Virus record (IMG/VR): IMGVR_UViG_3300033182_000487
Coordinates: 49,149 to 113,148 of that record
Length of the DNA stretch: 64,000 nucleotides
DNA from: a virus
Direction: 5' to 3' (one strand)
Part shown: piece by piece, positions 1 to 64,000 of the stretch
How positions within the stretch are numbered: position 1 is the stretch's first letter
Layout: the number at the start of each line of letters is the position of its first letter
Program-made: the position numbers and the translations under genes
Notes under the pieces: model-generated
The model's input: only the letters and a program-made list of their open reading frames with translations
Told to the model about the DNA's origin: nothing
The model's database searches: none

Positions 1-1
1 G

Positions 2-904
2 TCCGTCACCCTCACCTTCGACGACGGGACCACCATCCTGTGGGAGAAGGGGTGGGAGAAGCCGGGCCGCAAGGGCAAGACAGTCAACCGCTACACCATC
101 AACGGGAAGCAGATCGCCACCGTGGGTCGAGGAGTCCCGCCCGAGGTCGAGGCGCTGGGGGTCAGGGAGATCCAAGCAGCGTCCGACCGGGTGTGGCCGC
201 AGATTGCCCAGCAGTTCGACGGCACCTTGTTCCTGGTCAACAGGCCGGGGTCGGCTGTGGCCGAGGCCCTGTCGGACGTGGAGAGGGTCGGTGCGCTCTC
301 CTCGGCGCTGAAAGCCTCCGAGAAGGACCGTCGAGCGGTGAACGCCGAGTTGAAGGTCCGGCGCAAGGACGTGGAGACGCACAAGGTCGCTGCCGAGAAA
401 TACGACGGTCTGGACGTGGTGGGGGATCAGATTCGCCGCCTCTCCGATGACCTCAAGAGCATCCAGCAGAAGGAGCAGGACATCCAGGACACCACCCGGT
501 GCCGGGATCAGCGGGCTGCGGCAGCACAGGCCGTCAACGACCTGGCGGACTTCGACGTGGTGATCCCGACCACGAAGGCAACGAAGATCAAGCAGGGCAT
601 CGTGAAGGTGCAGGGCTACGCCGACCGCCTCCGCGAGGCACGGGACGAGCACCAGATCTGGGGCTCTGTGTCCGTCACCCTCCCGTCCGCCGATGGGGTC
701 AACGCCACCCGTGCGGGGATCGACGTCGTGAACACGCTCTGGGAACGGTTCAACGCAGCCCACGATGCAGTCGATGCGGCAGATGCCGACGCCAAGCGTG
801 TGGCAGCGGAACTGGTCGAGGCCGAAGCCGAGGTCCAACGGCTCCTGGGCGAGCGTGGGGTCTGCCCGACCTGCAACACCATCCATGAAGGAGCACACCC
901 ATGA
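2..904 (+). CDS. Rad50/SbcC-like ATPase, N-terminal half (5' partial): coiled coil ending in zinc-hook-like CPTC
   Basis: Frame is open from the window start. Long coiled-coil-like region, C-terminal GVCPTC, and an Mre11/SbcD-like gene nearby. Walker A would lie outside the window. Confidence 0.65.
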   Translation, partial: SVTLTFDDGTTILWEKGWEKPGRKGKTVNRYTINGKQIATVGRGVPPEVEALGVREIQAASDRVWPQIAQQFDGTLFLVNRPGSAVAEALSDVERVGALSSALKASEKDRRAVNAELKVRRKDVETHKVAAEKYDGLDVVGDQIRRLSDDLKSIQQKEQDIQDTTRCRDQRAAAAQAVNDLADFDVVIPTTKATKIKQGIVKVQGYADRLREARDEHQIWGSVSVTLPSADGVNATRAGIDVVNTLWERFNAAHDAVDAADADAKRVAAELVEAEAEVQRLLGERGVCPTCNTIHEGAHP

Positions 905-1338
905 GTCAGAACAGCCTGTTTGCCTACCGTGAGTCCGAGCGGACCACGGGGGAGAAGCGTCGGATTGCCGTGTACCACTACATGCTCGTCCAAGGAGACG
1001 AGGGAGCCACCGACGACGAGATGATCCACACGCTGGGGATCAAGCACGCCAGCATGGCGGGCACCCGTCTCCAGTTGATGCGTCTGGGCGCGGTGGTCAA
1101 GACCACGAAGCGTCGGAAGACGGCAGCGGGCAACCCTGCCGATGTCTACGTCGCCATCCCCGGCATCAACGTCCGCAAGGCCCCTCCGAAGACCGAGCGG
1201 GATCACATGCTCACCGCAGCCCGGAAGAAGATCAAGGAGATGTCCGACGACGAGTTGCGGGCGTTCCTGGCCGAGGGGTCCGACGAACACGAGGCCCCCG
1301 ACGACCTGCTCGATTTCTACGCGGAGTTCCGGGATTAG
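901..1338 (+). CDS. Winged-helix DNA-binding protein (paralog 1)
   Basis: TDDEMIHTLGIKHASMAGTRLQLMRLGAVVKTTKRRKT pattern; ATGA overlap with upstream gene; similar to 1400..1807. Confidence 0.6.
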   Translation: MSQNSLFAYRESERTTGEKRRIAVYHYMLVQGDEGATDDEMIHTLGIKHASMAGTRLQLMRLGAVVKTTKRRKTAAGNPADVYVAIPGINVRKAPPKTERDHMLTAARKKIKEMSDDELRAFLAEGSDEHEAPDDLLDFYAEFRD

Positions 1339-1340
1339 AG

Positions 1341-1369
1341 GGGGGTCGAGATCTCCTCCGGGTCGGTAA
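1341..1369 (+). promoter_or_regulatory. Class I putative promoter GGGGGTC-N16-CGGTAA
   Basis: One of four intergenic copies with identical 16-nt spacing. Confidence 0.65.
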
Positions 1370-1399
1370 ATACAGAGGCACCTCTCAGCAGGAGACCAG

Positions 1400-1807
1400 A
1401 TGCCTTCCAACCGAGTCCGCCTCTACCACTACTTCCTCAAGCGGGGGAAGTCCGGGTCCACCGACGAGGAGGCTGAGGACGCTCTCGGTCTCCCCCACCA
1501 GACGGTGAGTGCTGTGCGCGGGGAACTGGTCAAGGCGGGGGCCGTGGTGGACACGGACCTGTGCCGATGGACCCGCAGCGGGAAGAAGGCGACCGTCCGG
1601 GTCGGAGTCCCCGACGTGGACGTGTCCCGCCGACTGCCCACCACCGCAGCCGAGGAGAAGCAGCGGTGGATCCGTGCCCAGATCCGCAACGTGAACGAGT
1701 CTGTCCTGGATGACATCATTCACACGCTCCAGGAAGCCCTGACCCCACCCAACCACACCGAGCAGTTGACCATCCTGGACCTGTTCGGAGAGGAGACGTC
1801 CCCATGA
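1400..1807 (+). CDS. Winged-helix DNA-binding protein (paralog 2)
   Basis: STDEEAEDALGLPHQTVSAVRGELVKAGAVVDT...TRSGKKA; AGGAG RBS. Confidence 0.6.
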   Translation: MPSNRVRLYHYFLKRGKSGSTDEEAEDALGLPHQTVSAVRGELVKAGAVVDTDLCRWTRSGKKATVRVGVPDVDVSRRLPTTAAEEKQRWIRAQIRNVNESVLDDIIHTLQEALTPPNHTEQLTILDLFGEETSP

Positions 1808-2049
1808 ACCAGCCCCTCCGAGTCGTCTGCAACAACCCCAACCTCTCCAGCCACGGCCTGTTCGGCACCGTTGTCGGCTCCGAGCGTGGCGAGGACAACC
1901 CCGTCCGCCCCGGCGTCCTGTGCGATGTCATCTGGCTCGACTACCCCGACGAGGGGAGCGACGAGATCGACGGCAGCAACCTCAAGGTGGTCAGCGAGAC
2001 CGCCTACCAGATCGAGGTCGTGGAACGCCGCCTTGACGGTGACTCGTGA
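1804..2049 (+). CDS. Hypothetical protein
   Basis: 4-nt overlaps with both neighbours; typical codon usage. Confidence 0.6.
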   Translation: MNQPLRVVCNNPNLSSHGLFGTVVGSERGEDNPVRPGVLCDVIWLDYPDEGSDEIDGSNLKVVSETAYQIEVVERRLDGDS

Positions 2050-3014
2050 GCATCAACCTCGTCTGGCGCACCGACGTTCACTTGTCCGACCGCGCACCGT
2101 CCAGCCGTACCGACGACTGGGCCGACGCCGTGTTCGACAAGTTGGGGCAGGTCCGTGATCTCGCCCGTGAGGTCAACGCCGCTGCCATCATCGACGGCGG
2201 TGACTTCTTCCACATCAAGTCCCCCGGTCGGAACAGCCATGCGCTCGTCAACCGGACGGCAGAGCACCACAGCACCTATCCGTGCCCGGTCTACTGCACT
2301 CCGGGGAACCACGACGCGGTGTACGGCGACTACTCCTTCCTGCCTCAGCAGCCGTTGGGCGTCCTGTTCAGCACGGGTGTCTTCAAGCGTTTGTACGACG
2401 AGCATGAGGCTGTGTTTGAGGAGTTCCACGGGGTCAAGGTCCGCGTGGTCGGCATCCCGTACCACGGCACGTCCTACGACATGGAGCGGTTCACCAGCAT
2501 CGAGAAAGGTGACGAGGACGTCCTGATCTGCGTGGCCCATGTGCTCGCCTCCCACAAGGGCGGCACCATGTTTGAGGGCGAAGACATCATCAAGTACGCC
2601 GACCTCGTGGACACCGCCCCCGACGTGTACCTGTTCGGTCACTGGCACAAGAATCAGGGGGTCGAGGAGATCGGCGGCAAGCAGTTCGTGAACATCGGCT
2701 CCCTGACCCGTGGGTCACTCTCGCAGGACAACATGGACCGGGTGCCCGCTGCGGCTGTGCTCCGATGCACCGAGCAGGGGGTCGAGATCGAGGTTGTACC
2801 GCTCAACGTGCGCCCCGCCGAGGAGGTCTTCGACGTGGAAGGCCGCGCTCGACAGGTCAAGCGGCAGGTGGAGATGGACTCGTTCGTCGAGGCTATCCGT
2901 GAAGCCCTCCAGCCCGCCGAAGGCGAGCAGACGCTGGCCGAAGCCGTGACGGGTATGGGTGATGTGCCCCACGAGGTTCGGGAGCGGGCACTGGCGTATC
3001 TGGAGAACACATGA
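2046..3014 (+). CDS. Mre11/SbcD-like metallophosphoesterase nuclease
   Basis: DVH, GGDFF, GNHD, AH and GHWH calcineurin-like motifs; GSLTR. Confidence 0.85.
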   Translation: MSINLVWRTDVHLSDRAPSSRTDDWADAVFDKLGQVRDLAREVNAAAIIDGGDFFHIKSPGRNSHALVNRTAEHHSTYPCPVYCTPGNHDAVYGDYSFLPQQPLGVLFSTGVFKRLYDEHEAVFEEFHGVKVRVVGIPYHGTSYDMERFTSIEKGDEDVLICVAHVLASHKGGTMFEGEDIIKYADLVDTAPDVYLFGHWHKNQGVEEIGGKQFVNIGSLTRGSLSQDNMDRVPAAAVLRCTEQGVEIEVVPLNVRPAEEVFDVEGRARQVKRQVEMDSFVEAIREALQPAEGEQTLAEAVTGMGDVPHEVRERALAYLENT

Positions 3015-3118
3015 CCCCATTGATCCTGACCCCCGGCTTTGGGGACGACGCACCCACGGCTGTCCTCTAGTTCGGAGGGTAGGGTGGCCCACGCTTCACC
3101 TTCCGTCTGGGAGCCGAC

Positions 3119-4039
3119 ATGAATCCTCAATCCACCCTCTACTGGTCCACCTTGAAGATGTACGAGGACTGCCCCCAGCAGTTCGTCTGGTCGAAGGGGT
3201 GGGAGGGGTATGACTGTGGGCACGGGCCGGGCAACCGCAAGCCGAAGCCTGAGCAGCGGTCCCGACACCATGCGGTGTTCGGCATCGTGATCCAGCACGC
3301 CATCGAGGCCATGTACAACGAGGAGTTGTACCGGGAGCCGAAGACCCTGACCGCCCGGATGCTGGAGATCGGCAAGGTCGAGTTCGACCGCCAGATCGAC
3401 AAGCCGAAGAACAACATCTCGTACTCCGAGGCTCGCATGACCCGCGCAGAAATGTGGGATCTGTGCGCCAGCGGGATCACGGGCTTCGTCCAGACCATGA
3501 AGGCTCACCGCTTCCTCGGCACCTACGCGAAGGCCGAGGTGGACCTGGTGGGGTGGATCGACAAGAAGAACCCCATCGGAGGCCGGGCCGACACCATCAT
3601 CAAGCGCGGCGACACGGGGATCACGATCCTGGACGGCAAGAACACGAAGTACAAGATGAAGTACACCGACCCGGACCAGTTGCGGTGGTACGCCCTGCTC
3701 TACAAGTTGGCCTACAAGGAACTCCCCGACCGTCTGGCCTACGTCTGGTACAGGTTCCCCTACGACCAGGACAACGACGAGGACGGGGTCGAGTGGGTCG
3801 AGTTCGACGAAGCAGACCTCCAGGGCCTCGCCCAGCGTGCGCTCGATGCGAAGGTCGCCATGCGCGCCGAGAAGTTTGATCCCACCCCCTCCCCGAAGAC
3901 CTGTGACTTCTGCGACTTCGTGACCGTCTGCGATGCACGCCGGGAGCAGAAGGCCGCCAACTCCGCAAAGCGGAACAAGAAGTCCCGCATCCAGGAGATC
4001 ACCGACTCCGAGACGGGGTTCGCGGACCTGACCCTGTAG
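3119..4039 (+). CDS. PD-(D/E)XK exonuclease (RecB/AddB/Cas4-like) with Cys cluster
   Basis: N-terminal CP, GIVIQ, GRADTI...ILDGK, QLRWY, C-terminal CDFCDFVTVC. Confidence 0.8.
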   Translation: MNPQSTLYWSTLKMYEDCPQQFVWSKGWEGYDCGHGPGNRKPKPEQRSRHHAVFGIVIQHAIEAMYNEELYREPKTLTARMLEIGKVEFDRQIDKPKNNISYSEARMTRAEMWDLCASGITGFVQTMKAHRFLGTYAKAEVDLVGWIDKKNPIGGRADTIIKRGDTGITILDGKNTKYKMKYTDPDQLRWYALLYKLAYKELPDRLAYVWYRFPYDQDNDEDGVEWVEFDEADLQGLAQRALDAKVAMRAEKFDPTPSPKTCDFCDFVTVCDARREQKAANSAKRNKKSRIQEITDSETGFADLTL

Positions 4040-4068
4040 GGGGGTCGCGGAGGCCACTGGTTGGGTAT
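4040..4068 (+). promoter_or_regulatory. Class I putative promoter GGGGGTC-N16-GGGTAT
   Basis: Intergenic repeat motif with 16-nt spacer. Confidence 0.65.
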
Positions 4069-4085
4069 GCCTCACACACAGGGAG

Positions 4086-4361
4086 ATGCACATGTCCGAT
4101 CTTGATTCACGCCTCGATGCCGCCCTCGCCTTGCGGGACTCGTTGAGCAGAGATGCCCAACGGATCCAAGGCCGCAAGGAGGCCGCAGAGAAGGCTCTGC
4201 GCGACGTGGAGGAGGAGATCCGGTCGAAGAACCTGGACCCGGACAACCTCGACGCGACCCTGGACACCCTCACTACCGCCTACGAGAAGGAGGTCACCTC
4301 GTTTGAGGCCGCCCTCGCGTCGGCCCAAACCGCACTGTCCCCCTATCTGGAGAACGCATGA
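4086..4361 (+). CDS. Small coiled-coil protein
   Basis: Heptad-rich 91 aa ORF with GGAG RBS; overlaps next gene. Confidence 0.7.
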   Translation: MHMSDLDSRLDAALALRDSLSRDAQRIQGRKEAAEKALRDVEEEIRSKNLDPDNLDATLDTLTTAYEKEVTSFEAALASAQTALSPYLENA

Positions 4362-5509
4362 ACATCGAAGTCGCAAAGTCGGACCTTGAGGTCGCCCTCA
4401 AGGTCGCATCCACCACCGTCGGGTCTGGTTCCGACCTGTCCTCCCACTACCTGTTCCGCTACCGCGACGGGCAGGCCGAGGTCTTGTCCTACGATATGCG
4501 CGTCTTTAGCCGTGCTCCCTTCACCGCGACCGTGGAGGGCGACGACGACGCAGCGTTCACCGTCGAGGCGTGGCGTCTCGACAAGTGGATCTCCTCCGTC
4601 GGTGACGGGGTGCTCACGCTGACCTGCGATGACCAGGGCCAGGTGACCGCGAAGGGTCCGCGTTCCAAGGTCAAGTTGCGTTCGCTCGACGCCAGCCGCT
4701 TCCCGTACTGGGATGGCCTGATGGCAGAGGCCGAGGACGTGGGTGACGTGGCTCCTGCAACGCTCCACCGTGCTCTCAGCCTGAGCAAGCACTTCGTGTC
4801 CTCCGATGACACCAGCCGCCCCGAGATCTGTCAGGCCGAGGCCACCGACGGTGTGTTGAAGGCGACCAACCGTCGTGCTGTGTCGAGCGTCACGGTCCGT
4901 GATCTCCCCGGTCTGGACCTCCGGGTTCCGGGCAAGGATCTGTCCGTGATCCTCAAGTTCCTGTCCGACAAGACTACCCAGGAGGACGACGTGTCCGTCA
5001 AGCGGGCCAGCCGCCCCGACGGCTCCGGCGGCGGTGCCGCTGCGATCTTCCTCCGTCCCGACGGCTCCTACGTTGGGGTCAGCCGCCCCACGACGGCGAT
5101 GCCGAAACTCCCCATCGAGGTGGAGGAGTCCGACGTGACCCTCTCCATCAACATCGAGGAGTTCAACGGCGCTGTCGATGTACTCCTCTCGTCTGCTCCG
5201 AAGGGGCACGAGGCTGTGTCCTTCTCGACGGGTGAGGAAGGTACCCTCTACCTGGCGATGCCCTCCGAGGCTGGAGGCATCGACGAGTACCCCATGATCC
5301 AGTCCTCGGCGACGGGCTTTGGGGACACCACCTTCACCATGGACTACTCCTACGTCGGAGCCATCGCGGACATGTTCGACCTCGACACCCTGACCTTCGG
5401 GGTTCACCAGCGGGGCCGAGGTGGGTATGTCTCTTTTGCCTACGAGGACGAGGGAGCCACCGAGGACTCGGGCAACCACTACTACACGGTGATCGTTTGG
5501 CGTTCGTGA
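4358..5509 (+). CDS. DNA polymerase III beta-clamp-like processivity factor
   Basis: About 380 aa; DASRFP, DDTSRPEI, ATNRR (cf. ATDGHRL) pattern; clamp loader gene nearby. Confidence 0.7.
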   Translation: MNIEVAKSDLEVALKVASTTVGSGSDLSSHYLFRYRDGQAEVLSYDMRVFSRAPFTATVEGDDDAAFTVEAWRLDKWISSVGDGVLTLTCDDQGQVTAKGPRSKVKLRSLDASRFPYWDGLMAEAEDVGDVAPATLHRALSLSKHFVSSDDTSRPEICQAEATDGVLKATNRRAVSSVTVRDLPGLDLRVPGKDLSVILKFLSDKTTQEDDVSVKRASRPDGSGGGAAAIFLRPDGSYVGVSRPTTAMPKLPIEVEESDVTLSINIEEFNGAVDVLLSSAPKGHEAVSFSTGEEGTLYLAMPSEAGGIDEYPMIQSSATGFGDTTFTMDYSYVGAIADMFDLDTLTFGVHQRGRGGYVSFAYEDEGATEDSGNHYYTVIVWRS

Positions 5510-6135
5510 ATGACCATGACGGACTCTGCCAGTCTCTGGCACGGGTGGAAGCACTGAGGGATGCCTCTCTCGGTGCGCTCGCCAGTGCCGAGCAGCAGGT
5601 GGCGGCTCTGGAGGCTGAGGAAGAAGTCCTCGCCCGTGTGGCCGACCTGTTCCGCGTCTTGATTGACCGGGAGGTGGTGGACAACGCAAAGACCGTGGAA
5701 AGCCTCCTCACCGAGGGCCTGCAAGCGATCTTCGACGACCTGGACCTGTCGGTGCGAACCGAGATCGAGGTCCAGCGAGGCAAGGTCGCTGTGGACCTCG
5801 TGACGGTCCAGAAGGAACCCGACGGCACGACCACGGAAGGGTCCAGCACCGACGCCTACGGCGGATCGGTCGCCACGGTCCAGTCCGTGCTGCTTCGCAT
5901 CGTCGTCCTCAACCGACGGGGACTGCGCCCGCTCCTCCTGTTGGACGAGTCCCTCGGCGCGGTGGCCGAGCACTACGTCCCTCGCGTGGGCCAGTTCCTG
6001 TCCATCCTGTCCGAGCGGATGGGCCTTGATGTCCTCGCCGTGAGCCACAACCCGGCTCTGGTCGAGGCCGCGAACACGGCCTACCGCATCCAGAAGAAGG
6101 ACGGCGAGGCGGCGTTCCGCAAGATCGGGCGGTGA
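5506..6135 (+). CDS. Rad50/SbcC-like ABC ATPase C-terminal half
   Basis: YGGS (degenerate signature), LLLLDESL Walker B/D-loop, VSH switch; no Walker A. Start at GTG 5506 or 5497. Confidence 0.75.
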   Translation: MNDHDGLCQSLARVEALRDASLGALASAEQQVAALEAEEEVLARVADLFRVLIDREVVDNAKTVESLLTEGLQAIFDDLDLSVRTEIEVQRGKVAVDLVTVQKEPDGTTTEGSSTDAYGGSVATVQSVLLRIVVLNRRGLRPLLLLDESLGAVAEHYVPRVGQFLSILSERMGLDVLAVSHNPALVEAANTAYRIQKKDGEAAFRKIGR

Positions 6136-6139
6136 CCTC

Positions 6140-6556
6140 ATGCGAACCCGAAGCGAGATCCAGCAGAAACTCAAGCAGGCCAAGTACCGGCATGTGAAGC
6201 GGATCTTGCGTGATCGGTTCCCCCGCGATCAGGACTGGCCGAAGCACGAGGTCGAGCAGATCAAGGACGAGTACCGGACCTTCTTCCAGGAGGCTCCGCT
6301 CCACGAGATCGCCCGCGAGTTCCCTGATGTCGCTGCCCTGATGTGGGTGCTGCAAGACCAGCCCGACCAGGCGCTGGCCGTCAACGGCACGATGGTGGGG
6401 GCCATGGGTGGGGTCATGCTGTGGGCAGACTCCCACGACGAGGCCGAGTACGCCCGTGACCTCATTGAGAAGGTCATGGCTCAGGCGCTCCAGCCGCCGA
6501 CCGTGCGAGACCCCGACCCGGTGAAGAAATCTTGGTGGCAGAGGATCTTCGGATGA
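6140..6556 (+). CDS. Hypothetical protein
   Basis: Operon-like packing; ends KKSWWQRIFG. Confidence 0.65.
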   Translation: MRTRSEIQQKLKQAKYRHVKRILRDRFPRDQDWPKHEVEQIKDEYRTFFQEAPLHEIAREFPDVAALMWVLQDQPDQALAVNGTMVGAMGGVMLWADSHDEAEYARDLIEKVMAQALQPPTVRDPDPVKKSWWQRIFG

Positions 6557-7074
6557 ACCCGCACCTGCTCGCCTCGGTTCAACACCCGTTCCAGAAGCGC
6601 CCCCTGATGCTCGATGGGGTTCCCGTACCCCGCGAGGCCGGGCCGTTCCTGATCACCGCGACCCGCGAGTTGATGTGGGTGGAGCGAGCCTTCGGCAGCG
6701 GCTTCCTGCGACTGGCGGTGCGGAAGCAGACCACCGACCAGTTGTACAGCGACCTGGTCGCCGAGATCGCCGAGGAAGGCGTCCGCCGTGACTGGGGGAA
6801 CGTCCAACCGCCGACCATGGCAGGTGTGCTGGAGGGGATGAACTACCTCCACTACTACGACCTCCCTGACCCCACGCTGCTGTACGGGTCTGAGTTCGAC
6901 ATCGGGGCCGCGCCTGACATGAACCGCGCCCCCGCTGACTGGCTTCCTCCCTCGTGGGCGGTGCTGGTCCCAGACCGAGCGTATGTGGGCACCGTCTACC
7001 TGTTTGGTGGCGGCTACCTCGGCGCGGTGGTTCACAACCCATCCCGAGGCGTGGTCGTCCTCCGAGGGGCATGA
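6553..7074 (+). CDS. Hypothetical protein
   Basis: ATGA overlap with upstream gene. Confidence 0.6.
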   Translation: MNPHLLASVQHPFQKRPLMLDGVPVPREAGPFLITATRELMWVERAFGSGFLRLAVRKQTTDQLYSDLVAEIAEEGVRRDWGNVQPPTMAGVLEGMNYLHYYDLPDPTLLYGSEFDIGAAPDMNRAPADWLPPSWAVLVPDRAYVGTVYLFGGGYLGAVVHNPSRGVVVLRGA

Positions 7075-7076
7075 CT

Positions 7077-7090
7077 CGGTAGGTTTCTAT
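7077..7090 (+). promoter_or_regulatory. Class II motif variant CGGTAG-N4-CTAT
   Basis: Spacer one base short; lies about 36 nt upstream of mini-ORF 7126. Confidence 0.45.
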
Positions 7091-7125
7091 GCGTAGGGTG
7101 TCGTATGACTCACGCGAGGATCCCC

Positions 7126-7221
7126 ATGACCCCCTCAGACCACAAAGCCCTGATCCGGCTGGCGAGCACCCTTCCTGATGGGGACCGCCTTCGCCGTGCG
7201 ATCCTGCGGAGCGTGAAGTAG
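7126..7221 (+). CDS. 31-aa mini-protein MTPSDHKALIRLASTLPDGDRLRRAILRSVK (stand-alone tag)
   Basis: Not in the ORF track. GAGGA RBS; closely matches the N-termini of 18499..18822 and 29733..30179. Confidence 0.7.
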   Translation: MTPSDHKALIRLASTLPDGDRLRRAILRSVK

Positions 7222-7250
7222 GGGGGTCTGATCTCCCCGCGAACGGGTAA
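7222..7250 (+). promoter_or_regulatory. Class I putative promoter GGGGGTC-N16-GGGTAA
   Basis: Ends 8 nt before the primase ATG, which has no clear RBS (possibly leaderless). Confidence 0.65.
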
Positions 7251-7258
7251 GCCACTCC

Positions 7259-7981
7259 ATGCGAGAGTGGTTGACCAACGCCCTGCTGGACTCTGCTGAG
7301 TCCGTCCCCGAAGAAGCCGAAGGCTACGTCCTCGGACGAGGCTTGCCGTATCGACTGATGGAGGAGATGCGGGTGGGCATCTGGCGCTGGCCGGAAGCCC
7401 CGTGCCCCGACGACACCTTCCTCAAGCGGCATGGGGACAAGGGCTTCCAGGTGGATGGTTGGCTCTCGATCCCTCTGTGGTCACCGCGAGGTCGGATCGT
7501 CGGTGTCGAGTTCCGCCGCTGGGACGGCGAGAAATCCGTGTCGAAGTACTTCCTTCCCGACACGTCCTGGTCCCCGGTGTTCGCGGGCATGACCCCATCG
7601 ACACTCAACCGCATCTGGAAGGGCGGGGACATCTGGCTCGTCGAGGGGGTCTTTGATCTCGCTCTGGCCCACGCTGTGCCACGCAAGGACGTGGTGCTCT
7701 CGTGCGGGGGTGCCAAGATCACGCCCAACCAGGTGGCCTTCATCCAGCGGTTCCTTGATCCTCGTGCGATGGTCCACGTCGCCTTCGACATGGACGAGAC
7801 GGGACGCAAGATGGCCCTCGGCTACCAGCACCCGGACACCGGACGTCGGGTCTGGGGTGTGGTCGAGCGACTGGAGCGTGTAGGCGTCCGATGCCGCGAC
7901 GTCCAGTACCGTGGCAAAGACCCCGGCGATGTTTGGGAGGTTGGGGGATCTGCTGGTTTGCGCCGTGCCTTCCGCCTGTAG
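7259..7981 (+). CDS. DnaG-type primase catalytic (TOPRIM) domain without Zn-binding domain
   Basis: YVLGRGL, GRIVGVEFR, KY, LVEGVFD, FDMDETG, KDPGD motifs. Confidence 0.8.
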   Translation: MREWLTNALLDSAESVPEEAEGYVLGRGLPYRLMEEMRVGIWRWPEAPCPDDTFLKRHGDKGFQVDGWLSIPLWSPRGRIVGVEFRRWDGEKSVSKYFLPDTSWSPVFAGMTPSTLNRIWKGGDIWLVEGVFDLALAHAVPRKDVVLSCGGAKITPNQVAFIQRFLDPRAMVHVAFDMDETGRKMALGYQHPDTGRRVWGVVERLERVGVRCRDVQYRGKDPGDVWEVGGSAGLRRAFRL

Positions 7982-8010
7982 GGGGGTCATCGGAGCGCCC
8001 CGACGGGTAA
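7982..8010 (+). promoter_or_regulatory. Class I putative promoter GGGGGTC-N16-GGGTAA
   Basis: Intergenic repeat motif with 16-nt spacer. Confidence 0.65.
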
Positions 8011-8048
8011 GGATGAAGGACCGAGAACACCTACGACAGGAGGGCCCA

Positions 8049-8519
8049 ATGGCCGTAGACATCTGGAAAGCCAACGACGAAGTACACGCGAAGATCGCGG
8101 AACTGATCGGACAGAACCACCCCGACCTCGCACTGGTCTCCGACGAGATCGTCGTCGTGTTCCGCGAGAAGGCGGGCAAGAGCGGAGGACAGGTCGTCCT
8201 CGGCAACAGCAAGAAGGTCGCGGCCATCGCCAACGCCATCGGCAACACCGACTACAAGTTCGTGCTGGAGGTCGCTGCCGACCAGTGGGAGCACGAGTTG
8301 ACCTCCCGCCAGCAGGAGGCCCTGCTCGACCACCTGCTCACCGCCTGCCGCTGCGAGGAAGACCCGAAGTCGGGCAACCTCAAGTGCAGCGTGGCGAAGC
8401 CGGACATCATGGCCTTCCGCGAGAACGTGGAGCGGTACGGCATGTGGTTCCCGGTCGAGGAGAAGGAAGACGAGGGGCCGTCGCCCGTCGAGGAAATGTT
8501 CGGCGTCGATTCCGAGTAG
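8049..8519 (+). CDS. Putative phage metallopeptidase-like protein (degenerate HExxH)
   Basis: HPDL...G.SKK...F.LEV...W......QQEALLDHLL...KPD...F.ENVERYG pattern; AGGAGG RBS. Confidence 0.55.
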   Translation: MAVDIWKANDEVHAKIAELIGQNHPDLALVSDEIVVVFREKAGKSGGQVVLGNSKKVAAIANAIGNTDYKFVLEVAADQWEHELTSRQQEALLDHLLTACRCEEDPKSGNLKCSVAKPDIMAFRENVERYGMWFPVEEKEDEGPSPVEEMFGVDSE

Positions 8520-8528
8520 GAGGGGACC

Positions 8529-9971
8529 ATGGCCCTCGACACGAAGTATCGGCCCCAGACCTACGGACAGGTGCTGGGTCAGGAGGCCGCTGTGGCCGTC
8601 CTGCGGCAGTTCGTTGTCGAGGGCCGTGGATTCCATCAGTCCTACGTCTTCTGCGGACAGCACGGTTCCGGCAAGACCACCCTGGGGAGGCTCCTCGCCA
8701 GGGCCTTGCTGTGCGAGGCTCCCGTTGATGGGGAGCCTTGTGACCAGTGCTCGTCCTGCACGACCTTCCTGAGCGGCGACGTCCACGAGTGCTTCGTGGA
8801 ACTGGATGCGGCAACGAAGTCCGGGAAGGCTGATCTCGCTCGCATCCTGGAGGACATCCAGTACTCCACGGTGTCGGGCAAGCGCCGCATCTACCTGTTC
8901 GACGAGTCCCATCGGTTGTCGAAGCAGGCGCTCGACGCCCTGTTGAAGCCGATGGAGGACAACGTGCTGGGGTCGGAGGACAAGCGGCTCGTTTGCATCT
9001 TCTGCACCACCGAGCCGGACAAGATGGTCAGCACCATCTTCTCTCGCTGCGCCCCGGCCTTCGTGATCCGCTCCGCACCCCACGCGGAGATCGTGAAGCG
9101 GTTGGGGTGGATCTGCGAGCAGGAAGGCATCGAGGCTGACCCCGAGGCACTGGAACTGATCGTCGAGCAGTCGGAGTCCCACATCCGGGATGCGCTCAAG
9201 ATGGTCGAGGGCGTGTCGATGCTGGGTGGGGTGACGCGGGAGAACGCGGCCACCTACCTCCAGGTGGGGTCCAACGACGGGGTGTTGGACCTTCTGGATG
9301 CTCTGGGGTCTGACCTCTCGGCAGCGGTCGAACGCGCCACCAGCCTCTCGCGAGAGGTGAGCCCAGCCTCCGCTTACGAGCGTCTGGCCGAGGCTGCTAT
9401 GCTGGCTTACCGGGTCCACCTCGGTGTGGCCGGACGAGTCCCGGCGAAGTGGGACGCGGAGAAGGTGGAGGTTTTGTCCTCACAGGGGTCTGCATGGTTG
9501 AATGTGGCTACTCGTTTCGCCGCACCCCCACACCGACCGACGAGACAGACACTGGTGCTGGACGTTGCGACCGCGCACCACTTTTTCGGGGGTCAACTGC
9601 ATCCACAGGCGGGGGGGATCCCCCTGCCACACCCCCCGCCTTCGGTTCCTACGGCTTCCCCGCCCCCGTCCACCAGAGAAACCCGAACACCGTCAACACC
9701 TTGTGATCCTCCCGTGGGTAATGTCGGACATGCTTCCACAGACTCCTCAGCACACCTCACCTCCTCCAACGTCTGGGTTGACCCCAGAGCGGTTGGTGGT
9801 GGTCCGCAGGATCGTGCTGCTCCCACCTCCAACCCAACCGCCCCTACCGGGTTGCACGTCCTCAATCCGAACGTCTTCCGTGAGTTGGTGCAGCACCACC
9901 TGCGGAGGCTGAGGCGTGGACGCACGGGATCAGACAACATGGGTGGTGCTGGAACTCAGCCATCATGGTGA
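8529..9971 (+). CDS. dnaX: DNA polymerase III gamma/tau clamp-loader subunit
   Basis: KYRPQ, GQHGSGKTT, C..PC..C..C Zn site, ELDAA, DESH, ALLKPMED, SRC, RDAL. Confidence 0.9.
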   Translation: MALDTKYRPQTYGQVLGQEAAVAVLRQFVVEGRGFHQSYVFCGQHGSGKTTLGRLLARALLCEAPVDGEPCDQCSSCTTFLSGDVHECFVELDAATKSGKADLARILEDIQYSTVSGKRRIYLFDESHRLSKQALDALLKPMEDNVLGSEDKRLVCIFCTTEPDKMVSTIFSRCAPAFVIRSAPHAEIVKRLGWICEQEGIEADPEALELIVEQSESHIRDALKMVEGVSMLGGVTRENAATYLQVGSNDGVLDLLDALGSDLSAAVERATSLSREVSPASAYERLAEAAMLAYRVHLGVAGRVPAKWDAEKVEVLSSQGSAWLNVATRFAAPPHRPTRQTLVLDVATAHHFFGGQLHPQAGGIPLPHPPPSVPTASPPPSTRETRTPSTPCDPPVGNVGHASTDSSAHLTSSNVWVDPRAVGGGPQDRAAPTSNPTAPTGLHVLNPNVFRELVQHHLRRLRRGRTGSDNMGGAGTQPSW

Positions 9972-10455
9972 GCGAGCCGCCGAGGAGGGGATCCTTGAAG
10001 AAATCCTCCGTGATCACGCGGACCTGGACTACGACCACCCGATCTTCATCCCGTACCTGACCTACACCTACCAGGGGAAGCGGACCCTGCTCTCCGTCAT
10101 GGAGGGCTACGTCTTCGTGGCGTCTGGCTTCGACGACGCCAGCCGCGACCACTTTGCCCGATCCCCCTACATCAAGAAGATCCTCACCCGAGGGGCCAAC
10201 CACTACTCCCCCTACGAGACCGTATCTCAGGCTTCGGTGGACTCTTTGCGCCACCGACTACGCGAACTGATGGCGGTCGAGATCCGGGAGGGGATGGAGG
10301 TCCGTATTGTGGATGGGCCACTCAGTGGTATAAGTGGGAGCGTGGTGGGGGTGTTTGATACACATGCGACCCTCCTCGTAGAGATGCGGTCCATACGCGC
10401 CATCCAATATCTTCCGTGCTTCCTCCTACGACCCGTGAGTGACGAGCATGAGTAA
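9916..10455 (+). CDS. NusG-family transcription factor (NGN + KOW)
   Basis: W..LEL start, MEGYVFV, GMEVRIVDGPLSGISGSV KOW motif. Confidence 0.75.
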   Translation: MDARDQTTWVVLELSHHGERAAEEGILEEILRDHADLDYDHPIFIPYLTYTYQGKRTLLSVMEGYVFVASGFDDASRDHFARSPYIKKILTRGANHYSPYETVSQASVDSLRHRLRELMAVEIREGMEVRIVDGPLSGISGSVVGVFDTHATLLVEMRSIRAIQYLPCFLLRPVSDEHE

Positions 10456-11089
10456 CTATTGGTGCAGCCACATTGTCTTAGACCCCTCCGACATCGAGCG
10501 CATGTTCTCCAACGAGGACGGCCTCTCCACCTTCCCCGGCTCCACGGAGGAACTCTCGGACGAGAGCAAGGCCGAGTTGGAGCAGGTCAAGGGGGTGCTG
10601 GACCAGATCCCTCCCCGCGAAGCGGACTTCGTCGAACTCTACTTCTTCCAGCGCATCCGGCAGACCACCATCGCCTCGCTGTTCAACATCAGCCAGCCAA
10701 CCGTCTGCTACCGCCTGCAACGAGCCGCAGCCCGGATCCGCTACCTCCTCGACATGCCCAAGTACGACCCGTGGTTGATGGAGCAAGACCTCCGGGGCGT
10801 CCTCACTGACCCGAAGGACATCCAGATCATGATGGGCATGGTCGCCACGACCTGCCAGAGCGAGGTCGCGAAGGAACTCGGGGTCACGCAGGGCTTCGTC
10901 CGCCATCGGTACTTCCGCACCATCGGACGGCTCCAGAAGATGCGGGGGATGGAGCAGTACGTCCGGGTCTTTGAGCACGTCGCGGCGAACCTCAACATCC
11001 TCAAGGAGACCCACAGGTCGAAGTGGTCGGAGCCTGTGATCTACGTCGTCTCCGAGCACCCGACAGCGGTCGAAGCACAGCCCGCGTAG
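10448..11089 (+). CDS. Protein with tandem sigma-70 region-4-like HTH domains
   Basis: LDQIPPREADFVELYFF...QTTIASLFNISQPTVCYRLQRA and QSEVAKELGVTQGFVRHRYFR. Confidence 0.7.
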   Translation: MSNYWCSHIVLDPSDIERMFSNEDGLSTFPGSTEELSDESKAELEQVKGVLDQIPPREADFVELYFFQRIRQTTIASLFNISQPTVCYRLQRAAARIRYLLDMPKYDPWLMEQDLRGVLTDPKDIQIMMGMVATTCQSEVAKELGVTQGFVRHRYFRTIGRLQKMRGMEQYVRVFEHVAANLNILKETHRSKWSEPVIYVVSEHPTAVEAQPA

Positions 11090-11097
11090 GGGTAGGT

Positions 11098-11112
11098 CGG
11101 TAGTCGCTCTAT
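11098..11112 (+). promoter_or_regulatory. Class II (late) motif CGGTAG-N5-CTAT
   Basis: Exact consensus, about 34 nt before ATG 11146. Confidence 0.75.
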
Positions 11113-11145
11113 TCCATTTCTCCTGTGAGACTTTGGAGCGAGAGC

Positions 11146-11466
11146 ATGGAAGACACGAAGACCGTATCTGTCCGCCGGGTCGCGATGGCGAAGCGGCTTG
11201 CGGCGAAGTGGATCCGATCTCACGCAGAGCCCGAGTACCGTCTCACGGTCTACCGGGGGTCAGGTCGTGAGTCCCGGAATCTGCCCGGACTGCTGCGGTC
11301 GTTCCGTGACGGCAAGATCAAGATCGCCGCGACCGAGCCAGTCCGCGACATGGGCATCAAGGCGGCCTTCGACCACATCACTGTCTGGTCGAAGGACAGG
11401 GAGGGGCTCCAGCGCCTCTCTGATGCCCTCCAGAAGATGGGCTGCGAAACCACAGGGGTCTTCTGA
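11146..11466 (+). CDS. Hypothetical protein with RVA/RLAAKW tag
   Basis: GGAG RBS; follows class II motif. Confidence 0.65.
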   Translation: MEDTKTVSVRRVAMAKRLAAKWIRSHAEPEYRLTVYRGSGRESRNLPGLLRSFRDGKIKIAATEPVRDMGIKAAFDHITVWSKDREGLQRLSDALQKMGCETTGVF

Positions 11467-11894
11467 TGGCAGCGTCCCTCGCCCAGTCTGAGTTCGTCTA
11501 CAGGTCGGGCACGAGCCCGGACATCTACACGTTCACCATCGTTTCCGATTCCCAGGGGAACCTGTCGGTGCGGGACATCGAAGACCCCTATGGGTTCGTG
11601 ATCTCGCCGTACACCCAGATCCCGCAGAGCGTGACCGCCGACATCTCCTCTGCCATGTCAGCCGTGGAGACTATTTTGGCACTCACATCAGCCGTCAACG
11701 GCACCCTGACCTTCACCGCTGAGACATCGAAGTCCGTGACCTTCGCCGAGGCGTTCGCCGACACCTCGTACCGAGTCCAGACGACCTCCGATGTCTTCGC
11801 CCCCTTCCGCATCACAAACAAGACCGTCCTGGGCTTCACCATCCAGGCCGGAGCCACCATCACCGGGACCGTCGGGTACGACGTCTTCGTGTGA
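11466..11894 (+). CDS. Putative virion protein; C-terminal domain shared with 38354..39913
   Basis: SKSVTFAEAFADTSYRV...ITNKTVLGFTI resembles SETITFDIPAPDTNYTV...IRNKTATEFRI. Confidence 0.55.
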   Translation: MAASLAQSEFVYRSGTSPDIYTFTIVSDSQGNLSVRDIEDPYGFVISPYTQIPQSVTADISSAMSAVETILALTSAVNGTLTFTAETSKSVTFAEAFADTSYRVQTTSDVFAPFRITNKTVLGFTIQAGATITGTVGYDVFV

Positions 11895-11897
11895 TCA

Positions 11898-11912
11898 CGG
11901 TAGCGAGCCTAT
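11898..11912 (+). promoter_or_regulatory. Class II motif CGGTAG-N5-CTAT
   Basis: Exact consensus, about 30 nt before ATG 11942. Confidence 0.75.
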
Positions 11913-11941
11913 GCCCCCGTGGGGGTGACTGGAGATTCACA

Positions 11942-13870
11942 ATGACCACACTCCCCATCGAGCGTACTGCTTCGACCTTGCGCAAGGTCAAGTCCATCCT
12001 TCGTCGGTCGGGCCTTCTGGACAAGGTTGAACTTGGCGGACGAGGCAGCGATTGGAACGTCGAGGCTCCCGATGGGACGATCCAAGAGCAGGTTTCCGAC
12101 GCGCTCCGCAAAGCCGGGATCAACGTCGGCGGCTACCGCACCGGATACGGCGCATGGGTCTTGAGCGAGTCGTACCAGACCGACGACTACGACTTCAACA
12201 ACCCGGCGAGCCGCAGCCACTACGCCTCGGATCACCTGCCTGTCGAAACCCGCACCGCCGCGTCGTTCTTCGACATGTTCTTCAAGGAGAAGAACGTCCC
12301 GTACAAGGTCTTCGACGTGACGGACTCGCAGGGGATCACGCACAGCATCCCCAACGAGGTCGTGATCAACATGATCAAGCAGACCCGTGGCCGCGAGAAG
12401 GCGAAGATCGAGGAGACGCTTCGCATGATCGACTTCAAGAACGGGGATGTGAACCACTACCTCCAGCACCTCGCTCGCGGTCTGGCCGAGCAGTACAGCG
12501 GAACTCTCCGCTTCGCTTCCGAGCAGCAGGCCGAGAAGTTTGAAGCCGAGGCCGAAGCCGCCGAGGCACAGGCCGAAGCCGACCGCCAGAAGGCCGATGC
12601 CTCCCGCTTGAAGGCGGCGGGTCTTGGACCTGTCGCCCAGACCATCCTTGACCAGATGGGTGGCAATCGAGTTCTGGCGATGCTTGGGGTCAACCGCCTT
12701 GTTGATCTCCGCAACGGCATCGGGATCGGCTGGCCCAACCGCCAGCGGTCGAAGGGCAACTACGTCGAGATCATGCTCAACGGGAAAGACCTGTACGACA
12801 TGACCTTCTACAACCTCTCCATGCGGGGGAAGAAGAAGGTCAAGGAGTTCAAGGATCTCTACAACGACTCGCTGGCCGATACCTTTGAGGGTCAGACGGG
12901 GTGGTATCTCCGCATGGCGTCCGACAAGGCCGCTGCTGGTGGCCTCTACGGCTACACGAAGGGCACCCAGCGGGACGTGGAAGCGTCCATCCGCAAGGCC
13001 CAGCGCCGTGCCGCCAGCATCGCCAAGACCCTCTACGCGAAGGACGAGCGGAGCGTGGACTTCTTGAAGGCCCACGCGAAGCGGGCCAACAGCAAGACCG
13101 CTCGCCTGATCCTGGCTGCCATGAAGACCATCGGACCCCGCGTGGCGTCCGAGACGCTTCCGAGCGAGCGTCATGCCTCGATCTACCACGCCTCTGAGCA
13201 GGAGCAGTTGGAGTACGTCGTCGATGCTCTCCGTCTGGCGGGTGAGCAGGGACTCCGTGTGGACGGCCTCCCCCGCAAGGGTGCCCTGGCCGCTCAGAGC
13301 AAGGGCCTTGCCGACGCCGAGCGCGGCTACCTCTACATCACCCGGAAGGGTCGGAACGTCCGCATGGCTGCCGAGGAGAAGGTCGCTGGTGGCCTCTACG
13401 GCTACCCCACGAAGACCGCCCGTCTCGCACTGGTCGCTTGCTCCGACCTCCGCGCCTACGTCGGCGAGGTTGCCTACGGGCTGCACAGCCGCCGCACGGC
13501 CCGGTACGACCGGATCACCGGCTTCCTCAAGGAGCACGGCAAGACCGCGAAGTGCGCCTACTCCCGCATGATCCTCGACTGCTACCCCGACGCTCCGGTG
13601 TCGAAGCAGGCGAAGGAGGAGTACCCCTGGCCCGAGTGCATCGCTGACCAGGAGAAGCAGTACGGCAGCAAGGAGACCGCCGAGAAGGTCTGCGGCAAGA
13701 TCAAGGCTCAGTCGCAGGGCAAGAGCGCAGGGGCCAAGGACTATGGGATCATGGGGGGCAAGTTGGCCTCCAGCGAGATGCTCAAGAAGGCGTTCGTTCC
13801 TGACTCGGTGGACGGCTGGCTGGAGTGGGAGGACGGCTCCCGTACCGCTGCCACCCGACGCCGTGGTTGA
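11942..13870 (+). CDS. Multi-module (polyprotein-like) hypothetical protein
   Basis: Small domains separated by RTA/RFA/RMA/RVA/RHA/KVA/KQA linkers; two GGLYGY domains; start moved to the ATG with GGAG RBS. Confidence 0.75.
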   Translation: MTTLPIERTASTLRKVKSILRRSGLLDKVELGGRGSDWNVEAPDGTIQEQVSDALRKAGINVGGYRTGYGAWVLSESYQTDDYDFNNPASRSHYASDHLPVETRTAASFFDMFFKEKNVPYKVFDVTDSQGITHSIPNEVVINMIKQTRGREKAKIEETLRMIDFKNGDVNHYLQHLARGLAEQYSGTLRFASEQQAEKFEAEAEAAEAQAEADRQKADASRLKAAGLGPVAQTILDQMGGNRVLAMLGVNRLVDLRNGIGIGWPNRQRSKGNYVEIMLNGKDLYDMTFYNLSMRGKKKVKEFKDLYNDSLADTFEGQTGWYLRMASDKAAAGGLYGYTKGTQRDVEASIRKAQRRAASIAKTLYAKDERSVDFLKAHAKRANSKTARLILAAMKTIGPRVASETLPSERHASIYHASEQEQLEYVVDALRLAGEQGLRVDGLPRKGALAAQSKGLADAERGYLYITRKGRNVRMAAEEKVAGGLYGYPTKTARLALVACSDLRAYVGEVAYGLHSRRTARYDRITGFLKEHGKTAKCAYSRMILDCYPDAPVSKQAKEEYPWPECIADQEKQYGSKETAEKVCGKIKAQSQGKSAGAKDYGIMGGKLASSEMLKKAFVPDSVDGWLEWEDGSRTAATRRRG

Positions 13871-13959
13871 CAGGAGGGTGAGAAGCGGTCGCTTCCACAC
13901 TCCCATCCCCACCCCGAAGACATTGACGAATGGAACCCCGTGATCGAGGACGACGAGAC

Positions 13960-14790
13960 ATGAGCCAGCACCAGCGCGACAAGCAGGCGTACTTGAACGC
14001 CACACCCATGCAGCGGGAAGTGGTGCGTCGGCTCCTGTGCGACGTGCTGGCGTGTTTGAGAGCGCAGTATCTCTCGTACCAGACCTCGCACTGGCAGGTC
14101 GTCGGACAGTCCTTCTACGGCAACCACCTGCTGTTTGAGCGGCTGTACTCGTCCGTCCTGCTCCAGATCGACTCCCTCGCCGAGAAGTTGGTCGGCTACC
14201 TCGGGCGTGACGTCGTTGACCTCTCCGGCCAGTTGGAGAAGATCTGGGAGTACACCTCGGTGTGGACGCAGATCGACTGCCACCACAAGCGAGGCATCCG
14301 GTCAGAGCAGGACATCCAGGCCGCGCTCCAGCGTGCCTACGACGGGATCAAGCAGGCCAAGGCGATGACCCTGGGCCTCGACGACTGGATCATGGCCACG
14401 GCCAACATCCACGAGGAGAACGAGTACCTCCTCCAGCAGGCGCTGACCCCAGTGCCCGGACAGAAGCGGGCATCGACCGACGAGGGCTACTTCTACGACG
14501 CCCCCGACCACCACGTCGTCCTGGACTTCGCAAAGAGCCGCGCCATCACCAACGATGTGGATGTCGCCAAAGACGCTGCCGCCGAAGATCACCTCGACAT
14601 TCCCGAATCACAGGCTGTCACCGAAGCCGAGGAAGCCCCGCCTCTCCCGACGGAGATCGCGCAGGAGCCTGGTGGCGCATCCGTTTCCACGCTGAATCAG
14701 TACGTCATCACGTCGGAAGACCCCGTGGCTGAGAAGGCTGTCGCCATGAACAAGGCCCACATGGCCGCATGGCTCAAGGAGTTGACCTGA
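13960..14790 (+). CDS. Dps/ferritin-like protein with acidic C-terminal extension
   Basis: HWQVVGQSFYGNHLLFERLY...IDSLAEK Dps signature. Confidence 0.8.
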   Translation: MSQHQRDKQAYLNATPMQREVVRRLLCDVLACLRAQYLSYQTSHWQVVGQSFYGNHLLFERLYSSVLLQIDSLAEKLVGYLGRDVVDLSGQLEKIWEYTSVWTQIDCHHKRGIRSEQDIQAALQRAYDGIKQAKAMTLGLDDWIMATANIHEENEYLLQQALTPVPGQKRASTDEGYFYDAPDHHVVLDFAKSRAITNDVDVAKDAAAEDHLDIPESQAVTEAEEAPPLPTEIAQEPGGASVSTLNQYVITSEDPVAEKAVAMNKAHMAAWLKELT

Positions 14791-17700
14791 TGCCACCCCG
14801 CCCTTCCATGGCCTCCATGGCCGTCTCAGACCGCGCCTTCATGCAGTACCTGCGGACGTTTGGGCGCAACCCGAAGATCGTGGACCTGGTCCAGATCTAC
14901 AAGGATCTCAAGGACAACTTCGATGGCGAGATCATCGAGGGTGAGGTCGAGGACGGGGACGAGACCGTCGCTCGTGATGACTGGTTCCGTCGGTTCCAGC
15001 GAGCCCTGCTCCAGATGGAGTTGGAGGTCGATGCCGAGCCGTCGATCAACGCCATCGACGACAAGGGCAGCGAGATCAAGACCCTTCTGCGCCGACTGGG
15101 CAGCCAGGGGAAACTCAGTGCGAACCTCTGGCGTCGGCTGATCCCAGCGTACTCGGAACTGCTGCGGACCCTGGTTGCTGACAAAGACCTCTACTGGGCA
15201 CCCCGCGCCATCCCCGGACGGGACGGTGTGCGGTGGATCCAGTTGCGGAACGCCAGCCCGAAGCAGCGGGTCGTGGAGCAGGTCCGTCGGGATGATCCCG
15301 CTCTCTACGAGCGGATCCAGATGTCGAAGGACCAGCGCAGCAGCATGGACGACAAGATCAACAAGCGCATCGGGAAGATGGGCCTGGAGACTGGTCGCCA
15401 GCGCATCCGTGGTCGCTTCATCCAGGTCGGTGTTGACCCCGCTCTGATCCCCAACACGGTCACCGTGCGTGAGACCTACCGCGAGGCGGACCCGGACAAC
15501 CCCCGGAAGAAGATCCGCAAGACCCGGACGTACACGCTCTCCCGAGAGGAGGCCATGGAGCGCCTCGATGACCCCAGCGTCGTCGCGTCTCTCCCGTCGG
15601 AGTCCGTCCTGGTCTTCGACGACGACGGGTCCGTTGCTTCCCGCGAGGACTTCACCGCCAAGGTGGATGCGGTGAACGACGCCTACAAGGGCCTGTCGAA
15701 GATCAACCAGTTGGTCCACAAGAAGCGCGGAGGCAAGGGCTACGCCTACATCGACCCCGAAGAACTCCGCAGCGTCGGACGTGAGGAGTTTGAGGAAGCC
15801 TTCGGAGCCAACCCGAAGCCCGACGAGTACGTCGCCCTCACCGACGACCCCTACAAGAGCACCGCGCTCACGAAGATCTACCCGGTCAAGGAGTACCGGG
15901 GGAAGCAGATCATCACCGCCGGACGCTTCAAGGGCTACTACGTCTCCGACCTGGTGAACCGGGCTGGCCGCCTCATTGAGGGCTCCAGCACCTACTACAA
16001 CCCGGACACCGGAGAGATCGACCGCCGCGAGGTCACGAACGAGGACGGCTCCGTGAACGTCCGCAAGATCACCGAGCCCTACGTCACCGTGGACCGAGGC
16101 AAACTCCTCCTGACCCTGGAGGGCGGCACAGGCAAGAGCGCCCTGCTGCGCCAGTCGGTCCGGCAACTGACCCGCGTGGTCCCGAGCATCGTCTACGAGG
16201 AGGGCACGAAGAACCGCGTCTTCCGCTTTGACCCCAAGGACTTCGCTGCCATCCGCGAGGCCATCGGTGCCATGGCCCTGTCCAACACCGCGTCCCGGAT
16301 GCTCCAGAAGTACTTCGACAAGTTGGCGAAGGCCGAGCGGGCGACCTCCGAGCAGAGCATCAAGCGGTACAGCAAGGAGAAGTTGGGCCTGACCGTGAAC
16401 CTGCGCGAGCAGCAAGCACAGGCTGTCGCGTGGCTCGACGCCAACGACAACACCGGCATCTGCGCCCTGGACACGGGCGTCGGCAAGACCGGTGTGGCCG
16501 TCGCCACCATGCAGAACCTCCGGCGCAAGCCCGACGTGATGAAGGAAGGCAACGGACGCTTCCTGTTCGTCTGCAAGCGAGCCCTCGCCGGGAACCTCCC
16601 GAAGGAGATCTTCAAGTTCGTCGAGGGGGCACAGGCCGACGAGTTGGTCGAGATGACCGACATCGTGACCTACTTCACTTTCAGCAAGAACCGGGACAAG
16701 GACGAGAACTGGGGCGATGACTACGTCGCCATCTTCTTCGACGAGGCCCACGAGCGGTTGAAGAAGATGGAGAGCGCCTTCTACAAGAAGATCAGCGCCT
16801 GCAAGGCGAGGCGCAAGATCCTTCTGACTGCCTCCCCGATGGTGCGGTCCCCGAAGGAGGTCTTCACCCTCGCCTCCGTCGCCAACGGCGTGGACCTCAA
16901 CACGAAGGAAGGCCGCGCTGCCCTGCGGAAGTTCACCAACCGCTTCGCCGAGACAGTCGGTGGTCGCGTGGTTGGGATCAAGCGGGTGGACGACAGCACG
17001 TTCGCCTACAAGAACTACGTCCGGGCCGAGGAAGAAGCCGGGCGCGTTCCCCTCTCCCGAGAGGAGTGGCCTGGTCAGGTGGACCCCATCGTGACCCGCG
17101 ACTTCAACTCCTGGGTCAAGTCCAACCTCTTTTACGCGGACAAGCGGGACGTGATGGACGAGGAAGGCAAGAAGTTGGAGGAGTTGAACGTCCGTGAGCC
17201 TGAGACGGTCAACATGACCCCCGAGGTCGAGAAGATCTACCGCAAGACCATGAAGGACGTGGTCAAGGCCCTCCGCGAGGTCACGCAGAAGAAGTACAAG
17301 GGCAACCGAGCCCTCGCCATCGAGGCCGCGAAGGTCAAGTTGCGGCGGGAACTGGCGCTCCTGACCCGACTGAGCGACGTGCCCAACCTGGTGATCCCAG
17401 GCCAGCCCAACCCGAAGATCGACAGGGCCCAGAGCATCGTCGAGCAGGCGTCGGGCCGCTCCATCCTGTTCACCGACTCCCCGGACATGGCGAAGGCCGC
17501 GTTCGACCAGTTGAGCACCATGCCCGGCAAGGGCACGGCCATGGCGCTGTCGGACGGCATCTACATGCAGCCCGTCCGGGGCGAGATGATCCGCTTCACC
17601 GCAAAGAAGTACCCCGACTTCGACAAGAAGGCGGGCAAGGGTCGAGGCTTCCTGCTCAAGTACGAGAACGGGATGGCAAAGGTCGTCCGCAACGAGAACC

Positions 17701-18203
17701 CCCGAGTGCGCGGGTTCCACCGAGCCAAGAAGGACGCCTGGAAGGTCATCGTCCTCCAGAAGATCATCCAGCGTGACCCCACCATCAACACGCTGACCCT
17801 GACTGGCACCTACGCCGTGGGTCAGAACCTCCAGTCCTTCACCAACGTCATCCATCTCGACCGTGACGACTGGTCCAACGAGACCATGAAGCAGCGGTCC
17901 GCCCGTGCATGGCGCGCTGGGCAGAGCGAGATCGTCAACGAGTACACCATCGACACCGTGTACCAGGACGCCGTGTCCAACGACGACGCGGACAAGACGC
18001 TCGACGAGATCCGCAGGATCATCCAGGGCATGGATGCCGATCTGTTCAACGAGGTCGTCCTGGAGTCCCAGGTCGCTCGACTGGGCGAGGAGTGGGCCGA
18101 GGTCAAGAAGCAGCGGTCCATGCTCCACCAGGTTGACCGCCAGATGATGGAACGCGCCCTCTCACCCTACGCCAGCCAGATGGGCCGACAGGAGAAGCCA
18201 TGA
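14790..18203 (+). CDS. SNF2-like superfamily 2 helicase
   Basis: DTGVGKT, FFDEAH, LTASP, GQNLQ, QRSARAWRAGQ. Confidence 0.85.
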   Translation: MPPRPSMASMAVSDRAFMQYLRTFGRNPKIVDLVQIYKDLKDNFDGEIIEGEVEDGDETVARDDWFRRFQRALLQMELEVDAEPSINAIDDKGSEIKTLLRRLGSQGKLSANLWRRLIPAYSELLRTLVADKDLYWAPRAIPGRDGVRWIQLRNASPKQRVVEQVRRDDPALYERIQMSKDQRSSMDDKINKRIGKMGLETGRQRIRGRFIQVGVDPALIPNTVTVRETYREADPDNPRKKIRKTRTYTLSREEAMERLDDPSVVASLPSESVLVFDDDGSVASREDFTAKVDAVNDAYKGLSKINQLVHKKRGGKGYAYIDPEELRSVGREEFEEAFGANPKPDEYVALTDDPYKSTALTKIYPVKEYRGKQIITAGRFKGYYVSDLVNRAGRLIEGSSTYYNPDTGEIDRREVTNEDGSVNVRKITEPYVTVDRGKLLLTLEGGTGKSALLRQSVRQLTRVVPSIVYEEGTKNRVFRFDPKDFAAIREAIGAMALSNTASRMLQKYFDKLAKAERATSEQSIKRYSKEKLGLTVNLREQQAQAVAWLDANDNTGICALDTGVGKTGVAVATMQNLRRKPDVMKEGNGRFLFVCKRALAGNLPKEIFKFVEGAQADELVEMTDIVTYFTFSKNRDKDENWGDDYVAIFFDEAHERLKKMESAFYKKISACKARRKILLTASPMVRSPKEVFTLASVANGVDLNTKEGRAALRKFTNRFAETVGGRVVGIKRVDDSTFAYKNYVRAEEEAGRVPLSREEWPGQVDPIVTRDFNSWVKSNLFYADKRDVMDEEGKKLEELNVREPETVNMTPEVEKIYRKTMKDVVKALREVTQKKYKGNRALAIEAAKVKLRRELALLTRLSDVPNLVIPGQPNPKIDRAQSIVEQASGRSILFTDSPDMAKAAFDQLSTMPGKGTAMALSDGIYMQPVRGEMIRFTAKKYPDFDKKAGKGRGFLLKYENGMAKVVRNENPRVRGFHRAKKDAWKVIVLQKIIQRDPTINTLTLTGTYAVGQNLQSFTNVIHLDRDDWSNETMKQRSARAWRAGQSEIVNEYTIDTVYQDAVSNDDADKTLDEIRRIIQGMDADLFNEVVLESQVARLGEEWAEVKKQRSMLHQVDRQMMERALSPYASQMGRQEKP

Positions 18204-18484
18204 ACATCACCGATCCGGTCACCGTCGAGGAGTGGGGCCAGTACATCAGCAAACTGAGCGGGGCGAAGTTGTTTTCGCAGGCCATCGCCGCCAACACCCT
18301 CGACTTCGTGTTGGGGTTGCAAGAGGAAGGCTTTGGCAGCGACGAGATCACTGACATCCTGCTCATGTTCGCCCGCCAGTTCGACAAAGTCGATCTGGAC
18401 CTTCCCAACGGCATCCCTGGCGAGTACCTGTCCTACCCGGACCTGCTCGACTCGGTAGACCGTCTATCAGCCTCCCAGACGTAA
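18200..18484 (+). CDS. Hypothetical protein
   Basis: AGGAG RBS, ATGA overlap. Confidence 0.65.
   Translation: MNITDPVTVEEWGQYISKLSGAKLFSQAIAANTLDFVLGLQEEGFGSDEITDILLMFARQFDKVDLDLPNGIPGEYLSYPDLLDSVDRLSASQT
18453..18467 (+). promoter_or_regulatory. Class II motif CGGTAG-N5-CTAT
   Basis: Exact consensus, about 32 nt before ATG 18499. Confidence 0.75.
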
Positions 18485-18498
18485 AGGAGAACCCCACC

Positions 18499-18822
18499 AT
18501 GAAGTCCCTGACTGCTTCCGACCGCAAGACCCTCATTCGCCTCGCCTCGACACTCCCTGTGGGTGACGAGACTCGCAAGGCCATCCTCACCGGACTCGCC
18601 CAGACCCGCGAGGCTGGACGCCCCTGGGGCGGCCCCGGCTACGCGGCGAAGGCCGAGGACTACGACATCCCTCCCGCCCAGGGCGGCAGCGGCTCCCCGC
18701 CGTGCCAGCCGCTGGGTGACGGTCCCTGCTACCGGAAGCACGAGAACTCGCCTCCCGGCGGCACGAACGGCTCCGCGCAGCGCGCGAAGTACAACCAGTG
18801 GTATCGCGAAAACGCGATGTAA
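18499..18822 (+). CDS. Small protein with LIRLASTLPxG N-terminal tag
   Basis: AGGAG RBS; shared leader sequence. Confidence 0.75.
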   Translation: MKSLTASDRKTLIRLASTLPVGDETRKAILTGLAQTREAGRPWGGPGYAAKAEDYDIPPAQGGSGSPPCQPLGDGPCYRKHENSPPGGTNGSAQRAKYNQWYRENAM

Positions 18823-18845
18823 TCGCGTAGCGGCCCTGCCGTTGG

Positions 18846-18860
18846 CGGTATCTCGCCTAT
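18846..18860 (+). promoter_or_regulatory. Class II motif variant CGGTAT-N5-CTAT
   Basis: One mismatch; intergenic. Confidence 0.6.
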
Positions 18861-18913
18861 GGAGCCTCCCACGGTAGAGTGCATCTGCACCCTTCCATTG
18901 GGAGGCTTTCGCC

Positions 18914-20143
18914 TTGTTCGCTACCCTCACCGAAGCCCTCAAGCGGCGCATGATCGAGGAGATCCGGTACTACTGGGGCCAAGACCCGAAGTACAGGGAC
19001 TCGCTCGTGCCCAACATCCAGGGCAAGTTTTCCTTTCGGGAGCGACCACAGCAGGCCATCATCCTCAAGAGCCAGTCGGCCAGCCCCTTCCAGATGGCGG
19101 CGGACCACTACCAGGGGGCCATCGTCTCCTACTGCTACCTCACGAGGGTGTACGGGCAGCGAGGCACGAGCATCGAGTGGGTGCGGGAGAACGCGGTCGC
19201 CATCCAGGCCAACAGCGGTCTGTTCCCCTCGGCTCCGGGCGTCTACTACATCGAGGTCCGCTCCGAGGTCATCGACGTGCGCGGGGTGCCGAAGGAGAAG
19301 TTGGTCTTCTATGTGGACCCGCTCCTGGAGGTCATTGACCAGCGGCCCACGATGCTTGACCCCAGGCTCTACGAGGTCGCGGCGCAGTCGTTCCACCCCG
19401 GCTCGCTTCGGGTGTACGAGATGCCGGGGAACATCCCCTACTACGAGGACGTCAACTACACGGCTGACCCCACCACGGGCAGGATCACTCTTGCCAGCCC
19501 GTTGAAGCCCAACACCTACTTGTCGGTGGACTACCGCTACGCGGGAACCAGCACAGGGCCGTTCCCGCTCCCGGAGAACGGCTCCAACGTCCACGCCATC
19601 CCTGGCGTCGTGCTGGCCTTCGGTCGCCGAGCCTACGAGGGCGACATCATGGCGGTTGTCGTCGCCAATCGACGCGAGACCGTGGCGAAGGAGTTTGGTG
19701 GTCGGTGGGAGATGAACATCGACTTCGACATCATGGCGCGGGACGTCTACGCCCAGGGCGAGATCACGGACCGCACGATGATGTACCTGTACACCGACGC
19801 GAGGGACCGACTCTCGACCGAGGGCATCGAGATCACGATGGTCACGATGGGCGGCGAGGCCGAAGAAGTCTACGACGACGTGGGCGACGACTACTTCTAC
19901 ACGGCCAACATCTCGATGACGATCATGACCGACTGGGCCATCCATGTGCCTATCGGACGGACCCTGCTCAGGGCCGAGCCCAACACCGTGTCTGAGACCG
20001 AGATGGTCGCAGGTCTCACGGATGATCAGTTGGTCGAGATGGGGTCACCTACCGGGCTGCACTACGCGGAGTCGTTGAACCTCGTCCAGATCCGTGATCC
20101 CTACTTCCGGGGGCGCACGAAGACCTACGACCTGATCCGGTAG
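18914..20143 (+). CDS. Probable virion structural protein (neck/tail-completion-like)
   Basis: 409 aa; GGAGG RBS before TTG; beta-rich YTADPTTGRITL module; late region. Confidence 0.5.
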   Translation: MFATLTEALKRRMIEEIRYYWGQDPKYRDSLVPNIQGKFSFRERPQQAIILKSQSASPFQMAADHYQGAIVSYCYLTRVYGQRGTSIEWVRENAVAIQANSGLFPSAPGVYYIEVRSEVIDVRGVPKEKLVFYVDPLLEVIDQRPTMLDPRLYEVAAQSFHPGSLRVYEMPGNIPYYEDVNYTADPTTGRITLASPLKPNTYLSVDYRYAGTSTGPFPLPENGSNVHAIPGVVLAFGRRAYEGDIMAVVVANRRETVAKEFGGRWEMNIDFDIMARDVYAQGEITDRTMMYLYTDARDRLSTEGIEITMVTMGGEAEEVYDDVGDDYFYTANISMTIMTDWAIHVPIGRTLLRAEPNTVSETEMVAGLTDDQLVEMGSPTGLHYAESLNLVQIRDPYFRGRTKTYDLIR

Positions 20144-20152
20144 CCATCCTAT
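20138..20152 (+). promoter_or_regulatory. Class II motif CGGTAG-N5-CTAT
   Basis: Exact consensus, about 29 nt before ATG 20181. Confidence 0.75.
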
Positions 20153-20180
20153 GGCCCGCTACCAGGCAAAGGAGCCCCCC

Positions 20181-20618
20181 ATGAGCAAACTACGCACCAT
20201 CCTCGCCTCCGAGGGCCTGTACCTCGTGAAGAACAAGAAGGTGAAGTCCGAGTTGTGGCGTCGGCTCGCCGGGCGCGGTGACACATGGGGCCGCCGCCTC
20301 AATGAACTGAAGGCGGAATACATGCGTGAGGTCGTTGACGAAGCGGTCATCACCCTTCGGGTTGAAGGCGGGGCGAGAAGCGGCGAAGACACGAAGGTCA
20401 AGGGCAGTGTTCACGGTGTTGTCGGAGAGGTTCAGGGCACCTTCAAGGGTGAACCAGTCAAGTTGAGGTATCGGTGGGTGGATGGCGTCAAGACCATTGA
20501 GTCGGACCTCTCCATTGGCCGTGCATCGAAGAAGCACAAGATGGTCGTGTTGTCCTCGTCTCCGGCGAGTGTCGCCTCCGACAGCCTGTACGCGCACATC
20601 GGCGGGTTGATCTCCTGA
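20181..20618 (+). CDS. Hypothetical protein with LRTILASEGL N-terminal tag
   Basis: AGGAG RBS; leader shared with 37663..38097. Confidence 0.7.
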   Translation: MSKLRTILASEGLYLVKNKKVKSELWRRLAGRGDTWGRRLNELKAEYMREVVDEAVITLRVEGGARSGEDTKVKGSVHGVVGEVQGTFKGEPVKLRYRWVDGVKTIESDLSIGRASKKHKMVVLSSSPASVASDSLYAHIGGLIS

Positions 20619-20629
20619 CTCTGGGAATC

Positions 20630-20644
20630 CGATAGCCTCTCTAT
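20630..20644 (+). promoter_or_regulatory. Class II motif variant CGATAG-N5-CTAT
   Basis: One mismatch; upstream of the lysin-like gene. Confidence 0.65.
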
Positions 20645-20682
20645 GCCTCGTCTCTGGGTGACTGACACCAACCGGAGGCATC

Positions 20683-21507
20683 ATGCCGTCAACCATCCGA
20701 AAGGGATCACGCGGAAGCGACGTGATCCTCTGCCAAGACAGCCTCACGAAGAAGGGCTACCCCTGCGAGGCCGACGGCATCTTCGGGTCCGGCACCGAGT
20801 CGAAGGTCAAGCGGTTCCAGGCCGACAACGGTCTGATCGCCGATGGCATCGTCGGGCAGGCGACGTGGGGCAAACTGCTCGCGGACAACCCCGCTGATGT
20901 AGGCATCGCTGCTCCGTCCCCCCTCCCTCCGGTCATCGCTCACGCACAGAGCCTCGGCTACGAGACGTGGGGCGACCCGTGGCGTCTGTTCCTGTTTGGC
21001 ATCCGTTCCACGGTGCGGAAGGCCGATGCCTTCGACGACATGCTGGGATGCGCCTACGTCAACGACGAGGGCCTGTGGGAAGCCTTCTACTGGCCTGGAA
21101 CCACGGACCCCGGCGCGTACTACCTTGAGCACCCGATGAACAGTGCGGGCTGCGCCATCCTCGTGGCCGACCAGTACCTCGACACCTGGACCATCGACCT
21201 CCACGCCGGGAAGTACGAGGCCCTGTGCCAGAGGGCTGGAGAAGTCAGCGTCTACCGTGACCCCAGCATGGACGACAAGTTGGACCTCGACCCCGGCACC
21301 ATCGCTACGGGCTACTTCGGGATCAACCTCCATGCCGCGACGAGGACCGAGGGCCAGACTTCTACGGTCGTCGGCAAGTGGAGCGCGGGCTGCCAGGTCC
21401 ACGCCTCGGCAGACGGGTTCGCGAAGATGATGGAGTTGGCTCACCAGCAGCAGGACAAGACGGGTCGGGAGACCTTCTCGTACACCCTCATGGACAAGTG
21501 GTTTTGA
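20683..21507 (+). CDS. Peptidoglycan-binding protein, putative endolysin with YkuD-like His/Cys domain
   Basis: GSRGSDV...DGIFGSGT..KVKRFQADNGLIADGIVGQATW PG-binding domain; INLH...WSAGCQV. Confidence 0.75.
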   Translation: MPSTIRKGSRGSDVILCQDSLTKKGYPCEADGIFGSGTESKVKRFQADNGLIADGIVGQATWGKLLADNPADVGIAAPSPLPPVIAHAQSLGYETWGDPWRLFLFGIRSTVRKADAFDDMLGCAYVNDEGLWEAFYWPGTTDPGAYYLEHPMNSAGCAILVADQYLDTWTIDLHAGKYEALCQRAGEVSVYRDPSMDDKLDLDPGTIATGYFGINLHAATRTEGQTSTVVGKWSAGCQVHASADGFAKMMELAHQQQDKTGRETFSYTLMDKWF

Positions 21508-21530
21508 TCGGGGGTTGAGGTAGGTGATCC

Positions 21531-21707
21531 GTGCTGGATGCCTTCATCATCGAGCACATCCGCCGCAAGGAGGAGCGTGAACGCCGAGAGCGTGAGCGCC
21601 CCCGACTTCGCATCCCCCCGCCAGAACCGCCGCAACCACCGAAGCCCGAGACCCCGAAGGACGAGGACTCAGGTCGTGGGGTCACCATCATTGACTTCGG
21701 GCTTTGA
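21531..21707 (+). CDS. 58-aa protein MLDAFIIEHIRRKEERERR...RGVTIIDFGL
   Basis: Not in the ORF track (under 60 aa); GTG start with AGGT RBS; resembles, from recall, a small myxobacterial conserved protein. Confidence 0.6.
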   Translation: MLDAFIIEHIRRKEERERRERERPRLRIPPPEPPQPPKPETPKDEDSGRGVTIIDFGL

Positions 21708-21902
21708 GCACAGCCCCTCGTCGATCAGGTGCATCGCCTCCCGTCCGAACCAGCCCTGGAGGCTCCAGGCCAACCCGGTGTCGATCAACTCCTGCCAAGC
21801 CGCGTAGTACGCCTTCTCCTGCTCCTCGGGCGTCTCTCCCGGAGGTTGTTCCACCCCTTCGCAGATCAGGACGGTTTTCAACGCTGGCAACGGCTTGCTC
21901 AT
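21669..21902 (-). CDS. Small phage-type hypothetical protein
   Basis: WQELIDTGLAWSLQGWFGREAMHLI motif recalled from small phage proteins. Confidence 0.65.
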   Translation of the reverse strand: MSKPLPALKTVLICEGVEQPPGETPEEQEKAYYAAWQELIDTGLAWSLQGWFGREAMHLIDEGLCSKPEVNDGDPTT

Positions 21903-21950
21903 GGGTCCACCGTACCCCGTGGGTAAGGTAGGCGCACAGAGAGGTCACGA

Positions 21951-22412
21951 ATGCCCATCTACGAGTTCACCTGCCAGTCCTGCGGCCTCCGCTTTGAGAA
22001 ACTGTTCCGCCGCGTGTCCGAGGACGCCACGTCGCCGTGCCCCAACTGTGAAGGCACCGGGACGAAGCAGGTGTCGGCGGTCTCCTTCGCGTTCAAGCAC
22101 CCGGCCAGCCAGCGCAACGGACCGCTGCCGCCCAACACCGGAACGAGCGACGACTGGAACTTCGACAAGGCCATCGGCCACGATGCCGCCGAGAAGTGGG
22201 GCAAGATCCACGAGAACAACGCCCGCAAGGACAAGATGATTGCCGACGCCGCGAAGGAGGGTCGTGGGATCACCCGAGACCACCTCGTCCGAAAGCGAGA
22301 GGGTGGCTACCGCGAGGTCACCGAAGGCGAGCGCAAGTACATCAACCAGAACCGCGAGGCCGCTCATGCTGTCTCTCAAGCGGCCACGAAGCAGGCCAAA
22401 GAGAAGAAGTAG
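21951..22412 (+). CDS. FmdB-family zinc-ribbon protein
   Basis: MPIYEFTCQSCG...CPNC. Confidence 0.8.
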   Translation: MPIYEFTCQSCGLRFEKLFRRVSEDATSPCPNCEGTGTKQVSAVSFAFKHPASQRNGPLPPNTGTSDDWNFDKAIGHDAAEKWGKIHENNARKDKMIADAAKEGRGITRDHLVRKREGGYREVTEGERKYINQNREAAHAVSQAATKQAKEKK

Positions 22413-22421
22413 AGCGCCGTT

Positions 22422-22436
22422 CGATACCCCGTCTAT
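22422..22436 (+). promoter_or_regulatory. Class II motif variant CGATAC-N5-CTAT
   Basis: Intergenic, upstream of tail sheath. Confidence 0.55.
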
Positions 22437-22530
22437 ATCCGGCAGCAGGTAGGTAACACTGGCCCTCGTTGGTCGGGATCCCGCGCTTGCACCCTCTCAG
22501 CACCGCTGAGTCAAGATCACGAGGTTCACC

Positions 22531-25500
22531 ATGGCATTCCCAGGCTCCGTCTACGCCCCTCCGGGCGTCTACACCCAGACTCTCTTTGAAGACCCGCTCC
22601 AGAGCATCGCGGGCAACGTCCGCATCCCCCTGCTCATTGGCACCGGGTCCGAGATCCTGACCCAGAGTGGTCTGGAGTTGGTGCGCGGCTCCTCCTCCTC
22701 GGTTGACCAGCGTGTCGTCCAGGAAGACGAGACGGCTCGCGCCGTGGTGTCCATCACGGAAGCCGGACTCGTGACCCTCGGAGCCTTCGACAGCGTCCTG
22801 GACCGCATCCAGACGAAGCACTACCCCATCGTGAACGGCAACGGCACGGGCACCACGGCGACTGACTCCGCGTCGGTCAACGTCACCATCAACGGTGAGC
22901 CTGTTGTGGTCCTCGCCATCGACGGTGCGAAGGGCATCCTCACCCTGTCGAGCAGCCCTGATCCGGGCGACGAGGTGAAGGTCACCTACTACTTCAACCG
23001 CACCGACACCCTGATCACCGACACCCTCAGTGACCAGATTTCTCCCGACGCTCCCGAGATCATCGGCGCGGTCGGCGAGTCCTACGTCGTCATCGAGGGC
23101 GTCAACGACACGCTCTCCTTCACGGTGGACAGCGCCACCGTCGTGGACGTGACCATCACTCCTTCCGCCCCTGCTGGTTGGTCGGCTGCACAGGTCGCCT
23201 CGTTCATCAACGCCGCCGCTGCTGGGACGAGCCTCTCGGCTTCGACCACGGTGAACAACCTCGGCCAGACGGTGCTCTACCTGACCGCTGACCGCGACAT
23301 CGTCGTCGGCAACGGCCTGGCAAACACCACCCTCGGTCTGGACCTCGGTGCCGACACCGCCCGGAACAAGACCTTCTACACCTTCCAGCGTCCCATCGTG
23401 GACGGGTCGAACGGTGGTGTCACCACCACGGACCCGGCGGACGTGACAGTCAAGGTGGACGGCACCCAGGTGATCCCGACCTCTGTGGACGGGGCTTCCG
23501 GTGCTGTGGTCCTCCCCTTCGCGCCAGAAATCGGCGCTGTGGTCACCTGCCAGTACTACTTCAACTCGTGGCAGGACACGTTCGACTACCTCCAGCACCG
23601 AGGCGTCGTCGAGATCACCCAGTGCGGGATCACGCCTGACCGCAACGACTACATCGACGGTGCGGACTTCGTTTTGAAGGACGACAAGATCCTCTGGGGC
23701 ACCGCAGTCACCACCGAGGCTGGCGTCCACACCACGGGCAGCGCCTACTTCGACGACGTGCAGATCTCCACGACCCTGGTGGACACCCGCCAGTACCTGG
23801 CCGCCTGCTCCCCTGTGGTCAACACGAGCGTCAACCCGCCCGTCGAGAACCGCAAGGACTTCACCCTCCCGCTCCAGCCCACCACCGGAAACGGTCGCTC
23901 CACCCCGCTGGGTGCCGAGACCTACTCCAAGGTGGCCAACGGACGGGTTGACCTCCCGACTGACCGCCCTGATCTCGTGTGGGCCTACTGGGGCTTCTCC
24001 CTGGAGGACGCTCTGGACCGTGGCCGCGTCGAGGTCACGAAGGTCGAGTCCTCGACCAGCACCATCACCCTGCGTGAGCCGGTGCCCGTCGGCGCGACCG
24101 TCTACGCCACCTTCTACTACAACACCCTCGTGGACCAGGCGTACAGCGTTGCCTGTGACACCGCTGGTGCAAGCGGTGTGGGCACCTACTCGGTGACCAA
24201 CGAGGCCGGAACCTCGCTCCTGACCCCGCAGTTCGGCTCCAAGAGCGCCGCGCTCGCCACGGTCACCGTCGAGTTCCCGAGCGGCTCCGAGCGCACGCCG
24301 GACTGCCGCTTTGAGAGCCCGTTCGACACGTCGTCGTTCGTCGGCCCTGTCGAGGAGGACGTGACCGTCACGTTCGCTTCCCAGGACGCGACCCTGGCGA
24401 AGTACACGCTCCCCGGCTCCGGTCCCTACTACATGGTCCAGAACGCCAGCGACCAGTTGTCCATCAACATGGACAACTCGGGTGCTCCCGGCGACATCGA
24501 CCTGTCCTCGGTCAGCCGTGCATGGGTTGTCGGTGACGAGGTCGTCTACAGCCCCGACGGCTCCAACGAGTACGAGGACGGCGTGGCGACGACCAACAAC
24601 GAGGTCGATCTGATGATCGACGGCGTGTTGATCCAGTCACGGGCCGATACGGGTGACCGCACGGCCATCGTCGCGACTGACTTCCAGGACATCGGACGTT
24701 ACGCACAGTCCATCAACCGCGCAGCCTTCGGTGACTACGCCGATGCTGCGGGTGGTGTGCTCGTGCTCGCAGCGTCAACGGATGCGAACAACTTCCAACT
24801 GGACGCCGAGGCTTCCAACATTGACGACTACTACGTCGGCTGGACCGTCCGCATCACCAGTGGTGCTGAAGCAGGTAGCGAGGCCACCGTCACGTCCTAC
24901 AACGGCACCACCAACGCGGTGGTCGTCGGTGCGGGGCTCGGTGGTGATCCTGGTTTGGCCAACTACGTCCTCTACAACCCGGACGCGCTTCCGGTGTTGA
25001 AGGCTTCCACGCGCTTCCTGTCCTCGCTCACCATCGCAGCGGGCGAGTTCGACATCATCAACTGGCGCATCGTCGGTTCGTCCGCGACCATCACGGGCAC
25101 GACCCTCGGGATCGAGACTGCTGCTTCCGGTGGTGTGTTCACGTCGGCTACCGCTCTGGCAACCGACGTGCAGACCGTGTTGCAGAACTCCATCAACGCT
25201 GTTGCTGCTGTCCCTGCCATCGCTCCGCAGGTGCTTGTCTCGGCAGACTCCGACGGACGGCTCAACTTCAAGTTGGTCCCCGATGGGGCTGACCTTGAGG
25301 GTGCCTACCTGGAGTTCATCACCGACGGAACCCCCGCGCAGGACTTCTGTGTCCTCGCCGGTCTGGACACCGACACGGCTGGTGGCAGCCAGACTCACCT
25401 CTACAACAGGGCCATCGCCAGCACCTTTGAGTTCGCGGGTGCTACCACCACCCTGCGCCTCAACGACCGTCTGTTCCTCCAGAACCGCATCCGTCCCGGT

Positions 25501-27699
25501 GCTGGAACGGCCAACATGGACACCCAGTTCGTGCTCGACCAGTGCCAGTTGAAGGTGATGGGAGGCACGGGCCTCGCCCAGGCCGCCCTGACCGCCAACG
25601 AGCAGGGCTACGCCGCCATCCGGGCCACCATCATGCCTCCTACCACCTACGGTGAGGTCGGCTTTTCCGGTGGACAGGACGCTGCCGGACAGCCTGTCGT
25701 GACCTTCTTCGCGGCTGGTGGCACCACCGACCAGAACAACGTCTTCCAGATGACCTACGAAGGCACTCCGATCACCGTCGAGTTCACCGACTCGGCAGGT
25801 GCTCCGATTGCTGCCGGTGGTTCGGCAGACGTTCCGCTGGGGCCACTGACCGATGGGAACAGCATCCTGGGTCAGATCAGCGCAGCCATGACCGCCGCTG
25901 GGGTCACGGGGATTTCTCAGGAGGGTGCGGGCATTCGCTTCCGTGGTTCCTCCTCGGCGTCCTCGGCCACCATCGTCATCGGTAGCGGCAACGCCAACAC
26001 CGACCTGGGCTTCGACGACGGCGACATCGTGTACCGCACGGACGTCTCCGTGGAGTCCCTGGTCAGTGTCCTCAACTCCAGTACCCTCTGGAACGACGGC
26101 TCTGGACGCGGCTTCGCCAAGACCGTTCGGGACGACACCAACGCTTCCTTCCTGTACCTCCAGAGCACGGGTACGTCGGGCGCTGGTACGACCTCCTCCA
26201 TCGCCATCGAGGATGCAGCAGCCGACAACGCTCTGCGCCCCGGCAGCGGTCTGGGGGCCACGGACGGCGACGGCAACGTGGGTGAGGCGGCCATCGACGG
26301 CTTCTTCGTCACCTCGTCTGATCCCGTGTCCGGTTCGGGTACGGCCAACACCTCCATCCTCAACTCGGGAACGGGTCAGGACGGCGATGTCGGCGCGACC
26401 TACCGTGACCTGGTGACCGGCCTGACCTTCACCATCCTGCCCCGTGCAGGTGGCGCGGCCTACCCGGTCGGTGCGACCCTGACCTTCACGGTCCGGGCGG
26501 GCGTCACGACGGATGCCAACCTCCCGGTCAACACCATCCCCGGTGTAGAACTCTACGTCTCCAACACCTCCGGGATCACCGTTGGTGACACCGCTGTGGT
26601 GCAGACCTACGAGAAGGGCGGCAACCAGCCTGCCGTGGGCGACCTCTACTACGTCTCCTACGACTACCGGAAGCAGGACTACAGCACCCAACTGTTCACG
26701 AAGCAGTCGGCTGTGGAGGCCACCTACGGTGCAGCGGGCCCGGTCAACCCGGTTTCGCTGGCTGGCTACCTGGCCATCCTCAACGGGGCGGTCCTGATCG
26801 CCATCAAGCAGGTGGAGAAGGACACCGACTCCGACTCCGACGGCACGAACGACAGCGCCAGCACGGACGCTTTCCTCGCCGCCATCGACGAGGTGGAGGG
26901 GACGCTCCCTGGTGGGGCCTACCCGGACTACCTCGTTCCGCTCAAGGGTGACTCCCTGGAGTTGTTCCAGTACCTCGCACGGTCCTGCGACATCCAGTCG
27001 AGCATCCGCTACCGCGCCGAGCGCACCGCGATCTGTGGCCTGTCCGCAGGTACGCAGCCGCGTGAAGCCGGTGAGACGGCGGAAGCCATCGCCCGGACCC
27101 GGATGCGCCTCGTGTACCCGGACATCTGCACCCTGAGCCTGTCGCGGGCCGACGGGACCACGGACTCCTACCTGCTCGACGGCACCTACCTCGCCGCCGC
27201 GTGGTCCGGGAACCGTGCCTCGCCGACCATCGACGTTGCGACCCCGTGGACCCGTGGCCGGATCTTCGGCTTCGACGAACTGGCTCGCAAGATGGATGCA
27301 GTCCAGCAGAACCAGGTCGCTACTCGCGGTGTCACGGTGTTCAACCAGCGCCAGAGCATCGTCGAGTGCCGCCAGGGTCTGTCCACCGACATGACCAACG
27401 TGCTGACCAAGACCCCGACCGTGATCACCATCGCGGACGAGGTCCAGCGCCAGGCTCGTGCCACCCTGGACAAGTTCATCGGGATCAAGTTCCTGTCGAA
27501 CGTGACCACGACCATCGAGGGCCAGTTGTCCAAGACCCTCAAGCAGTTGGTCGCGGCTCAGATCATCAACACCTTCACGGGCGTCACCGCCAACGTGTCA
27601 CCTGATGATCCGACCGCTGCCGAGGTGGAGGCGTACTACCAGCCGGTGTTCCCACTTTTGTACATTATCGTGACCTTCAACCTGCGCTCAAGTCTTTGA
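22531..27699 (+). CDS. Contractile tail sheath protein, very large (1722 aa)
   Basis: N-terminal YAPPGVYTQT; C-terminal sheath core ending AEVEAYYQPVFPLLYIIVTFNL. Confidence 0.85.
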   Translation: MAFPGSVYAPPGVYTQTLFEDPLQSIAGNVRIPLLIGTGSEILTQSGLELVRGSSSSVDQRVVQEDETARAVVSITEAGLVTLGAFDSVLDRIQTKHYPIVNGNGTGTTATDSASVNVTINGEPVVVLAIDGAKGILTLSSSPDPGDEVKVTYYFNRTDTLITDTLSDQISPDAPEIIGAVGESYVVIEGVNDTLSFTVDSATVVDVTITPSAPAGWSAAQVASFINAAAAGTSLSASTTVNNLGQTVLYLTADRDIVVGNGLANTTLGLDLGADTARNKTFYTFQRPIVDGSNGGVTTTDPADVTVKVDGTQVIPTSVDGASGAVVLPFAPEIGAVVTCQYYFNSWQDTFDYLQHRGVVEITQCGITPDRNDYIDGADFVLKDDKILWGTAVTTEAGVHTTGSAYFDDVQISTTLVDTRQYLAACSPVVNTSVNPPVENRKDFTLPLQPTTGNGRSTPLGAETYSKVANGRVDLPTDRPDLVWAYWGFSLEDALDRGRVEVTKVESSTSTITLREPVPVGATVYATFYYNTLVDQAYSVACDTAGASGVGTYSVTNEAGTSLLTPQFGSKSAALATVTVEFPSGSERTPDCRFESPFDTSSFVGPVEEDVTVTFASQDATLAKYTLPGSGPYYMVQNASDQLSINMDNSGAPGDIDLSSVSRAWVVGDEVVYSPDGSNEYEDGVATTNNEVDLMIDGVLIQSRADTGDRTAIVATDFQDIGRYAQSINRAAFGDYADAAGGVLVLAASTDANNFQLDAEASNIDDYYVGWTVRITSGAEAGSEATVTSYNGTTNAVVVGAGLGGDPGLANYVLYNPDALPVLKASTRFLSSLTIAAGEFDIINWRIVGSSATITGTTLGIETAASGGVFTSATALATDVQTVLQNSINAVAAVPAIAPQVLVSADSDGRLNFKLVPDGADLEGAYLEFITDGTPAQDFCVLAGLDTDTAGGSQTHLYNRAIASTFEFAGATTTLRLNDRLFLQNRIRPGAGTANMDTQFVLDQCQLKVMGGTGLAQAALTANEQGYAAIRATIMPPTTYGEVGFSGGQDAAGQPVVTFFAAGGTTDQNNVFQMTYEGTPITVEFTDSAGAPIAAGGSADVPLGPLTDGNSILGQISAAMTAAGVTGISQEGAGIRFRGSSSASSATIVIGSGNANTDLGFDDGDIVYRTDVSVESLVSVLNSSTLWNDGSGRGFAKTVRDDTNASFLYLQSTGTSGAGTTSSIAIEDAAADNALRPGSGLGATDGDGNVGEAAIDGFFVTSSDPVSGSGTANTSILNSGTGQDGDVGATYRDLVTGLTFTILPRAGGAAYPVGATLTFTVRAGVTTDANLPVNTIPGVELYVSNTSGITVGDTAVVQTYEKGGNQPAVGDLYYVSYDYRKQDYSTQLFTKQSAVEATYGAAGPVNPVSLAGYLAILNGAVLIAIKQVEKDTDSDSDGTNDSASTDAFLAAIDEVEGTLPGGAYPDYLVPLKGDSLELFQYLARSCDIQSSIRYRAERTAICGLSAGTQPREAGETAEAIARTRMRLVYPDICTLSLSRADGTTDSYLLDGTYLAAAWSGNRASPTIDVATPWTRGRIFGFDELARKMDAVQQNQVATRGVTVFNQRQSIVECRQGLSTDMTNVLTKTPTVITIADEVQRQARATLDKFIGIKFLSNVTTTIEGQLSKTLKQLVAAQIINTFTGVTANVSPDDPTAAEVEAYYQPVFPLLYIIVTFNLRSSL

Positions 27700-27736
27700 G
27701 CCCCAATACAAACGAGCAGCGTTTAGGTTGCTAATG

Positions 27737-27777
27737 ACCCTCCGGTCGGGTAGATTCCCGACCGGAGGGTTTCGTTT
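27737..27777 (+). terminator. 14-bp hairpin + U-rich tract (terminator; also covers next RBS)
   Basis: ACCCTCCGGTCGGG-TAGATT-CCCGACCGGAGGGT followed by TTCGTTT. Confidence 0.75.
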
Positions 27778-29289
27778 ATGGACTGCTCAATCTGTGGTTT
27801 CACCGTCTCCAACGCACGGGGACTCGTCGCTCACTTCCGCCACCAGTCGGACACGCATCCCGACTACAAGGAGTGGTCTGAGGAGCAGAAGTGGAAGGAC
27901 AAGACCGAGGGGGTGGACTTCGTTCGGTGTCGGGAGTGTGGGTTCCGCTCCAAGAGCCTCGCCCGACACTTGAAGTCGGCACATGGGTTCACCGCCGACG
28001 AGTACCGGGAGAAGCACGGGGCAGACGCTCCGACCCGATGCAACAGCACGGAGGCGAAGCGTCGTGCTGGGATCAAGGCGGCTCACGCCCGTACCGACCG
28101 TAAGGGACAGACCAAGACGGTTGCCTGTACGGGCTGCGGGGTGGACACCGAGATCGCTCTGTTCGCTGCTGCACCCACAGCGGTTTGCGGTGCCTGTCGG
28201 GATTCAGTGTGGGAGGGCAAGTCAGAGCCAGAGGACTTCGTGACTTGTCTCGACTGCGGACACCGTGCGGAGAACCTGACCAGCCATGTCACCAACGCCC
28301 ACCCAGACTACCGAGATCGCCACCCGGATGCGGTGATGGTGGCGTTGCGCTCCGCTGTTCGGGACAAGGAAGCCTTGCGGGGTCGTACCTTGTCTTCCGA
28401 GGTGCGGGCGAAGATGTCTGCCAACGCGGGTCGGTGGAACAAGGGCTTGACGAAGGAGACGCATCCCAGCCTCCGTTCGGCTTCGGAGAAGATGCGGACC
28501 AAGGTGCCGTGGTCGAAGGGTCTGACTGCGATGACGGACGAACGGCTCCAGCAGACGGTGGCGAAGTTGAGGCTCTATGTGGGGGAGAGCCGTCCGTGGT
28601 CGAACGGGTTGAAGGCCGACCTCACTCTGGAGGACTTTCAGCCGTTCCTTGATGATGAAGGCTGCGTGGATCGTCGTGCCATCGTGGAGGCCACGGGTCT
28701 GTCATGGCGGACGATCTTCACCTACATGCAGTCGCTTGATCTGGAGACTTCGGACAAGTACATCCGAGAGCGGTCAGAAGACCAGATCATCAGGCTCGAC
28801 CGAGAGGTGTTGGAACAGTCGTTGATGGAGAACGGGAAGGCTTGCATCGCCCGGATCATGCGTGACACCGGGCACTCGTTCTCGGTGGTCAAGAGGGAGT
28901 GCGCCCGACACGGGTTGGAGATGTTCACCCGAATGGGTGAGCAGATCCTTGTGCTGGACGCGATCTCGGAGGCGTTGGGGGGCAAGCCGTACAAGATGGA
29001 GTGGAAGGATTGGAGGTTCGTCAACCCCGCTACAGGTTGGCGTTTCAAGTTCGACGGCTACTTCCCCGATGTGGGGTTGGTGGTCGAGTATCACGGGCAT
29101 CAGCACTACATCTTCCCGAATGCTTGGCACTACAAGCCCGAGCACAAGGAAGCATGGCACGCGATGTTGGAGCGCGACCGGATCAAGAAGGAGATGGTCG
29201 AGGCGTCAAGTGATCTCACCTACTTGGAAGTCCGCTTCGATGACTCGTTGACCTCGGTAGATTTCTACCGGGGCTTGCTTCGTCGGTAG
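27778..29289 (+). CDS. Free-standing homing-endonuclease-like protein: Zn fingers + NUMOD3-like repeats + Vsr-like nuclease
   Basis: C2H2/MucR-like fingers; WNKGLT/WSKGLT/WSNGL repeats; FDGYFPDVGLVVEYHGHQHY...RDRIK; atypical codon usage. Confidence 0.7.
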   Translation: MDCSICGFTVSNARGLVAHFRHQSDTHPDYKEWSEEQKWKDKTEGVDFVRCRECGFRSKSLARHLKSAHGFTADEYREKHGADAPTRCNSTEAKRRAGIKAAHARTDRKGQTKTVACTGCGVDTEIALFAAAPTAVCGACRDSVWEGKSEPEDFVTCLDCGHRAENLTSHVTNAHPDYRDRHPDAVMVALRSAVRDKEALRGRTLSSEVRAKMSANAGRWNKGLTKETHPSLRSASEKMRTKVPWSKGLTAMTDERLQQTVAKLRLYVGESRPWSNGLKADLTLEDFQPFLDDEGCVDRRAIVEATGLSWRTIFTYMQSLDLETSDKYIRERSEDQIIRLDREVLEQSLMENGKACIARIMRDTGHSFSVVKRECARHGLEMFTRMGEQILVLDAISEALGGKPYKMEWKDWRFVNPATGWRFKFDGYFPDVGLVVEYHGHQHYIFPNAWHYKPEHKEAWHAMLERDRIKKEMVEASSDLTYLEVRFDDSLTSVDFYRGLLRR

Positions 29290-29304
29290 TCGTCTGTTAC
29301 TGTC

Positions 29305-29650
29305 GCTTTGCCCGCAAGGGTACCTTCTTGGTTCTCGTAGCCGAGAAGGTGGTAGGGGTTCAATGCCTTCCACCGGGCGAGCCTACTATCAACTTGAGGG
29401 GTGGGTTCCTCTCTTTCCTCCAAGCCTTTGGTTTAGGGGGAGCCTGTCGAGCAAGGTTCTGGCTCGACACGGAGGCTTCAACGCTTCCGTAAAAGGCATG
29501 GGTCGGTCGGGCGTTTCGTGCTCCCAAGATCGACCCGAGACCCTTCGGGGACTCCAAAATAGCCGCCATCGCCATCGCGATCACGGAGTGCGCCTTCCTT
29601 TCGGCACACTCCCCAAACCCCCAGTAAGGTATCGTCCACTGGGGGTTTGG
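29305..29650 (+). ncRNA. Candidate structured non-coding RNA
   Basis: Intergenic with many stems, GCAA and TTCG tetraloops, and a terminal 13-bp hairpin; strand inferred. Confidence 0.45.
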
Positions 29651-29672
29651 TCTATCTGGGGGCTTCGTTCGT

Positions 29673-29687
29673 CGGTAGGGAGCCTAT
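29673..29687 (+). promoter_or_regulatory. Class II motif CGGTAG-N5-CTAT
   Basis: Exact consensus. Confidence 0.75.
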
Positions 29688-29732
29688 GGGCTCACCACAG
29701 GCATCAAGACTTCTCGTAGGAGTGGCCCCATC

Positions 29733-30179
29733 ATGCCCCGCATCATCACCGCCGCTGACCGATCTGCTCTCATTCGTCTGGCGAGCACCCTCCCTGCGGG
29801 CTCTGAGGAGCGGAAGGTGATCCTCGCCGGGTTGAAGCAGGCCCGCGCCCCCCGTGAGAACCAGACGGCTGGTCGCCTATCGGCTGATATGCGGAAACGA
29901 GAGGACGAGATCGAGTTCCTGTCCAGCGCGGGCGGCAAGGTGTTGAAGACCTACAGGAGCGTCTGGATGGAAGCCGCGAGGCTGGCGGAAACCTATGAGG
30001 GGTCGCCAAGTTACTCCCCTGATAGTGATTGGGGTGTTGAACAGGATCAGCGGGAGATCACGAACCAACTTGGTATGCAGGCGGCATCACTGAGGCAGAC
30101 GGCACAAAGGCTTCGGCAGTTGGTTGATGAACTGGAATCCTTCGCCGCTCAGGCGAAGAAGGTCGCTGATTCGTTCTAA
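29733..30179 (+). CDS. Protein with LIRLASTLPxG N-terminal tag + helical domain
   Basis: AGGAG RBS; shared leader, then KQA linker. Confidence 0.7.
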   Translation: MPRIITAADRSALIRLASTLPAGSEERKVILAGLKQARAPRENQTAGRLSADMRKREDEIEFLSSAGGKVLKTYRSVWMEAARLAETYEGSPSYSPDSDWGVEQDQREITNQLGMQAASLRQTAQRLRQLVDELESFAAQAKKVADSF

Positions 30180-30180
30180 T

Positions 30181-30195
30181 CGGTAGCCTCTCTAT
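30181..30195 (+). promoter_or_regulatory. Class II motif CGGTAG-N5-CTAT
   Basis: Exact consensus, about 26 nt before ATG 30221. Confidence 0.75.
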
Positions 30196-30220
30196 GGACT
30201 CCCTGTGGGCAGGAGAGTCC

Positions 30221-31105
30221 ATGTCCCGCAAGACCGCAAAGGCTGACCTGACTCCTGTTCGGCAGCGCACCCAGTATTCATGTATGGCAACCTCAATGAG
30301 CATGTGCCTCCGTGCTCTGGGCCACGAGTGCGACGAGGACGAGGTCAACAAGGTCATGGGCGCACGTCCCATGAAGGGCGCAGCGTGGGAGCAGGCGTTG
30401 GCCTGTGCCCAGCACTACGGATGCCGTGCGACCCTCACGTCACCCTCGACTGTGAAGCAGTTGAAGGAGTGGACCGACGCAGGCAAGCCCGTGATGATCG
30501 CGTGGAACCCCGAGGGCCGCGAGTGGTCCCACGCCAGCGTGGTGTTCGACGTGGACGACGACTTGAACGTCTACGTCGCTGACCCCAACATCCCTGATCC
30601 CGACGAGACTGTCCGGGTTGTGCCCAAGGGCGAGTTCTACAAAAAGTGGTACGAGAAGTGGCCCAACTACCTCGTCCGCCGACCTGCGATGATGATCGAC
30701 CGTGAGATCACCGCTGATGGGAGACAGGTCATGGCGTCTGCCGAGCGCGTGGCCTCGGCCTTCGCCCGCAGGGCTGCACAGGCGCGGATCGACAACAAGT
30801 TGAAGCGCGAGATCAACGCACGGATGCGTCGTCTCGGCCTCGACGGCAACGGACGCTTCCGCAAGCCCGACCGTGGCTTCGCAGCCGCCGTGGACGCCAT
30901 GCAGGAGCACGGAGTCACGCTGGACGGTGTGGTCAGCGCCCGTGAGTTCTCTGCACGACCCAGTGGCACCGTCCGCGCCGACATCGCCTTCATCGACGGC
31001 TCCCAGCCTTATGCGCCGGGCATCACCATCTCCAACTCCATCCTCTATCTCCAGTACACGGAAGTCAGCGACGACCGGTTTGAGGTAGTGGCCTACCTGT
31101 CGTAG
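30221..31105 (+). CDS. C39-like cysteine peptidase fused to a second domain
   Basis: QRTQYSC, WSHASVV, YVADP (Q/C/H/D); then ASAERVASAF linker. Confidence 0.75.
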   Translation: MSRKTAKADLTPVRQRTQYSCMATSMSMCLRALGHECDEDEVNKVMGARPMKGAAWEQALACAQHYGCRATLTSPSTVKQLKEWTDAGKPVMIAWNPEGREWSHASVVFDVDDDLNVYVADPNIPDPDETVRVVPKGEFYKKWYEKWPNYLVRRPAMMIDREITADGRQVMASAERVASAFARRAAQARIDNKLKREINARMRRLGLDGNGRFRKPDRGFAAAVDAMQEHGVTLDGVVSAREFSARPSGTVRADIAFIDGSQPYAPGITISNSILYLQYTEVSDDRFEVVAYLS

Positions 31106-31113
31106 AGGACGCC

Positions 31114-31554
31114 ATGACCACGAAGCACGCGAAGAAAAGCAAGCGCAAGGACCGCACTACCGAGGTCCGCACGGACAAGAAGGATCCCAACAAGGTCCGT
31201 GGCAAGGCCCCCTCTCGTCGGAACCCCCACGCTCTTGATGCCCTGTTGAACCGACCCGCCGGGCCTTCGGACAAGCGCAAGCAACGCACGAAGCGCAAGC
31301 GCAGCGTTCCCCGTGGGAATACCAAGCACAAGAAGGACTTGCGGCGGGAGCGGTACGCTTCGGCTGCTCGCGTGGCGACCATGTACCTGCTGTCGCGGAA
31401 GTCGAACGAACTGATCCGCCTCAAGTACAACAACCTCGGGGATTTCGGGGGCACTGACCCCATCCAGGACTCGTGGATTCTGGAGGTCGCTGGCCCCTAC
31501 GAGGCCATGCAGAGTTGGCAGGCTGGCGGTCTTCCGACCTTGAGGAGGGGCTAA
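31114..31554 (+). CDS. Basic hypothetical protein with RVATMYL tag
   Basis: GAGG RBS; K/R-rich. Confidence 0.6.
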   Translation: MTTKHAKKSKRKDRTTEVRTDKKDPNKVRGKAPSRRNPHALDALLNRPAGPSDKRKQRTKRKRSVPRGNTKHKKDLRRERYASAARVATMYLLSRKSNELIRLKYNNLGDFGGTDPIQDSWILEVAGPYEAMQSWQAGGLPTLRRG

Positions 31555-32138
31555 TGTCCAAGGTGATCTCAGCGCAGCGCGCCTTCACGATGCTTGTGGG
31601 CACTCTCCGTCAAGGGAGTGATCCCAGCCTCGGACCCGCAGGCAACCCCGACGTGACCCGCTCGACTGCCACCATGCAGTACATGCCCGAGGTGGCTGTG
31701 CGTGGTGGACCCCGCACGGTGTCGCTCAACAACGATGCCCGTGGTCTGACCACCTACCGAGGGAACCTCCTGGAGCCCTCCGGTCTGGGTCCACAGAACT
31801 CGACGGGCACTGTCCAGTTGACCTCGGTTGCCTTCGACGGCCCCACGAGCCTGATCCTGGGTCAGTACACGCTGACCACGGACGAGGACTTCGTGGTCAC
31901 GGCTGCCGTCGCCAGCACCACGGCGAACCTCACGACCGCCATCAACTCCTTGCCCGACTACTCGGCTGTGGATGATGGGGTGGACACCATCACCATCACC
32001 GGCCCCGTGGGTCTCACGGGTAACGTGATCGAGTTCCGGGCCGCTGGTGTGTCTCCCTACCACTTCACGCTGGCACCCGCAGACGGGTCGCTTGACGGGG
32101 CCGAGCCCACGATTGGACCCTGGACCTTCACGTCATAG
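31554..32138 (+). CDS. Probable virion structural protein
   Basis: GAGG RBS; TANLTTAINS...TITITG module like sheath/fibre insertions. Confidence 0.55.
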   Translation: MSKVISAQRAFTMLVGTLRQGSDPSLGPAGNPDVTRSTATMQYMPEVAVRGGPRTVSLNNDARGLTTYRGNLLEPSGLGPQNSTGTVQLTSVAFDGPTSLILGQYTLTTDEDFVVTAAVASTTANLTTAINSLPDYSAVDDGVDTITITGPVGLTGNVIEFRAAGVSPYHFTLAPADGSLDGAEPTIGPWTFTS

Positions 32139-32146
32139 GAGATCAC

Positions 32147-32836
32147 ATGTCCGCACCGAAGCGCCAGACGAAGGAAGACCGCGAGTACATCCTCGCCAAC
32201 CTTCCCGGCGGGGTACGGCGCGTGCAGGTCATCGAGCCCAACGGCAAGCAGGTGTACAAGCGCCCGGACGACGTGGATGTGGTCCGGGACCAGATCATGC
32301 TCGCCAGCGACGGGACGCCCATCTGCATGAGGGGCAAGCCTGGCCGCAAGCCGAAGGCTCAGTTGAACCCCGTGACCCCACAGATCGCAGAGGTCGAGCA
32401 GGCCCGGCAGGAGCACATTTCTCAAGACCCTCTCCGCCACGCGGCGAAGAAGGACGCCGAGAGCGACGAGGTGCTCAACGCCATCATCGCTGCCATGGCC
32501 GACGAGGCTGCCGCCATCGAGTTTGAGCGTGGCGAGGCTGCCCGGCACGGACAGGACACCGCCAACCACTCAGCCAAACGTGCGCGAGTGCTCAAGGGCA
32601 TGGCGGACACCTGGTTGAAGCGGAAGCAGCAGATTGAGGGTGGGATCATCGACCTCGACTCCCCCGCCTTTGCGGCCCTGTTCGGCATGATCCTGGAGAC
32701 CTTCAAGGGAGCCATGGCCGACGCCGGAACCCGCCCCGAGCACATCGAGACCATCTTCGCCAAACTGGTGAAGGAACTGGACGAGGACTCGTGGCGTGAG
32801 GAAGCGAAAGCGCGCATGAAGGAGAAGGTGCGCTGA
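32147..32836 (+). CDS. Hypothetical protein, possible terminase small subunit
   Basis: Helical protein two genes upstream of TerL; call is positional only. Confidence 0.4.
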   Translation: MSAPKRQTKEDREYILANLPGGVRRVQVIEPNGKQVYKRPDDVDVVRDQIMLASDGTPICMRGKPGRKPKAQLNPVTPQIAEVEQARQEHISQDPLRHAAKKDAESDEVLNAIIAAMADEAAAIEFERGEAARHGQDTANHSAKRARVLKGMADTWLKRKQQIEGGIIDLDSPAFAALFGMILETFKGAMADAGTRPEHIETIFAKLVKELDEDSWREEAKARMKEKVR

Positions 32837-33024
32837 TGCCGACGAACGTGGTCAAGACCCCCGAGGATGAACGCCTGTGGCAGAAGGCTAAGACCCGTGC
32901 GAAGGAGCAGGGCAAGGCCGACAACTGCGGCTACATCATGGGCATCTACAAGCAGATGAACTCCGACCGCTTCAAGAAATCCGCACGTCGGGTCGCGCAG
33001 CGGTACGCCGCAAAGGCCCGGTGA
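32836..33024 (+). CDS. Small protein with C-terminal RVAQRY tag
   Basis: DERLWQKAK...YIMGIYKQM module. Confidence 0.65.
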   Translation: MPTNVVKTPEDERLWQKAKTRAKEQGKADNCGYIMGIYKQMNSDRFKKSARRVAQRYAAKAR

Positions 33025-33027
33025 CCG

Positions 33028-34989
33028 ATGGGTCTGGCTGACATCGCCGCCGCAGTCGGTCGGCGGTCCTCTACGTCTGACTCCGATGCCGTAGACATCA
33101 TCACGTTCATCGAGGCTCCGTGGGGTCTCGGGCTCAAACTGTTCCCGGTGCAGAGGATCATCCTCAAGGCGCACTATGGAATGGCACTGGACGACAACCA
33201 ACTGGGCATCCCCCTGGACATCCCGGTTGACCAGACGCACCCCCAGTGGAACGACTCGTGGGCCGAGCACCTGGACGACGAGGGCTACTACAAGTGGCGC
33301 ATCGTGGTCACCGACTTCCGCCGCGAGAACACCGAGTGCATGACAGAGGCGGGCTACCTCCGCTTCCTCTACGACGAGGGCCGGTGCAACATCCGGGAGG
33401 TCGTGCCCGGCCACCAGCGCCGGGAGATGGTCCTGTCCGTGGGCCGACGGTCCGGCAAGACCCTGATCACATCGTGCGTGGTCGCCTACGAGACGTACAG
33501 GCTGCTGCTCAAGGGCAACCCCCAGAAGGTCTACGGCTCGTCCCAGAGCAACGTGATCCAGTTGATCTCGGTCGCGACCGACCGGGATCAGGCCGGGCTG
33601 CTGTACCGCGAAGCCAGCGGCCACTTCACGAAGTGCGACTTCTTCAAGCCCTACGCAGCCAACGCCACTCAGTCCTTCGCGACGTTCCAGACCCCGTTCG
33701 ACATCGAGCGGTACGGCTCCTACGCGGACAACCAGAAGGCCAGATACTCCATCAACGTCACCTTCCGCTCCTGCGTGGCGAAGGGGCTCCGTGGTGGTGC
33801 CAACCTCCTGGTCGCGCTCGACGAGGTTGCTCACTTCGGGGAGAAGGGGCAGGCCAGTGCCGACGAGGTCTACCAGGCGGTCGAGCCGAGCACTCGTACA
33901 TTTAGTCCCAAAGATCCAAAAAACCCAACCCGCCCGATTGGTGAGAACGAGGGTCGGATCATCCTGATCTCGTCACCGCTGGGCAAGCAGGGCCTTTTCT
34001 ACAAGCAGTACCGGTTGGGCTTCGGCAACAACAAGGCCGCCGACAACCTGATCTGCATCCAGGCCCCGACCTGGGAGGTCAACCCGACGGTGCCTGCCGA
34101 GACGTTCGTGGCGTCCTACCTCAAAGACCCCAACGTCTTCTTCACCGAGTTCGGGGCCGAGTTTAGCGACCGCACGAAGGGGTGGATCACGGACAAGGCT
34201 GATCTCGTCGCCTGCATCGACCCAGACCTGCGCCCGAAGCACAGTGCCCCTGCCCGGATGCCCCACTTCATGGGCCTCGACGTCGCGTTGGTGGGCGACT
34301 ACACGTCCGTCGCCATCGGACACAACGACGCCAACGGCAACGTGGTCCTCGACTACATCGACAGGATCAAGGCGGGCGAGGGGGACTACGAGCACCTCGA
34401 CCGACTGGAGTTCGACGACGTGGCCGACTGGGTCTATGACCTCAGCCGCAAGTTCTACATCAGCGAGGGCATGTTCGACCAATGGTCCGGCATCCCCATG
34501 GAGCAGGCGTTGAAGAAGCGCGGCCTCTCCACGCTCAAGTCGGTCCACCACACCCGGAACCTGTCGAGCCAGATGTTCCAGAACTTCAAGAACCTCATGC
34601 TCGACAAGAAGATGACCCTGTACGACTGGCCCATCCCGGACGGGGATGACCACTCGGCTCACATCGCCGAGTTGCTGGAACTCCAGGCCGAGTTCATCAG
34701 CAAGTACATCATCAAGGTCGAGGCCCCCAAGGTCGAAGGCAAGCACGACGACCTCTCGGACGCCCTGGTCCGCATGGTGTGGGTCGCCACGAACAACTCG
34801 GCGAAGCGGGTAGTCCTCGCCGGGCACCGCCGAGGGAACATGGGCCCCTCGGCTTCCTCTGGGGCGGGATCACGGTTCGGTCGTGTCCCTACCTCGCTCA
34901 AGGGTCGCTCTGGCTCTCACCCGGACCGCCAGATCCCGAAGACGCGGCGCGGGGGTGGACGAGGTTGCGGCGGTTCCGGTAGGCGGTAG
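33028..34989 (+). CDS. terL: Terminase large subunit
   Basis: VGRRSGKT Walker A, ALDEVAHF Walker B, ISSPLG, MGLDVA and HDDLSDA RNase H motifs. Confidence 0.9.
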   Translation: MGLADIAAAVGRRSSTSDSDAVDIITFIEAPWGLGLKLFPVQRIILKAHYGMALDDNQLGIPLDIPVDQTHPQWNDSWAEHLDDEGYYKWRIVVTDFRRENTECMTEAGYLRFLYDEGRCNIREVVPGHQRREMVLSVGRRSGKTLITSCVVAYETYRLLLKGNPQKVYGSSQSNVIQLISVATDRDQAGLLYREASGHFTKCDFFKPYAANATQSFATFQTPFDIERYGSYADNQKARYSINVTFRSCVAKGLRGGANLLVALDEVAHFGEKGQASADEVYQAVEPSTRTFSPKDPKNPTRPIGENEGRIILISSPLGKQGLFYKQYRLGFGNNKAADNLICIQAPTWEVNPTVPAETFVASYLKDPNVFFTEFGAEFSDRTKGWITDKADLVACIDPDLRPKHSAPARMPHFMGLDVALVGDYTSVAIGHNDANGNVVLDYIDRIKAGEGDYEHLDRLEFDDVADWVYDLSRKFYISEGMFDQWSGIPMEQALKKRGLSTLKSVHHTRNLSSQMFQNFKNLMLDKKMTLYDWPIPDGDDHSAHIAELLELQAEFISKYIIKVEAPKVEGKHDDLSDALVRMVWVATNNSAKRVVLAGHRRGNMGPSASSGAGSRFGRVPTSLKGRSGSHPDRQIPKTRRGGGRGCGGSGRR

Positions 34990-34998
34990 GGTGCCTAT
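34984..34998 (+). promoter_or_regulatory. Class II motif CGGTAG-N5-CTAT
   Basis: Exact consensus, about 26 nt before ATG 35024. Confidence 0.75.
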
Positions 34999-35023
34999 CC
35001 CTCCCTGCGGTTAGGAGACACGC

Positions 35024-35599
35024 ATGGGCACCTTCATTCAGAACTCAAACCTGGACGATGCTGGCGACGTCGAGTTGATGTTCCCCGGCGACCGGATGCC
35101 TGTGATCGCAGGCCCGACCCTCCGCGCCAACGGCTGGAGGGGTGGCATCTTCGTCATGTACGTCACGGGCACGGACGACTTCACCGTCGAGGCCAGCGAC
35201 GGCAACATGGCGACAGGGTTCATCCTGTTCCAGAGCGAGGACTACCAACTGACCCCGCCGGACGGGACGGGTCCGGGATCACCGCAGAACTTCACGTCGC
35301 AGCAGTTCCTCAACCCCACGGGCGGGAACAACGTCGTCACCGTCATCAACGGAGGCACCCGCGCCTACTTCCGGGTGTTTGAGACCGTCGCCTTGAACGG
35401 CGCTGGGGCGAGGGCAGGCGGACCCATCACCTACACCCTCAACGAGGACTTGAAGGTGAGTGAGAGCGGCCTCCTGTGCAACGACTCGGACGTGAACCTC
35501 GCTGCTGCTGGAGTCACGACACCTCAAGTCGTCGGTATTGTGTCTGCGGTGCCCTCGGCTGCCAACGGCAACCGGCTGTGCCTTGACATGAAGTACTGA
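35024..35599 (+). CDS. Capsid decoration/cement-like protein (paralog of 56990..57577)
   Basis: FETV...ITYTLNEDLKVSESGLLCN...VVGIV vs YETL...LTYTTGDELYASHNGYLTN...VMGIL. Confidence 0.55.
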   Translation: MGTFIQNSNLDDAGDVELMFPGDRMPVIAGPTLRANGWRGGIFVMYVTGTDDFTVEASDGNMATGFILFQSEDYQLTPPDGTGPGSPQNFTSQQFLNPTGGNNVVTVINGGTRAYFRVFETVALNGAGARAGGPITYTLNEDLKVSESGLLCNDSDVNLAAAGVTTPQVVGIVSAVPSAANGNRLCLDMKY

Positions 35600-35607
35600 G
35601 GTTTTCC

Positions 35608-35925
35608 TTGTCCCGTCTGCGTGCCACATTGTCTCCGACCGAGACAGACCGAGAGATTCAACTGGCCCTCGACCGAGCGGCCCGTGAGATCGAGTCTGCT
35701 CTCCGCGTGGCGTCGTCCGCTCCCATGGAGAGACATCGCAAGCGCGGCACGTTGAGTGACCTCCAGGGGGCACTGGACCAGATCACTCGGGTTCGGTATC
35801 TCAGCCCGGCGCGTCCCGAGCGCGAGTCCTACGAGGACTGGAAGGCGCGGCATGACAAGCGGGATCAAGAGCGGCGTGCGCGGCGCGAGCAGCGCGCTCT
35901 GAGGGAGCAGACCGATGTCGGATAA
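35608..35925 (+). CDS. Hypothetical protein
   Basis: GAGG before TTG start; fills the gap to the portal gene. Confidence 0.5.
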   Translation: MSRLRATLSPTETDREIQLALDRAAREIESALRVASSAPMERHRKRGTLSDLQGALDQITRVRYLSPARPERESYEDWKARHDKRDQERRARREQRALREQTDVG

Positions 35926-37618
35926 GAACGAGGGCCAGCCCGTCGGGAAGGTCCGCAACGGCGACGGGAAGAAGAAGGCGAAGACAGGCAAGCCTCGCAA
36001 GATCACGTCGTCCATGATGCGGGCGAAGACCGCGTCCTTCGGAGCCCTCGGCAACGGTGGGTCCATGGAGGGCATCGGCGGCAACTTCTACTCGCCTGAG
36101 TTGTCCACCGACTTCCTGGAGTTGCCTCAGAGCCTCCACGAGCAGTGGAACTACTACCGCTTCTTCTACCGCACGGAGCCCTTCGTGGGTCAGGCGGTGG
36201 ACCTCCACACGGAACTGCCGATCAGCAAGGTCCGCATCGGCATGGCGAAGGCGAAGAACCGTGATCTCGCCGTGGCTGCGACCCGCTTCTGCGAGCGTTG
36301 GGCGCAGCGCATCAACCTGCTCGACCGCCTCCTGACCATCACCCACGAGCGGAACCTGATCGGGGTGGTGAACATCTGGTGCGAGGACGCCAACGAGGAG
36401 ATGCCTCGTGAGGTCCGCGAGGAGGAGGTCCGCATCCTCAAGGAAGACGGCGAGGCCGTCGAGGAATGGCAACTCCGAGGAGATGCCGACGAGCGCGCCG
36501 TGGCGTGGCTCAAGAAGAACTACAAGGGCTGGACCAGTGTGCGGGTGTTGCCACCCGAGCAGATCAAGATGCAGTCGTTCAACTTCACGGACGAGCGCAT
36601 CTTTGAGTTGATCCCGGACAGCAAGACCAAGGCCATCATCGAGAAGTACCAGCAGGGCGACAAGGACGCGAAGCGCATCGTGGAGTCGATGCCTCCTGCT
36701 GTGGTCAAGGCGGTCGTCGAGGGGTCCAACATCCCGCTCAACACTGACCCCATGGCGGGGTCATACATCTACTGTCTGGTGAACCGGAAGTCCGACTACG
36801 ACCCGGAGGGCCGCTCCATCCTGGGTCGGTGCATGAGGATCCTCGTGTACCGGGACAAACTCCGGCAGGCCCAGACCAGCATCGCCTCCCGGCACATGAC
36901 TCCGATTCGGATCGTCTACGGGGAAGACCTCGACGCGGCTGATGTCGAGGCGTTGCGCGAGCAAGTGGACATGGCCCTGCAAGACCCTGACTACTCCATC
37001 ATCGCGAACTTCCAGATCAACTGGGAGGAGATGGGTGCGGACCAGCGGTTGCTCGACCTCAATGGCGAGTACGACCTGACCGACCGCCAGTTGTACGCGG
37101 GCCTCGGGGTCACCGAGGGGTTGCTCTCGGGTGAGTCCTCCTACAGCGGGGACAGGATCAACCTGGAGGTCATCAACACCCGGTACATGCTCCTGCGCGA
37201 GCAGTTGCAGGACTTCGTCGAGAAGCACCTGTTTGAGCCGATGTGCCGTCGCATGGGTTTCATCGAGGAGGACGAGGACGGAGAGGAGCGCGTCGTCGTG
37301 CCCACGCTGTCGTTCACCCGACTGGCTCTGCGGGACAACCGAGACACCTTCGACGCCCTGTACAACCTGTACCAGAAGGGCTCTCTTGACGTGGACACCA
37401 TCCTGGAGTTGCTCAACCTCGACCCCGTGGCGGTGCGCGAACGCATCGAGCGCGACCTGTTCACGGTCAACGACCCCACGTTCAACGAGGTGCTGCGCGG
37501 CGTCTACGGCGACACGGGCCGGGCGATTGCCGAGAACTCCGACGCTGCCGAGAAGATCGCGAAGGTGCTGGGGCTCAAGTACGAGCCACCGAAGGAGGAA
37601 GGCGGGGGCCGCTTCTGA
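35915..37618 (+). CDS. Portal protein
   Basis: 567 aa after TerL; FFYRTEPFVGQAVDLHTELP, GRSILGR, LYAGLGV..LL portal-like segments. Confidence 0.8.
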   Translation: MSDKNEGQPVGKVRNGDGKKKAKTGKPRKITSSMMRAKTASFGALGNGGSMEGIGGNFYSPELSTDFLELPQSLHEQWNYYRFFYRTEPFVGQAVDLHTELPISKVRIGMAKAKNRDLAVAATRFCERWAQRINLLDRLLTITHERNLIGVVNIWCEDANEEMPREVREEEVRILKEDGEAVEEWQLRGDADERAVAWLKKNYKGWTSVRVLPPEQIKMQSFNFTDERIFELIPDSKTKAIIEKYQQGDKDAKRIVESMPPAVVKAVVEGSNIPLNTDPMAGSYIYCLVNRKSDYDPEGRSILGRCMRILVYRDKLRQAQTSIASRHMTPIRIVYGEDLDAADVEALREQVDMALQDPDYSIIANFQINWEEMGADQRLLDLNGEYDLTDRQLYAGLGVTEGLLSGESSYSGDRINLEVINTRYMLLREQLQDFVEKHLFEPMCRRMGFIEEDEDGEERVVVPTLSFTRLALRDNRDTFDALYNLYQKGSLDVDTILELLNLDPVAVRERIERDLFTVNDPTFNEVLRGVYGDTGRAIAENSDAAEKIAKVLGLKYEPPKEEGGGRF

Positions 37619-37620
37619 TT

Positions 37621-37635
37621 CGGTAGTCCGCCTAT
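37621..37635 (+). promoter_or_regulatory. Class II motif CGGTAG-N5-CTAT
   Basis: Exact consensus, about 28 nt before ATG 37663. Confidence 0.75.
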
Positions 37636-37662
37636 CTCCCCTGACTCCACAAGGAGAGCACC

Positions 37663-38097
37663 ATGTTCAAGGCAAGCACACTTCGCCGCATCCTCGCTTC
37701 CGAGGGCATCCTCAAGACGGCGTATGCCAACACCCTGTCCTACATGGTGCAGTTGGGCAGTGATGCCGCGAACTACAATGCGACGGTGCGGGGGGAGGAC
37801 AACATCCCCAACTACCGCGACACCGCCAAGCAGGTCGAGCGCCTGCTGGAGAACAGCGTCCGCAACATCGACAGCATCACCTTCGATCCCCGTAGAGGGA
37901 CCATGAAGGTGTACTTGACGTTCGACTCTGGGGCCGACGAGGAGAAGTCCTTGTACAAGGCCGAGGCTGATCTGGAGAAAGCCTTCAAGGAGATCGGCGA
38001 GGGGTACGACCACCACCGCTACTTCCTCTACGGAAGCATCGACGGCGACTTCTCCGACTTCAAGATCGAGGACGGGGCCATCGAGGCGTGGGGCTGA
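37663..38097 (+). CDS. Hypothetical protein with LRRILASEGI tag followed by KTA linker
   Basis: AAGGAG RBS; leader shared with 20181..20618. Confidence 0.7.
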   Translation: MFKASTLRRILASEGILKTAYANTLSYMVQLGSDAANYNATVRGEDNIPNYRDTAKQVERLLENSVRNIDSITFDPRRGTMKVYLTFDSGADEEKSLYKAEADLEKAFKEIGEGYDHHRYFLYGSIDGDFSDFKIEDGAIEAWG

Positions 38098-38098
38098 T

Positions 38099-38251
38099 TC
38101 AGAGGTTCTGGGTGTGCGCCCGTGCCTTTGAGTGGGTGAGGTACACCCCAACCCACTCACCAGCACGGTTCCAGACGTGGAACCCGTCGAGCATCAGCCC
38201 GGTCGGTGTGGGCCACGTTCCGATCCAGATCAAGGGTGATGGGTACTGCAT
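38099..38251 (-). CDS. 50-aa hypothetical protein MQYPSPLIWIGTWPTP...
   Basis: Not in the ORF track; AGGAG RBS; fills the gap exactly; weak class II variant (CCCTAC-N5-CTAT) at 38279-38293 on - strand. Confidence 0.5.
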   Translation of the reverse strand: MQYPSPLIWIGTWPTPTGLMLDGFHVWNRAGEWVGVYLTHSKARAHTQNL

Positions 38252-38297
38252 GGTCAACTCCTCTCTGTGACTCTCCGCATAGACACAGTAGGGAGGT

Positions 38298-38312
38298 CGG
38301 TAGTGACGCTAT
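38298..38312 (+). promoter_or_regulatory. Class II motif CGGTAG-N5-CTAT
   Basis: Exact consensus. Confidence 0.75.
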
Positions 38313-38353
38313 ACCCGTGGGGGCTGTAGACACTCACCGGGAGAAATCAGCAC

Positions 38354-39913
38354 ATGGCCCAGCCTCCCTTCCTCGTAGACGAACTCCAGATCGAACCTGG
38401 TAGCGGTGACACCCTCACCCTGTCGCGGGATTCGACCGACGGGGCGATGAAGTTCGTTGACGCTGTGCTCACCTCTGGTGCGCTGCTCCCGAATCTCGTC
38501 GGCCTGCGGAACGTCACCGGGGTCTACATCGTGGGCCGCGCTGGCGACGGTGCTCCCTACACGAGCATCCAGGACGCCCTCGACGCCGTGCCGGACTCGT
38601 CCAGCGCGGCGGCTCCCTCACTGATCATGATCCTGCCGGGGCTCTACACGGAGAACGTGACCATCCAGAAGGACGGCGCGTATCTCGTAGGACTCGGTGG
38701 GGTCACACTCACCAACAGCGGCGCGAGCGACACCGTCGAGATCAGCGCCGCCGTCACCACGACCCCGCAGGACGTCCTGCTCCGAGGACTCAAGATCCAG
38801 AACACCTCGGCGGCCCAGTCCTGCGTGAGGATCATCGGAGCCGACTCGTTCGCTTCGGGAACCGTCACAGTGAACGCTGCGCCACTGGCTACCGGGGACA
38901 CCATCACCATCAACGGCATCGCGCTCACCGGAACTGCTGGGGTCAGGACGTCCGGGAGCAACGATTTCTCGGTCAGCAGCGGCACCACGGACGGCATCGC
39001 CGCTGAGATCGTCGCAGCCATCAACGACACGGCCAACTCGTTTGCCACGCTCGTCGAGGCATCCGCTCTGCTCAACGTGGTCACCTTCACGGCTGTCACC
39101 GCAGGGTCCGGCGGCAACGCCATCACCCTCGCTGTGAGCACCACGCCTCCGGGCAACATGACCCCATCAGGAGCCAACCTCGCTGGAGGCGGCTCTGCGG
39201 GCTCCCTCGTGGGCAACGGGGTCATCACCATCGAGGACTGTGAACTGCTGGCAGCGGGCGCTGCGGGCTACCAGGTCCGAGCCGACACCTCGGGCCACAT
39301 CCGGGTCCGTGGCGGCACCTGGCGCGGCAGCGACAACGCCAGCCTCTCGACCGCTTCCAACTGCGCCCTCTTTTCGGTGGCCGACGTCGAGTGGGCCAAC
39401 GACTTTGAGGTCGCCTACGACACCACGGCAGACCGCCCCGCCGACACCACCTGCGAGTACGAACTCCTGAGCGTGGGTCGGATCAACGGCGTCCTGTCCA
39501 ACCTCTCGGGTGCAGGATCACTCGCCCTCAAGAACTGCCCTGAGACGGCAAGCGTGAGCCAGGACGGGGACCAGACCCTCAATGCCTACCTCTCCACGTT
39601 GGGCGCATTGACCCTCAACGGCACGACTGTGGCCACCCTCTACGGCAGCACACGGACCACCGCGACTCAGGCTGGTGGCAGTCCCACGCTGGCCGAGCCT
39701 CACGTTCGGGGTGAGAGGGCCTTTGCGGCGTCCGCGTCCGAGACCATCACCTTCGACATCCCCGCCCCGGACACCAACTACACGGTGCTGGTGGAGAACC
39801 CGTCACCGACAAGCACTCTGGCGATTCGGAACAAGACAGCCACGGAGTTCCGCATCGAGGCCACCCCGGCCCTCACGGACACCGTTGGCTACTCTATCGT
39901 CCGCAGCCTGTAG
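38354..39913 (+). CDS. Virion fibre/spike-like protein with beta-helix-type start
   Basis: YTSIQDALDA...IMILPGLYTENVTI; S/T/G/A-rich. Confidence 0.6.
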   Translation: MAQPPFLVDELQIEPGSGDTLTLSRDSTDGAMKFVDAVLTSGALLPNLVGLRNVTGVYIVGRAGDGAPYTSIQDALDAVPDSSSAAAPSLIMILPGLYTENVTIQKDGAYLVGLGGVTLTNSGASDTVEISAAVTTTPQDVLLRGLKIQNTSAAQSCVRIIGADSFASGTVTVNAAPLATGDTITINGIALTGTAGVRTSGSNDFSVSSGTTDGIAAEIVAAINDTANSFATLVEASALLNVVTFTAVTAGSGGNAITLAVSTTPPGNMTPSGANLAGGGSAGSLVGNGVITIEDCELLAAGAAGYQVRADTSGHIRVRGGTWRGSDNASLSTASNCALFSVADVEWANDFEVAYDTTADRPADTTCEYELLSVGRINGVLSNLSGAGSLALKNCPETASVSQDGDQTLNAYLSTLGALTLNGTTVATLYGSTRTTATQAGGSPTLAEPHVRGERAFAASASETITFDIPAPDTNYTVLVENPSPTSTLAIRNKTATEFRIEATPALTDTVGYSIVRSL

Positions 39914-39921
39914 GAGATCAC

Positions 39922-41160
39922 ATGAGCAACCACGACGACTTCTGGACCAGCCTGGCTGCGGGCCACACCAACACGGTGCTGGCTGGCGCGATGGACTCCC
40001 ACCTGTCGGGCAAGAGCATCGACGAGTCGTTCGGCTCCGTTCGCACCCTGACCGACGTTCACCGACAGGCCAACGCGCTCTCCCTCCCCGTCGAGGCGGG
40101 CACGAAGGTCGTGTTCGCTGGCGGCCTGGGCGCGCACATGTCCTACGACGACGTGCCTGCTGATGGGATCACGGGCGAGGTCGTCACGGTCAAGTCCGCC
40201 ACGGGGAGCATCACCCACCACGACGGCAAGGTCTTCGTGAAGTGGGCCGACGGCAAGTTCCGTCCCATCCACGCCGAGCACCTGCGACTGGCTGGGCACG
40301 GCAAGCAGGCTTCCGGCAACACCCTCAAGGTTCTCCGTGACGGTCGCGAATACTGGATTGAGAGAGGTGGTCACCACCGTACATGGGATGATCGGTTCAA
40401 GGGCCCCTTTACCGCTGCTGATGTCGTCGGAGAAGTGGAGAAGCGCCTCAAGAAGGATCCTGATGTGGTCGTCATGGGGCGCAATCACTCTCTTGGTCGG
40501 AGCGGTGCGGCAGACGCATACAGTACGGCACCCTTCGTCATCCTTGACCGCAGGGGTGATGTGGTCGATGAAGGCTACACCCTTGAAGGTCTTTGGAATA
40601 AGTGGTTCGACCGCTTCCTCGGTTGGAGGATGGCTTCCTCGATTCAGGCATCCGACGTCAAGGCGACGTTTGAGAAGATCAAGGCCCTGGCCGAGAAGAA
40701 GCCGAAGAACAAGTTCCTCAAGGACTTGCTCAAGCAGATGGCCGACGAGGGCTTCACTCCCACCGAGAAGCAGATGAAGGTGGTGAAGGAGATCGAGGGC
40801 GAGATCGAGCAGCAGTCCGAGATGAAGAAGGAGTTGAAGGGCCTCGACAAGGACGCCGCGTTCGACCCGAGCATCATCGGCGAGAAGAAGGGTGGCCCGG
40901 TCGAGCATGACCCCGAAGACAAGAACATCATGAGGCACTTCGGTCAGGGCGACCTCCACGGCATGGCCGAGATGGTCAAGGGCAAGACGGCAACCTTCCG
41001 GGTCGCCAGCCTCGGCGACCTCACCCAGTTCCTCAAGGTCGCGGACGGCACACTGGTCCACAAGAGCACCAAGGATCTCTGGTCCTTCAACAAGGACGCC
41101 GACGGCAACTTCCTCGTCTCTCGGCTGTTCGACGACGAGGGCGAGCCCTTGAAGGTGTGA
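39922..41160 (+). CDS. Multi-module hypothetical protein
   Basis: Domains separated by KQA, RMA, KTA, RVA linkers. Confidence 0.65.
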   Translation: MSNHDDFWTSLAAGHTNTVLAGAMDSHLSGKSIDESFGSVRTLTDVHRQANALSLPVEAGTKVVFAGGLGAHMSYDDVPADGITGEVVTVKSATGSITHHDGKVFVKWADGKFRPIHAEHLRLAGHGKQASGNTLKVLRDGREYWIERGGHHRTWDDRFKGPFTAADVVGEVEKRLKKDPDVVVMGRNHSLGRSGAADAYSTAPFVILDRRGDVVDEGYTLEGLWNKWFDRFLGWRMASSIQASDVKATFEKIKALAEKKPKNKFLKDLLKQMADEGFTPTEKQMKVVKEIEGEIEQQSEMKKELKGLDKDAAFDPSIIGEKKGGPVEHDPEDKNIMRHFGQGDLHGMAEMVKGKTATFRVASLGDLTQFLKVADGTLVHKSTKDLWSFNKDADGNFLVSRLFDDEGEPLKV

Positions 41161-42614
41161 CCTTGTCTGCTGTGTCCCTATCGAGGACCGCTTCACGCTT
41201 CTCCGACCAGTACGAGTCTGCGGGGACGCTGGGTGGCGTGGACCCATCCCTTGCGAAGGAGATGGCTCAGTCCGGGTTGCTGGACGGCGACTCGGAGGAC
41301 GACAAGATCCCCACGTCGTCGAAGCCCATCAAGTCCGTCCAGTTGAACCCATCGCAGACGACCCTCGTGCTGAAAGACGTGGTGGGCATCGCTCTGGAGA
41401 TGCTGCTCAAGCGGCAGGGCCTCGGGGAAGACCTGGGAGCCCTGGTGTCCTCCGACCGCTACATCATGGACGGGCACCACCGCTGGGCCGGGAGCATCCT
41501 CGCTCATGGCCCACGAGCCTCAGTGAAGGTGTGGCTGTCCTCCCTGCCGGGGAAGGAACTCGTCCGGGTGTTGAACATCGTGAGCAAGGGGGCCTATGGG
41601 GTCACCTCCGGGAACACAGGCACCGGGTCCATCAACGACTTGACCCCAGCCAACGTCCGCCGCCAGTTGGAGACGTTCCTCCGCGAGGGGCGGCAGCACA
41701 AGCATTTCTCACCCTCAGCCGAGCAGGTGGCGAAGATCCTGGAGACCAACTTCGGGTCGGTGGAGAACGGGGTCAACGTGCTCGCCGAGCGGGCGAAGTT
41801 GATCCCGAAGGCGGTCCCCTCCTGGGCCCCTGTCCGGGACCAGATGCCGGTCATCCGCCGGAAGAAGGTCCAGGACGCAGCGAAGTTGCTCACTCAGGGG
41901 GTGGTGGACTGGGCCCCGCCCTACTCCGACTCCGAGCGCAGGGCTTCATTCGGTAGTGCGTCTATGGCCCCCCTCCCCGTAGGAGAGACATCCATGCGTC
42001 CTGATCCCACCCGCGTTGCAGCCCGATACGCTTCGCAGTCGAAGACTGCTGGCATGGTCCGTACTGCGGGCGAGGTCCGCTTCATCAAGGACCGCAGCGG
42101 TGACGCTGGCGAGTGGGCTTTCGGCCCTCCCGGTCCCAGCGAGCGTGACATCCAGCAGGACTTCGTGTTCAACGCGAAGCACCTCAAGCCACTGGCCCAG
42201 ACCCTCCGGTCTGCGCTGATGGCCCTCGGTCACGTCACCAGCGCCTACAACAAGTTCGTCAAGATCAAGAGCCGCAACGTGTCCCCCGACGGGTCGCTGG
42301 GCGGCAAGGGGTACATTCAGAAGATCCCCGACATGCGACGGCAACTGATGAACTGCGTGGAAGCACTCTCCGCTCTGACCGACACCATCTACGACGAGAT
42401 GACTGCACCTCACTGGAACCCCACCGAGGACACCCTCGACCCCCGCGACCGTGAGGAGGTCAAGGAGATCATCGAGGACGCCGAGGAGATCAAGGACGAT
42501 CCCGAGGCGTGGGCGTCCGGTCAGGAAGAAGAACTCGACGCGGAAAACGAGGAGGCGATGGGCAAGACCGCTCGCCGTGTGATGCTTCGGTACGCGAACA
42601 GGAGGCTCGCATGA
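41157..42614 (+). CDS. ParB/Srx-like domain fused in frame to a second protein with its own start at 41994
   Basis: LNPSQ...VSSDRYIMDGHHRWA; internal class II motif + AGGAG + ATG. Confidence 0.7.
   Translation: MTLSAVSLSRTASRFSDQYESAGTLGGVDPSLAKEMAQSGLLDGDSEDDKIPTSSKPIKSVQLNPSQTTLVLKDVVGIALEMLLKRQGLGEDLGALVSSDRYIMDGHHRWAGSILAHGPRASVKVWLSSLPGKELVRVLNIVSKGAYGVTSGNTGTGSINDLTPANVRRQLETFLREGRQHKHFSPSAEQVAKILETNFGSVENGVNVLAERAKLIPKAVPSWAPVRDQMPVIRRKKVQDAAKLLTQGVVDWAPPYSDSERRASFGSASMAPLPVGETSMRPDPTRVAARYASQSKTAGMVRTAGEVRFIKDRSGDAGEWAFGPPGPSERDIQQDFVFNAKHLKPLAQTLRSALMALGHVTSAYNKFVKIKSRNVSPDGSLGGKGYIQKIPDMRRQLMNCVEALSALTDTIYDEMTAPHWNPTEDTLDPRDREEVKEIIEDAEEIKDDPEAWASGQEEELDAENEEAMGKTARRVMLRYANRRLA
41951..41965 (+). 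promoter_or_regulatory. Class II motif CGGTAG-N5-CTAT inside a coding frame
   Basis: Exact consensus, about 29 nt before in-frame ATG 41994. Confidence 0.7.
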
Positions 42615-44785
42615 GCAACGACAAGACCGCAGAACTCGACATCCTCGCGGAAGCCTTCCTGCCCTCCGACCTTCTGACCCCATCCCTGGGGTCCAACTAC
42701 GGTCTCGATGGCTACCCCGACATGGAGTACAACATGGGTGTGCTCGATGCGGTGGTGAACCCCGACTACCACGAGTCTCCCGCTCTCCCGACAGGCGTCC
42801 GTATGACGGCTGCTGCGGAGATGGATGTGCAGGACATCCTGGACGGGCAGCCCCTCGCCGATCTGGACTGGCTTGATCCCAGCCAGATGCAGGACGAGGA
42901 GCGCCTCCCCGAAAACCCTGTAGACCTCGGAATCCCAGAACTCATTGAGGCATGGGGTGTGAACCGCCGCACCGACGGCACGCATCTCACCGCGCACCAG
43001 CGCGATCTCACCCGCGCTCGCTACGAGCAGTCCCTGGAGGACACGGGTGGTCGCAAGCGCGTCAACGCTCGCACCATGGAAAAGGTGATCACACACGCCA
43101 TGCGCCGGTCCATCGAAGGGCAGCACATCGACCGTGTAGTGCGCGAAGCCGCCGAGAGCCTGGGAACCGAGTTCAAGCGCATCGTCCCGCACCTCCGTGC
43201 CGTCAAGGCGGATCACGGACTCGCGGGCAACGTGTTCATCCGTGCCGCCGCCTACCCCGGATGGGGTGCTGGCAAGGGCAAGGATCACGCGAAGAAGTAC
43301 GCGAAGCAGGCCCGCTACATCATCGTCTCCGAGCGAGACATGGAGCAGGCCACCTGGATTCAGAACGGTCGCTGTGCCTACACGGGCAAGGTGGCTGTGA
43401 CCCAGGTGCCGTGGGAGCGGGCCCTCGCCTACTATGCGCCTCGGCTGGAAGCCACAGGCCGGAAGGTTGCATCGGGTGATCCGAAAGCAGCACTCCGGGC
43501 AGCCTTCCTGACCAACCAGACCCAGCGTGTTGCCCACGGTGAGAACCTCCCCGTCTACAAGGCGGCGGGGGACGACATCACCGCTGCGGAAGCACGCCTC
43601 GCCGTGGATCAGGCCGACACCACCCGTAAGGTGGTCGAGGTCACGGAAGCCCACCTCCGGCAGCGTCTCGCTGCGTGGCGGAAGGCTCACATGCTCGACG
43701 ATATGCAGGTGCGATCCATCATCGACAGTACGGCCTCACCCAATGACAAGTTGGCCGCAGCAGTCGAGATGGTCACCGCCACCCGACGTGGCTCCTTCAC
43801 AGGGGCTGCGAACCGTGGGGAGGATGCGGCGCAGGAGCGCCACGAACGCACCCTCGCCGCGAAGCGGGAACGTCGCCAGGCCCACAGCGAGCGGTTGGCT
43901 GCTCTCTCCGAGCAGCGCCGACAGGAAGACATCAAGGCCCGCGTGGCTACCGTGCTCAAGCACATCGAGCGTGGGGCCCGTGGCTCCTACCTGCGGAAGA
44001 TCATCGCGAAGACGATCCCGCAGGAGTACGCCAGTGCAGCCACCCCGATGCTGCTGCCGACCCTCAAGAAAACGGGGGCTCTGCGAGACTCCGTGGCGAA
44101 GGTCGCGTCCTACGACGGCCCTGTCTTTGAGGTCGCCCAGCCGGAACGGACCTCGGTGACGCTCACCGCGCACGAGACGGCTCTGGCGAAGGCTGCATCG
44201 GCTGGGGGCACCAGCGTTCCGGTCATCCGTGGCACCCTCCAGAAGATCCGGCAGGCTATGTCCGAGGGCATGGCGGGCAAGGATCTCAGCGGGTTCATCG
44301 GGCTCCGCTTCACCGAGCGGGTGCTGACCGCCTCCACCGACCTGATCGCAGAAATCCGAGGCCGCCACGAAGGCGCGTCCGGTCACCTGTACGTCGATGC
44401 CGAAGCCTACGCTTCGCCTACGGGATCAGCGGGCTGCGAGAAGGCCGCGTCGAAGCACCGCGCCAACCAGATTCCCTCCGTGGCTGCCATGGACCGCTGC
44501 GCGTCCTGCACACTGGTCCGCACCCTGGAGGACGGCACCCGCAAGTGCGGTGCCTACAACAAGACCCTCCTGGATGACATCACCGGGGATGACATCGACA
44601 GGATCAAGGCGGCCAACATCAAGGGCGCTGACATGAACGACGCCGAGGTCACCGCCTCACTGTTCGCTCCTACCTATGATCCCTCCGAGTTCAACCTGCA
44701 CAACGCGAACCTGGAAGGCATCGAGACCGCCCTCCCCGAGACCGAGAAGTTGTCGGAGATCTTCTTTGGTGGCTGGGATCTGTAG
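42611..44785 (+). CDS. Large hypothetical (probable head-associated) protein
   Basis: AGGAGG RBS, ATGA overlap; C-terminal CASC...C motif. Confidence 0.7.
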   Translation: MSNDKTAELDILAEAFLPSDLLTPSLGSNYGLDGYPDMEYNMGVLDAVVNPDYHESPALPTGVRMTAAAEMDVQDILDGQPLADLDWLDPSQMQDEERLPENPVDLGIPELIEAWGVNRRTDGTHLTAHQRDLTRARYEQSLEDTGGRKRVNARTMEKVITHAMRRSIEGQHIDRVVREAAESLGTEFKRIVPHLRAVKADHGLAGNVFIRAAAYPGWGAGKGKDHAKKYAKQARYIIVSERDMEQATWIQNGRCAYTGKVAVTQVPWERALAYYAPRLEATGRKVASGDPKAALRAAFLTNQTQRVAHGENLPVYKAAGDDITAAEARLAVDQADTTRKVVEVTEAHLRQRLAAWRKAHMLDDMQVRSIIDSTASPNDKLAAAVEMVTATRRGSFTGAANRGEDAAQERHERTLAAKRERRQAHSERLAALSEQRRQEDIKARVATVLKHIERGARGSYLRKIIAKTIPQEYASAATPMLLPTLKKTGALRDSVAKVASYDGPVFEVAQPERTSVTLTAHETALAKAASAGGTSVPVIRGTLQKIRQAMSEGMAGKDLSGFIGLRFTERVLTASTDLIAEIRGRHEGASGHLYVDAEAYASPTGSAGCEKAASKHRANQIPSVAAMDRCASCTLVRTLEDGTRKCGAYNKTLLDDITGDDIDRIKAANIKGADMNDAEVTASLFAPTYDPSEFNLHNANLEGIETALPETEKLSEIFFGGWDL

Positions 44786-44794
44786 GAGGATGCG

Positions 44795-47176
44795 ATGTCG
44801 TTTGGGCCCTCAGCACGAAGGGTAGCCCGCCGTAAGCAGGCGGACGCGGACCACGCCACCTCCATCGCTCTGATGAAGTGGCTGTCGAAGCAGACAAAGA
44901 GTCTGGGGATCGCGCAGCACGTCTACATCGTGGGCGGTGCGGTGCGGAACTTCGTGCTGGACCAGCCCATCAAAGACATCGACATGGTGGTGGACTCGCT
45001 CGCCCTGCGGGGCAACCGCGACTCCGAGTGGGTGGCACAGCGCCTCGCCCAGCGGATTCCCGGCTCCGCGATGCCGAAGATCCACACCTCCAACCTGGGG
45101 GTGTCCACCATCAAGATCACAGGCGACTGGCTGCTCGACGGCAACCAGATGAAAGGCAAGGACATCGACATCGCGAACGCCCGTGAGGAGGAGTACGCGG
45201 TGGACCCCGCGACGGGCGAGTACACCGGACACAAGCCCATCAAGGTGAGCCCGACCACGATGGAGATCGACGTCTCCCGCCGTGAGTTCACGTTCAACAC
45301 GCTCATGTGGTCGCTGATGTCGGTCGCCGACGGCCCCGACAAGGCTGAAATCATCGACATCACTGGCTGCGGTCTGCGCGACTTGAAGAACCGCGAGATG
45401 CGCTGCCCCAGCGATCCCGACGAGACGTTCGCGCAAGACCCCACCCGGATCATCCGCACCATCAAGTTCGCCTTCAAGTACGGCATGAAGTTGCCACCCG
45501 ACGTGAAGGCCGCAGCGAAGCGGCAGGCGAAAGGGCTCAAGCGCATCCCGTCGAAGGCGTGGACCGTGCTCCAGACCATCGTGTTCGACAACCCTCAGTA
45601 CAAGAAGGCCCTCGACGTCATGGCTGACCTCGGGGTCACGGACGTGCTGGCCGAGATGATGCAGTCGGACAAGCAGTTCCGCTCCACCCTGGGCAAGTAC
45701 TCCCAGGGCCGGGGGTTGGCCTACATGTTCGACCTGATGGACGTGGGCATTCCCGTTGACGAGCCCTTGAAGTTCCTCGACGCGGACCAGCGGAAGCGTC
45801 TCCGAGAGGTCACGACGGGCATGGACCGCGATGACGCGATGGCCTACCTGGAGGCGTTGAAGAACCCCGGCAAGGTCTACGACCGCAAGTTCATCCCCAC
45901 CCTTGCCAACAGCCTCGGCTACGGCGGCAAGCAGATGCGGAACTTCATGCAGACGGTCACCCCGCTTGGCCGGGAAGCCCTGCTGCGTGACCCCAGCCTC
46001 AAGGACAACCCGTCGGCACTGATGCGCGAGGTCGAGCAGGCTGCGAAGCGAGCCCTCCCTACTCGGGTGGCGATGCGGTGGGCCTCCGAGAACGAGCCTA
46101 CTGACCCTGGCCTGTGGGCGAAGGTGCAGGCCCTCGCCAAGGGTGAGCAGAAGTCCATGACCCACGACGGCAAGACCATCGAGGCTCCCAACGACGGTGC
46201 GGGCTTCAAGGTGTTCCCGAGCGCCTACGCCAACGGCTGGGCGAGCAAGACCTACGGTGATCTCGGCGGCGGCTGGAAGAAAAAGGCTTCCGCATCTCGC
46301 ATCGCTGATGCGTGGGGTCCGATGCTCCGTGAGGCACGCAGCCAGAACCCCTATGCCACTGATTTCGGGGGTAGTTGGACCATCAAGTTCGACGTTGGAC
46401 GGATGGAGCCTCTGCTCTGGACACCTTCTGGGTTCAAGGATTCCCGCAAACTGGACTACACGCGCTCGTCACGCAGTCCGAAGGACTTCCGTACACAGGC
46501 GGAAGCCAACCGTGAGATCCAGACAGAGGTGTTGGACTTCATCCGAGACTACAGGTCAGATCAAGCAGACCTGATTCGTGGGTGGGGTTCTCGTACCGCT
46601 CGCGGCAAGGCGAAGAAGGACGTGGGCCACGGCGGGCTGGACGAGTGGTTTAGCGGCCACGGCGGGGCCAAGGGGAAGGGCGAAGGTGCTACCTGGGGTG
46701 ACTGGGTGGCCATCTCCCCCGTGACGAAGACCCTCGACTCTGGGAAGAAGGTCGAGAAGGGCGACATCGTGGGCGACTGCGGCATCTCCGATGACCCCGA
46801 CTGGAAGGAGATCACGAAGGGCGGCAAGGATCCGCTCAAGTGTATGCCTCGCCAGAAGGCCCACGACATGCCGAAGGCCGAGCGCGCCGAGAAGGCGAAA
46901 GCGAAGCAAAGGGCCGAGAAGGCTGACTCCAACCGGGGCAAGAAGCCAACCATGACCCCGACCTTCCAGAAAGAGAAGGGCAAGAAGAAGGCGTCTTCAG
47001 ATTGGTACTACCCGTGGGATGTGGCGAGCGGCTGCATCTGGGGGTCGGGCGCGTTCAAGTCCGTTGAGCCTGTCGAGACCTGTGGCGTTGAGAAGTCAGC
47101 GACGGTGCAGCGCATCCAGATGAAGCGGGAAGCCTCCGCACGGCTCCGCGCTGCGTGGCGAGGCGACCGTGGCTGA
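44795..47176 (+). CDS. CCA-adding/poly(A) polymerase-family nucleotidyltransferase fused to extra modules
   Basis: VYIVGGAVRN, KDIDM, SRREFTFN, QDPTRIIR; then PSAYANGW and GLDEWF modules. Confidence 0.85.
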   Translation: MSFGPSARRVARRKQADADHATSIALMKWLSKQTKSLGIAQHVYIVGGAVRNFVLDQPIKDIDMVVDSLALRGNRDSEWVAQRLAQRIPGSAMPKIHTSNLGVSTIKITGDWLLDGNQMKGKDIDIANAREEEYAVDPATGEYTGHKPIKVSPTTMEIDVSRREFTFNTLMWSLMSVADGPDKAEIIDITGCGLRDLKNREMRCPSDPDETFAQDPTRIIRTIKFAFKYGMKLPPDVKAAAKRQAKGLKRIPSKAWTVLQTIVFDNPQYKKALDVMADLGVTDVLAEMMQSDKQFRSTLGKYSQGRGLAYMFDLMDVGIPVDEPLKFLDADQRKRLREVTTGMDRDDAMAYLEALKNPGKVYDRKFIPTLANSLGYGGKQMRNFMQTVTPLGREALLRDPSLKDNPSALMREVEQAAKRALPTRVAMRWASENEPTDPGLWAKVQALAKGEQKSMTHDGKTIEAPNDGAGFKVFPSAYANGWASKTYGDLGGGWKKKASASRIADAWGPMLREARSQNPYATDFGGSWTIKFDVGRMEPLLWTPSGFKDSRKLDYTRSSRSPKDFRTQAEANREIQTEVLDFIRDYRSDQADLIRGWGSRTARGKAKKDVGHGGLDEWFSGHGGAKGKGEGATWGDWVAISPVTKTLDSGKKVEKGDIVGDCGISDDPDWKEITKGGKDPLKCMPRQKAHDMPKAERAEKAKAKQRAEKADSNRGKKPTMTPTFQKEKGKKKASSDWYYPWDVASGCIWGSGAFKSVEPVETCGVEKSATVQRIQMKREASARLRAAWRGDRG

Positions 47177-50100
47177 CCCGAAGCGCCTGGCAACCCTCCA
47201 CAAGCAGGGGGGCATCTACAAGCCGATGTCGGAGATCACGCCCGGCACTCAGGACTTGCTCGATTCGCCGACCCCGGCGTGGCTGGACCGCGACTACCCC
47301 TACGTCGCCCCTCCCGGAGAGGAGCACACGCTCCAGGAACTCAACTACCTCGTCTCGCTGATCCCGCTCCGTGAGAAGTGGGGCCCCTTCATCAAGGCTG
47401 CCGACGAGGACGTGGCAGGTCTGTTCGTGACTCTGTGCTCCGAGTTGGGTGCTCCCTGTGATCCTGATGCGCTCCATGAGATGGCCGACGAGGCCGCCAT
47501 CCTGATCACGAAGTTGAAGTGGCTCTACAACAGGCCGCGCCCCTACCAGATCGCCGAGAAGCACCAGCGCCTTGAAGGACAGGGCAGCGTGTGGCGACCC
47601 GGCGATTTCCCCGTCATGGGCACCGCGTCCGCGCACTCCCCGGCGTACCCGAGCGGCCACACCATCCAGTCGTTCCTGTTCGCTTCCCGACTGAGCGAGA
47701 CGTCCCCGCAGCACCGCAAGGCGTTCATGGACCTCGCCGAGAAGGTGTCCTTCTCCCGAGCCGTCGGCGGCTACCACTGGCCGTCTGACCTCGCGTTCGG
47801 CAAGGACATCTTCCGCCACATCGTCATGCCCCTGATGCCCTCGGCGGTCCGTGTGGCAAAGACCTTCACGGTGAACAAAGGCGACCCCATCTGGTACGGC
47901 AAGTACCAGAACAAGCGTGGGATCATCGACGGATTCAGCACCAACGACAAGGGCGACACCCTCATCACCGTCGAGCAGGTGCCCAACGAGTCTGGGCGCA
48001 AGCAGCCGAAGGAGATGAAACTGTTCAAGGTGCGCCCCCGCAAGGTCGAGGAGAAGAAGGCCGGGGGATCACGGACGCTCTACTACGTCGGCAAGCGCCC
48101 GGCACAGCCGAAGCCGAAGCGCGCCGAGTGGCGTCAACGAGGCCAGGACACTCCCGACTGGGTGCGTCCGTGGCTCGACGCCCCTGTGTCGAAGGGTGTC
48201 TTCCTGACCTCCAACCCGTTCCTCGTCGCTCCGAAGCACGGTGTGTTCGGGCACGTCTACGCCTACGAGGTTCCCCAGTGGGTCATCAAGGAGGCCAAGG
48301 GCATCCACCGCAAGGACGGGGCCAGCGAGGTCTTGATCCCCGAGCCGCTGTGGGAGCATGTGAAGTTCAAGGGCAAGTCCATGAGCCAGGACGACTTCCT
48401 GGACCAGGTCTACGGCAGCGACGACGCCGCCTTCACCCGGTCGCGGGGGAACAGGTACAGGACAAAGGCGGACTGGGAGGCCAGCAGGATGGCGTCTGTC
48501 CCGAAGAAGTACGAGCACATCGACTTCAAGCCCCCGGAGGGCGTGGCAAACGCCGCCGCGAAGGGGCTGGAACTGCGCCAGAAGGCCAGTCCGTCGAACC
48601 GTGGTGGCCTGACCCCAGCCGAAGCCAGCAAGCAGGGCATCGGCTCCGGCGTCCAGCGAGCGGTGAACCTCAAGAACCGTGATCCTGTCTCGCCGAAGGT
48701 CATCAAGCAGATGAAGGGCTTCCTCTCGCGCTCCGAGAAGTCCAGCGAGATCAGTGCGGAGAACCGGGGAACACCGTGGAACGACAAGGGCTACGTCGCG
48801 TGGCTGTTGTGGGGCGGTGATCCCGCGAAGGCGTGGGTCGAGAAGGTCATCAAGCAGATGGACGCCGCCGACGAGAAGGAGAAGCAGTCGAAGCAGGCTG
48901 CGGTCCGTTCGGCTGCGTCGAAGGCCCTGTCCAAAAAGGAAGTCCCGAAGGCGGATGGGAAGGGCACCACGACCGTCTACGAGTACGGCCCCCGCCAGGT
49001 GGCCGAGCGCCACAGGGAGAAGGCCGTCCGCATCGAGGCCCTCCGCAAGAAGATGGCCGACCTGCGCCAGAAGGCTCGTGGTGATCTCACCGCGAGTGAC
49101 CCTGAGACCAGGCTCACCGCGTTGGCGGTGTGCCTGATGGACGAGACCTACGAGCGCGTGGGCAACGAGAAATCCGCAAAGGACGGGCACTACGGGGTCA
49201 CCAACTGGACGGCGGACCACATCACGCTGTCGGACAAGGCGGCGACCATCCGGTACACCGGGAAGTCCGGCGTCAAGCACGAGAAGAAGGTCACCAACGC
49301 CCGTGTGCTCTCGGCACTCCGCAAGGCCCTCAAGGGCAAGGGCAAGGGCGACAAGGTGCTCTGCGACGGGGACGAGTGCTCGATCCTCGCCAAGGACGTG
49401 AACGCCTACCTCAAGCCCTACGGGATCACGGCGAAGGACATCCGTGGGCTCCACGCCAACGAGGAGATGAAGCACCACCTCAAGGCCCAGCGCAAGGCGG
49501 GTCCGGCTGACCTCCCGCACTCGCGCAAGGAGAAGGACCAGATCCTCAAGGCCGAGTTCCAGGCTGCGCTTGATCTCGCTGCTGCCGCTGTGGGCCACGA
49601 GGCTTCCACACTACGCAGTCAATACCTCGTACCCAGTATGGAAGCGTCCTACACACATGACGGCACGGTGCTCGACCGGCTCGACAAGAAGGCCACCCTC
49701 TCCGACTCCGAGAAGGAGGACCGGGAGACCGAGCGCCTGGTCCGCCGGTCTCCGAAGAAGAAGCCGCCTCGTCGTGACAAGGAGCGGGGCCGGATCGAGG
49801 GCGTCGAGGATGACCCCGACCCCGACGAGAAGCAGGACCAGAAGGATCGGTCGAACAACTACAAGGATGCGGCTGCCCGGCTCGCCCTGCGGTATCTGAC
49901 CGCAGGTGCAGCGAAGTCGAAGCGCCGCCGGAACAGGCCCCCCTCGGAACGCGAACTCGCCCGACGGAAGCAGCAGTCCGACGCCGCGAAGGCAAAGAAC
50001 CCGAAGCGCAAGGCCCCGCCGAAACTCAAGGAGGCTCCCGCCCCGAGCGGTGACCGTGAGGAACGCAAAGTCGGAGACGTCTGGGAAGGCAAGGACGGCA

Positions 50101-51458
50101 AGTGGTCTGCGAAGGGCGACGACGGCGTGCAGCGTGGCTTTGCGTCCCAGGACGCCGCGAAGGCGTGGTTGTCGGGCGGTCCGAAGCCGGGCGAGTCCGA
50201 TGCCCCGGAGTCGTCGAAGCCCCCGAAGACGGAGGAGCAGCAGGCCGTAGCGAAGATCAACGCGATGGTCGAGAAGTTGACCGCTGAGTCGAGCGAGGTG
50301 CTGCACAACCTGGACACCCAGACCCTGGGTGCCGTGGAGGAGGCGCTGGGCGACATCGCCGCACGGGTCACCGATATGGCCCTCAAGGCATTCTCCGTCA
50401 AGCAGTTGGAGGAGCAGGCACGGTTCGCCGAGTCTGTGCTACGCCGGGATGGGGAGCCCCCTACCCCGGCTGAGATCGCCAATGCGCTGCTCACGCTCCG
50501 GGCTAAGGAAGTCCGCAACGACCCCTTGCTCCTGGACCCGAAGAACCCCATCAGGAACCTGCCAAAGGAGCCGCTGGACTTGAAGGGGGACGCCCACAAG
50601 AAGCACATGAGCCAGATGGGTGACGCCTCCGTGAGGGCCATGTACGAGTACAGGGAGATGCCGAAGGACGACCGTGACGCCCACCGCGAAGGTCTCCGCA
50701 AGCACATGGAGGAGTTGGAGAAGGAAGGCGCGACTGACACCGAGCAGTACCACATGACCCTGGCTCAGTTGCGAGGGCTCCAGGTGGCTTCTGCCATGGA
50801 GGACGGAGACCAGGCCGTTGGGATCAGCCCGACCTTCCAGGTCATGCTCAAGGCTGCCGAGTCACAGGGTCAGGACGTGCTCAAGCAGTTCGTCAAACTC
50901 AACCTCACAGGTGCTGCGGAAGGGGACGTCCCTGCACAGCAGCAGTTCCGGCAGGTGCTCCGAGACACCGATCCGCAAGCACTGGCGAGAATCCTCCCCG
51001 AGGATCACCCGGCATACGAGGCCATCCAGGCGCTCACCGGAAACCATCTGGAGAACAGCAAGCAGAAGGCGCTCTGGATGAAGCACATGGACTCCGAGTC
51101 CCAGGAGATGATCCAGACCCTCATGGAAGATCTGGTCATGGATGACCTCATGTTCACGGACATGGACCTGGTTCGTGGTGGCATGGAGGTCGGGGACATC
51201 AAGGGGAAGGGCAAGAAGAAGCGCATGGAGCGCAGACGCAAGTTGGAGGACAAGAGCACCTCCGTCATGGCCCAGGTGATGGCGAAGGCGAAGGAGAAGG
51301 GGAACAACACCCTCTACACGCTGTCCTCCGGTTACTTCGGCAAGAAGACCAACTCCGGTCAGAAGCGCCCCACCAGCGGCAAGCCCCCTTCCAGTGGCAA
51401 GAAGGCATCCCCCGATCCGCTTTACGCTTACGACTTTCAACCCTGGGGGGCCCTGTGA
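47169..51458 (+). CDS. Multi-domain protein: PAP2 phosphatase/haloperoxidase + small modules + type IB topoisomerase + C-terminal region
   Basis: KWLYNRPRP, YPSGH, SRAVGGYHWPSD; ERVGNE...HYG, GKSGV, TAKDIR, VGH...RSQY. Confidence 0.8.
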   Translation: MADPKRLATLHKQGGIYKPMSEITPGTQDLLDSPTPAWLDRDYPYVAPPGEEHTLQELNYLVSLIPLREKWGPFIKAADEDVAGLFVTLCSELGAPCDPDALHEMADEAAILITKLKWLYNRPRPYQIAEKHQRLEGQGSVWRPGDFPVMGTASAHSPAYPSGHTIQSFLFASRLSETSPQHRKAFMDLAEKVSFSRAVGGYHWPSDLAFGKDIFRHIVMPLMPSAVRVAKTFTVNKGDPIWYGKYQNKRGIIDGFSTNDKGDTLITVEQVPNESGRKQPKEMKLFKVRPRKVEEKKAGGSRTLYYVGKRPAQPKPKRAEWRQRGQDTPDWVRPWLDAPVSKGVFLTSNPFLVAPKHGVFGHVYAYEVPQWVIKEAKGIHRKDGASEVLIPEPLWEHVKFKGKSMSQDDFLDQVYGSDDAAFTRSRGNRYRTKADWEASRMASVPKKYEHIDFKPPEGVANAAAKGLELRQKASPSNRGGLTPAEASKQGIGSGVQRAVNLKNRDPVSPKVIKQMKGFLSRSEKSSEISAENRGTPWNDKGYVAWLLWGGDPAKAWVEKVIKQMDAADEKEKQSKQAAVRSAASKALSKKEVPKADGKGTTTVYEYGPRQVAERHREKAVRIEALRKKMADLRQKARGDLTASDPETRLTALAVCLMDETYERVGNEKSAKDGHYGVTNWTADHITLSDKAATIRYTGKSGVKHEKKVTNARVLSALRKALKGKGKGDKVLCDGDECSILAKDVNAYLKPYGITAKDIRGLHANEEMKHHLKAQRKAGPADLPHSRKEKDQILKAEFQAALDLAAAAVGHEASTLRSQYLVPSMEASYTHDGTVLDRLDKKATLSDSEKEDRETERLVRRSPKKKPPRRDKERGRIEGVEDDPDPDEKQDQKDRSNNYKDAAARLALRYLTAGAAKSKRRRNRPPSERELARRKQQSDAAKAKNPKRKAPPKLKEAPAPSGDREERKVGDVWEGKDGKWSAKGDDGVQRGFASQDAAKAWLSGGPKPGESDAPESSKPPKTEEQQAVAKINAMVEKLTAESSEVLHNLDTQTLGAVEEALGDIAARVTDMALKAFSVKQLEEQARFAESVLRRDGEPPTPAEIANALLTLRAKEVRNDPLLLDPKNPIRNLPKEPLDLKGDAHKKHMSQMGDASVRAMYEYREMPKDDRDAHREGLRKHMEELEKEGATDTEQYHMTLAQLRGLQVASAMEDGDQAVGISPTFQVMLKAAESQGQDVLKQFVKLNLTGAAEGDVPAQQQFRQVLRDTDPQALARILPEDHPAYEAIQALTGNHLENSKQKALWMKHMDSESQEMIQTLMEDLVMDDLMFTDMDLVRGGMEVGDIKGKGKKKRMERRRKLEDKSTSVMAQVMAKAKEKGNNTLYTLSSGYFGKKTNSGQKRPTSGKPPSSGKKASPDPLYAYDFQPWGAL

Positions 51459-51481
51459 CCCCTCAGAATGGAAATCCTCCC

Positions 51482-51496
51482 CGGTAGGGTTTCTAT
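51482..51496 (+). promoter_or_regulatory. Class II motif CGGTAG-N5-CTAT
   Basis: Exact consensus upstream of the head operon. Confidence 0.75.
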
Positions 51497-51566
51497 ACTG
51501 ACACCCTATGGGTAGGACTTGTAGTGCAAGCCCTGCACCGGGAACCCACACCTTTCGGAGAAAACC

Positions 51567-52001
51567 ATGTCCAGACTGACCCGACGGGGAGCACGCAACC
51601 TGACTGCTACCCTCGACCGCATCGCTTCCACCGTGCAGGAGAACCCCGCTCTCCTCGGCATTGACCCCAAGATCGCAAAGGACTTCGCGTACCGCTGCGA
51701 CCTGATCTCGGACGCCGTTGAGCGTACCGCCGTCGCCAACTTCCCGAAGCAGGCCGACGAGAACAGCGCCATTCCCAGTGCTGGCGGTGACTACGAGGTC
51801 GCGAAGCCCGGCATCGAGAAGGAGATCGGCGCTGAGGTCAAGGGCCCCACCTACGAGGAAGACCCCTCGGACGGTGAGGACATCAAGGGCCACTTCACGC
51901 AGGCCGACTTCCACCAGTTGACCGAACTGGCTGAGAAGTTGAAGACTGCTGCCCAGAGCATCACGGTCGTCAACGATCACGGATTCAACCTCACCAAGTA
52001 G
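51567..52001 (+). CDS. Hypothetical head-region protein
   Basis: GGAG RBS; RIA/RTA/KQA/KTA motifs. Confidence 0.65.
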   Translation: MSRLTRRGARNLTATLDRIASTVQENPALLGIDPKIAKDFAYRCDLISDAVERTAVANFPKQADENSAIPSAGGDYEVAKPGIEKEIGAEVKGPTYEEDPSDGEDIKGHFTQADFHQLTELAEKLKTAAQSITVVNDHGFNLTK

Positions 52002-52009
52002 GAGGCACC

Positions 52010-52585
52010 GTGCGTCGGTTTGCCGAAAACTACGTCAACTACCAAGAGCGGGCCACCGAGTACTCCGTCGGAGACGTCGTGGTGCCGTTTGGTTTGTGGG
52101 ATTCCCAGAGCGGTCGAGTCACGGCTGTCTGGCCCGCTATTGGTATGGTGGACGTAGAGTTCCCGTCCGGCAACGCACGCTTCCCTGTTGAGGAACTCCA
52201 GCGTATGGGCGCTGATGGGCAAGCAGAGCCCCCCAGAACGGACTCGGCTCCGGGCGGGGGAGGCTCTGTCTCTGTTCCCGGCGGCCCGTACCCGGACAAG
52301 AAGAAGTCCGCCAACCGTGTGGCACAGGCGTTCGTCAAGCAGTCCCTTTACTGGGCGCAGAAGGATCGCCAGTACCGCATGACCCGCCCCGAGGTCAGTG
52401 CAGGACATCCCAACTGCCCTCGCTGTGATCACGGCCCTCTGAGCCGGACGGTCTACAAGCGCCGGGACGGCACCTCCGACCACCTTCTCGGGTGCAAGGG
52501 CTGCATGTTCCTGATCAAGGACGCCGACATCGTGAACTTCGGACCTGTAAGCGCCGAGGAGATCGAGATCGAGGGGCAGGACTGA
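52010..52585 (+). CDS. Hypothetical protein (SH3-like + RVAQAF tag + Zn ribbon)
   Basis: AGGAGG RBS; CPRC...CKGC. Confidence 0.65.
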   Translation: MRRFAENYVNYQERATEYSVGDVVVPFGLWDSQSGRVTAVWPAIGMVDVEFPSGNARFPVEELQRMGADGQAEPPRTDSAPGGGGSVSVPGGPYPDKKKSANRVAQAFVKQSLYWAQKDRQYRMTRPEVSAGHPNCPRCDHGPLSRTVYKRRDGTSDHLLGCKGCMFLIKDADIVNFGPVSAEEIEIEGQD

Positions 52586-55287
52586 TGGCGTTCCTCAAGC
52601 GAGCCAGTGCAGTAGTCGTCCACCCCCGCATCTCAGGGCGCGGTTGGGGCGGCATCCGCAAGACCGCATCCTCGGGATCATCGCGAAACCTGACCGACCA
52701 GGCGCGAGAAATCCTCGGGACATCGCTGTCCTCCGACGACTACCTCGTGACCCACTGCACCATCGTGGCGTCTGTGGATACCGACAAGGCCCCCAACGTG
52801 AAGTTGGGCAACGTCAAGGTCGGCACCCAGACGGTCAACCGTCGGTGGGACGACTACCTGATCAAGCCTGAGTGCTCGCAGTTCGTGAACAACAACGGCG
52901 ACTCGTGGAGCCGTGCGGTGTTGAAGATGGCGTACCCGACCTTCATCGGGGCGCACAACTTCCGCGAGCACGTCCAGATCGAGGAGCAGTCGAAGGGCCG
53001 GATCATCGACGCTGTGGCGCGTGACATCGGCGACTCGCTCTATGTGGACATCCTCGTCGCCACGAACCGCAAGCACGCGGCGCTGGTGCAGGACATCGAA
53101 TCCGGGAAGATGGCAACCCTCTCCATGGGCTGCTTCCTGCCGGGGACCATGGTGTCCCTTGCCGATGGGACTCGGATCCCCATCGAGGACATCCAGCCCG
53201 GCGACATGGTTCTGACCCACAAGGGTCGTGCCCGCCCCGTCGTGAACCAACAGATCCGTCGTCGCCACTGGACCTTGCGGCATATCACCGCCGTCGGAGT
53301 CCCCGAAACCATCTCGGCCACGGACACACACCCGTTCTTCGTGTTTCGCGCCCCGGAGGTTTGCGCCTGCGGCTGCGGTGAGCGCCTTCCCGAAATCAAG
53401 AACCAGACCCTTCGTTCCATGTCCCGTCGGTTCAAGCGCGGCCATGACAAGCGGGTCTTCAATCCCATGACTACCTACTCGTTGGATGAGTGCCGTGAAC
53501 GCACGGATCGTCTTGCGAACATCATGTCGGATGTGGAGATGGAGGAGGTTCGAGCAGCCGAACTCAAGGTCGGTGACTTCCTCTGCTTCCCTCGTGCTCA
53601 GTTTGACGGGGAGATTCCCGCAGAAGGGGTCACTGAAGGCCGCGCTCGCCTTCTCGGGTACTACTTGGCCGAAGGCAGCCTTATCAAGTACAAGGGTGCG
53701 CCCACTGGAGTGGAGTTCTGCTTTTCCCTCGATGAGCAGGACACCTACTGCGCTGAGGTGGCAGACCTTCTTCGGACGGAGTTCCCCGGAAACGAGCCTC
53801 GCCTCCATACCCGAGAGGACAGGAATACCTGTACGGTGATTCTGTCTGGTGCGGACACCGCGCAGTGGTTCCTTGATCATGGTGGTGAGTATTCTCATCG
53901 CAAGAGACTCCACCCTGATGTGGTCCGCTGGCCTGTGTCCGTTCAGAAGGCTCTTGTTGGGGCATGGGTGAATGGTGACGGCACCCTGACCAAGAAGGGT
54001 GTGACGGAAGGGGTGACCACCTCTTACGATCTCGCATGTCAGATGCACCTGATCGCTTCTCGGTGCGGGGCCTTCGTGAACACCTATGCGACTGTCCGTG
54101 GTCGTAAGGTGGCCGTTCGTGAGGTCGTCAACGGCGGCGTGGTGGTTCGGGATGAGGCGACGGGGCGTTTCCCCGCGTTCACCCTTCGTATGGGTCAGAC
54201 GCAGGCGCAAGTGTTTGCGGGACATACCGACAAGGTTGTGTCTGACCCTCACTTCAAGTCTCAGGGGGTGCGGGTTACGGACGATGTGGTGATGTTCCCG
54301 ATCACAGCCATCGTAGATGAACCATACTTCGGCTTCGTCTACGACTTGGAAGTTGATGAGGACCACTCATACATCGTGGAAGGTGTTGCCGTACACAACT
54401 GCACCACCGACTTCACGACCTGTACGAAGTGCGGCCACTTCGCTGTGGACGAGACGCAACTGTGTGACCACATCAAGTACGCGAAACTCAACACCTTCAT
54501 GGACGACAGCGGCCAGAAGCGTGTGATCGCAGAACTCTGTGGGCACGAGACCTACCACGACAACCCGGACGCCCCCGGTGGGGTCAGGTTCATCGAGGCC
54601 AGTTGGGTCGCGGTTCCTGCGTTCCCCGGCGCGGTGATGCGGAACATCCTTGATCCCAGCCAGGCGACCGACGACCAGGTCCGCAAGGTGCTCGCCTCTC
54701 CCCCTGCTCAGTGGTCTGACCACGCCGTGCAGAAGGCTGCGTCGATGACGGCTCTCGCCTTCGACTTCGGGGGTGACGACGAGGAAGACGAGGCCCCCGC
54801 GAAGGACGAGACGCCGAAGCCTCCGTTCCAGGAGGTCGAGGACGCGGTGTACGAGGCCCTCAAGGTCCGGGTCAAGGAACGTCTGGAGCGTGATCTCGCC
54901 CAGAGGGCTATCGAGGAGTCGGAGCCTGCCGACGCCATGGGCCCCAACGACAACATCATGAAGGAAGCCGCGTCTCACCACATGGCTTCCGTCAACACGC
55001 TTGTACGGGTAGCGTCTTCCCCAGTCGCACTGGTGGATGGTGTGGCCGCGATTGATTCCGCACACGGGATCAAGGTGGCACGGCATCTCTACCGGGTGGC
55101 ACTGGAGGCGGGCATTCCCACCAATCACCCATCTCTTGACCGTTACCTGTTCGCCTGTAAGAAGGCCGCTGGTCGCGGACTGAGTCCTGCCGAAACTCGG
55201 GTTGTGATCCGGCTCGGCACCTTGCTGGCTCGTTGGGCCAGCGTCAACAACCCCAAACCCCACTATCCTAAGAGGAGACTGCCATGA
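52585..55287 (+). CDS. Putative prohead maturation protease with intein
   Basis: NNNGDSW, TFIGAHNFREH, KGRIIDAV, TLSMG|C, FIEASWVAVPAF; lies upstream of scaffold and capsid. Confidence 0.7.
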   Translation: MAFLKRASAVVVHPRISGRGWGGIRKTASSGSSRNLTDQAREILGTSLSSDDYLVTHCTIVASVDTDKAPNVKLGNVKVGTQTVNRRWDDYLIKPECSQFVNNNGDSWSRAVLKMAYPTFIGAHNFREHVQIEEQSKGRIIDAVARDIGDSLYVDILVATNRKHAALVQDIESGKMATLSMGCFLPGTMVSLADGTRIPIEDIQPGDMVLTHKGRARPVVNQQIRRRHWTLRHITAVGVPETISATDTHPFFVFRAPEVCACGCGERLPEIKNQTLRSMSRRFKRGHDKRVFNPMTTYSLDECRERTDRLANIMSDVEMEEVRAAELKVGDFLCFPRAQFDGEIPAEGVTEGRARLLGYYLAEGSLIKYKGAPTGVEFCFSLDEQDTYCAEVADLLRTEFPGNEPRLHTREDRNTCTVILSGADTAQWFLDHGGEYSHRKRLHPDVVRWPVSVQKALVGAWVNGDGTLTKKGVTEGVTTSYDLACQMHLIASRCGAFVNTYATVRGRKVAVREVVNGGVVVRDEATGRFPAFTLRMGQTQAQVFAGHTDKVVSDPHFKSQGVRVTDDVVMFPITAIVDEPYFGFVYDLEVDEDHSYIVEGVAVHNCTTDFTTCTKCGHFAVDETQLCDHIKYAKLNTFMDDSGQKRVIAELCGHETYHDNPDAPGGVRFIEASWVAVPAFPGAVMRNILDPSQATDDQVRKVLASPPAQWSDHAVQKAASMTALAFDFGGDDEEDEAPAKDETPKPPFQEVEDAVYEALKVRVKERLERDLAQRAIEESEPADAMGPNDNIMKEAASHHMASVNTLVRVASSPVALVDGVAAIDSAHGIKVARHLYRVALEAGIPTNHPSLDRYLFACKKAAGRGLSPAETRVVIRLGTLLARWASVNNPKPHYPKRRLP
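53131..54399 (+). mobile_element. Intein (423 aa) with LAGLIDADG homing endonuclease
   Basis: Starts CFLPGT; TDTHPF block B; LLGYYLAEGS and LVGAWVNGDG; ends VYDLEV...AVHN before Cys. Confidence 0.92.
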
Positions 55288-56759
55288 GCCGTCAACGAAT
55301 GACTTGGACAGACCGTGGGGTGTCTCGGCGCGCCTCCGAGCACCCTGCTACCCCCGACGAGGGACCGGCTTCCCCCGCCTACAAGGCCGAGCCCGGCCCC
55401 GACGCCTACAAGAGCGGAGACACCTCCGCGTGGGCTGAGGATCCCCATCCCGGCCCCTACGAGAACGGTGAGCACCCCGCCACGCCCGACGAGGGTCCGG
55501 CCAGCCCCGCCTACAAGGCTGCCGCCCTGGAACGCAAGGCTGCGAAGTGCATCCGTCTCGCCACCGCCATGCTCGGTGAGGACGCTGGTGTCGCTGCCAT
55601 CGAGAACCAGGCTCTCGCTCTGATGGACCTCCCCGACCGTTCGATCAAGGCCAGCCTTGCTCGCATCGCCGAGGACGCCGACGAGGCCATCGACGAGGAC
55701 GACGCCGCCGAGGCTGAGGAAGACCTCAAGGAGGAAGGCAAGAAGAAGGCTTCCCTCACCGACCGCATCGCTCGCCTTGAGCGTGTGCTCGTCAAGTTGG
55801 CTGAGTCCGAGGATCCCGAGGGAGACGACGACGATGACGACGGGTCCGAAGACCCCGAGGGGGATGACGACGACGACGGCAGCGAGGACATGAAGAAGAA
55901 GGCCGCCGACGACGAGGAGATGGACGAGGAAGACGAGTCCATGATGAAGAAGAAGTCGGCCCTGGAGCGCCGCATGGACCGCATCGAGCGCGTCCTGCAC
56001 CGTCTCGCTGGAGACGAGGGCAAGGGCGGCACCGAGGACAAGGCTGCTGAGACCATCCAGGAGGAGGTCGAGCACGCTGCCGAGGACAAGAAGGCTTACT
56101 GGCAGCCTGGACATCGCTCCGAGGGCGGCTGGGATCCCGGTCACATGGAGAGCATGGGCGACGACGAGGAAGCCATGCTTGATATGATGCTCGCGGAAGA
56201 AGGCATGGGCCATGACCACGAGGCCATGGGCGAGTACATGGATGACGAGGAGTCCATGCTTGAGAAGATGATGCTGGAGGAGATGCGTCACGAGGAGGGC
56301 ATGGACCAGAACGATCCCGCCCACTTTGAGTCGATGGGCCACGACCATGAGTCCATGGATGACGAGTCGATGGAAGCCGAGGTTGCCGTGATGGACCCCA
56401 TGGGTCTGGACGGCGACGAGATCGTGGAGGAGGATGACATGATGATCCTCGCTTCTCTGTTCGGCAAGGAAGCCGGTGACCTCAAGGACGAGGACAAGAA
56501 GGAGAAGGAAGACCACGAGAAGGGTGCCATCGCCGACGACAAGGACCACATCGAGAAGTTGGAGAAGGACGAAGACGAGGACGCCGAGGATCTGGCGAAG
56601 GATGAGGAGTCGAAGAAGAAGGCTGCTCTCCGTCCCCAGCCGAAGCGGGCCAGCACCGGGGCGAAGACCCTGGGCGGCGTGTCGAAGGAAGCGGCTTCCG
56701 AGGTCGGTGACCTCAGCAAGTTGTGGGAGTCGGCCCCCGACGTGAGCAAGTTCTTCTAA
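55284..56759 (+). CDS. Acidic scaffold-like protein
   Basis: D/E/M-rich with internal repeats; between protease and capsid genes. Confidence 0.65.
   Translation: MSRQRMTWTDRGVSRRASEHPATPDEGPASPAYKAEPGPDAYKSGDTSAWAEDPHPGPYENGEHPATPDEGPASPAYKAAALERKAAKCIRLATAMLGEDAGVAAIENQALALMDLPDRSIKASLARIAEDADEAIDEDDAAEAEEDLKEEGKKKASLTDRIARLERVLVKLAESEDPEGDDDDDDGSEDPEGDDDDDGSEDMKKKAADDEEMDEEDESMMKKKSALERRMDRIERVLHRLAGDEGKGGTEDKAAETIQEEVEHAAEDKKAYWQPGHRSEGGWDPGHMESMGDDEEAMLDMMLAEEGMGHDHEAMGEYMDDEESMLEKMMLEEMRHEEGMDQNDPAHFESMGHDHESMDDESMEAEVAVMDPMGLDGDEIVEEDDMMILASLFGKEAGDLKDEDKKEKEDHEKGAIADDKDHIEKLEKDEDEDAEDLAKDEESKKKAALRPQPKRASTGAKTLGGVSKEAASEVGDLSKLWESAPDVSKFF
55338..55520 (+). repeat. Duplicated EHPATPDEGPASPAYKA unit in scaffold
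   Basis: Two identical 17-aa copies with synonymous DNA differences. Confidence 0.8.
55805..55888 (+). repeat. Tandem 39-nt repeat (SEDPEGDDDDDDG x2)
   Basis: Visible in DNA and protein. Confidence 0.75.
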
Positions 56760-56781
56760 GCCTCTCGGCTGGAAGACCCCT

Positions 56782-56818
56782 CAAACGCCCTGTCAGGCCC
56801 GCCCTGACAGGGCGTTTG
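56782..56818 (+). terminator. Intrinsic terminator after scaffold gene
   Basis: CAAACGCCCTGTCAGG / CCTGACAGGGCGTTTG inverted repeat. Confidence 0.75.
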
Positions 56819-56872
56819 TCCGTTCACGGTCCGACTTTTCCGCCTACCGGACAGACTTTGTGGATTCGGTTT

Positions 56873-56887
56873 CAATACCCGTCCTAT
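56873..56887 (+). promoter_or_regulatory. Class II motif variant CAATAC-N5-CTAT
   Basis: Like the copy before the sheath (both TAC-CC..-CTATATC); upstream of capsid genes. Confidence 0.5.
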
Positions 56888-56989
56888 ATCAGCCCGTAAG
56901 GGTAGGACATCCACGTCCACTCCGAGGTTCGCCTCGGGTCAATCAAACCCCGCCCCTGTAAACAGGGAGCACAGTCAAGGAGAATCATC

Positions 56990-57577
56990 ATGGCTTTGCT
57001 TGGACAGGCTTCGGGTGCATGGACCGAAAGTTCCTCGGCCCTTCGTCTTCTGCACGTTGGGATTCGGAACACGGTCGGCATCCTGACCCTCGATTCCTTC
57101 ACTCAGACCAACCCGCCCACGGCCACGCTCGGCACCAGCACCTCCGCTGGTATGGACACGGCCACCCTCGGCGTCCTCTCCGGTTCCGTCGCGTTCACTC
57201 GCGGTGACCAGGGAGCCAACGAGATCGGCGGCGTCGGCTCTACCGCTGCTGCGACGGCTACCGTCCAGGAACTGGGCGTCTTCATCAACACCGCTGTCGG
57301 CAACGCCTACGAGAACACCCCCGGTGTCGCCTCGGGCAAGGGCCCCTACGTCTCCGGGCAGGGCACCTACGCCAACAGCCTCTACGAGACCCTGGACAAC
57401 GCGGCTGCGGCTCTCACCTACACCACGGGTGACGAACTGTACGCTTCGCACAACGGCTACCTCACCAACGGTGTGGCCGCTGACCGCTACCACGGGGCCA
57501 ACGCCATCGTCATGGGTATCCTCAAGATGCCCGCCGACGCTGTGCAGCCTGAAATCGTCTACGATCAGCGCATCTGA
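56990..57577 (+). CDS. Capsid decoration/cement-like protein
   Basis: Directly before the MCP; ASGKGP and YTTGDELYAS.NGYLTN. Confidence 0.6.
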   Translation: MALLGQASGAWTESSSALRLLHVGIRNTVGILTLDSFTQTNPPTATLGTSTSAGMDTATLGVLSGSVAFTRGDQGANEIGGVGSTAAATATVQELGVFINTAVGNAYENTPGVASGKGPYVSGQGTYANSLYETLDNAAAALTYTTGDELYASHNGYLTNGVAADRYHGANAIVMGILKMPADAVQPEIVYDQRI

Positions 57578-57613
57578 TCCAACTTCCAACCTTCAACTCT
57601 CAGGAGAACTCTC

Positions 57614-58486
57614 ATGTCTGTGAACAACAGCGTAAAGGCGAAGTTGATCAGCGAGTACATCGGCACTGCGTCCGGTCGTGCAAAGTTGGCTGCTTCGATG
57701 ACCCAGCCCCTCCGTCTTCGTCGCGACTACATGGCCGTTGGCCGGAAGACATTTCTTGTGGAGCAGTTGCCTGATGGCGCGCTCCCGATCTACGACAAGG
57801 ATGCGGACGTCACCGCATACGTCGTCGGCGAGGAGGGCGAGAACATCATCGCCGTCACCAAGCCGCGTCGTGTGATCTTCCCGCTCTTTGAGATCGCGTC
57901 CAACCCCGAGATCCCGCTCACCCAGATCAAGGAGCGCCGCTTCGACCTGATCGAGCGTGCTCAGGATCTGGCTCGTGCCCAGATCCAGGCTGCGGAAGAC
58001 GAGCGTGTCTTCGCCGTCCTCGATGCCATCGCCACCAACGGCTTCGACAGCGTGGGAGCCGTCAACGCGGACATCCCCGTCGTCGCTCCCCTCAGTGGTG
58101 ACGTCCTCGCCGACGCATTCAGCCTGATCGAGCGCCATGATCTGCGGGTTGCCCGTGTGTTCATGAACGCCCGTGACTACGCTGACCTGCGGAAGTTCGG
58201 ACGCGACATCCTGGACATCGAGACCCAGCGCGACCTGCTCAAGACCGGTCTGATGGCTACCCTCTGGGGTGCCCAGATCATCGTCAGCCGCCTGGTTCCC
58301 GTGGGCACGGTCTACGTCTGCTGCGAGCCGGAGATGTTCGGTCGGATGCCTGTCCGCACGGAACTCACGGTCCTCAGCGCCGACGACCCGAAGGCCCGTA
58401 CCATCGGTTTCTCGTGCTTTGAGAACCTCGGTATCGGCGCGTTCAACCCTCGCGGTCTGGTCCGTCTGACCATCACCCGTCCGTAG
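57614..58486 (+). CDS. Major capsid protein
   Basis: Last gene of the head cluster; AYVVGEEG, IQAAEDERVF, VFMNARDYADL, GLMATLWGAQIIVS, GIGAFNP HK97-like pattern; terminator follows. Confidence 0.8.
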   Translation: MSVNNSVKAKLISEYIGTASGRAKLAASMTQPLRLRRDYMAVGRKTFLVEQLPDGALPIYDKDADVTAYVVGEEGENIIAVTKPRRVIFPLFEIASNPEIPLTQIKERRFDLIERAQDLARAQIQAAEDERVFAVLDAIATNGFDSVGAVNADIPVVAPLSGDVLADAFSLIERHDLRVARVFMNARDYADLRKFGRDILDIETQRDLLKTGLMATLWGAQIIVSRLVPVGTVYVCCEPEMFGRMPVRTELTVLSADDPKARTIGFSCFENLGIGAFNPRGLVRLTITRP

Positions 58487-58515
58487 TCGAAAAAACCCTT
58501 CTGAGGGGCGTTTTC

Positions 58516-58548
58516 AAAACCCCGGTAGGGCAACCTACCGGGGTTTTT
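58516..58548 (+). terminator. Intrinsic terminator after MCP
   Basis: AAAACCCCGGTAGG-GCAA-CCTACCGGGGTTTTT. Confidence 0.85.
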
Positions 58549-58689
58549 CGCGTTTATATGTGTTGGATTTTCGGAGGGTTGGTCCATTTTCAGGCCCTCT
58601 TTGATTTAGCCCCTTTGCGTATACCTGTCTGAAACACTGCCGGGTTGTATACGTTTGCGGAGATTTCGCGGCTTCGGTACAATGGCAGC

Positions 58690-60639
58690 ATGTATACTCT
58701 CGATGACCTCACACCAGACCTTCTTCGCCGCTTGTACTGCGATGACCTTCTCACGGAGAAGGTCATCGCGGAGCGGTACGGGACATACCAAGTCAAGATC
58801 AACCGGCTTCGGAAGAAGTGGGGGATCACGACACTCGGCAAGACAGGAAGACGTACAGCGTCCCTGTCACCACTGACGGACAAGCAGCGTGATCTGGTGT
58901 TGGGATCGTTGCTGGGAGATGGCTACTTGATGACTCCAAGTGATGCCACCGCCGCGTTCTGTGAGTCACATTCACAGAAGCAGTCCGCATACCTCCGCTG
59001 GAAAGGGGGCATCCTCGGAGATCATGTTTCCAGTTACACGCCCACCACCAAACAGAGTGGGGGCAAGGTGTTCCGAGGGGAACGCCTTACGGGTGTGGCC
59101 AGCACGCATATGCGTGAGTTCTACGACTTGTTCTATGCCCGGAATCCCGACGACAAGAGGATGTTCCCGTCGGATCTCTACAAGAGGCTCACGCCGTTTT
59201 CGTTGGCAGTCTGGTTTATGGACGATGGGAGTCTGATGGCTCGTTACCATCCCCGGATCACATTCGGCCTCGACGCCTTGAGCCTCAAGCGTGCGCTTCG
59301 TGCGCTTCGTGCTCTGGGGTTGAAGCCCAAGGTGCATGATGGCAACAGGGCACAGACGATTACATTTCCCGGTCAAGGCAAGGACTTCTTCGACCTTGTT
59401 TCTCCTCATGTGCCCGAGTGCATGGCGTACAAGTTGCCCTCGGAGGACACGCCCCGGCGTTTGGTGGACGGGAACGCCAAGAAGTTGAGTCCAGATCGGG
59501 CACGGGCTCTCTATGAAGGGGGAATGTCTCTGGGCGAACTCGCCTCTCTGTACGGGGTGGGGAGGTCTACCGCGAAGCGTAGGGTGCTTGCTGGAGGTGG
59601 GAGCCTTCGCGGTGCGGGACGCAAAGCACGGTCTTACTCACGGGAAGCGGCGGACGAGGTGTTGTCAGCGTACTCCCCGAAGGATTGGCCGACACTTCCC
59701 GACTCCCGCAAGGATCAGTGGGTCGATGAGGTCTTTGCCGTGCTCCGAAGCACTGGCTTTCCTGCTCCTGTCCCCTTGTCCGACAAGTCTTTCGACCGTG
59801 ATGTGGAGTTGGTTCGGCTGACCCAGTACCGGGTTGAGGACGAGACTTTGCATCCGTGGTCGGTGTCTGGCAACAGGGCTTGCCTCCCTTACTTCCCGAA
59901 CCGATACAAGGCGGCATCTCGCGGAGTTCGGACAGCGTTTGAAGCATGGCATGACGACAAGGTGTTGCGGTGGGCTATCCGATTCCAGTTGGATGCCGGT
60001 GATCCTGTTCTCCCGCACCGGGTCTTGCGTGCTGTGACCATGCAGCACCGCACCCCCAGTGTGTTTCGCCCTACGGTGGCTCGGTGGGTCTATGAAACCT
60101 ACTGCCGATCTGGAGGTAAGGTCTGGGACCCGTGCTCCGGGTATGGGGGCCGTTTGCTTGGAGCCTTCGCCGCTGGCGTTCGGTATGTCGCGACTGATGT
60201 TGAACCTGAGACTGTCGAGGGCAACCGGAGGCTTGCGGAGAGGCTTGGTTTCACGAACGTAGAGATCCACGAGTGCCCAGCGGAGCGGTTTGACCCCGGC
60301 ACCGTTGATCTCGTGTTCACCTCACCCCCGTACTTTGACCGGGAGCAGTATTCTGACCGTGACGGTCAGTCATGGGTGTCGCACGGTTCGGACTTTGATG
60401 CTTGGGTCGAGGGTTTCCTTCGTCCTGTGATCGCCACGGCGTACCAGAGGTCTCCCATGCTGGTCCTCAATGTGGCGGACATCCGAAAGAACCGGAAGTC
60501 GGTGCCTCTTGTAGATCGGACGATTCAGACGGCGGTGGCAGAGGGCTACACATTCAAAGAGCGCATCTGGATGCCTCTTGCGCGGCTGAACAGGACTCCC
60601 GAGAAGGCACGGGAGCCCCTTCTGGTGTTCAGCCGCTGA
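58690..60639 (+). CDS. LAGLIDADG endonuclease + HTH + amino-DNA methyltransferase fusion
   Basis: VLGSLLGDG, LAVWFMDDG; VWDPCSGYGGRLLG (SAM binding) and FTSPPYF; atypical codon usage. Confidence 0.8.
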   Translation: MYTLDDLTPDLLRRLYCDDLLTEKVIAERYGTYQVKINRLRKKWGITTLGKTGRRTASLSPLTDKQRDLVLGSLLGDGYLMTPSDATAAFCESHSQKQSAYLRWKGGILGDHVSSYTPTTKQSGGKVFRGERLTGVASTHMREFYDLFYARNPDDKRMFPSDLYKRLTPFSLAVWFMDDGSLMARYHPRITFGLDALSLKRALRALRALGLKPKVHDGNRAQTITFPGQGKDFFDLVSPHVPECMAYKLPSEDTPRRLVDGNAKKLSPDRARALYEGGMSLGELASLYGVGRSTAKRRVLAGGGSLRGAGRKARSYSREAADEVLSAYSPKDWPTLPDSRKDQWVDEVFAVLRSTGFPAPVPLSDKSFDRDVELVRLTQYRVEDETLHPWSVSGNRACLPYFPNRYKAASRGVRTAFEAWHDDKVLRWAIRFQLDAGDPVLPHRVLRAVTMQHRTPSVFRPTVARWVYETYCRSGGKVWDPCSGYGGRLLGAFAAGVRYVATDVEPETVEGNRRLAERLGFTNVEIHECPAERFDPGTVDLVFTSPPYFDREQYSDRDGQSWVSHGSDFDAWVEGFLRPVIATAYQRSPMLVLNVADIRKNRKSVPLVDRTIQTAVAEGYTFKERIWMPLARLNRTPEKAREPLLVFSR

Positions 60640-60746
60640 GACGTTCTTGCGCGATCTCGGCACGGGCCTTCCGCTCGCTGCTCCGACGGGCGAGGATGCA
60701 GAGCAGATGGGTACTGTCCCTTGACCAAAGGGGTGTAGGAGTTGCC

Positions 60747-61346
60747 GTGCGAATCGCTGTCTCAGGAACCATCGGAGCAGGGAAGTCCACCCTGTGTGCC
60801 CATCTCTCAACCGCCCTCAAGTACGAGGTGTTTGAAGAACCCGTGGCCGACAATCCGTACCTGGAGGACTTCTACGCCGACCCGCACCGCTGGGCCTTCG
60901 ACGCTCAGGTGTTCATGATCTCGCATCGGTTCCGGCGGCAGATGGAGGCTGTTCATGCAGCCGAGAACAAGGGCTTCCTGCTGGACCGTTGCTTCCACGA
61001 GGACCGGGTGTTCGCTGAGGTCAACCACGAGATCGGCCACATCAGCGACCGCGACTGGGCGACCTACCTGCACCTGTACGAGTCCTTCTGCCGAATCGTT
61101 CCGCCCCCGGAGGTCGTCGTCTACCTCCAGACTGACCCCACGGTCGCCATGGGCCGCATCCAGAGCCGTGGTCGAGGATCAGAGCAGGAGATCCCCATGG
61201 ACTACATGACCCGGCTCCACGCGGCCTACGAACGCTGGGCTGAGGATATGGCCAGCAAGACGAAGGTGATCTCGGTCCCCTGGAACGACTACAGCACCCC
61301 CGGATGGCAGGGCGTCTACGACCGGCTGATCACTCCAGCGTCTTGA
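60747..61346 (+). CDS. Deoxynucleoside kinase
   Basis: IAVSGTIGAGKST, EPV, YLEDFY, LDRCFHED, RIQSRGR; AGGAG RBS before GTG. Confidence 0.88.
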   Translation: MRIAVSGTIGAGKSTLCAHLSTALKYEVFEEPVADNPYLEDFYADPHRWAFDAQVFMISHRFRRQMEAVHAAENKGFLLDRCFHEDRVFAEVNHEIGHISDRDWATYLHLYESFCRIVPPPEVVVYLQTDPTVAMGRIQSRGRGSEQEIPMDYMTRLHAAYERWAEDMASKTKVISVPWNDYSTPGWQGVYDRLITPAS

Positions 61347-61662
61347 GACGCTCGTACACCAGGTGGAAGTCCACGAAGTGCTCTGGGGTCGCCTCTCCGC
61401 AGAAGGGACAGTGGATGGACTTCGGGATGTCGTCCTCTCCCAGGTAAGCCGCCCACACTGAACCGCAGTTGGAGCACTGAGGGGCGTGCCAGGGCTGCAC
61501 CAGCCCCTCCTGCACCAGGACGTCCACGACCATCTGGGCCTGCCGCTCCGGTATCCCCACCTCCCGCGCCAGTTGCGGCACGGTGAAGAAGAACTCCCCC
61601 GACATCCGCTTCAACGCCTGTGGCCAGATTGGCTTCCCCACCTTGTCATCCATCCAGGCCAT
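61330..61662 (-). CDS. HTH + Zn-ribbon protein
   Basis: FTVPQLAREVGI; CSNC...CPFC; start moved to the ATG about 30 nt after a class II motif. Confidence 0.65.
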   Translation of the reverse strand: MAWMDDKVGKPIWPQALKRMSGEFFFTVPQLAREVGIPERQAQMVVDVLVQEGLVQPWHAPQCSNCGSVWAAYLGEDDIPKSIHCPFCGEATPEHFVDFHLVYERLKTLE

Positions 61663-61691
61663 CCCATCGCAATCCTCGATGTCCCAGACGG

Positions 61692-61706
61692 ATAGAGACG
61701 CCACCG
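61692..61706 (-). promoter_or_regulatory. Class II motif variant CGGTGG-N5-CTAT
   Basis: One mismatch; on the same strand as the downstream gene. Confidence 0.55.
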
Positions 61707-61707
61707 T

Positions 61708-62415
61708 CTACTCCTCGGCAGCCTGGATGCGCTCAAGCATCTCAGTGGCCCGTTGGAGGTCTTCGGCAGTCGCGGTCCCGTCGTCGATGCGGGCCTCGAT
61801 CTCAGCCAACTCGATCTCGTCGAGGTCGGCGTCCTCCGGCTCAGGTTCGTCGTCTTCCTCGGGATCACCTGCACCCGTGATCGCGTCGATCAGGCTGGTG
61901 TCGCCGAGCACCGAGCAGTCAACCGGGGGTGGTGTGGGCTGGATCTGCTCGACGGGGAGATCATCGCTCTCCTCCTCGGCTTCTTCCTCCTCCCAGGTGC
62001 CGTCCCAGTCCGGGAACTCGGGATCACCGCCGAGGGCGTTGATGACCTCCTCCCAGTCGTCGGCGTCCTTTCCGTGCATGACCTTGAGCCGGGTCTCGGG
62101 GTCAAGGGGGGCCAACTCGATGCCGTACATGTGGGTCACGCCGTCGGGGATCGGGGCCAGGTAGAACTGCTTGTGGATCTCCTCCAGCATGTGGATGCGC
62201 CCTGACAGCAGGTCCGCCTGCTTCTGGATCTGCTTCTGGATGTTCGTGAGGGAGTCACGTTCGGCCTGTACCTCCCCCATGATCCCAGCCCCCTCGCACA
62301 GCAGGTCGATCTTCCGGTCGCTCTGGCGCTGGGCCGCTGCGAACTGCGCGGGGAGTTGGGCGAGGGCCTCGCGGTACTGCGCCAGGCTGGTGGTGATGAA
62401 CTCGGGTTCGTTCAT
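61708..62415 (-). CDS. Acidic coiled-coil hypothetical protein
   Basis: AAGGAG RBS before ATG 62415. Confidence 0.65.
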   Translation of the reverse strand: MNEPEFITTSLAQYREALAQLPAQFAAAQRQSDRKIDLLCEGAGIMGEVQAERDSLTNIQKQIQKQADLLSGRIHMLEEIHKQFYLAPIPDGVTHMYGIELAPLDPETRLKVMHGKDADDWEEVINALGGDPEFPDWDGTWEEEEAEEESDDLPVEQIQPTPPPVDCSVLGDTSLIDAITGAGDPEEDDEPEPEDADLDEIELAEIEARIDDGTATAEDLQRATEMLERIQAAEE

Positions 62416-62560
62416 GGAGGACTCCTTTCCGGGACTGTACCCGCCACGAAAGGCCCGCTCTCTGGACCTTTCTGCGGAAAAAACCAAAAAACTTCGCCCT
62501 CTGCTGTCCGCAAACCGGGGGTGAGTCCGTCTCTCCTATGAACACACATAGGAGTCCCCC

Positions 62561-63022
62561 ATGCACGTTATCGTTCGTACCCTCACTACTCAGGACGTTG
62601 AGTCCATCCTCGCTCGCCGTCGTGCGTCCCGCCTCCAGGTGCTGGAGAGCGCCCGGCGTTCCGGGATCACCCCCATGGTCGAGTGGTTCGACTCGGGCCG
62701 CGCAGGCAAGGTTCACGCCCATGCCGACCGCCGTCTGCTGGAGGATCTCTCCGTGGCCCCCGAGGCCCGCCTTGACGACCTCCTCGGCTTCTGGATCTCC
62801 ACTGGGGAGGGCGACAAGCGGGCCCCCGACTACTGCCCCGAGCACAGCATGTTGCCCTGGCTGCTCCCTGCCAAGGCCCACCTCGACGCGGGCCGGTTCG
62901 GCGATGCGTTCCTGGAGATCTGCGCCATGAACAAGGCTCTCGGAGGGCTCGTGCCTGACAGCCTCGACCCCAACGGCGACGGGTGGGCCGACGTCTCGGT
63001 CAAGGCCATCCCTTCGGCTTGA
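62561..63022 (+). CDS. Hypothetical protein
   Basis: AGGAG RBS; typical codon usage. Confidence 0.6.
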   Translation: MHVIVRTLTTQDVESILARRRASRLQVLESARRSGITPMVEWFDSGRAGKVHAHADRRLLEDLSVAPEARLDDLLGFWISTGEGDKRAPDYCPEHSMLPWLLPAKAHLDAGRFGDAFLEICAMNKALGGLVPDSLDPNGDGWADVSVKAIPSA

Positions 63023-63899
63023 CGAAGGAGGACCGGAGTCCCGTCCGTGTACCGGGCTGGGACTCGGCTGCGGTGATCCTGCCCTGCTCGTCCACGGTGA
63101 TGGTGGGGTTGGTGTACGTCGCGGCTGTGACCCCTGTGTCGGTCATCTTGACCTCGACGGTGGTTCCAGGTCCGTTGTCCGTGATCTCGATGCCCGTGCC
63201 TGCTTCAAGGGTCCGGGCGTTGGGAAGGCTCGCGTCCGCTGACAGGGTGACGTACTCGGCGGTGTCCGGTGCCCCTGCACCGTCGCCAGCCGTCTTGCCG
63301 ACGTACCGAAAGCCTACGATGTAAGGGTCAAACGCGGCAGGGGCGATGCCCGTCTCGGTGAAGAAGTCCGACGAGAACAGGAGCAGCCCGTTGGCGTAGT
63401 TGAAGGTCCAGCCGACGGTCTTGTTCGGTCCTGTGCCTGTGGTGCCCTCGGTGGTGGTGATCATCACCCCACCCGCTGCGGGATCACCGTCGTACAGGAA
63501 GATGGCGTAGCCGTTGCTGGGAGCACCGCTGGCCTGCTGGACCAACTGAGGGAGCAGCCAGTTCTTGATCTGGGCCGAAGACGTGTCTCCCGGCGTGGCG
63601 TAGGCGGCGTAGGTCGAGAAGTTGGTCCCCGGCACCAGCGTCATCTGCACGGCGTCTGCGTCGGCGGACAGGTCTTCAATCAGGTCCGTGTTCGCTGCGG
63701 CGTTGGCCTGAGCCTGTGCGCGGTTCGCAGCGGGGAGCCCACGAAGCCGGGGCATCTCCGTCCACACCTGCTCGGCGGACAGGACGAAGGTGAAGGGGAA
63801 GAAGACCTCGTACCAGACGCTGTTCGGGTTGGCGTCGATGACCCCAGCCTGGAGGGCCTTCGCGGCGATGTTGATCCTCTCCAGTTGCGAGAAGCCCAT
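63000..63899 (-). CDS. Probable virion structural protein
   Basis: WTFNYANGLL and TGVTAATYTNPTITVDEQGRITAA fibre-type motif. Confidence 0.6.
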   Translation of the reverse strand: MGFSQLERINIAAKALQAGVIDANPNSVWYEVFFPFTFVLSAEQVWTEMPRLRGLPAANRAQAQANAAANTDLIEDLSADADAVQMTLVPGTNFSTYAAYATPGDTSSAQIKNWLLPQLVQQASGAPSNGYAIFLYDGDPAAGGVMITTTEGTTGTGPNKTVGWTFNYANGLLLFSSDFFTETGIAPAAFDPYIVGFRYVGKTAGDGAGAPDTAEYVTLSADASLPNARTLEAGTGIEITDNGPGTTVEVKMTDTGVTAATYTNPTITVDEQGRITAAESQPGTRTGLRSSFVKPKGWP

Positions 63900-64000
63900 C
63901 ACTCACCCCCTGTCTCGGCCATGTACTTCCCGAGGACGGGCATGACCTCGTGCTCCATGAGCCTGTAGACGCTGCGCGTGTGCATCCCGGTCTGGACGGA
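63899..64000 (-). CDS. 3' end of a gene extending beyond the window
   Basis: Open frame ...EHEVMPVLGKYMAETGGE* with TGATG overlap into the next gene. Confidence 0.5.
   Translation of the reverse strand, partial: SVQTGMHTRSVYRLMEHEVMPVLGKYMAETGGE

Follow-up and report, generated by a model that had tools for sequence, protein, structure and literature searches.

A predicted helix-turn-helix tag on unrelated proteins of marine huge phages: a possible address label for head cargo and an apparent anchor for its exchange

In the window, that is the whole 64,000-nt stretch of DNA analysed here (positions 49,149 to 113,148 of virus record IMGVR_UViG_3300033182_000487), three genes share a short peptide (Table 1), and the question arises what this peptide does on proteins that otherwise have nothing in common. 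The sequence-only reading regarded it as a leader. All three copies were found where this reading had placed them, and the shortest one is indeed situated in the replication block: its neighbours are a conserved 180-aa gene and a Toprim (primase-like) gene, and a clamp-loader gene is close by. Equally correct was the claim that the proteins encoded at 18499 and 29733 differ past the shared part: BLASTP aligned only their residues 2–37 (64% identity), so that the remainders are unrelated. A strictly N-terminal leader, however, the peptide is not. The 113-kb phage record contains nine copies in N-terminal, internal and C-terminal positions, and the six lying outside the window include one internal and two C-terminal ones; it is therefore a portable module, more than a leader, and is called the tag below. 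With a profile built from the record's own copies the nine sites scored 45.6–57.9 bits, while the next six-frame match had −1.2 bits, and this gap excludes chance similarity as their origin. An “IRLA” segment in the scaffold-like protein, considered as a tenth copy, was discarded, since with the profile rebuilt from true copies it scored as noise.

Table 1. Coordinates of the features referred to in the text
Feature	Position	Strand	Remarks
Promoter-like motif CGGTAG-GTTT-CTATG	7077..7091	+	4-nt spacer; 35 nt 5′ of the 7126 start
31-aa tag-only ORF MTPSDHKALIRLASTLPDGDRLRRAILRSVK	7126..7221	+	profile score 51.6 bits; GAGGA 5 nt 5′ of ATG
Promoter-like motif CGGTAG-ACCGT-CTAT(C)	18453..18467	+	
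107-aa gene	18499..18822	+	N-terminal tag 18511-18603; REA/G junction; Pro/Gly-rich cargo with two Cys
Promoter-like motif CGGTAG-GGAGC-CTAT(G)	29673..29687	+	
148-aa gene	29733..30179	+	N-terminal tag 29748-29840; predicted flexible linker; cargo of two long helices
Peptidase_C39-like protein	30194..31105		
290-aa capsid protein	57614..58486		

The tag has the consensus M-x-R-x-L-T-A-S-D-R-x-A-L-I-R-L-A-S-T-L-P-x-G-S-x-E-R-[KR]-A-I-L-A-G-L. A search of 1.84 billion representative sequences with a threshold of E ≤ 1e-3 revealed at least 1,586 tag-bearing protein clusters; under the stricter limit of E ≤ 1e-10 there were 537. The tag was not found in Pfam and PHROGs, and tblastn against 50,697 GenBank phage records (T4-type included) gave no match. 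The 30-residue tag represents a large family so far undescribed. The helicase gene, compared by blastn with the GenBank phages, had no match either. Related records G001–G003 and G006 have 7–24 copies, and multiplicity is also typical for single proteins: 84 of the best 120 contain two tags and 35 contain three, 118 of the 274 tags in this set being internal and 57 C-terminal. Selection acts at the level of the peptide: between the tags of 29733 and 19594 protein identity reaches 93% but DNA identity 69%, with the same codon at only 33% of identical residues.

Upstream of the tag genes another conserved element was registered. All three copies in the window had been said to follow a class II motif or its variant, and this was borne out: each gene starts 31–45 nt 3′ of the promoter-like motif CGGTAG-N5-CTAT, the one ahead of 7126 having the short spacer. 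At the same site contigs of four wild strains contain one extra base, which gives the canonical 5-nt spacer. The 113-kb record has 18 such motifs, each of them followed by a start codon, and five of seven tag genes lie behind one, as do genes on either side of the portal gene at 35915–37618 (p about 1e-3 to 5e-4). In relatives it was found ahead of four of the seven tag genes checked, and in G001 the motif at 29673 is kept together with its tag (window 29656–29852 versus L035 12863–13054, 76.5% nucleotide identity). Tag genes are linked to one promoter-like motif, tCGGTAG-N5-CTAT.

What is fused to the tag varies greatly. A profile search for fused partners supported the expectation that they are not always homologous: 90 non-redundant carriers have Pfam domains of eight or more unrelated kinds, while most of them have none. 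Among the cargo are ADPrib_exo_Tox, an Alt-like ADP-ribosyltransferase (phrog_802), RNA ligase, pentapeptide repeats, a Fusellovirus VP2-like DNA-binding domain and a ParB-like family; the families named for the identified cargo of these carriers included none of replication, tail or capsid-shell proteins. The product of the 107-aa gene matches no Pfam or PHROG family, and in its ortholog from the closest relative (L035:3190-3519) tag and cargo are conserved together. For the cargo of 29733 a single homolog cluster was found (94% identical), and the syntenic gene of G001 combines the same tag with unalignable cargo, the swapped segment being bounded in the window by motifs at 29673 and 30181. 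At two syntenic loci of this closest relative promoter motif and tag are retained and the cargo cannot be aligned; it also has one extra promoter+tag gene between two motif copies. Since the tag, often with the promoter motif, is the only conserved sequence at such loci, it probably doubles as a recombination anchor, behind which cargo would be exchanged or lost. The earlier idea of a portable promoter+tag cassette recruiting new cargo holds, therefore, in what concerns unrelated cargo and syntenic swaps, but not as a recent DNA cassette: synonymous sites are saturated, and a recently mobile DNA repeat was rejected for the same reason.

The tag-only frame at 7126 had been interpreted as an empty cassette or, alternatively, as a competing peptide. 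It consists of the start of the N-terminal tag and the end of the C-terminal tag of proteins P0055 (308 aa) and P0081 (306 aa), and the intact 306–308-aa gene with a tag at each end is present in about 98%-identical wild strains from four studies. Contig X1, for instance, contains 815 additional nt between window positions 7206 and 7190. In IMG/VR P0055 and P0081 were not found, save one distant match, and the sequencing runs listed included none of RNA. Based on these comparisons the first interpretation is preferred: 7126 appears to be a remnant of a two-tag gene that lost its cargo through an in-frame deletion from one tag to the other. The collapsed junction may also be an assembly collapse across the 17–21-nt repeat. 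That the 31-aa product is no remnant but a functional small protein, competing for instance for the receptor of the tag, seems improbable. It is true that it keeps all invariant tag residues behind a GAGGA ribosome-binding site, and that other tag-only proteins of 34–48 aa recur elsewhere, some of them on 11–29 contigs. Yet the four wild strains, sequenced in four separate studies, have the full gene and never the collapsed form; the closest relative (L009) lacks the whole cassette, and nine other relatives lack the ORF at this junction. Moreover, the promoter spacer is one base short of canonical, and a pattern search of viral contigs found no other one encoding the tag variant TLPDGDRLRR.

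Structural modelling gave an idea of how the tag may act. In the AlphaFold2 model of the 29733 protein (63 sequences) helix 7–19, a turn and helix 25–38 form the tag with pLDDT of 89–97, and near residues 41–50 this value drops to 55, so that the tag is predicted to be an autonomous helix-turn-helix module of ~30 residues on a flexible linker. The model of the two-tag protein P0127 has the same hairpin twice. The hairpin has nine conserved hydrophobic positions and terminates with A-G-L-x-K. No counterpart was recognised among known structures: Foldseek of the two-tag model against PDB returned nothing below E = 2.6, a sequence-profile search of PDB gave four matches at chance level (E ≥ 0.067), none of them SAP or HeH, and the ESM Atlas search had no usable match. 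A hairpin with so many conserved hydrophobic positions needs a partner surface, and this surface might be another tag. Hairpins would then pair into four-helix bundles, and single-tag proteins would attach to multi-tag hubs, such as an 878-aa three-tag family. The resulting protein network might correspond to an inner body, a condensate or the scaffold of a replication factory, not necessarily inside the capsid. We regard such self-association or hub docking as possible but less likely than head targeting. It agrees with the dominance of two- and three-tag proteins among the strongest matches and with the occurrence of the 878-aa family in tag-bearing G001 and G006 and in none of five tag-less relatives. 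P0127 also folds at pTM 0.56 despite its disordered linker, but this is weak evidence because single-sequence AlphaFold readily packs amphipathic helices. Besides, in the 29733 model the tag is free of its own cargo, and the protease-like flanks described below are left unexplained. Hub docking and head targeting do not contradict each other, since the hub itself might belong to the head core.

The same helix-turn-helix shape, together with Arg invariant at two positions, brings to mind a small nucleic-acid-binding domain of the SAP/HeH type by which enzymes and small proteins would be held on the DNA of the phage or the host. Some cargo processes nucleic acids or is DNA-binding (RNA ligase, the VP2-like domain, the ParB-like family), and a role in DNA binding would suit the small tag-only proteins. 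Nevertheless, this function is unlikely: in Pfam scans of tag proteins SAP, HeH and HTH families matched no tag at E ≤ 0.01–0.1, no solved structure was significantly similar by sequence profile or fold, and the consensus has as many conserved acidic residues as basic ones.

At the borders of the tag the motif [KR]-x-A-[SAG] is 6–8 times as frequent as expected: it was found at 29% of the downstream borders and at 37.5% of the upstream ones, where about 4.5% would be due to chance (p < 1e-26). It adjoins about a third of the borders only. In the window the acidic scaffold-like protein at 55284–56759, whose gene lies next to those of the protease (exteins within 52492–55287) and the capsid protein, is enriched in this motif with 10 sites (p = 0.001). 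The same is true of two modular proteins, one with 17 sites (p = 1e-6) and the other with 11 (p = 0.008), and replication and tail genes rarely contain it. Cutting at the tag might be ascribed to the Peptidase_C39-like protein, whose gene lies directly 3′ of the 29733 gene; the tag would then be a leader of bacteriocin/RiPP type, removed for export or modification of the cargo. Families of multi-copy leader peptides do have one leader and many variable tails, resembling the pattern of the tag. We consider this highly improbable, as tags occupy internal and C-terminal positions too, large enzymes are among the cargo, the tag end has no Gly-Gly-type site (GG, GA or GS in double-glycine leaders), and the C39-like gene lacks a transporter part, with no ABC transporter present.

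By analogy with phage T4 we infer that head targeting, with a receptor, cleavage and delivery into the host, is the most likely function, and the chances that the tag is a propeptide resembling T4 CTS are, in our estimation, about even. As an address label acting at the protein level, it would dock diverse accessory proteins into the assembling head, either on the scaffold/core or on the inner face of the capsid. After docking, the head-maturation protease would remove it by cutting behind the Ala of adjacent [KR]-x-A-[S/A/G] sites, and the cargo would be packaged and later delivered with the DNA. Some observations count against targeting. The tag has 30 residues and may take any position, versus 10 residues and a strictly N-terminal location of T4 CTS, and if the tag does nothing but target, it is hard to see what the tag-only proteins, found on up to 29 contigs, are for. 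Relatives with an 80–88% identical capsid protein, including one complete 312-kb genome, have no tag, which means that the tag system is dispensable and its receptor need not be the capsid protein. The capsid protein of the phage was identified as a 290-aa product (Table 1); the Gp23 capsid family gave no match anywhere, controls included.

Taken together, these data allow us to propose, tentatively, that a clade of marine huge phages related to phage G uses a plug-and-play system of virion cargo, in which a 30-residue helix-turn-helix tag, whether N-terminal, C-terminal or internal, would bring into the head dozens of interchangeable effectors encoded by each genome, and tags would serve as homology arms for swapping, fusion and deletion of cargo genes in the population. 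Should the tag be a head-loading signal, it would mark the arsenal of ejected proteins in widespread uncultured marine huge phages: dozens of mostly unknown proteins per genome, including the Alt-like ADP-ribosyltransferase, would acquire a simple sequence handle in metagenomes, and a compact position-independent tag for an HK97-fold shell would be a useful tool for protein encapsulation. Whatever the function of the tag, gene turnover at these loci is anchored on a conserved coding tag: cargo changes between identical N- and C-terminal tags, and one gene has apparently collapsed to the tag alone.

Small helical peptides are known to suffice for placing a protein in an HK97-fold shell, as cargo-loading peptides of encapsulins and scaffold peptides do, and they can be common to unrelated proteins. 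Scaffolds bind capsids by C-terminal helices or helix-turn-helix elements (P22 gp8, CpmB of 80alpha/SaPI1, the herpesvirus scaffold tail cut between Ala and Ser at the M-site), and in herpesviruses release occurs by cleavage at x-A/S. The tag, a small autonomous helix-turn-helix according to AlphaFold2, resembles them, but scaffold and encapsulin peptides are single, C-terminal and present on one or two proteins per virus. Closer in its logic is the CTS on T4 internal proteins, which reportedly goes back to Mullaney and Black in 1996. T4 Alt and Ip proteins are packaged via an N-terminal signal, Alt being trimmed at both ends (PMC9026906, PMC12373910), and the CTS on IpI–III and Alt is removed by the prohead protease gp21 (reviewed in PMC9026906, PMC5694885, PMC12373910). 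Like T4 CTS, the tag is a short peptide common to otherwise unrelated, fast-evolving accessory phage proteins; its carriers include an Alt-like ADP-ribosyltransferase, its loci vary between close relatives, and a putative protease motif lies at part of the tag-cargo junctions, propeptides of T4 Alt also being at both ends. Unlike T4 CTS, with which it has no sequence similarity, it has 30 residues in a predicted helix-turn-helix versus 10–20 residues, is found at N-termini, internally and at C-termini in two to three copies per protein and 7–24 or more per genome, forms tag-only genes, and has its putative cut site after the Ala of [KR]-x-A-[SAG] versus the end of L/I-x-E. In its genomic behaviour the system is like PeSL cassettes of T4-type phages (PMC2839356, PMC4122927), where a short conserved promoter-type motif bounds variable genes: here, too, insertions, deletions and replacements between close relatives begin and end at the repeated promoter motif. 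In contrast to PeSL, the conserved anchor reaches via the tag into the coding region, and at 7126 both putative anchors, the N- and C-terminal tags, are coding.

The three peptides named by the sequence-only reading at 7126, 18499 and 29733 were all found in place, and a search of the full record brought the number of tag copies to nine. A profile built from these nine gives them scores of 45.6–57.9 bits, with the next six-frame match at −1.2 bits; eight positions (I, R, L, A, G, R, I, L) are invariant, and the 107-aa and 148-aa proteins have nothing in common past residue 37. The initial view of the tag as a leader only was not sustained, since it is also internal and C-terminal. The best 120 proteins have 99 tags at the N-terminus, 118 in the interior and 57 at the C-terminus, cargo with one tag at either end being a frequent layout. 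A methionine with 3–4 further residues is kept ahead of many internal tags, as expected if tag-led genes had been fused to an upstream gene.

Features of the tag system and its genomic surroundings
Feature	Position	Remark
Tag-only 31-aa ORF	window 7126	
N-terminal tags	window 18499 and 29733	
One N-terminal copy	outside window	
57-aa mini-gene	outside window	
878-aa protein	outside window	three copies (N-terminal, middle, C-terminal)
C-terminal copy	outside window	− strand
Tandem tag genes	G000:C1:19054-19761 (outside window)	171 aa and 57-aa mini
Genes with second leader	window 20181-20618; L035:2488-3180, 5388-5759, 13432-13674	
Modular proteins rich in [KR]xA[SAG]	11891-13870; 42509-44785	17 and 11 sites
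1,722-aa protein	22531-27699	
Segment of ~1.95 kb	27703-29656	
503-aa protein	27778-29289	
Peptidase_C39-like protein	30194-31105	
Replication block	window	Toprim gene, clamp loader, SNF2-type helicase
Packaging/head genes	window	large terminase, portal, head module
Protease candidate with intein	52492-55287	head module
Scaffold-like protein, 491 aa	55284-56759	very acidic; between protease and decoration/capsid genes
Decoration-like gene		part of head module
Major capsid protein, 290 aa	57614-58486	

When 1.84 billion representative proteins were searched exhaustively with the profile, 1,586 clusters passed E<=1e-3 and 537 passed E<=1e-10; a word-indexed search gave at least 1,235 longer proteins. 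No family in Pfam or PHROG covers the tag, and none of 50,697 GenBank phage records matches it; in the libraries covered here the family has no description. Related records contain 7 (G001, the closest relative), 24 (G002), 12 (G003) and 6 (G006) copies. Profile search detected no tag in a 485-kb uncultured relative, Tunturi_5 or phage G. It is also absent from records with 80–88% identical capsid protein, one complete 312-kb genome among them, and is therefore a lineage-specific addition.

Tags at 29733 and 19594 are 93% identical as protein and 69% as DNA, with the same codon at only one third of identical residues; other pairs behave alike. Translation of the tag and purifying selection on it follow from this. 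Recent spread as a DNA repeat is ruled out by the same divergence between copies. In an AlphaFold2 model of the 29733 protein (63 aligned carriers) the tag forms helix 7–19, turn LPAGS and helix 25–38 (pLDDT 89–97), followed by a low-confidence linker (pLDDT 55) and two long cargo helices. As modelled, the tag is an independent hairpin tethered flexibly, and it occurs twice in the model of a two-tag protein.

The entire 157-bp cassette at 7126 is missing in G001; the same junction is without an insert in nine other relatives and holds ~2.2 kb of different tag genes in two further ones. Contigs from four runs of four studies were compared at this locus. Strains ~98% identical to the window possess 815 nt absent from it, between window 7206 and 7190. 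The matching proteins, P0055 (308 aa) and P0081 (306 aa), start with MTPSDHKALIRLAS and end with ...KKASDRxALIRLAxxLPxGDxxRRAILRSVK, their central cargos being not alignable with each other. The 7126 peptide consists precisely of the beginning of the N-terminal tag and, fused to it, the final part of the C-terminal one, the cargo being lost, and the gene is therefore an emptied cassette, from which 277 codons were removed in frame across 17–21 shared bases. The promoter spacer is one base shorter in the window than in 4/4 wild contigs. The collapsed form, which reflects a rare deletion allele or else a collapse in assembly, was absent from all four runs. Of two earlier suggestions for this gene, an empty cassette was supported by the two-tag gene with cargo in ~98% identical strains, and a competing peptide found no support. 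Tag-only genes of 34–48 aa recur on other contigs, some on 11–29 of them, so that such collapses may be common and sometimes persist.

The record has 18 copies of the promoter-like motif tCGGTAG-N5-CTAT, each gene-oriented and 25–45 nt upstream of a start codon; a stricter form of the motif was observed 5 times with 0.03 expected by chance. The motif precedes 5 of 7 tag genes (p about 1e-3 to 5e-4), genes flanking the portal and, in relatives, 4 of 7 tag genes checked. A second short leader, M-x-x-LR-x-IL-[AS]-[SE]-EGL, stands at the N-terminus of several small, unrelated gene products, whose genes likewise follow CGGTAG-N5-CTAT.

Compared with G001 (flanks ~88% identical in nucleotides), the 29733 locus retains promoter and tag (76.5% nt) with unalignable cargo, and the same is true of the 19063 locus outside the window. 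The 18499 gene, whose cargo is a Pro/Gly-rich tail, is kept. G001 has an additional promoter and tag gene bounded by two motif copies, and window gene 20181 is a mosaic in which the other short leader is combined with 16 residues that this extra protein also has, unchanged, at its C-terminal end. In place of the tandem tag genes G001 has one tag gene with other cargo and no counterpart of the 57-aa mini. The ~1.95-kb segment, which includes the 503-aa protein and its Ros/MucR zinc-finger domain, is absent from G001, where 46 bp are found instead. The 1,722-aa protein (~89% nt identity to G001) weakly matches the tail-sheath C-terminal domain in its final 90 residues. Directly 3′ of the 29733 tag gene lies the C39-like protein, whose counterpart in G001 is extended at the C-terminus by repeats and reaches 559 aa.

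Most of 90 non-redundant carriers have no family match. The remainder include ADP-ribosyltransferase (also matching an Alt-like PHROG), RNA ligase, pentapeptide repeats, a Fusellovirus VP2-like DNA-binding domain, beta-solenoid repeats, DUF2958, an L5 gp82-like domain and ParB-like proteins; no replication, tail or capsid-shell family is named among identifiable carriers. Both window cargos are orphans, that of 29733 having one relative cluster (94% identical). The proposal of a portable tag acquiring new cargo is supported by these unrelated domains and by unalignable cargo at syntenic G001 loci.

The window, bases 49149-113148 of a 113-kb IMG/VR virus record, has 63% GC and nearly all genes on the + strand; as the record is rated 25% complete, the phage genome is estimated at ~440 kb. 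Metagenomes of at least nine studies, from marine, estuary and other aquatic settings, contain near-identical DNA. The capsid protein is unusually conserved (88–99% identity in the best 80 of 526 IMG/VR contigs encoding a relative; 85% to the 485-kb uncultured phage, 50% to Tunturiibacter phage Tunturi_5, 40% to Bacillus phage G), and its single [KR]xA[SAG] site, K24-L25-A26-A27, is invariant in 20 aligned sequences. The 931-aa protease candidate combines a weak head-maturation-protease match (residues 121–215) with Hint/intein domains (209–636) and is probably a prohead protease gene split by an intein. The scaffold-like product, with repeated KKK[AS][SA]L..DR..R.ERVL modules, is probably a scaffolding/core protein.

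The cleavage-like motif [KR]-x-A-[SAG] adjoins 29% of downstream and 37.5% of upstream tag borders, with ~4.5% expected. In the window it is enriched in the scaffold-like protein (10 sites, p=0.001) and the two modular proteins (p=1e-6 and p=0.008, respectively), candidate polyproteins for the same putative protease, and is rare elsewhere. In T4 the internal proteins, which are unrelated, and Alt reach the prohead core by means of a short propeptide that gp21 subsequently removes, Alt being trimmed at both ends (PMC9026906, PMC5694885). By this analogy the tag would target carriers to the phage head, and the flanking site would be cut as in T4. Such head targeting is favoured by the cargo types, by use of the promoter-like motif both at tag genes and beside the portal and by the protease-like flank, and we give it an even chance. 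Self-association or docking to a hub, which is compatible with head targeting, appears unlikely; a DNA tether is less probable still, and a leader processed by C39 is hardly to be expected.

By its likely function the tag may be considered a variant of the T4 capsid targeting sequence. Turnover at motif-bounded tag loci recalls the promoter-bounded shuffling reported in T4-type phages (PMC2839356, PMC4122927). It is likewise similar to that of the variable internal-protein loci in T-even phages, where the genes were identified through a packaging signal common to their N-termini (PMC12373910).

Follow-up and report, generated by a model that had tools for sequence, protein, structure and literature searches.

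The T4 head genes follow the order 20-67-68-21-22-23, which corresponds to portal, core proteins, protease, scaffold and capsid, and the gp21 protease acts on IPI-III, Alt, gp67/gp68 and gp22 at the motif Leu/Ile-x-Glu|, the bar marking the scissile bond. In phage P1, the antirestriction proteins of the Dar system are packaged into the capsid and processed during head assembly. The herpesvirus assemblin (MEROPS S21) processes itself and the scaffold at an Ala|Ser bond preceded by a hydrophobic P3 residue (Val/Leu), using two sites, the R- and M-sites, in one protein family. To our knowledge, the specificity of prohead proteases has been determined experimentally only for T4, phiKZ, 201phi2-1 and SPN3US, and all of these enzymes cut after Glu. 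In the jumbo phages, one prohead protease (phiKZ gp175, SPN3US gp245) cuts many head proteins, ejected ones included; long propeptides are cut several times at a three-residue motif with Ser favoured at P1', SPN3US cutting after A-x-E and phiKZ after S/A/G-x-E, and removal is confined almost entirely to N-terminal propeptides (PMC10052503, PMC5694885). Polyvalent proteins, as described by Iyer, Burroughs, Anand, de Souza and Aravind in 2017, are multi-domain products of late genes with variable architectures, encoded near the portal and terminase genes; they were predicted to be packaged and delivered, and built-in peptidase domains, assemblin-like at C-termini, were proposed for them (PMC5512222).

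Here, we analyzed a window of 64,000 nt (positions 49,149-113,148) of record IMGVR_UViG_3300033182_000487, which comes from an uncultured huge phage. Its head genes (Table 1; proteins are named by their start coordinates) are arranged as in T4, namely portal, internal proteins, protease, scaffold and capsid, with TerL at 33028 and genes 39922-51458 placed between the portal (35915) and the protease (52585). Judging from the protein sequences, the motif [K/R]-x-Ala|Ser found in many of these products is probably the recognition site of the phage's own prohead protease. This idea has its models in T4, phiKZ/SPN3US and the polyvalent concept, the basic-x-Ala code being a variant of these. We infer that the motif is cut, that the prohead protease cuts it, that the substrates lie inside the capsid and that any product is injected.

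The likeness to the T4 gp21 system extends from the protease fold and the gene order to short N-terminal leaders that bear the motif and are presumably removed, and to the motif in the scaffold and the protease themselves. Unlike in T4, the capsid protein of the window is apparently uncut, long multi-module proteins contain internal sites, and both an intein and a four-Cys insert are encoded within the protease gene. Neither L/I-x-E nor A/S/G-x-E describes the sites; with Ala in the P1 position and a basic Lys/Arg in P3 they point to a different specificity class, even if the enzyme works alike. Cleavage in phiKZ and SPN3US is experimentally proven, whereas the window phage is known from its sequence, and its candidate sites, with P1 Ala and a basic P3, lie between folded modules. 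The herpesvirus assemblin shares with the window protease its fold, the presumed Ala|Ser bond and the proposed processing of itself and the scaffold, yet the P3 residue of the window motif is Lys/Arg, and there are dozens of sites across many proteins. As in polyvalent proteins, late-gene architectures vary freely and include nucleotidyltransferase and peptidase domains: PAP2 phosphatase occurs with topoisomerase IB, and a nucleotidyltransferase, a Dps-like domain and a C39 peptidase each occur with further modules, in a late/virion neighbourhood that holds the portal and terminase genes. Unlike in the polyvalent scheme, the code would act in trans, being common to the scaffold, the portal and the stand-alone protease, and modules are inserted at the sites.

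Table 1 Positions of the window features discussed in the text
Position	Strand	Feature	Details
11942..13870	+	642-aa bead-string protein	17 motif sites
13960..14790	+	Ferritin/Dps-like DNA-binding domain + C-terminal module	phrog_3636 E 4e-10, weak PF00210
30221..31105	+	C39-like cysteine peptidase domain + C-terminal part	PF13529 E 6e-11
35915..37618	+	Portal protein	phrog_16240 E 3e-33
39922..41160	+	Head-module protein	Conserved ~190-aa protein + ~230-aa insert (BLAST segments)
41157..42614	+	Fusion protein	N-terminal part 1-~265 (leader RTA|S10) + conserved ~200-aa core
42611..44785	+	724-aa protein, fold unassigned	Widest occurrence among the motif-rich proteins; five [KR].AS sites
44795..47176	+	CCA-adding/poly(A)-polymerase-type nucleotidyltransferase (aa 43-303) + C-terminal modules	PF01743 E 4e-14; phrog_2244
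47169..51458	+	1429-aa fusion: PAP2 phosphatase (aa 110-211), topoisomerase IB (aa 613-814), further parts	
51567..52001	+	144-aa protein directly upstream of protease	Leader site RIA|S18
52585..55287	+	Prohead (head-maturation) protease, 900 aa, intein-bearing	phrog_18299; motif sites KRA|S5, KTA|S26, KAA|S717, RVA|S808, RWA|S883
53131..54399	+	Intein in protease	Cys183..His-Asn605, Cys606 at +1; Hint/intein Pfam matches
55284..56759	+	Putative scaffold, 491 aa, 30% Asp+Glu	Composition; between protease and capsid genes
57614..58486	+	Major capsid protein, HK97 type	phrog_2522 E 2e-54

Enrichment and placement of the motif

All K/R-x-A sites quoted in the initial annotation were found in the ORFs to which it had assigned them. 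In the set of proteins that it had picked with the motif already seen (7,157 aa), 36 instances of [KR]-x-A-S were counted where 6.4 would be expected, and 79 of the broad form [KR].A[SAG] where 26.3 would be; in the remaining genome proteins, [KR].AS was counted 30 times (18.1 expected). Ser, Ala and Gly had all been proposed at P1', and the numbers uphold Ser (5.1x), Ala (1.7x) and Gly (1.5x) being weak, which leaves [KR]-x-A-S as the sharp motif. It is directional: reversed SA.[KR] was not enriched in the same set (5 vs 6.4), nor, among window proteins, were versions with Ser or Gly at P1 or with shifted spacings. Val or Thr frequently occupies P2, and the flanks display no extended consensus, which fits a protease site and not a domain. 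A blind scan of all 8,000 a.bc patterns in 225 orthologues ranked K.AS first (296 vs 59) and R.AS second (248 vs 49). No description of the [KR]-x-A-S motif was found in the literature, and a search of INPHARED returned no near-identical phage DNA.

Within-protein shuffles revealed an excess of [KR].A[SAG] in the 11942 (17 vs 3.2), 39922 (5 vs 1.1), 41157 (7 vs 1.6) and 42611 proteins (11 vs 3.8), as well as in the protease (10 vs 2.4) and the putative scaffold (10 vs 1.9). Of the seven late ORFs named beforehand, two, 44795 (5 vs 3.2) and 47169 (7 vs 6.0), displayed no overall enrichment of the broad motif. The motif was not enriched in TerL, the capsid protein, the sheath and the helicase, and a control set (TerL, capsid protein, others) gave 1.0x; in the orthologue groups of the capsid protein and TerL, [KR].AS reached 0.97x and 0.41x. 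The capsid protein, which also has no N-terminal propeptide, served as an internal negative control. The comparison of late with replication proteins against shuffled controls, as suggested in the initial annotation, gave a positive enrichment, and the distribution of the motif is that of prohead-protease substrates: it is common to internal head proteins, the scaffold and both ends of the protease, and tail and replication proteins are not enriched. Portable tags, which contain R-L-A-[AS] themselves, contribute to the count; sites within this tag, and those in the sliding clamp and an ATPase among the replication proteins, are probably not cut.

Domain borders and motif positions coincide, as had been supposed. 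In 58 windows of 25 aa at homology borders, 14 [KR].AS were found against 1.7 expected from a local shuffle and 30 [KR].A[SAG] against 6.9, the exact reverse SA.[KR] giving 3 against 1.7. A circular-shift test yielded p 0.0008 for the motif; since the reverse-type control [SAG]A.[KR] likewise lay near borders, this test is confounded by linker composition, and the border claim rests on the local shuffle. The first 45 aa contain [KR].AS in 15 of 106 proteins (3.1 expected), and the motif stands ~10-40 residues from many N-termini, those of the protease, putative scaffold and portal among them. When the 11942 protein was modelled with AF2, low-confidence linkers contained or adjoined 9 of its 17 sites as compared with ~35% by chance, a weak agreement, and some sites fall within confident helices.

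These data bear on the view that the motif is a functionless by-product, either of Ala/Ser/Lys/Arg-rich linker composition or of a DNA-level recombination scar. The linkers are indeed rich in these residues, and the reverse-type control shares their neighbourhood; however, the local shuffle separates the motif from its exact reverse, the 36 [KR].AS sites are 36 different 12-mers, and the same pattern takes the top rank in non-homologous proteins of phage Tunturi_5, whose portal is 36% identical to that of the window. The codons at the sites are diverse and of genome-typical usage, so the signal resides at the protein level. The by-product view is thus disfavoured, and we regard it as very improbable. 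A DNA-level repeat or recombination joint was ruled out by the unique 12-mers at all 36 sites and the genome-typical codons, and a composition artefact by within-protein, analytic and local-window shuffles together with reverse and offset motifs.

The protease and its presumed head substrates

The 52585 protein matched phrog_18299 ('head maturation protease') at E 3.5e-6, and an intein-free orthologue did so at E 1.4e-14; tblastn retrieved proteins of Tunturi_5 and BcepSaruman that are annotated as head-maturation proteases. No relevant Pfam family was found even at E<=1, S77 included, and sequence searches of the PDB with the single sequence or a profile gave nothing relevant. The gene stands beside head genes, being followed by those for the acidic protein (55284), 56990 and the capsid protein. 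The intein is inserted at the invariant S-M-G-C block, and ~30 orthologues of 449-514 aa are free of it. The fold was examined on an AF2 model of one such orthologue, in which pLDDT is mostly 75-95 over residues 40-250 and lower near 127-135. VIA-align superposed this model on T4 gp21 (5jbl) with Z 9.6 and rmsd 3.7 over 141 aligned residues, and on the HSV-1, HSV-2 and EBV proteases with Z 5.8, 5.2 and 4.5, respectively; Foldseek matches were weak (E 0.06), yet the top three were gp21. According to the model, the catalytic domain is of the T4 gp21/herpesvirus assemblin fold (MEROPS clan SH), and the earlier proposal of a spliced, assemblin-related protease is supported. Candidate residues for the His/Ser/His catalytic triad, in orthologue numbering, are His131 and Ser182, both invariant, and the nearly invariant His208; the intein is located two residues past Ser182.

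The protease itself carries the motif at conserved places. Most of the 22 orthologues in the alignment have R-[VT]-A-S ~25 aa from the N-terminus, another [KR]xAS precedes the C-terminal domain, and [KR].AS is enriched 5.1x in the orthologue group. The putative scaffold, for which no HMM match was obtained, has 10 motif sites including RRA|S15, KKA|S154 and KRA|S454. In the portal, KTA|S at residues 38-41 stands directly ahead of the conserved GGNFYSPELSTDF block. Among 30 N-termini of portal orthologues shown in alignment, most keep [KR]-x-A at the same position with S, M, T, N or F at P1', and the strict form [KR].A[SAG] is present within the first 80 aa in 20 of 53 unique N-termini. The sites in the scaffold, at the protease N-terminus and near the portal N-terminus are present as first described. 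If these sites are cut, the protease would trim its own N-terminal ~26 residues and detach its own C-terminal domain inside the assembling prohead, the acidic scaffold would be fragmented, and the portal would lose ~40 N-terminal residues, the proposed site tolerating residues other than Ser at P1'.

The same observations can be set against the reading of [KR]-x-A-S as a short linear motif that is never cleaved, that is, a basophilic Ser kinase site or a docking peptide for the scaffold, the capsid interior or the portal. The general basophilic kinase pattern, Arg/Lys at -3 from Ser, is matched by [KR]-x-x-S (textbook), and the exposed linkers and termini in which the motif is found are the usual home of such motifs. 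Nevertheless, Ala at -1 is nearly obligatory (5.1x as compared with <=1.4x for any other residue) and Thr does not substitute for Ser (1.6x, the same as background residues), portal orthologues retain [KR]-x-A while the Ser position varies, and substrates of prohead proteases are classically recognized by just such a crowding of the motif in the scaffold and at the ends of the protease itself. Moreover, no protein-kinase (Pkinase) domain was found within the 113-kb fragment, itself only ~25% of the genome. An uncleaved motif is, in our opinion, unlikely.

Cleavage by another peptidase, which would not require the prohead, was considered as well: the C39-like enzyme (30221-31105), one encoded in the three quarters of the genome that lack sequence, or an enzyme of the host. 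The C39-like peptidase is a product of the window and has a junction site itself, and built-in peptidases that process such proteins have been predicted (PMC5512222). The sites of known C39 peptidases are, however, Gly-Gly and not Ala|Ser (textbook), and among 78 related loci homologues of the C39 gene occur in 8, whereas the protease is found in 42 and the motif pattern is widespread. The motif also tracks the prohead-protease lineage into Tunturi_5 and, in a weaker form, into Bxz1-like phages, and herpesvirus proteases of the assemblin fold cut Ala|Ser. We judge cleavage by a different enzyme improbable, and the prohead protease remains the preferred reader of the motif.

Motif-bearing multi-domain proteins

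For several proteins, whole-length orthologue alignments were replaced by segment analysis because only single modules are common to the orthologues. The insert of the 39922 protein is bracketed by KQA|S128 and RVA|S360 and split by RMA|S236. In most relatives, a motif linker connects the N-domain with the C-domain (R-V-A|S-LGDL...), and three relatives (L004, L006, L015) have other modules at this linker, each with the motif on both sides; [KR].AS is enriched 6.5x in the group. In the 41157 fusion, a cluster of sites (RRA|S261, RVA|A286, RYA|S290, KTA|G296, RTA|G302) precedes the core, and an N-terminal DGHHR stretch is suspected by us to be ParB-like. Its orthologues are stand-alone proteins of 200-240 aa with the leader RVAxR[YF] followed by [KR]-T-A|G-EVRFIKD, so that [KR]-T-A|G abuts the conserved core across the family (3.8x for [KR].AS). 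The 42611 protein keeps KVA|S285 in 20 of 26 orthologues, the group having 139 [KR].AS against 20.5 expected (6.8x), and the ESM Atlas gave no lead for it. The 51567 group reached 7.8x.

The modules of the 11942 protein span ~107-192, 205-326, 327-402 and 477-560 (a duplicated GGLYGY module), and the median distance from a homology border to a site is 2 aa. Single modules are shared with 2,612 representatives in proteins of 128-1858 aa, and the best 150 of these 2,612 contain 608 [KR].AS against 110 expected. In the 13960 protein, the domains are joined at KRA|S169, where homology ends cluster (160-175), and in the 30221 protein the parts are joined at RVA|S176 (homology ends 170-175). The borders of the 44795 protein carry RWA|S428, KKA|S496 and KKA|S731 (border clusters 400-435, 500-515, 725-735). 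Those of the 47169 protein, which matched PF01569 (E 4e-12) and PF01028 (E 4e-22), carry RMA|S440, KQA|A575/RSA|A580 and KDA|A899 (clusters 440, 570-585, 895-915). Several homology borders in these two proteins lack the motif, including those at 205-230, 830-845 and 1025 of 47169, and both may be counted as motif-bearing through a few border sites only.

In the proposed mechanism, the protease would separate the modules of multi-domain ('polyvalent') proteins, encoded from portal to protease and elsewhere, and internal head proteins would lose short peptides at their leader or tail ends (RVAxR[YF], 'tag A'). The cleavable linkers seem to be the points at which such multi-domain proteins acquire new modules, and relatives with extra modules in motif-bearing linkers fit the expandable platform envisaged at the outset. 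As a whole, the interpretation given there is partly supported. More tentatively, and with some doubt on our side, huge phages of the phage G/Tunturi_5-related clade may possess a modular cargo platform composed of portable address peptides and a universal [K/R]-x-Ala|Ser code read by an assemblin-fold enzyme with herpesvirus-like Ala|Ser chemistry. Enzymes inserted into linkers would be loaded, freed and injected, and these phages would gain virion-delivered functions mainly through gene fusion at cut sites. Such cargo would comprise topoisomerase IB, the CCA-type nucleotidyltransferase, PAP2 phosphatase, the Dps-like protein and peptidases. If well supported in this large uncultured clade, the basic-x-Ala|Ser code would reveal a phage enzyme that prefers the same Ala|Ser bond as the herpesvirus proteases akin to it in structure, would offer linker insertion as a concrete growth mechanism for 'polyvalent' cargo proteins, and would make virion-internal, probably ejected proteins predictable from sequence alone in hundreds of metagenomic genomes.

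The signal extends to other phages. In the phage G head module only weak traces were found, the motif being present at the portal and protease N-termini only and lacking from the scaffold candidate, and Bxz1-like phages, whose protease is homologous, have the weaker form [KR].AA. In Tunturi_5, a cultured distant relative, K.AS tops the blind scan (24 vs 4.4), which makes the question directly testable. There, the motif is concentrated in gp328 ('DNA ejection protein'), gp332 (scaffold position), the DarB-like gp350 and gp348, all four without homology to window proteins, and the tail proteins are almost motif-free, the sheath having a single site. The window yielded no DarB homologue; the DarB-like protein of Tunturi_5 is motif-rich (5 vs 0.9) and, by analogy with the P1 Dar system, fits a packaged and processed cargo.

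Source record and gene order

One IMG/VR virus record of 113,148 bp ends with the 64-kb window; CheckV puts the completeness of the record at ~25%, corresponding to a full phage genome of roughly 450 kb. The GC content of the window is ~63%, no tRNAs were found within it, and no close phage was found in INPHARED. On the basis of the portal, the closest named phages are an uncultured one of 485 kb (66% identity), Tunturi_5, a cultured jumbo phage (36%), and Bacillus phage G (26%). When IMG/VR was scanned with the portal, 78 related loci of 46-96% identity were recovered, the contigs reaching 450 kb in length. Codon statistics gave 106 genes. From portal through internal proteins, protease and scaffold to capsid, the window follows the order of T4 genes 20-67-68-21-22-23. 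The ORF that follows the capsid gene, with its low GC3, is probably a mobile insertion. Both ends of the sheath are homologous to the 1204-aa Tunturi_5 sheath, and its large middle region had no match. The topoisomerase IB of the 47169 fusion is of the eukaryote/poxvirus type; since poxvirus virions contain a packaged topoisomerase IB, a packaged phage enzyme is an idea worth testing.

Features of the record. Single numbers are window start positions; the last column gives [KR].A[SAG] sites observed vs expected from within-protein shuffles, unless marked
Feature	Position	Remarks	Sites
Late-region protein	11942		17 vs 3.2
SNF2-type helicase	14769
Tag A	18499-18822
LR[KR]ILA[SE]EG[LI]L peptide	20151-20618
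Endolysin	20683
Tail sheath	22531-27699	1722 aa
Tag A	29733-30179
C39-like peptidase	30221
TerL	33028
Portal	35915
LR[KR]ILA[SE]EG[LI]L peptide	37663-38097
Unknown type	39922		5 vs 1.1
Unknown type	41157-42614	RVAxR[YF] copies	7 vs 1.6
Unknown type	42611		11 vs 3.8
CCA/poly(A)-type nucleotidyltransferase	44795		5 vs 3.2
PAP2 phosphatase + topoisomerase IB fusion	47169-51458	1429 aa, late protein	7 vs 6.0
Prohead protease with intein	52585		10 vs 2.4
Intein	53131-54399	423 aa
Acidic putative scaffold	55284	30% Asp+Glu	10 vs 1.9
Major capsid protein	57614	phrog_2522, E 2e-54
ORF directly 3' of capsid gene	58645-60639	LAGLIDADG endonuclease, HTH, methyltransferase-like region
Protein upstream of window		878 aa	13 vs 4.4
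Small protein	genome 4512-5354 (-)		[KR].AS 3 vs 0.27
Small protein	genome 22111-22533 (-)	both sites in first 20 residues	[KR].AS 2 vs 0.12
LR[KR]ILA[SE]EG[LI]L peptide	genome 25093-25821
Tag A, three copies	genome 36262-38898 (L002:16262-18898)

The basic-x-Ala-Ser motif in the window and its relatives

The initial annotation had proposed that unrelated domains of late-region ORFs are joined at [K/R]-x-A|[S/A/G] sites. Compared with within-protein shuffles, [KR].A[SAG] was in strong excess in the 11942, 39922, 41157 and 42611 proteins, the protease, the putative scaffold and the 878-aa upstream protein; the portal has one site only, and no excess was found in the helicase, sheath or TerL. 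Pooled, the proteins named in that annotation (7,157 aa, chosen after the motif had been seen) contain 36 [KR].AS sites vs 6.4 expected (z 11.7), and the remaining genome 30 vs 18.1. No enrichment was seen for the reverse pattern SA.[KR] (5 vs 6.4), for Ser or Gly in place of Ala at P1, or for the shifted spacings [KR]A[SAG] and [KR]..A[SAG]. The motif observation was borne out. Among the ORFs originally listed, 11942, 39922 and 41157 showed the excess; 44795 and 47169, two large enzyme fusions, had none overall and contribute a few border sites only.

When all 8,000 a.bc patterns were scored in 225 orthologous sequences from related loci, K.AS (296 vs 59) ranked first and R.AS (248 vs 49) second by a wide margin. 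At P1 only Ala was preferred (5.1x); at P1' the proposed Ser/Ala/Gly choice narrowed to Ser (5.1x), vs 1.7x for Ala and 1.5x for Gly, making the motif sharper than proposed, [KR]-x-A-S. A control set (TerL, capsid protein and others) gave 1.0x. Flanking positions are nearly without information, with a mild P2 preference for Val/Thr. Codon choice at motif sites is varied and typical of the genome, which places the selection at the level of the peptide. Single modules of the 11942 protein are shared by 2,612 proteins of 128-1858 aa (phmmer, 1.8 billion representatives), the best 150 of which hold 608 [KR].AS vs 110 expected (reverse motif, 0.8x).

Tunturi_5 and the window have in common the portal, protease, capsid protein, sheath and TerL, and no counterpart of the motif-rich proteins was found in Tunturi_5. 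As an independent replicate, the 29 CDS surrounding the Tunturi_5 protease were scanned blind, and K.AS was still the top pattern (24 vs 4.4), concentrated in gp328 (a 'DNA ejection protein' by annotation), gp332 (scaffold position), gp348 and gp350 (DarB-like); the sheath has one site, and none occurs in the tail fibres, the terminator or the remaining tail proteins. In the Bxz1-like mycobacteriophage Catera, whose protease is homologous to that of the window, the giant proteins of the head module have a [KR].AA excess that is weaker. Phage G showed motif traces only; its multi-omics paper lists no cleavage sites, and the Tunturi 5 publication includes no proteomics. Among Bxz1-like mycobacteriophages, the homologous domain of the protease makes up the N-terminus of a 1369-aa protein (Catera gp94; L085, 43341-47450), a fusion of the protease with a long polypeptide that bears the motif.

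The two small proteins with [KR].AS excess outside the window are possible additional substrates. A portable peptide, tag A (…LIRLA[AS]TLPxGSxERKxIL…), inflates the motif counts because its own sequence contains an R-L-A-[AS] match, at which cleavage may or may not occur. Another recurrent N-terminal peptide (…LR[KR]ILA[SE]EG[LI]L…) begins several otherwise unrelated small proteins.

Motif position in modular proteins

According to BLAST segments against related loci, what the motif-rich proteins have in common with their relatives is limited to modules. In 25-aa windows around 58 homology borders, [KR].AS occurred 14 times vs 1.7 by local shuffle, [KR].A[SAG] 30 vs 6.9 and the reverse motif 3 vs 1.7, in agreement with the domain-border placement first proposed. 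Significance was also reached in a circular-shift test, in which linker composition is a confounder. In the 11942 protein, the median border-to-site distance is 2 aa, and only 9 of the 17 sites lie in or beside low-confidence linkers of the AF2 model. The first 45 residues carry [KR].AS in 15 of the 106 proteins (3.1 expected), including the protease, scaffold, portal, 41157, 51567 and 11942; two replication proteins counted here (clamp and ATPase) are likely chance matches. In most of the inspected N-termini of portal orthologues, [KR]-x-A is kept at the aligned position and P1' varies.

Most relatives encode the 39922 family as a ~190-aa protein consisting of an N-domain, a linker with 1-3 motif copies and a C-domain that begins immediately after R-V-A|S; in the window, L004, L006 and L015, 1-3 unrelated modules, each bracketed by motifs, are inserted in the linker. 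The 41157 family, mostly 200-240 aa, has a conserved core starting directly after [KR]-T-A|G, preceded by an RVAxR[YF]-bearing leader. This peptide occurs once more at the extreme C-terminus, where a further [KR]xA|S precedes it. The window version is extended by a fused N-terminal part of ~265 aa ahead of the core. A [KR]xA|[SG] site separates each RVAxR[YF] copy from the core (also, e.g., in L006:9068-9748, L017:1599-2207 and L019:3025-3669), an arrangement that would resemble a removable address tag.

The protease and a putative cleavage code

In most of 22 aligned protease orthologues, R-[VT]-A-S occurs ~25 residues from the N-terminus, and a gapped stretch of variable sequence comes next; a second [KR]xAS lies ahead of the C-terminal domain. 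Profile searches matched PHROG 18299 (E 1e-14 for an intein-free orthologue) and no Pfam family. An AF2 model of an orthologue (mean pLDDT 70, catalytic domain higher) resembled T4 gp21 (Z 9.6) and the HSV-1 and HSV-2 proteases (Z 5.8 and 5.2). Herpesvirus assemblin cleaves an Ala|Ser bond, as Welch et al. reportedly described in a 1991 paper cited in PMC5512222.

The best-supported reading, which we consider probable, is that [KR]-x-A-S would be a cleavage code; that the enzymes are packaged and injected is plausible. In T4 and phiKZ/SPN3US, prohead proteases are established to process many head and ejection proteins, the latter with an A-x-E| motif and mostly removal of N-terminal propeptides (PMC10052503, PMC5694885). 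Iyer et al. 2017 (PMC5512222) used computational analysis to describe 'polyvalent' phage proteins with several domains and predicted their packaging and processing. In contrast to A-x-E|, the specificity read here would be basic-x-Ala|Ser; unlike in the known prohead-protease systems and polyvalent proteins, the sites lie between folded modules, and there is evidence of linkers as insertion points.

The window intein, with a homing-endonuclease-sized insert, extends from Cys183 to Asn605, with Cys606 at +1, within the invariant S-M-G-C block of the protease. Its start coincides with the first of four cysteines (C185, C192, C195 and C206, orthologue numbering) that belong to a conserved, zinc-ribbon-like insertion. 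Intein-free orthologues measure 449-514 aa; most relatives have no protease intein, and long protease forms occur in L018 and L073.

Follow-up and report, generated by a model that had tools for sequence, protein, structure and literature searches.

A recurrent short helical tag on unrelated head-block proteins of a phage G-like huge phage, with a candidate role in cargo loading

Why do many unrelated proteins encoded among the head genes of a huge phage carry the same short peptide, and what might that peptide do? The question arises from a 64,000-nucleotide stretch of viral DNA (the window; positions 49,149 to 113,148 of IMG/VR record IMGVR_UViG_3300033182_000487) in a contig that covers part of the genome of a phage G-like huge phage. 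An earlier note had listed 13 such peptides and interpreted them as a short amphipathic helix acting as a capsid-targeting signal. All 13 are present and lie on the + strand, as do the further copy and the context genes described below, although several of the positions attached to them were gene starts and not motif positions; the true cores, from position -3 to position +6 of the motif, have the coordinates given below. The shared element is a short helix-forming peptide with the consensus S-[A/P]-x-R-[V/I/L]-A-[S/A]-R-[Y/F/W]-L. Whatever its function, it is a strongly selected short linear motif common to a large phage clade, and no published description of it was found in the literature searched.

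Recurrence of the motif was assessed with a 12-column PSSM that was trained on relatives only, leaving out the window copies, and applied with a threshold of 11 bits. Eleven of the 13 listed peptides reached this threshold, and a further, unlisted copy at 47841-47870 passed with 14.5 bits. Across the whole 113 kb contig (110 proteins, 34,974 aa) there were 13 matches of at least 11 bits, against 1.1 expected from whole-protein shuffling, 1.2+/-1.0 from shuffling of 20-residue blocks and 3 in reversed sequences; 12 of these 13 fall within the span 11125-52585 and 10 within 29733-52585. Simple patterns gave similar results, with 17 occurrences of R[VIL]A..[YWF] (3.3+/-1.9 expected) and 10 of A.R[VIL][AM]..[YWF] (0.46 expected). 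Among 41 related loci of 43-65% GC the tag core was observed 149 times against about 16 expected, a count that, like that for the C39 family below, comes from sequences with shared ancestry and is therefore not one of independent events; the approximately 10-fold enrichment holds under local-composition and reversal controls. Synonymous codons vary between copies, indicating that the recurrence is of a protein motif and not of a DNA repeat.

The first copy in the window, MAKRLAAKWI (11185..11214; 17.9 bits), lies near the N-terminus of a 113-aa protein (11125-11466) and is partly conserved in the orthologue from LR745208.1. A weaker overlapping copy, RRVAMA, is present just upstream of it in the same protein. 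SAERVASAFA (30737..30766; 18.6 bits) separates a C39-like peptidase domain (Pfam Peptidase_C39_2, aa 20-132) from the C-terminal domain of a 303-aa protein (30194-31105), and SAARVATMYL (31360..31389; 18.6 bits) lies midway along a highly basic protein of 146 aa (31114-31554). The best copy, SARRVAQRYA (32980..33009; 21.3 bits), is found in a 62-aa mini-protein (32836-33024; GC3 of the ORF 0.87), where five residues separate the tag aromatic from the stop. Two copies are carried by the 485-aa protein 41157-42614: DPTRVAARYA (42003..42032; 18.3 bits) is internal, at aa 286, with a shifted variant, SRVAGRM, in the orthologous region of the related locus L002, and TARRVMLRYA (42567..42596; 11.4 bits) is C-terminal with six residues from aromatic to stop.

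The two largest proteins each carry several copies. In the 793-aa protein 44795-47176, the N-terminal SARRVARRKQ (44810..44839; 13.7 bits), which is without the aromatic, precedes a nucleotidyltransferase domain (PolyA_pol, aa 43-203) by 34 aa; in a 2493-aa polyprotein of the related locus L025, an internal tag at aa 270 precedes this domain with matching spacing. The same protein has internal copies at aa 424 (LPTRVAMRWA, 46055..46084; 17.5 bits; conserved in the related locus L005) and at aa 502 (SASRIADAWG, 46289..46318; 11.6 bits). The previously unlisted SAVRVAKTFT (47841..47870) lies 17 aa past the PAP2 phosphatase domain (aa 110-211) of the 1429-aa protein 47169-51458, while AAARLALRYL (49869..49898; 16.1 bits) follows the topoisomerase IB domain of this protein (Topoisom_I, aa 613-814), and many relatives have an orthologous tag copy of the form LSLNYK-RVAxRW-L. 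The last copy, SANRVAQAFV (52307..52336; 11.1 bits), is in a 191-aa protein (52010-52585). The two listed peptides that fell below the threshold are the look-alikes SLSRTASRFS (41175..41204; 8.2 bits) and DPKRLATLHK (47175..47204; 6.8 bits).

The copies are thus carried by unrelated proteins, including TopoIB/PAP2, nucleotidyltransferase, C39 peptidase, ferritin-like, small basic and uncharacterized proteins, and flank domains or sit C-terminally, in agreement with what had been noticed from the sequence. In four polyproteins no tag was found inside any Pfam domain, and the distance to the flanking domain was about 15-35 aa. Tags also mark gene-fission boundaries, the polyproteins reaching about 2,500 aa, and gene termini retain whole tags and not half-sites. 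The last decile of protein length holds 56 of 224 tags; of 54 C-terminal tags, 45 have the aromatic 4-8 residues before the protein end, and 13 tandem pairs were present. Among 94 non-redundant copies, 4 lie within 15 aa of the N-terminus and 11 are C-terminal, the others being internal; the N-terminal copies in the window are degenerate. The C-terminal geometry and the tandem pairs suit a terminal docking peptide and have no obvious use as a cut site.

The proposal of a short amphipathic helix is supported by three lines of evidence. Hydrophobic residues occupy positions +1, +2, +5 and +6 and arginine positions 0 and +4, and the hydrophobic moment of the tag profile peaks at 2.11 at 100 degrees, compared with 0.5-0.6 at 160-180 degrees. 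The S-[A/P] pair occupies helix N-cap positions. AlphaFold models of two unrelated proteins, the C39-like protein (helix 184-195, within a low-pLDDT linker) and the 191-aa protein (helix 97-109), place a helix at the tag; in both it lies between domains modelled with confidence, and confidence in its own packing is low. R at 0, V at +1, the small A at +2 and R at +4 are nearly fixed, conservation extends to positions outside the fixed ones (-3, -2, +4 and +6), and S/A is enriched at +3.

The tagged genes lie in a co-directional block running from portal to protease and major capsid protein (MCP). In the window the tag is absent from the terminase large subunit (33028..34989; phrog_2, E 1e-21), the portal protein (35915..37618; phrog_16240, E 3e-33), the intein-containing head maturation protease (52492..55287; phrog_18299 plus Hint/intein Pfam matches) and a scaffold-like protein assigned by position only (55284..56759). 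For the protease itself phrog_18299 was the sole match, neither Pfam nor PDB giving one by sequence, and its L002 orthologue is a 480-aa protein with no intein. An RVARVF string at 58136-58165 in the major head protein (57614..58486; phrog_2522, E 2e-54) scored 4.1 bits and is probably coincidental. A search of the structural and packaging families found no tag in MCP (0/25), decoration (0/23), portal (0/17) or TerL (0/12) members, and the tag is rare in the protease (2/33) and scaffold-like (3/28) families. It is present in 24 of 30 TopoIB, 11 of 15 nucleotidyltransferase and 5 of 6 ferritin-like proteins. The earlier observation that replication genes are free of the tag held for the helicase, clamp loader and other replication genes of the contig. 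The tag is restricted to non-shell proteins, mostly of the head block; one strong copy is on a 140-aa protein far from this block, and the copy of the 113-aa protein lies beside replication genes.

What is conserved in the scaffold, the MCP N-terminus and the protease is not the tag but [KR]-x-A-[SA] sites; the scaffold-like protein has four of them, and K/R-x-A-S is kept in 21-25 of 28 members. The claim that the tag often adjoins a K/R-x-A site stands in a moderate form only, with 3 of 13 copies in the contig (0.7 expected) and 16 of 133 in relatives (4.5 expected).

Two families provide the closest view of tag conservation. The gene for the 191-aa protein is conserved clade-wide just upstream of the protease gene, and its product comprises an SH3/KOW-like barrel, a flexible linker, its own RVA helix and a zinc-ribbon-like domain; in 54 orthologues R-V-A-x-x-[YFH] is nearly invariant and directly follows the linker, which is hypervariable. 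Among C39 homologues, 67 of 102 have a tag after the domain, though the modules that follow differ, and the family contains 73 tags against 1.4 expected, one of them inside the domain, again as counts among sequences related by descent. All tag-bearing relatives are uncultured. No tag was found in the cultured relatives phage G and Tunturi_5, which also lack the cargo polyproteins and the 191-aa gene, while the head and tail core is otherwise common; published phage G proteomics gave no cleavage motif that we could find.

A capsid-targeting signal fits this gene neighbourhood and family distribution. The explanation that we favour, with roughly even confidence, is that the tag docks as a helix, irrespective of its place in the protein, and so brings cargo into the prohead, probably in combination with cleavage at K/R-x-A-S/A. 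The helix would bind a receptor in the assembling prohead, for which the scaffold, the inner face of the capsid protein and the clade-specific 191-aa protein are candidates, and accessory proteins would thereby enter the capsid. Putative cargo comprises the TopoIB/PAP2 protein, the nucleotidyltransferase, the C39-like peptidase, the ferritin-like protein and small basic proteins, to which relatives add GNAT, pyrophosphatase and 2',5'-ligase-like modules. Giant polyproteins carry one tag for each module, and the head protease probably cleaves them at K/R-x-A-[S/A] sites beside or within the tag, which would release the modules in a manner comparable to the 'target then process' route of T4.

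Several known systems resemble parts of this scheme. Encapsulin cargo-loading peptides direct unrelated enzymes into an HK97-fold shell and are extended, rich in Gly, Ser, Leu and Ile, usually single and terminal. About a quarter of RVA tag copies are likewise C-terminal, with a 4-8-residue tail, on genes of the head block, but most copies are internal, several can occur in one protein, the tag takes the form of a basic amphipathic helix, and the shell would be a phage capsid with scaffold and protease. Scaffolding proteins have C-terminal capsid-binding helices, as in P22 gp8 and in the herpesvirus assembly protein, which is freed by protease cleavage at the M-site. These helices are similarly amphipathic, partly basic and near the C-terminus; the RVA helix could dock on the shell interior in the same way, and a protease site beside it would free the bound protein. 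However, the P22 and herpesvirus helices belong to the scaffold, whereas the RVA tag is on enzymes and polyproteins and the scaffold-like protein is mostly untagged.

The analogy drawn in the earlier note was with the capsid-targeting sequence (CTS) of the T4 internal proteins IPI-III and Alt, which is removed by the prohead protease gp21 (PMC9026906; Mullaney and Black 1996 cited there). Both are short portable peptides whose carriers are otherwise unrelated proteins, in many cases basic or enzymatic, with genes among those for the head, and the analogy holds for the proposed role, namely prohead loading with head-protease processing nearby. It fails for position, copy number and cut site: in T4 each protein has a single CTS, a propeptide at the N-terminus that is about 10 (by a broader criterion 10-20) residues long and ends in an L/I-x-E cut site (PMC9026906), while the RVA tag is unrelated in sequence, rarely N-terminal (4/94) and often internal, multi-copy or C-terminal, and shows no association with [LI]xE within 14 aa (17/146 tags compared with 30/146 random positions). 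In phiKZ and SPN3US, the genes of many head-internal proteins lie close to the head genes, and these proteins lose propeptides at a short consensus; the shared element there is a three-residue cut motif of the A/S/G-x-E type, with long N-terminal propeptides, and no shared helical docking motif is described (PMC10052503, PMC5694885).

Alternative origins of the pattern have to be weighed against a loading helix. R, V and A make up 7.3%, 7.3% and 10% of the proteome and the pattern was picked after viewing the data. The recurrence could in principle have arisen by chance or from composition alone in a high-GC proteome rich in Arg, Val and Ala. This explanation was tested and rejected, and we consider it practically negligible, because the window-free PSSM matches exceed the shuffled and reversed controls, enrichment remains in relatives at 43-48% GC and the positions outside the fixed ones are also conserved. 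A general membrane-binding helix, comparable to the C-terminal membrane-targeting sequences of MinD or FtsA, would share the basic, aromatic and amphipathic character of the tag and its frequent location at the extreme C-terminus. Membrane-targeting helices generally conserve composition and not sequence, however, whereas four residues of the tag are nearly fixed and many copies are internal, between folded domains, making this a very improbable explanation.

Two further possibilities are each unlikely in our estimation. As the core R-V-A-[S/A] fits [KR]-x-A-[SGA], a pattern also kept in the scaffold, MCP N-terminus and protease, the tag could be an extended sequence that the head maturation protease recognizes and cleaves (e.g. 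R-V-A|S-R-Y), with polyprotein cutting as its sole role; the location of tags at module junctions and gene-fission boundaries and the S/A enrichment at +3 are consistent with this. Against it, the full motif is scarce in the usual substrates (MCP, portal, scaffold-like protein and protease), the periodicity is helical and not extended, a quarter of copies leave only 4-8 residues after the aromatic and tandem copies occur, places where cutting would have no obvious purpose, and gene termini keep entire tags. A pure cleavage site is less likely than a docking helix. Alternatively, the helix may bind a non-capsid partner, such as a phage or host hub protein, a chaperone or a nucleic-acid scaffold, and gather enzymes in the infected cell. 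Nucleic acids or nucleotides are the substrates of many tagged modules (TopoIB, nucleotidyltransferase, GNAT, pyrophosphatase, 2',5'-ligase-like), two copies lie outside the head block, and the link between tag and particle is one that we infer. Such a partner would not be expected from the concentration of tagged genes in one co-directional block, the untagged replication proteins, or the co-occurrence of tag, cargo polyproteins and protease-adjacent 191-aa gene, all of which are absent in Tunturi_5 and phage G.

Should the tag prove to be a loading signal, the presence of dozens of unrelated enzymes in the heads of huge phages would have an explanation, and capsid cargo would become predictable directly from sequence in hundreds of uncultured genomes. 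The eukaryote-type topoisomerase IB, the nucleotidyltransferase and other enzymes would then be probable virion-delivered proteins, with a bearing on host takeover, and a short position-independent peptide would be available for packaging foreign proteins in phage capsids, as the T4 CTS has been used.

A more speculative extension, which we think rather improbable, is that this large uncultured phage G-like clade has a peptide address code with at least two orthogonal tags, the RVA helix and a second element (tag A), by which separate groups of enzymes would be directed to the virion. In this scheme the RVA helix would have the 191-aa protein as its dedicated receptor or adaptor; the tag would function anywhere in a protein and, with R-V-A|S as a built-in release site, would let the head protease free each loaded module. 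Enzymes such as TopoIB, nucleotidyltransferase and acetyltransferase could then enter the host by injection together with the DNA. Tag A, from the same genome, is a helix-loop-helix module of about 28 aa (..DR.ALIRLA.TLP.G..ER..ILAGL). Like the RVA tag it is portable and occurs at N-termini, C-termini and junctions of unrelated proteins, but it differs in sequence, is longer and marks a separate protein set dispersed over the genome. The protein at 29733-30179 is the only one to combine tag A with a weak RVA look-alike (6.9 bits).

All 13 peptides from which the earlier note proposed a recurrent RVA tag are present on the + strand of the window, although several of the positions given for them are those of gene starts. 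Within the contig set of 110 proteins, called by our own heuristic (GC3 and length), the pattern R[VIL]A..[YWF] was observed 17 times against 3.3 ± 1.9 in within-protein shuffles, and A.R[VIL][AM]..[YWF] 10 times against 0.46 expected, with 10 of 10 located in 29733-52585. When every gapped four-residue pattern was scanned without bias, S..RVA, SA..VA and SA.R.A were among the highest-ranking ones that are not of low complexity. A 12-column PSSM, built solely from tag copies of other phages and used with a threshold of 11 bits, detected 13 contig matches at or above that threshold (1.1 expected) and 8 at 15 bits or more (0.07 expected); block shuffling of 20 or 10 residues gave approximately 1 match and reversed sequences gave 3. 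Eleven of the 13 listed peptides pass this matrix, SRTASRF and KRLATLH fail, and one unlisted copy (47841-47870) also passes. A compositional artefact was ruled out by block-shuffle, reversed-sequence and low-GC-relative controls, and a DNA-level repeat by the free variation of synonymous codons among copies. The MCP (major head protein) peptide RVARVF scored 4.1 bits within a conserved fold and was treated as a coincidence.

The window is the final 64 kb of a single 113,148-bp contig (64% G+C) and consists mostly of one co-directional block of + strand genes. A megablast search with 20 kb of the window against a phage collection gave no match, and relatives came only from protein searches. 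Because the closest tblastn records include LR745208.1, an uncultured 485-kb phage (MCP 85%, portal 66%), Tunturiibacter phage Tunturi_5 (MCP 50%) and Bacillus phage G (MCP 40%), the contig is, on protein similarity, part of a huge phage resembling phage G. Tunturi_5 and phage G have the sheath, tail terminator, portal, protease and MCP in common with the contig phage; the two ends of a 1722-aa ORF (22531-27699) each align with the Tunturi_5 tail sheath, making this ORF an unusually large sheath protein, and 18914-20143 aligns with the Tunturi_5 tail terminator. Both cultured relatives are without the 191-aa gene (52010-52585 in the window, just upstream of the protease gene) and without tagged polyproteins, and the tag occurs only at chance level in their head regions, so that their virion proteomes are of no use for the tag.

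Conservation was sought in 54 IMG/VR loci (35-89% identity, 43-65% G+C) fetched with the 191-aa protein as query, which makes co-occurrence of this gene and the tag partly a product of construction. In 41 non-redundant loci, low-GC relatives included, the six-residue core occurred 149 times against 15.6 expected (block shuffling 15.8 ± 3.0; reversed sequences 19), a regex count that is independent of the PSSM training set, as the PSSM count is not, but whose occurrences are not independent events because homologues share descent. The alignment of 191-aa orthologues showed a nearly invariant R-V-A-x-x-[YFH] right behind a linker of 0 to ~60 residues. A profile of 94 non-redundant copies carries information beyond the fixed positions, namely S at -3 relative to the core arginine (4.3-fold enriched), A or P at -2, S/A at +3, R at +4 (6.8-fold) and L at +6 (3.8-fold), giving the consensus S-[A/P]-x-R-V-A-[S/A]-R-[Y/F/W]-L.

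Carriers of the tag are, as the earlier note held, unrelated: TopoIB, NTase, ferritin-like and C39 families are all tagged, and no replication protein is tagged in the contig. At 11 bits or more the tag was found in 24/30 TopoIB polyproteins, 11/15 NTase polyproteins, 5/6 ferritin-like proteins and 14/29 of the 191-aa family (20/29 at 8 bits), and in 0/25 MCPs, 0/23 decoration proteins, 0/17 portals, 0/12 terminases, 2/33 proteases and 3/28 scaffold-like proteins. Profile searches placed the corresponding + strand genes for the terminase large subunit at 33028-34989, the portal at 35915-37618, a head maturation protease with an intein insertion at 52492-55287 and the MCP at 57614-58486. The intein splits the protease gene at roughly 53116-54399 (Hint/Intein_splicing matches at aa 209-636); the intein-free LR745208.1 orthologue is 480 aa long, and protease ORFs in several relatives span 913-943 aa. 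Immediately after the MCP gene, the ORF 58645-60639 has LAGLIDADG homing-endonuclease and DNA-methyltransferase-like matches. The ferritin/Dps-like protein 13930-14790 (Pfam Ferritin, E 0.001; phrog_3636 DNA-binding protein) has no tag at threshold in the window copy, and the tagged orthologues in relatives carry it after the domain.

The location of the tags at termini or between domains, also claimed previously, was borne out by copies flanking Pfam domains and by C-terminal copies. The window encodes, on the + strand, a 793-aa protein with a poly(A)-polymerase/CCA-type nucleotidyltransferase (NTase) head domain (44795-47176) and a 1429-aa protein in which a PAP2 phosphatase is fused to eukaryote-type topoisomerase IB (TopoIB) domains (47169-51458), both found by profile search. 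Their counterparts in relatives frequently form single polyproteins of 1,700-2,500 aa, each bearing several tags; one line of these (L025, L041, L009, L052) adds GNAT acetyltransferase, inorganic pyrophosphatase, 2',5'-RNA-ligase-like and poly(A)-polymerase-type modules. Pfam mapping of four polyproteins put no tag inside a domain envelope, the tags standing ~15-35 residues from domains. The order in the related locus L025 is 2',5'-ligase-like domain (128-234), tag (270), NTase (304-454), tags (934 and 1437), TopoIB (1468-1671), GNAT (1753-1837) and tag (1910). The N-terminal tag of the window NTase protein lies 34 residues ahead of the NTase domain, a spacing equal to that of the internal L025 copy, which indicates that gene boundaries adjoin whole tags. 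An element LW.KAK..AK ... Y..G...K.Y ... KK.A, for which a Pfam search gave no family, lies upstream of the tag in both 32836-33024 and 44795-47176 (aa ~430-500).

A C39-like peptidase domain is present in the 303-aa protein 30194-31105, whose hundreds of homologues carry quite different modules beyond the conserved domain end. The domain end could be recognised in 102 homologues, of which 67 are tagged beyond it (73 tags, 1.4 expected; 1 tag inside the domain), the last tag lying ≤20 residues from the C-terminus in 27 of the 67; several homologues scored as tagless show obvious sub-threshold variants. Over all sets, the last tenth of the protein holds 56 of 224 tags, and there are 13 tandem pairs; of the 54 C-terminal copies, 45 place their aromatic 4-8 residues before the protein end.

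The earlier proposal of a short amphipathic helix agrees with the profile and with two AlphaFold models. Hydrophobic residues occupy +1, +2, +5 and +6 and arginines 0 and +4, and the hydrophobic moment is 2.11 at 100 degrees versus 0.49-0.64 at 160-180 degrees, with the same 100-degree preference when the non-fixed positions are taken alone. Serine followed by A/P fits a helix N-cap under helix capping rules. In the 191-aa family model (37 sequences), a beta domain (10-70) and a C-terminal domain, both confident, are separated by a disordered stretch (75-96) followed by a helix whose limits, 97-109, coincide exactly with the tag (pLDDT 55-61); Foldseek retrieved nothing better for this model than weak KOW/Tudor/Agenet-like similarities (E ≥0.006). 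In the C39 protein model (40 sequences) the tag forms helix 184-195 in a low-confidence linker between two confident domains. Neither model packs the tag helix confidently on its neighbours, low pLDDT being no proof of a free helix.

Two uses of such a helix were weighed, docking and cutting. The tag core R-V-A-[S/A] itself fits the pattern [KR]-x-A-[SGA], and a pure cleavage signal would account for that match; we nevertheless consider it unlikely and favour a docking or address helix because of the helical pattern, the conserved copies fixed a few residues from C-termini, the tandem copies, the whole tags retained at gene ends and the scarcity or absence of tags on the usual protease substrates (MCP, portal, protease and scaffold-like protein). 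A better candidate for the cleavage signal is [KR]-x-A-[SGA] rather than the tag, since it is the former that is conserved in those head proteins: candidate [KR]-x-A-[SA] sites occur at four conserved positions in the scaffold-like protein (55284-56759; 21-25 of 28 members), near the MCP N-terminus (K24-L-A-A|S, 57683-57694; 24/24) and once in the protease family (28/28). The protease has no Pfam or PDB sequence match beyond phrog_18299, and its specificity is thus not inferable by homology. A separate [KR]-x-A-[SGA] lies ≤9 residues upstream of 16 of 133 tags, where 4.5 such cases were expected, most often at offsets of -6 and -4; the adjacency to K/R-x-A sites previously called frequent is thus only moderate.

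We regard it as an even prospect, judging from sequence patterns, that the tag is a putative capsid-loading docking helix, probably coupled to nearby processing; a cut inside the tag could then release docked cargo. An interaction motif for a non-capsid partner is improbable, and we give little weight to membrane binding or to chance, the latter opposed by the block-shuffle, reversed-sequence and low-GC-relative controls. Searchable literature yielded no description of the RVA motif and no published motif for targeting or cleavage in phage G-type heads. In form, the tag may be nearer to the cargo-loading peptides of encapsulins, or to the capsid-binding helices at the C-termini of scaffolding proteins, than to the T4 capsid targeting sequence (CTS) or SPN3US propeptides, which it resembles in proposed role only. 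The T4 CTS is an N-terminal propeptide of ~10 residues that directs proteins to the scaffolding core before gp21 cleaves it off (PMC9026906), and SPN3US propeptides are N-terminal, mostly much longer (one ~20 residues, several ~125) and removed at a short motif (PMC5694885, PMC10052503). The analogy with the T4 CTS drawn in the earlier note consequently holds for the proposed role and fails for N-terminal position and for the L/I-x-E site, an enrichment test having found no association of T4-type L/I-x-E sites with tags.

Other elements recur in the contig. A second, longer portable module of ~28 aa (tag A), (A)DR.ALIRLA[SA]TLP.G[SD].ER[KR].ILA[GS]L, is present at the N-termini of 18499-18822 and 29733-30179 and, upstream of the window, three times in an 878-aa protein, at the C-terminus of a 280-aa protein and at the N-terminus of a 171-aa protein. 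Its IRLA portion was observed 11 times against 0.8 expected, and none of its carriers belongs to the RVA-tagged set. At their N-termini, 20151-20618 and 37663-38097 have R.ILASEG, possibly related to tag A. Finally, six different proteins across the contig, among them 27778-29289 and 52492-55287, contain C..CGH (6 occurrences, 0.01 expected), which may be a shared zinc-knuckle element.
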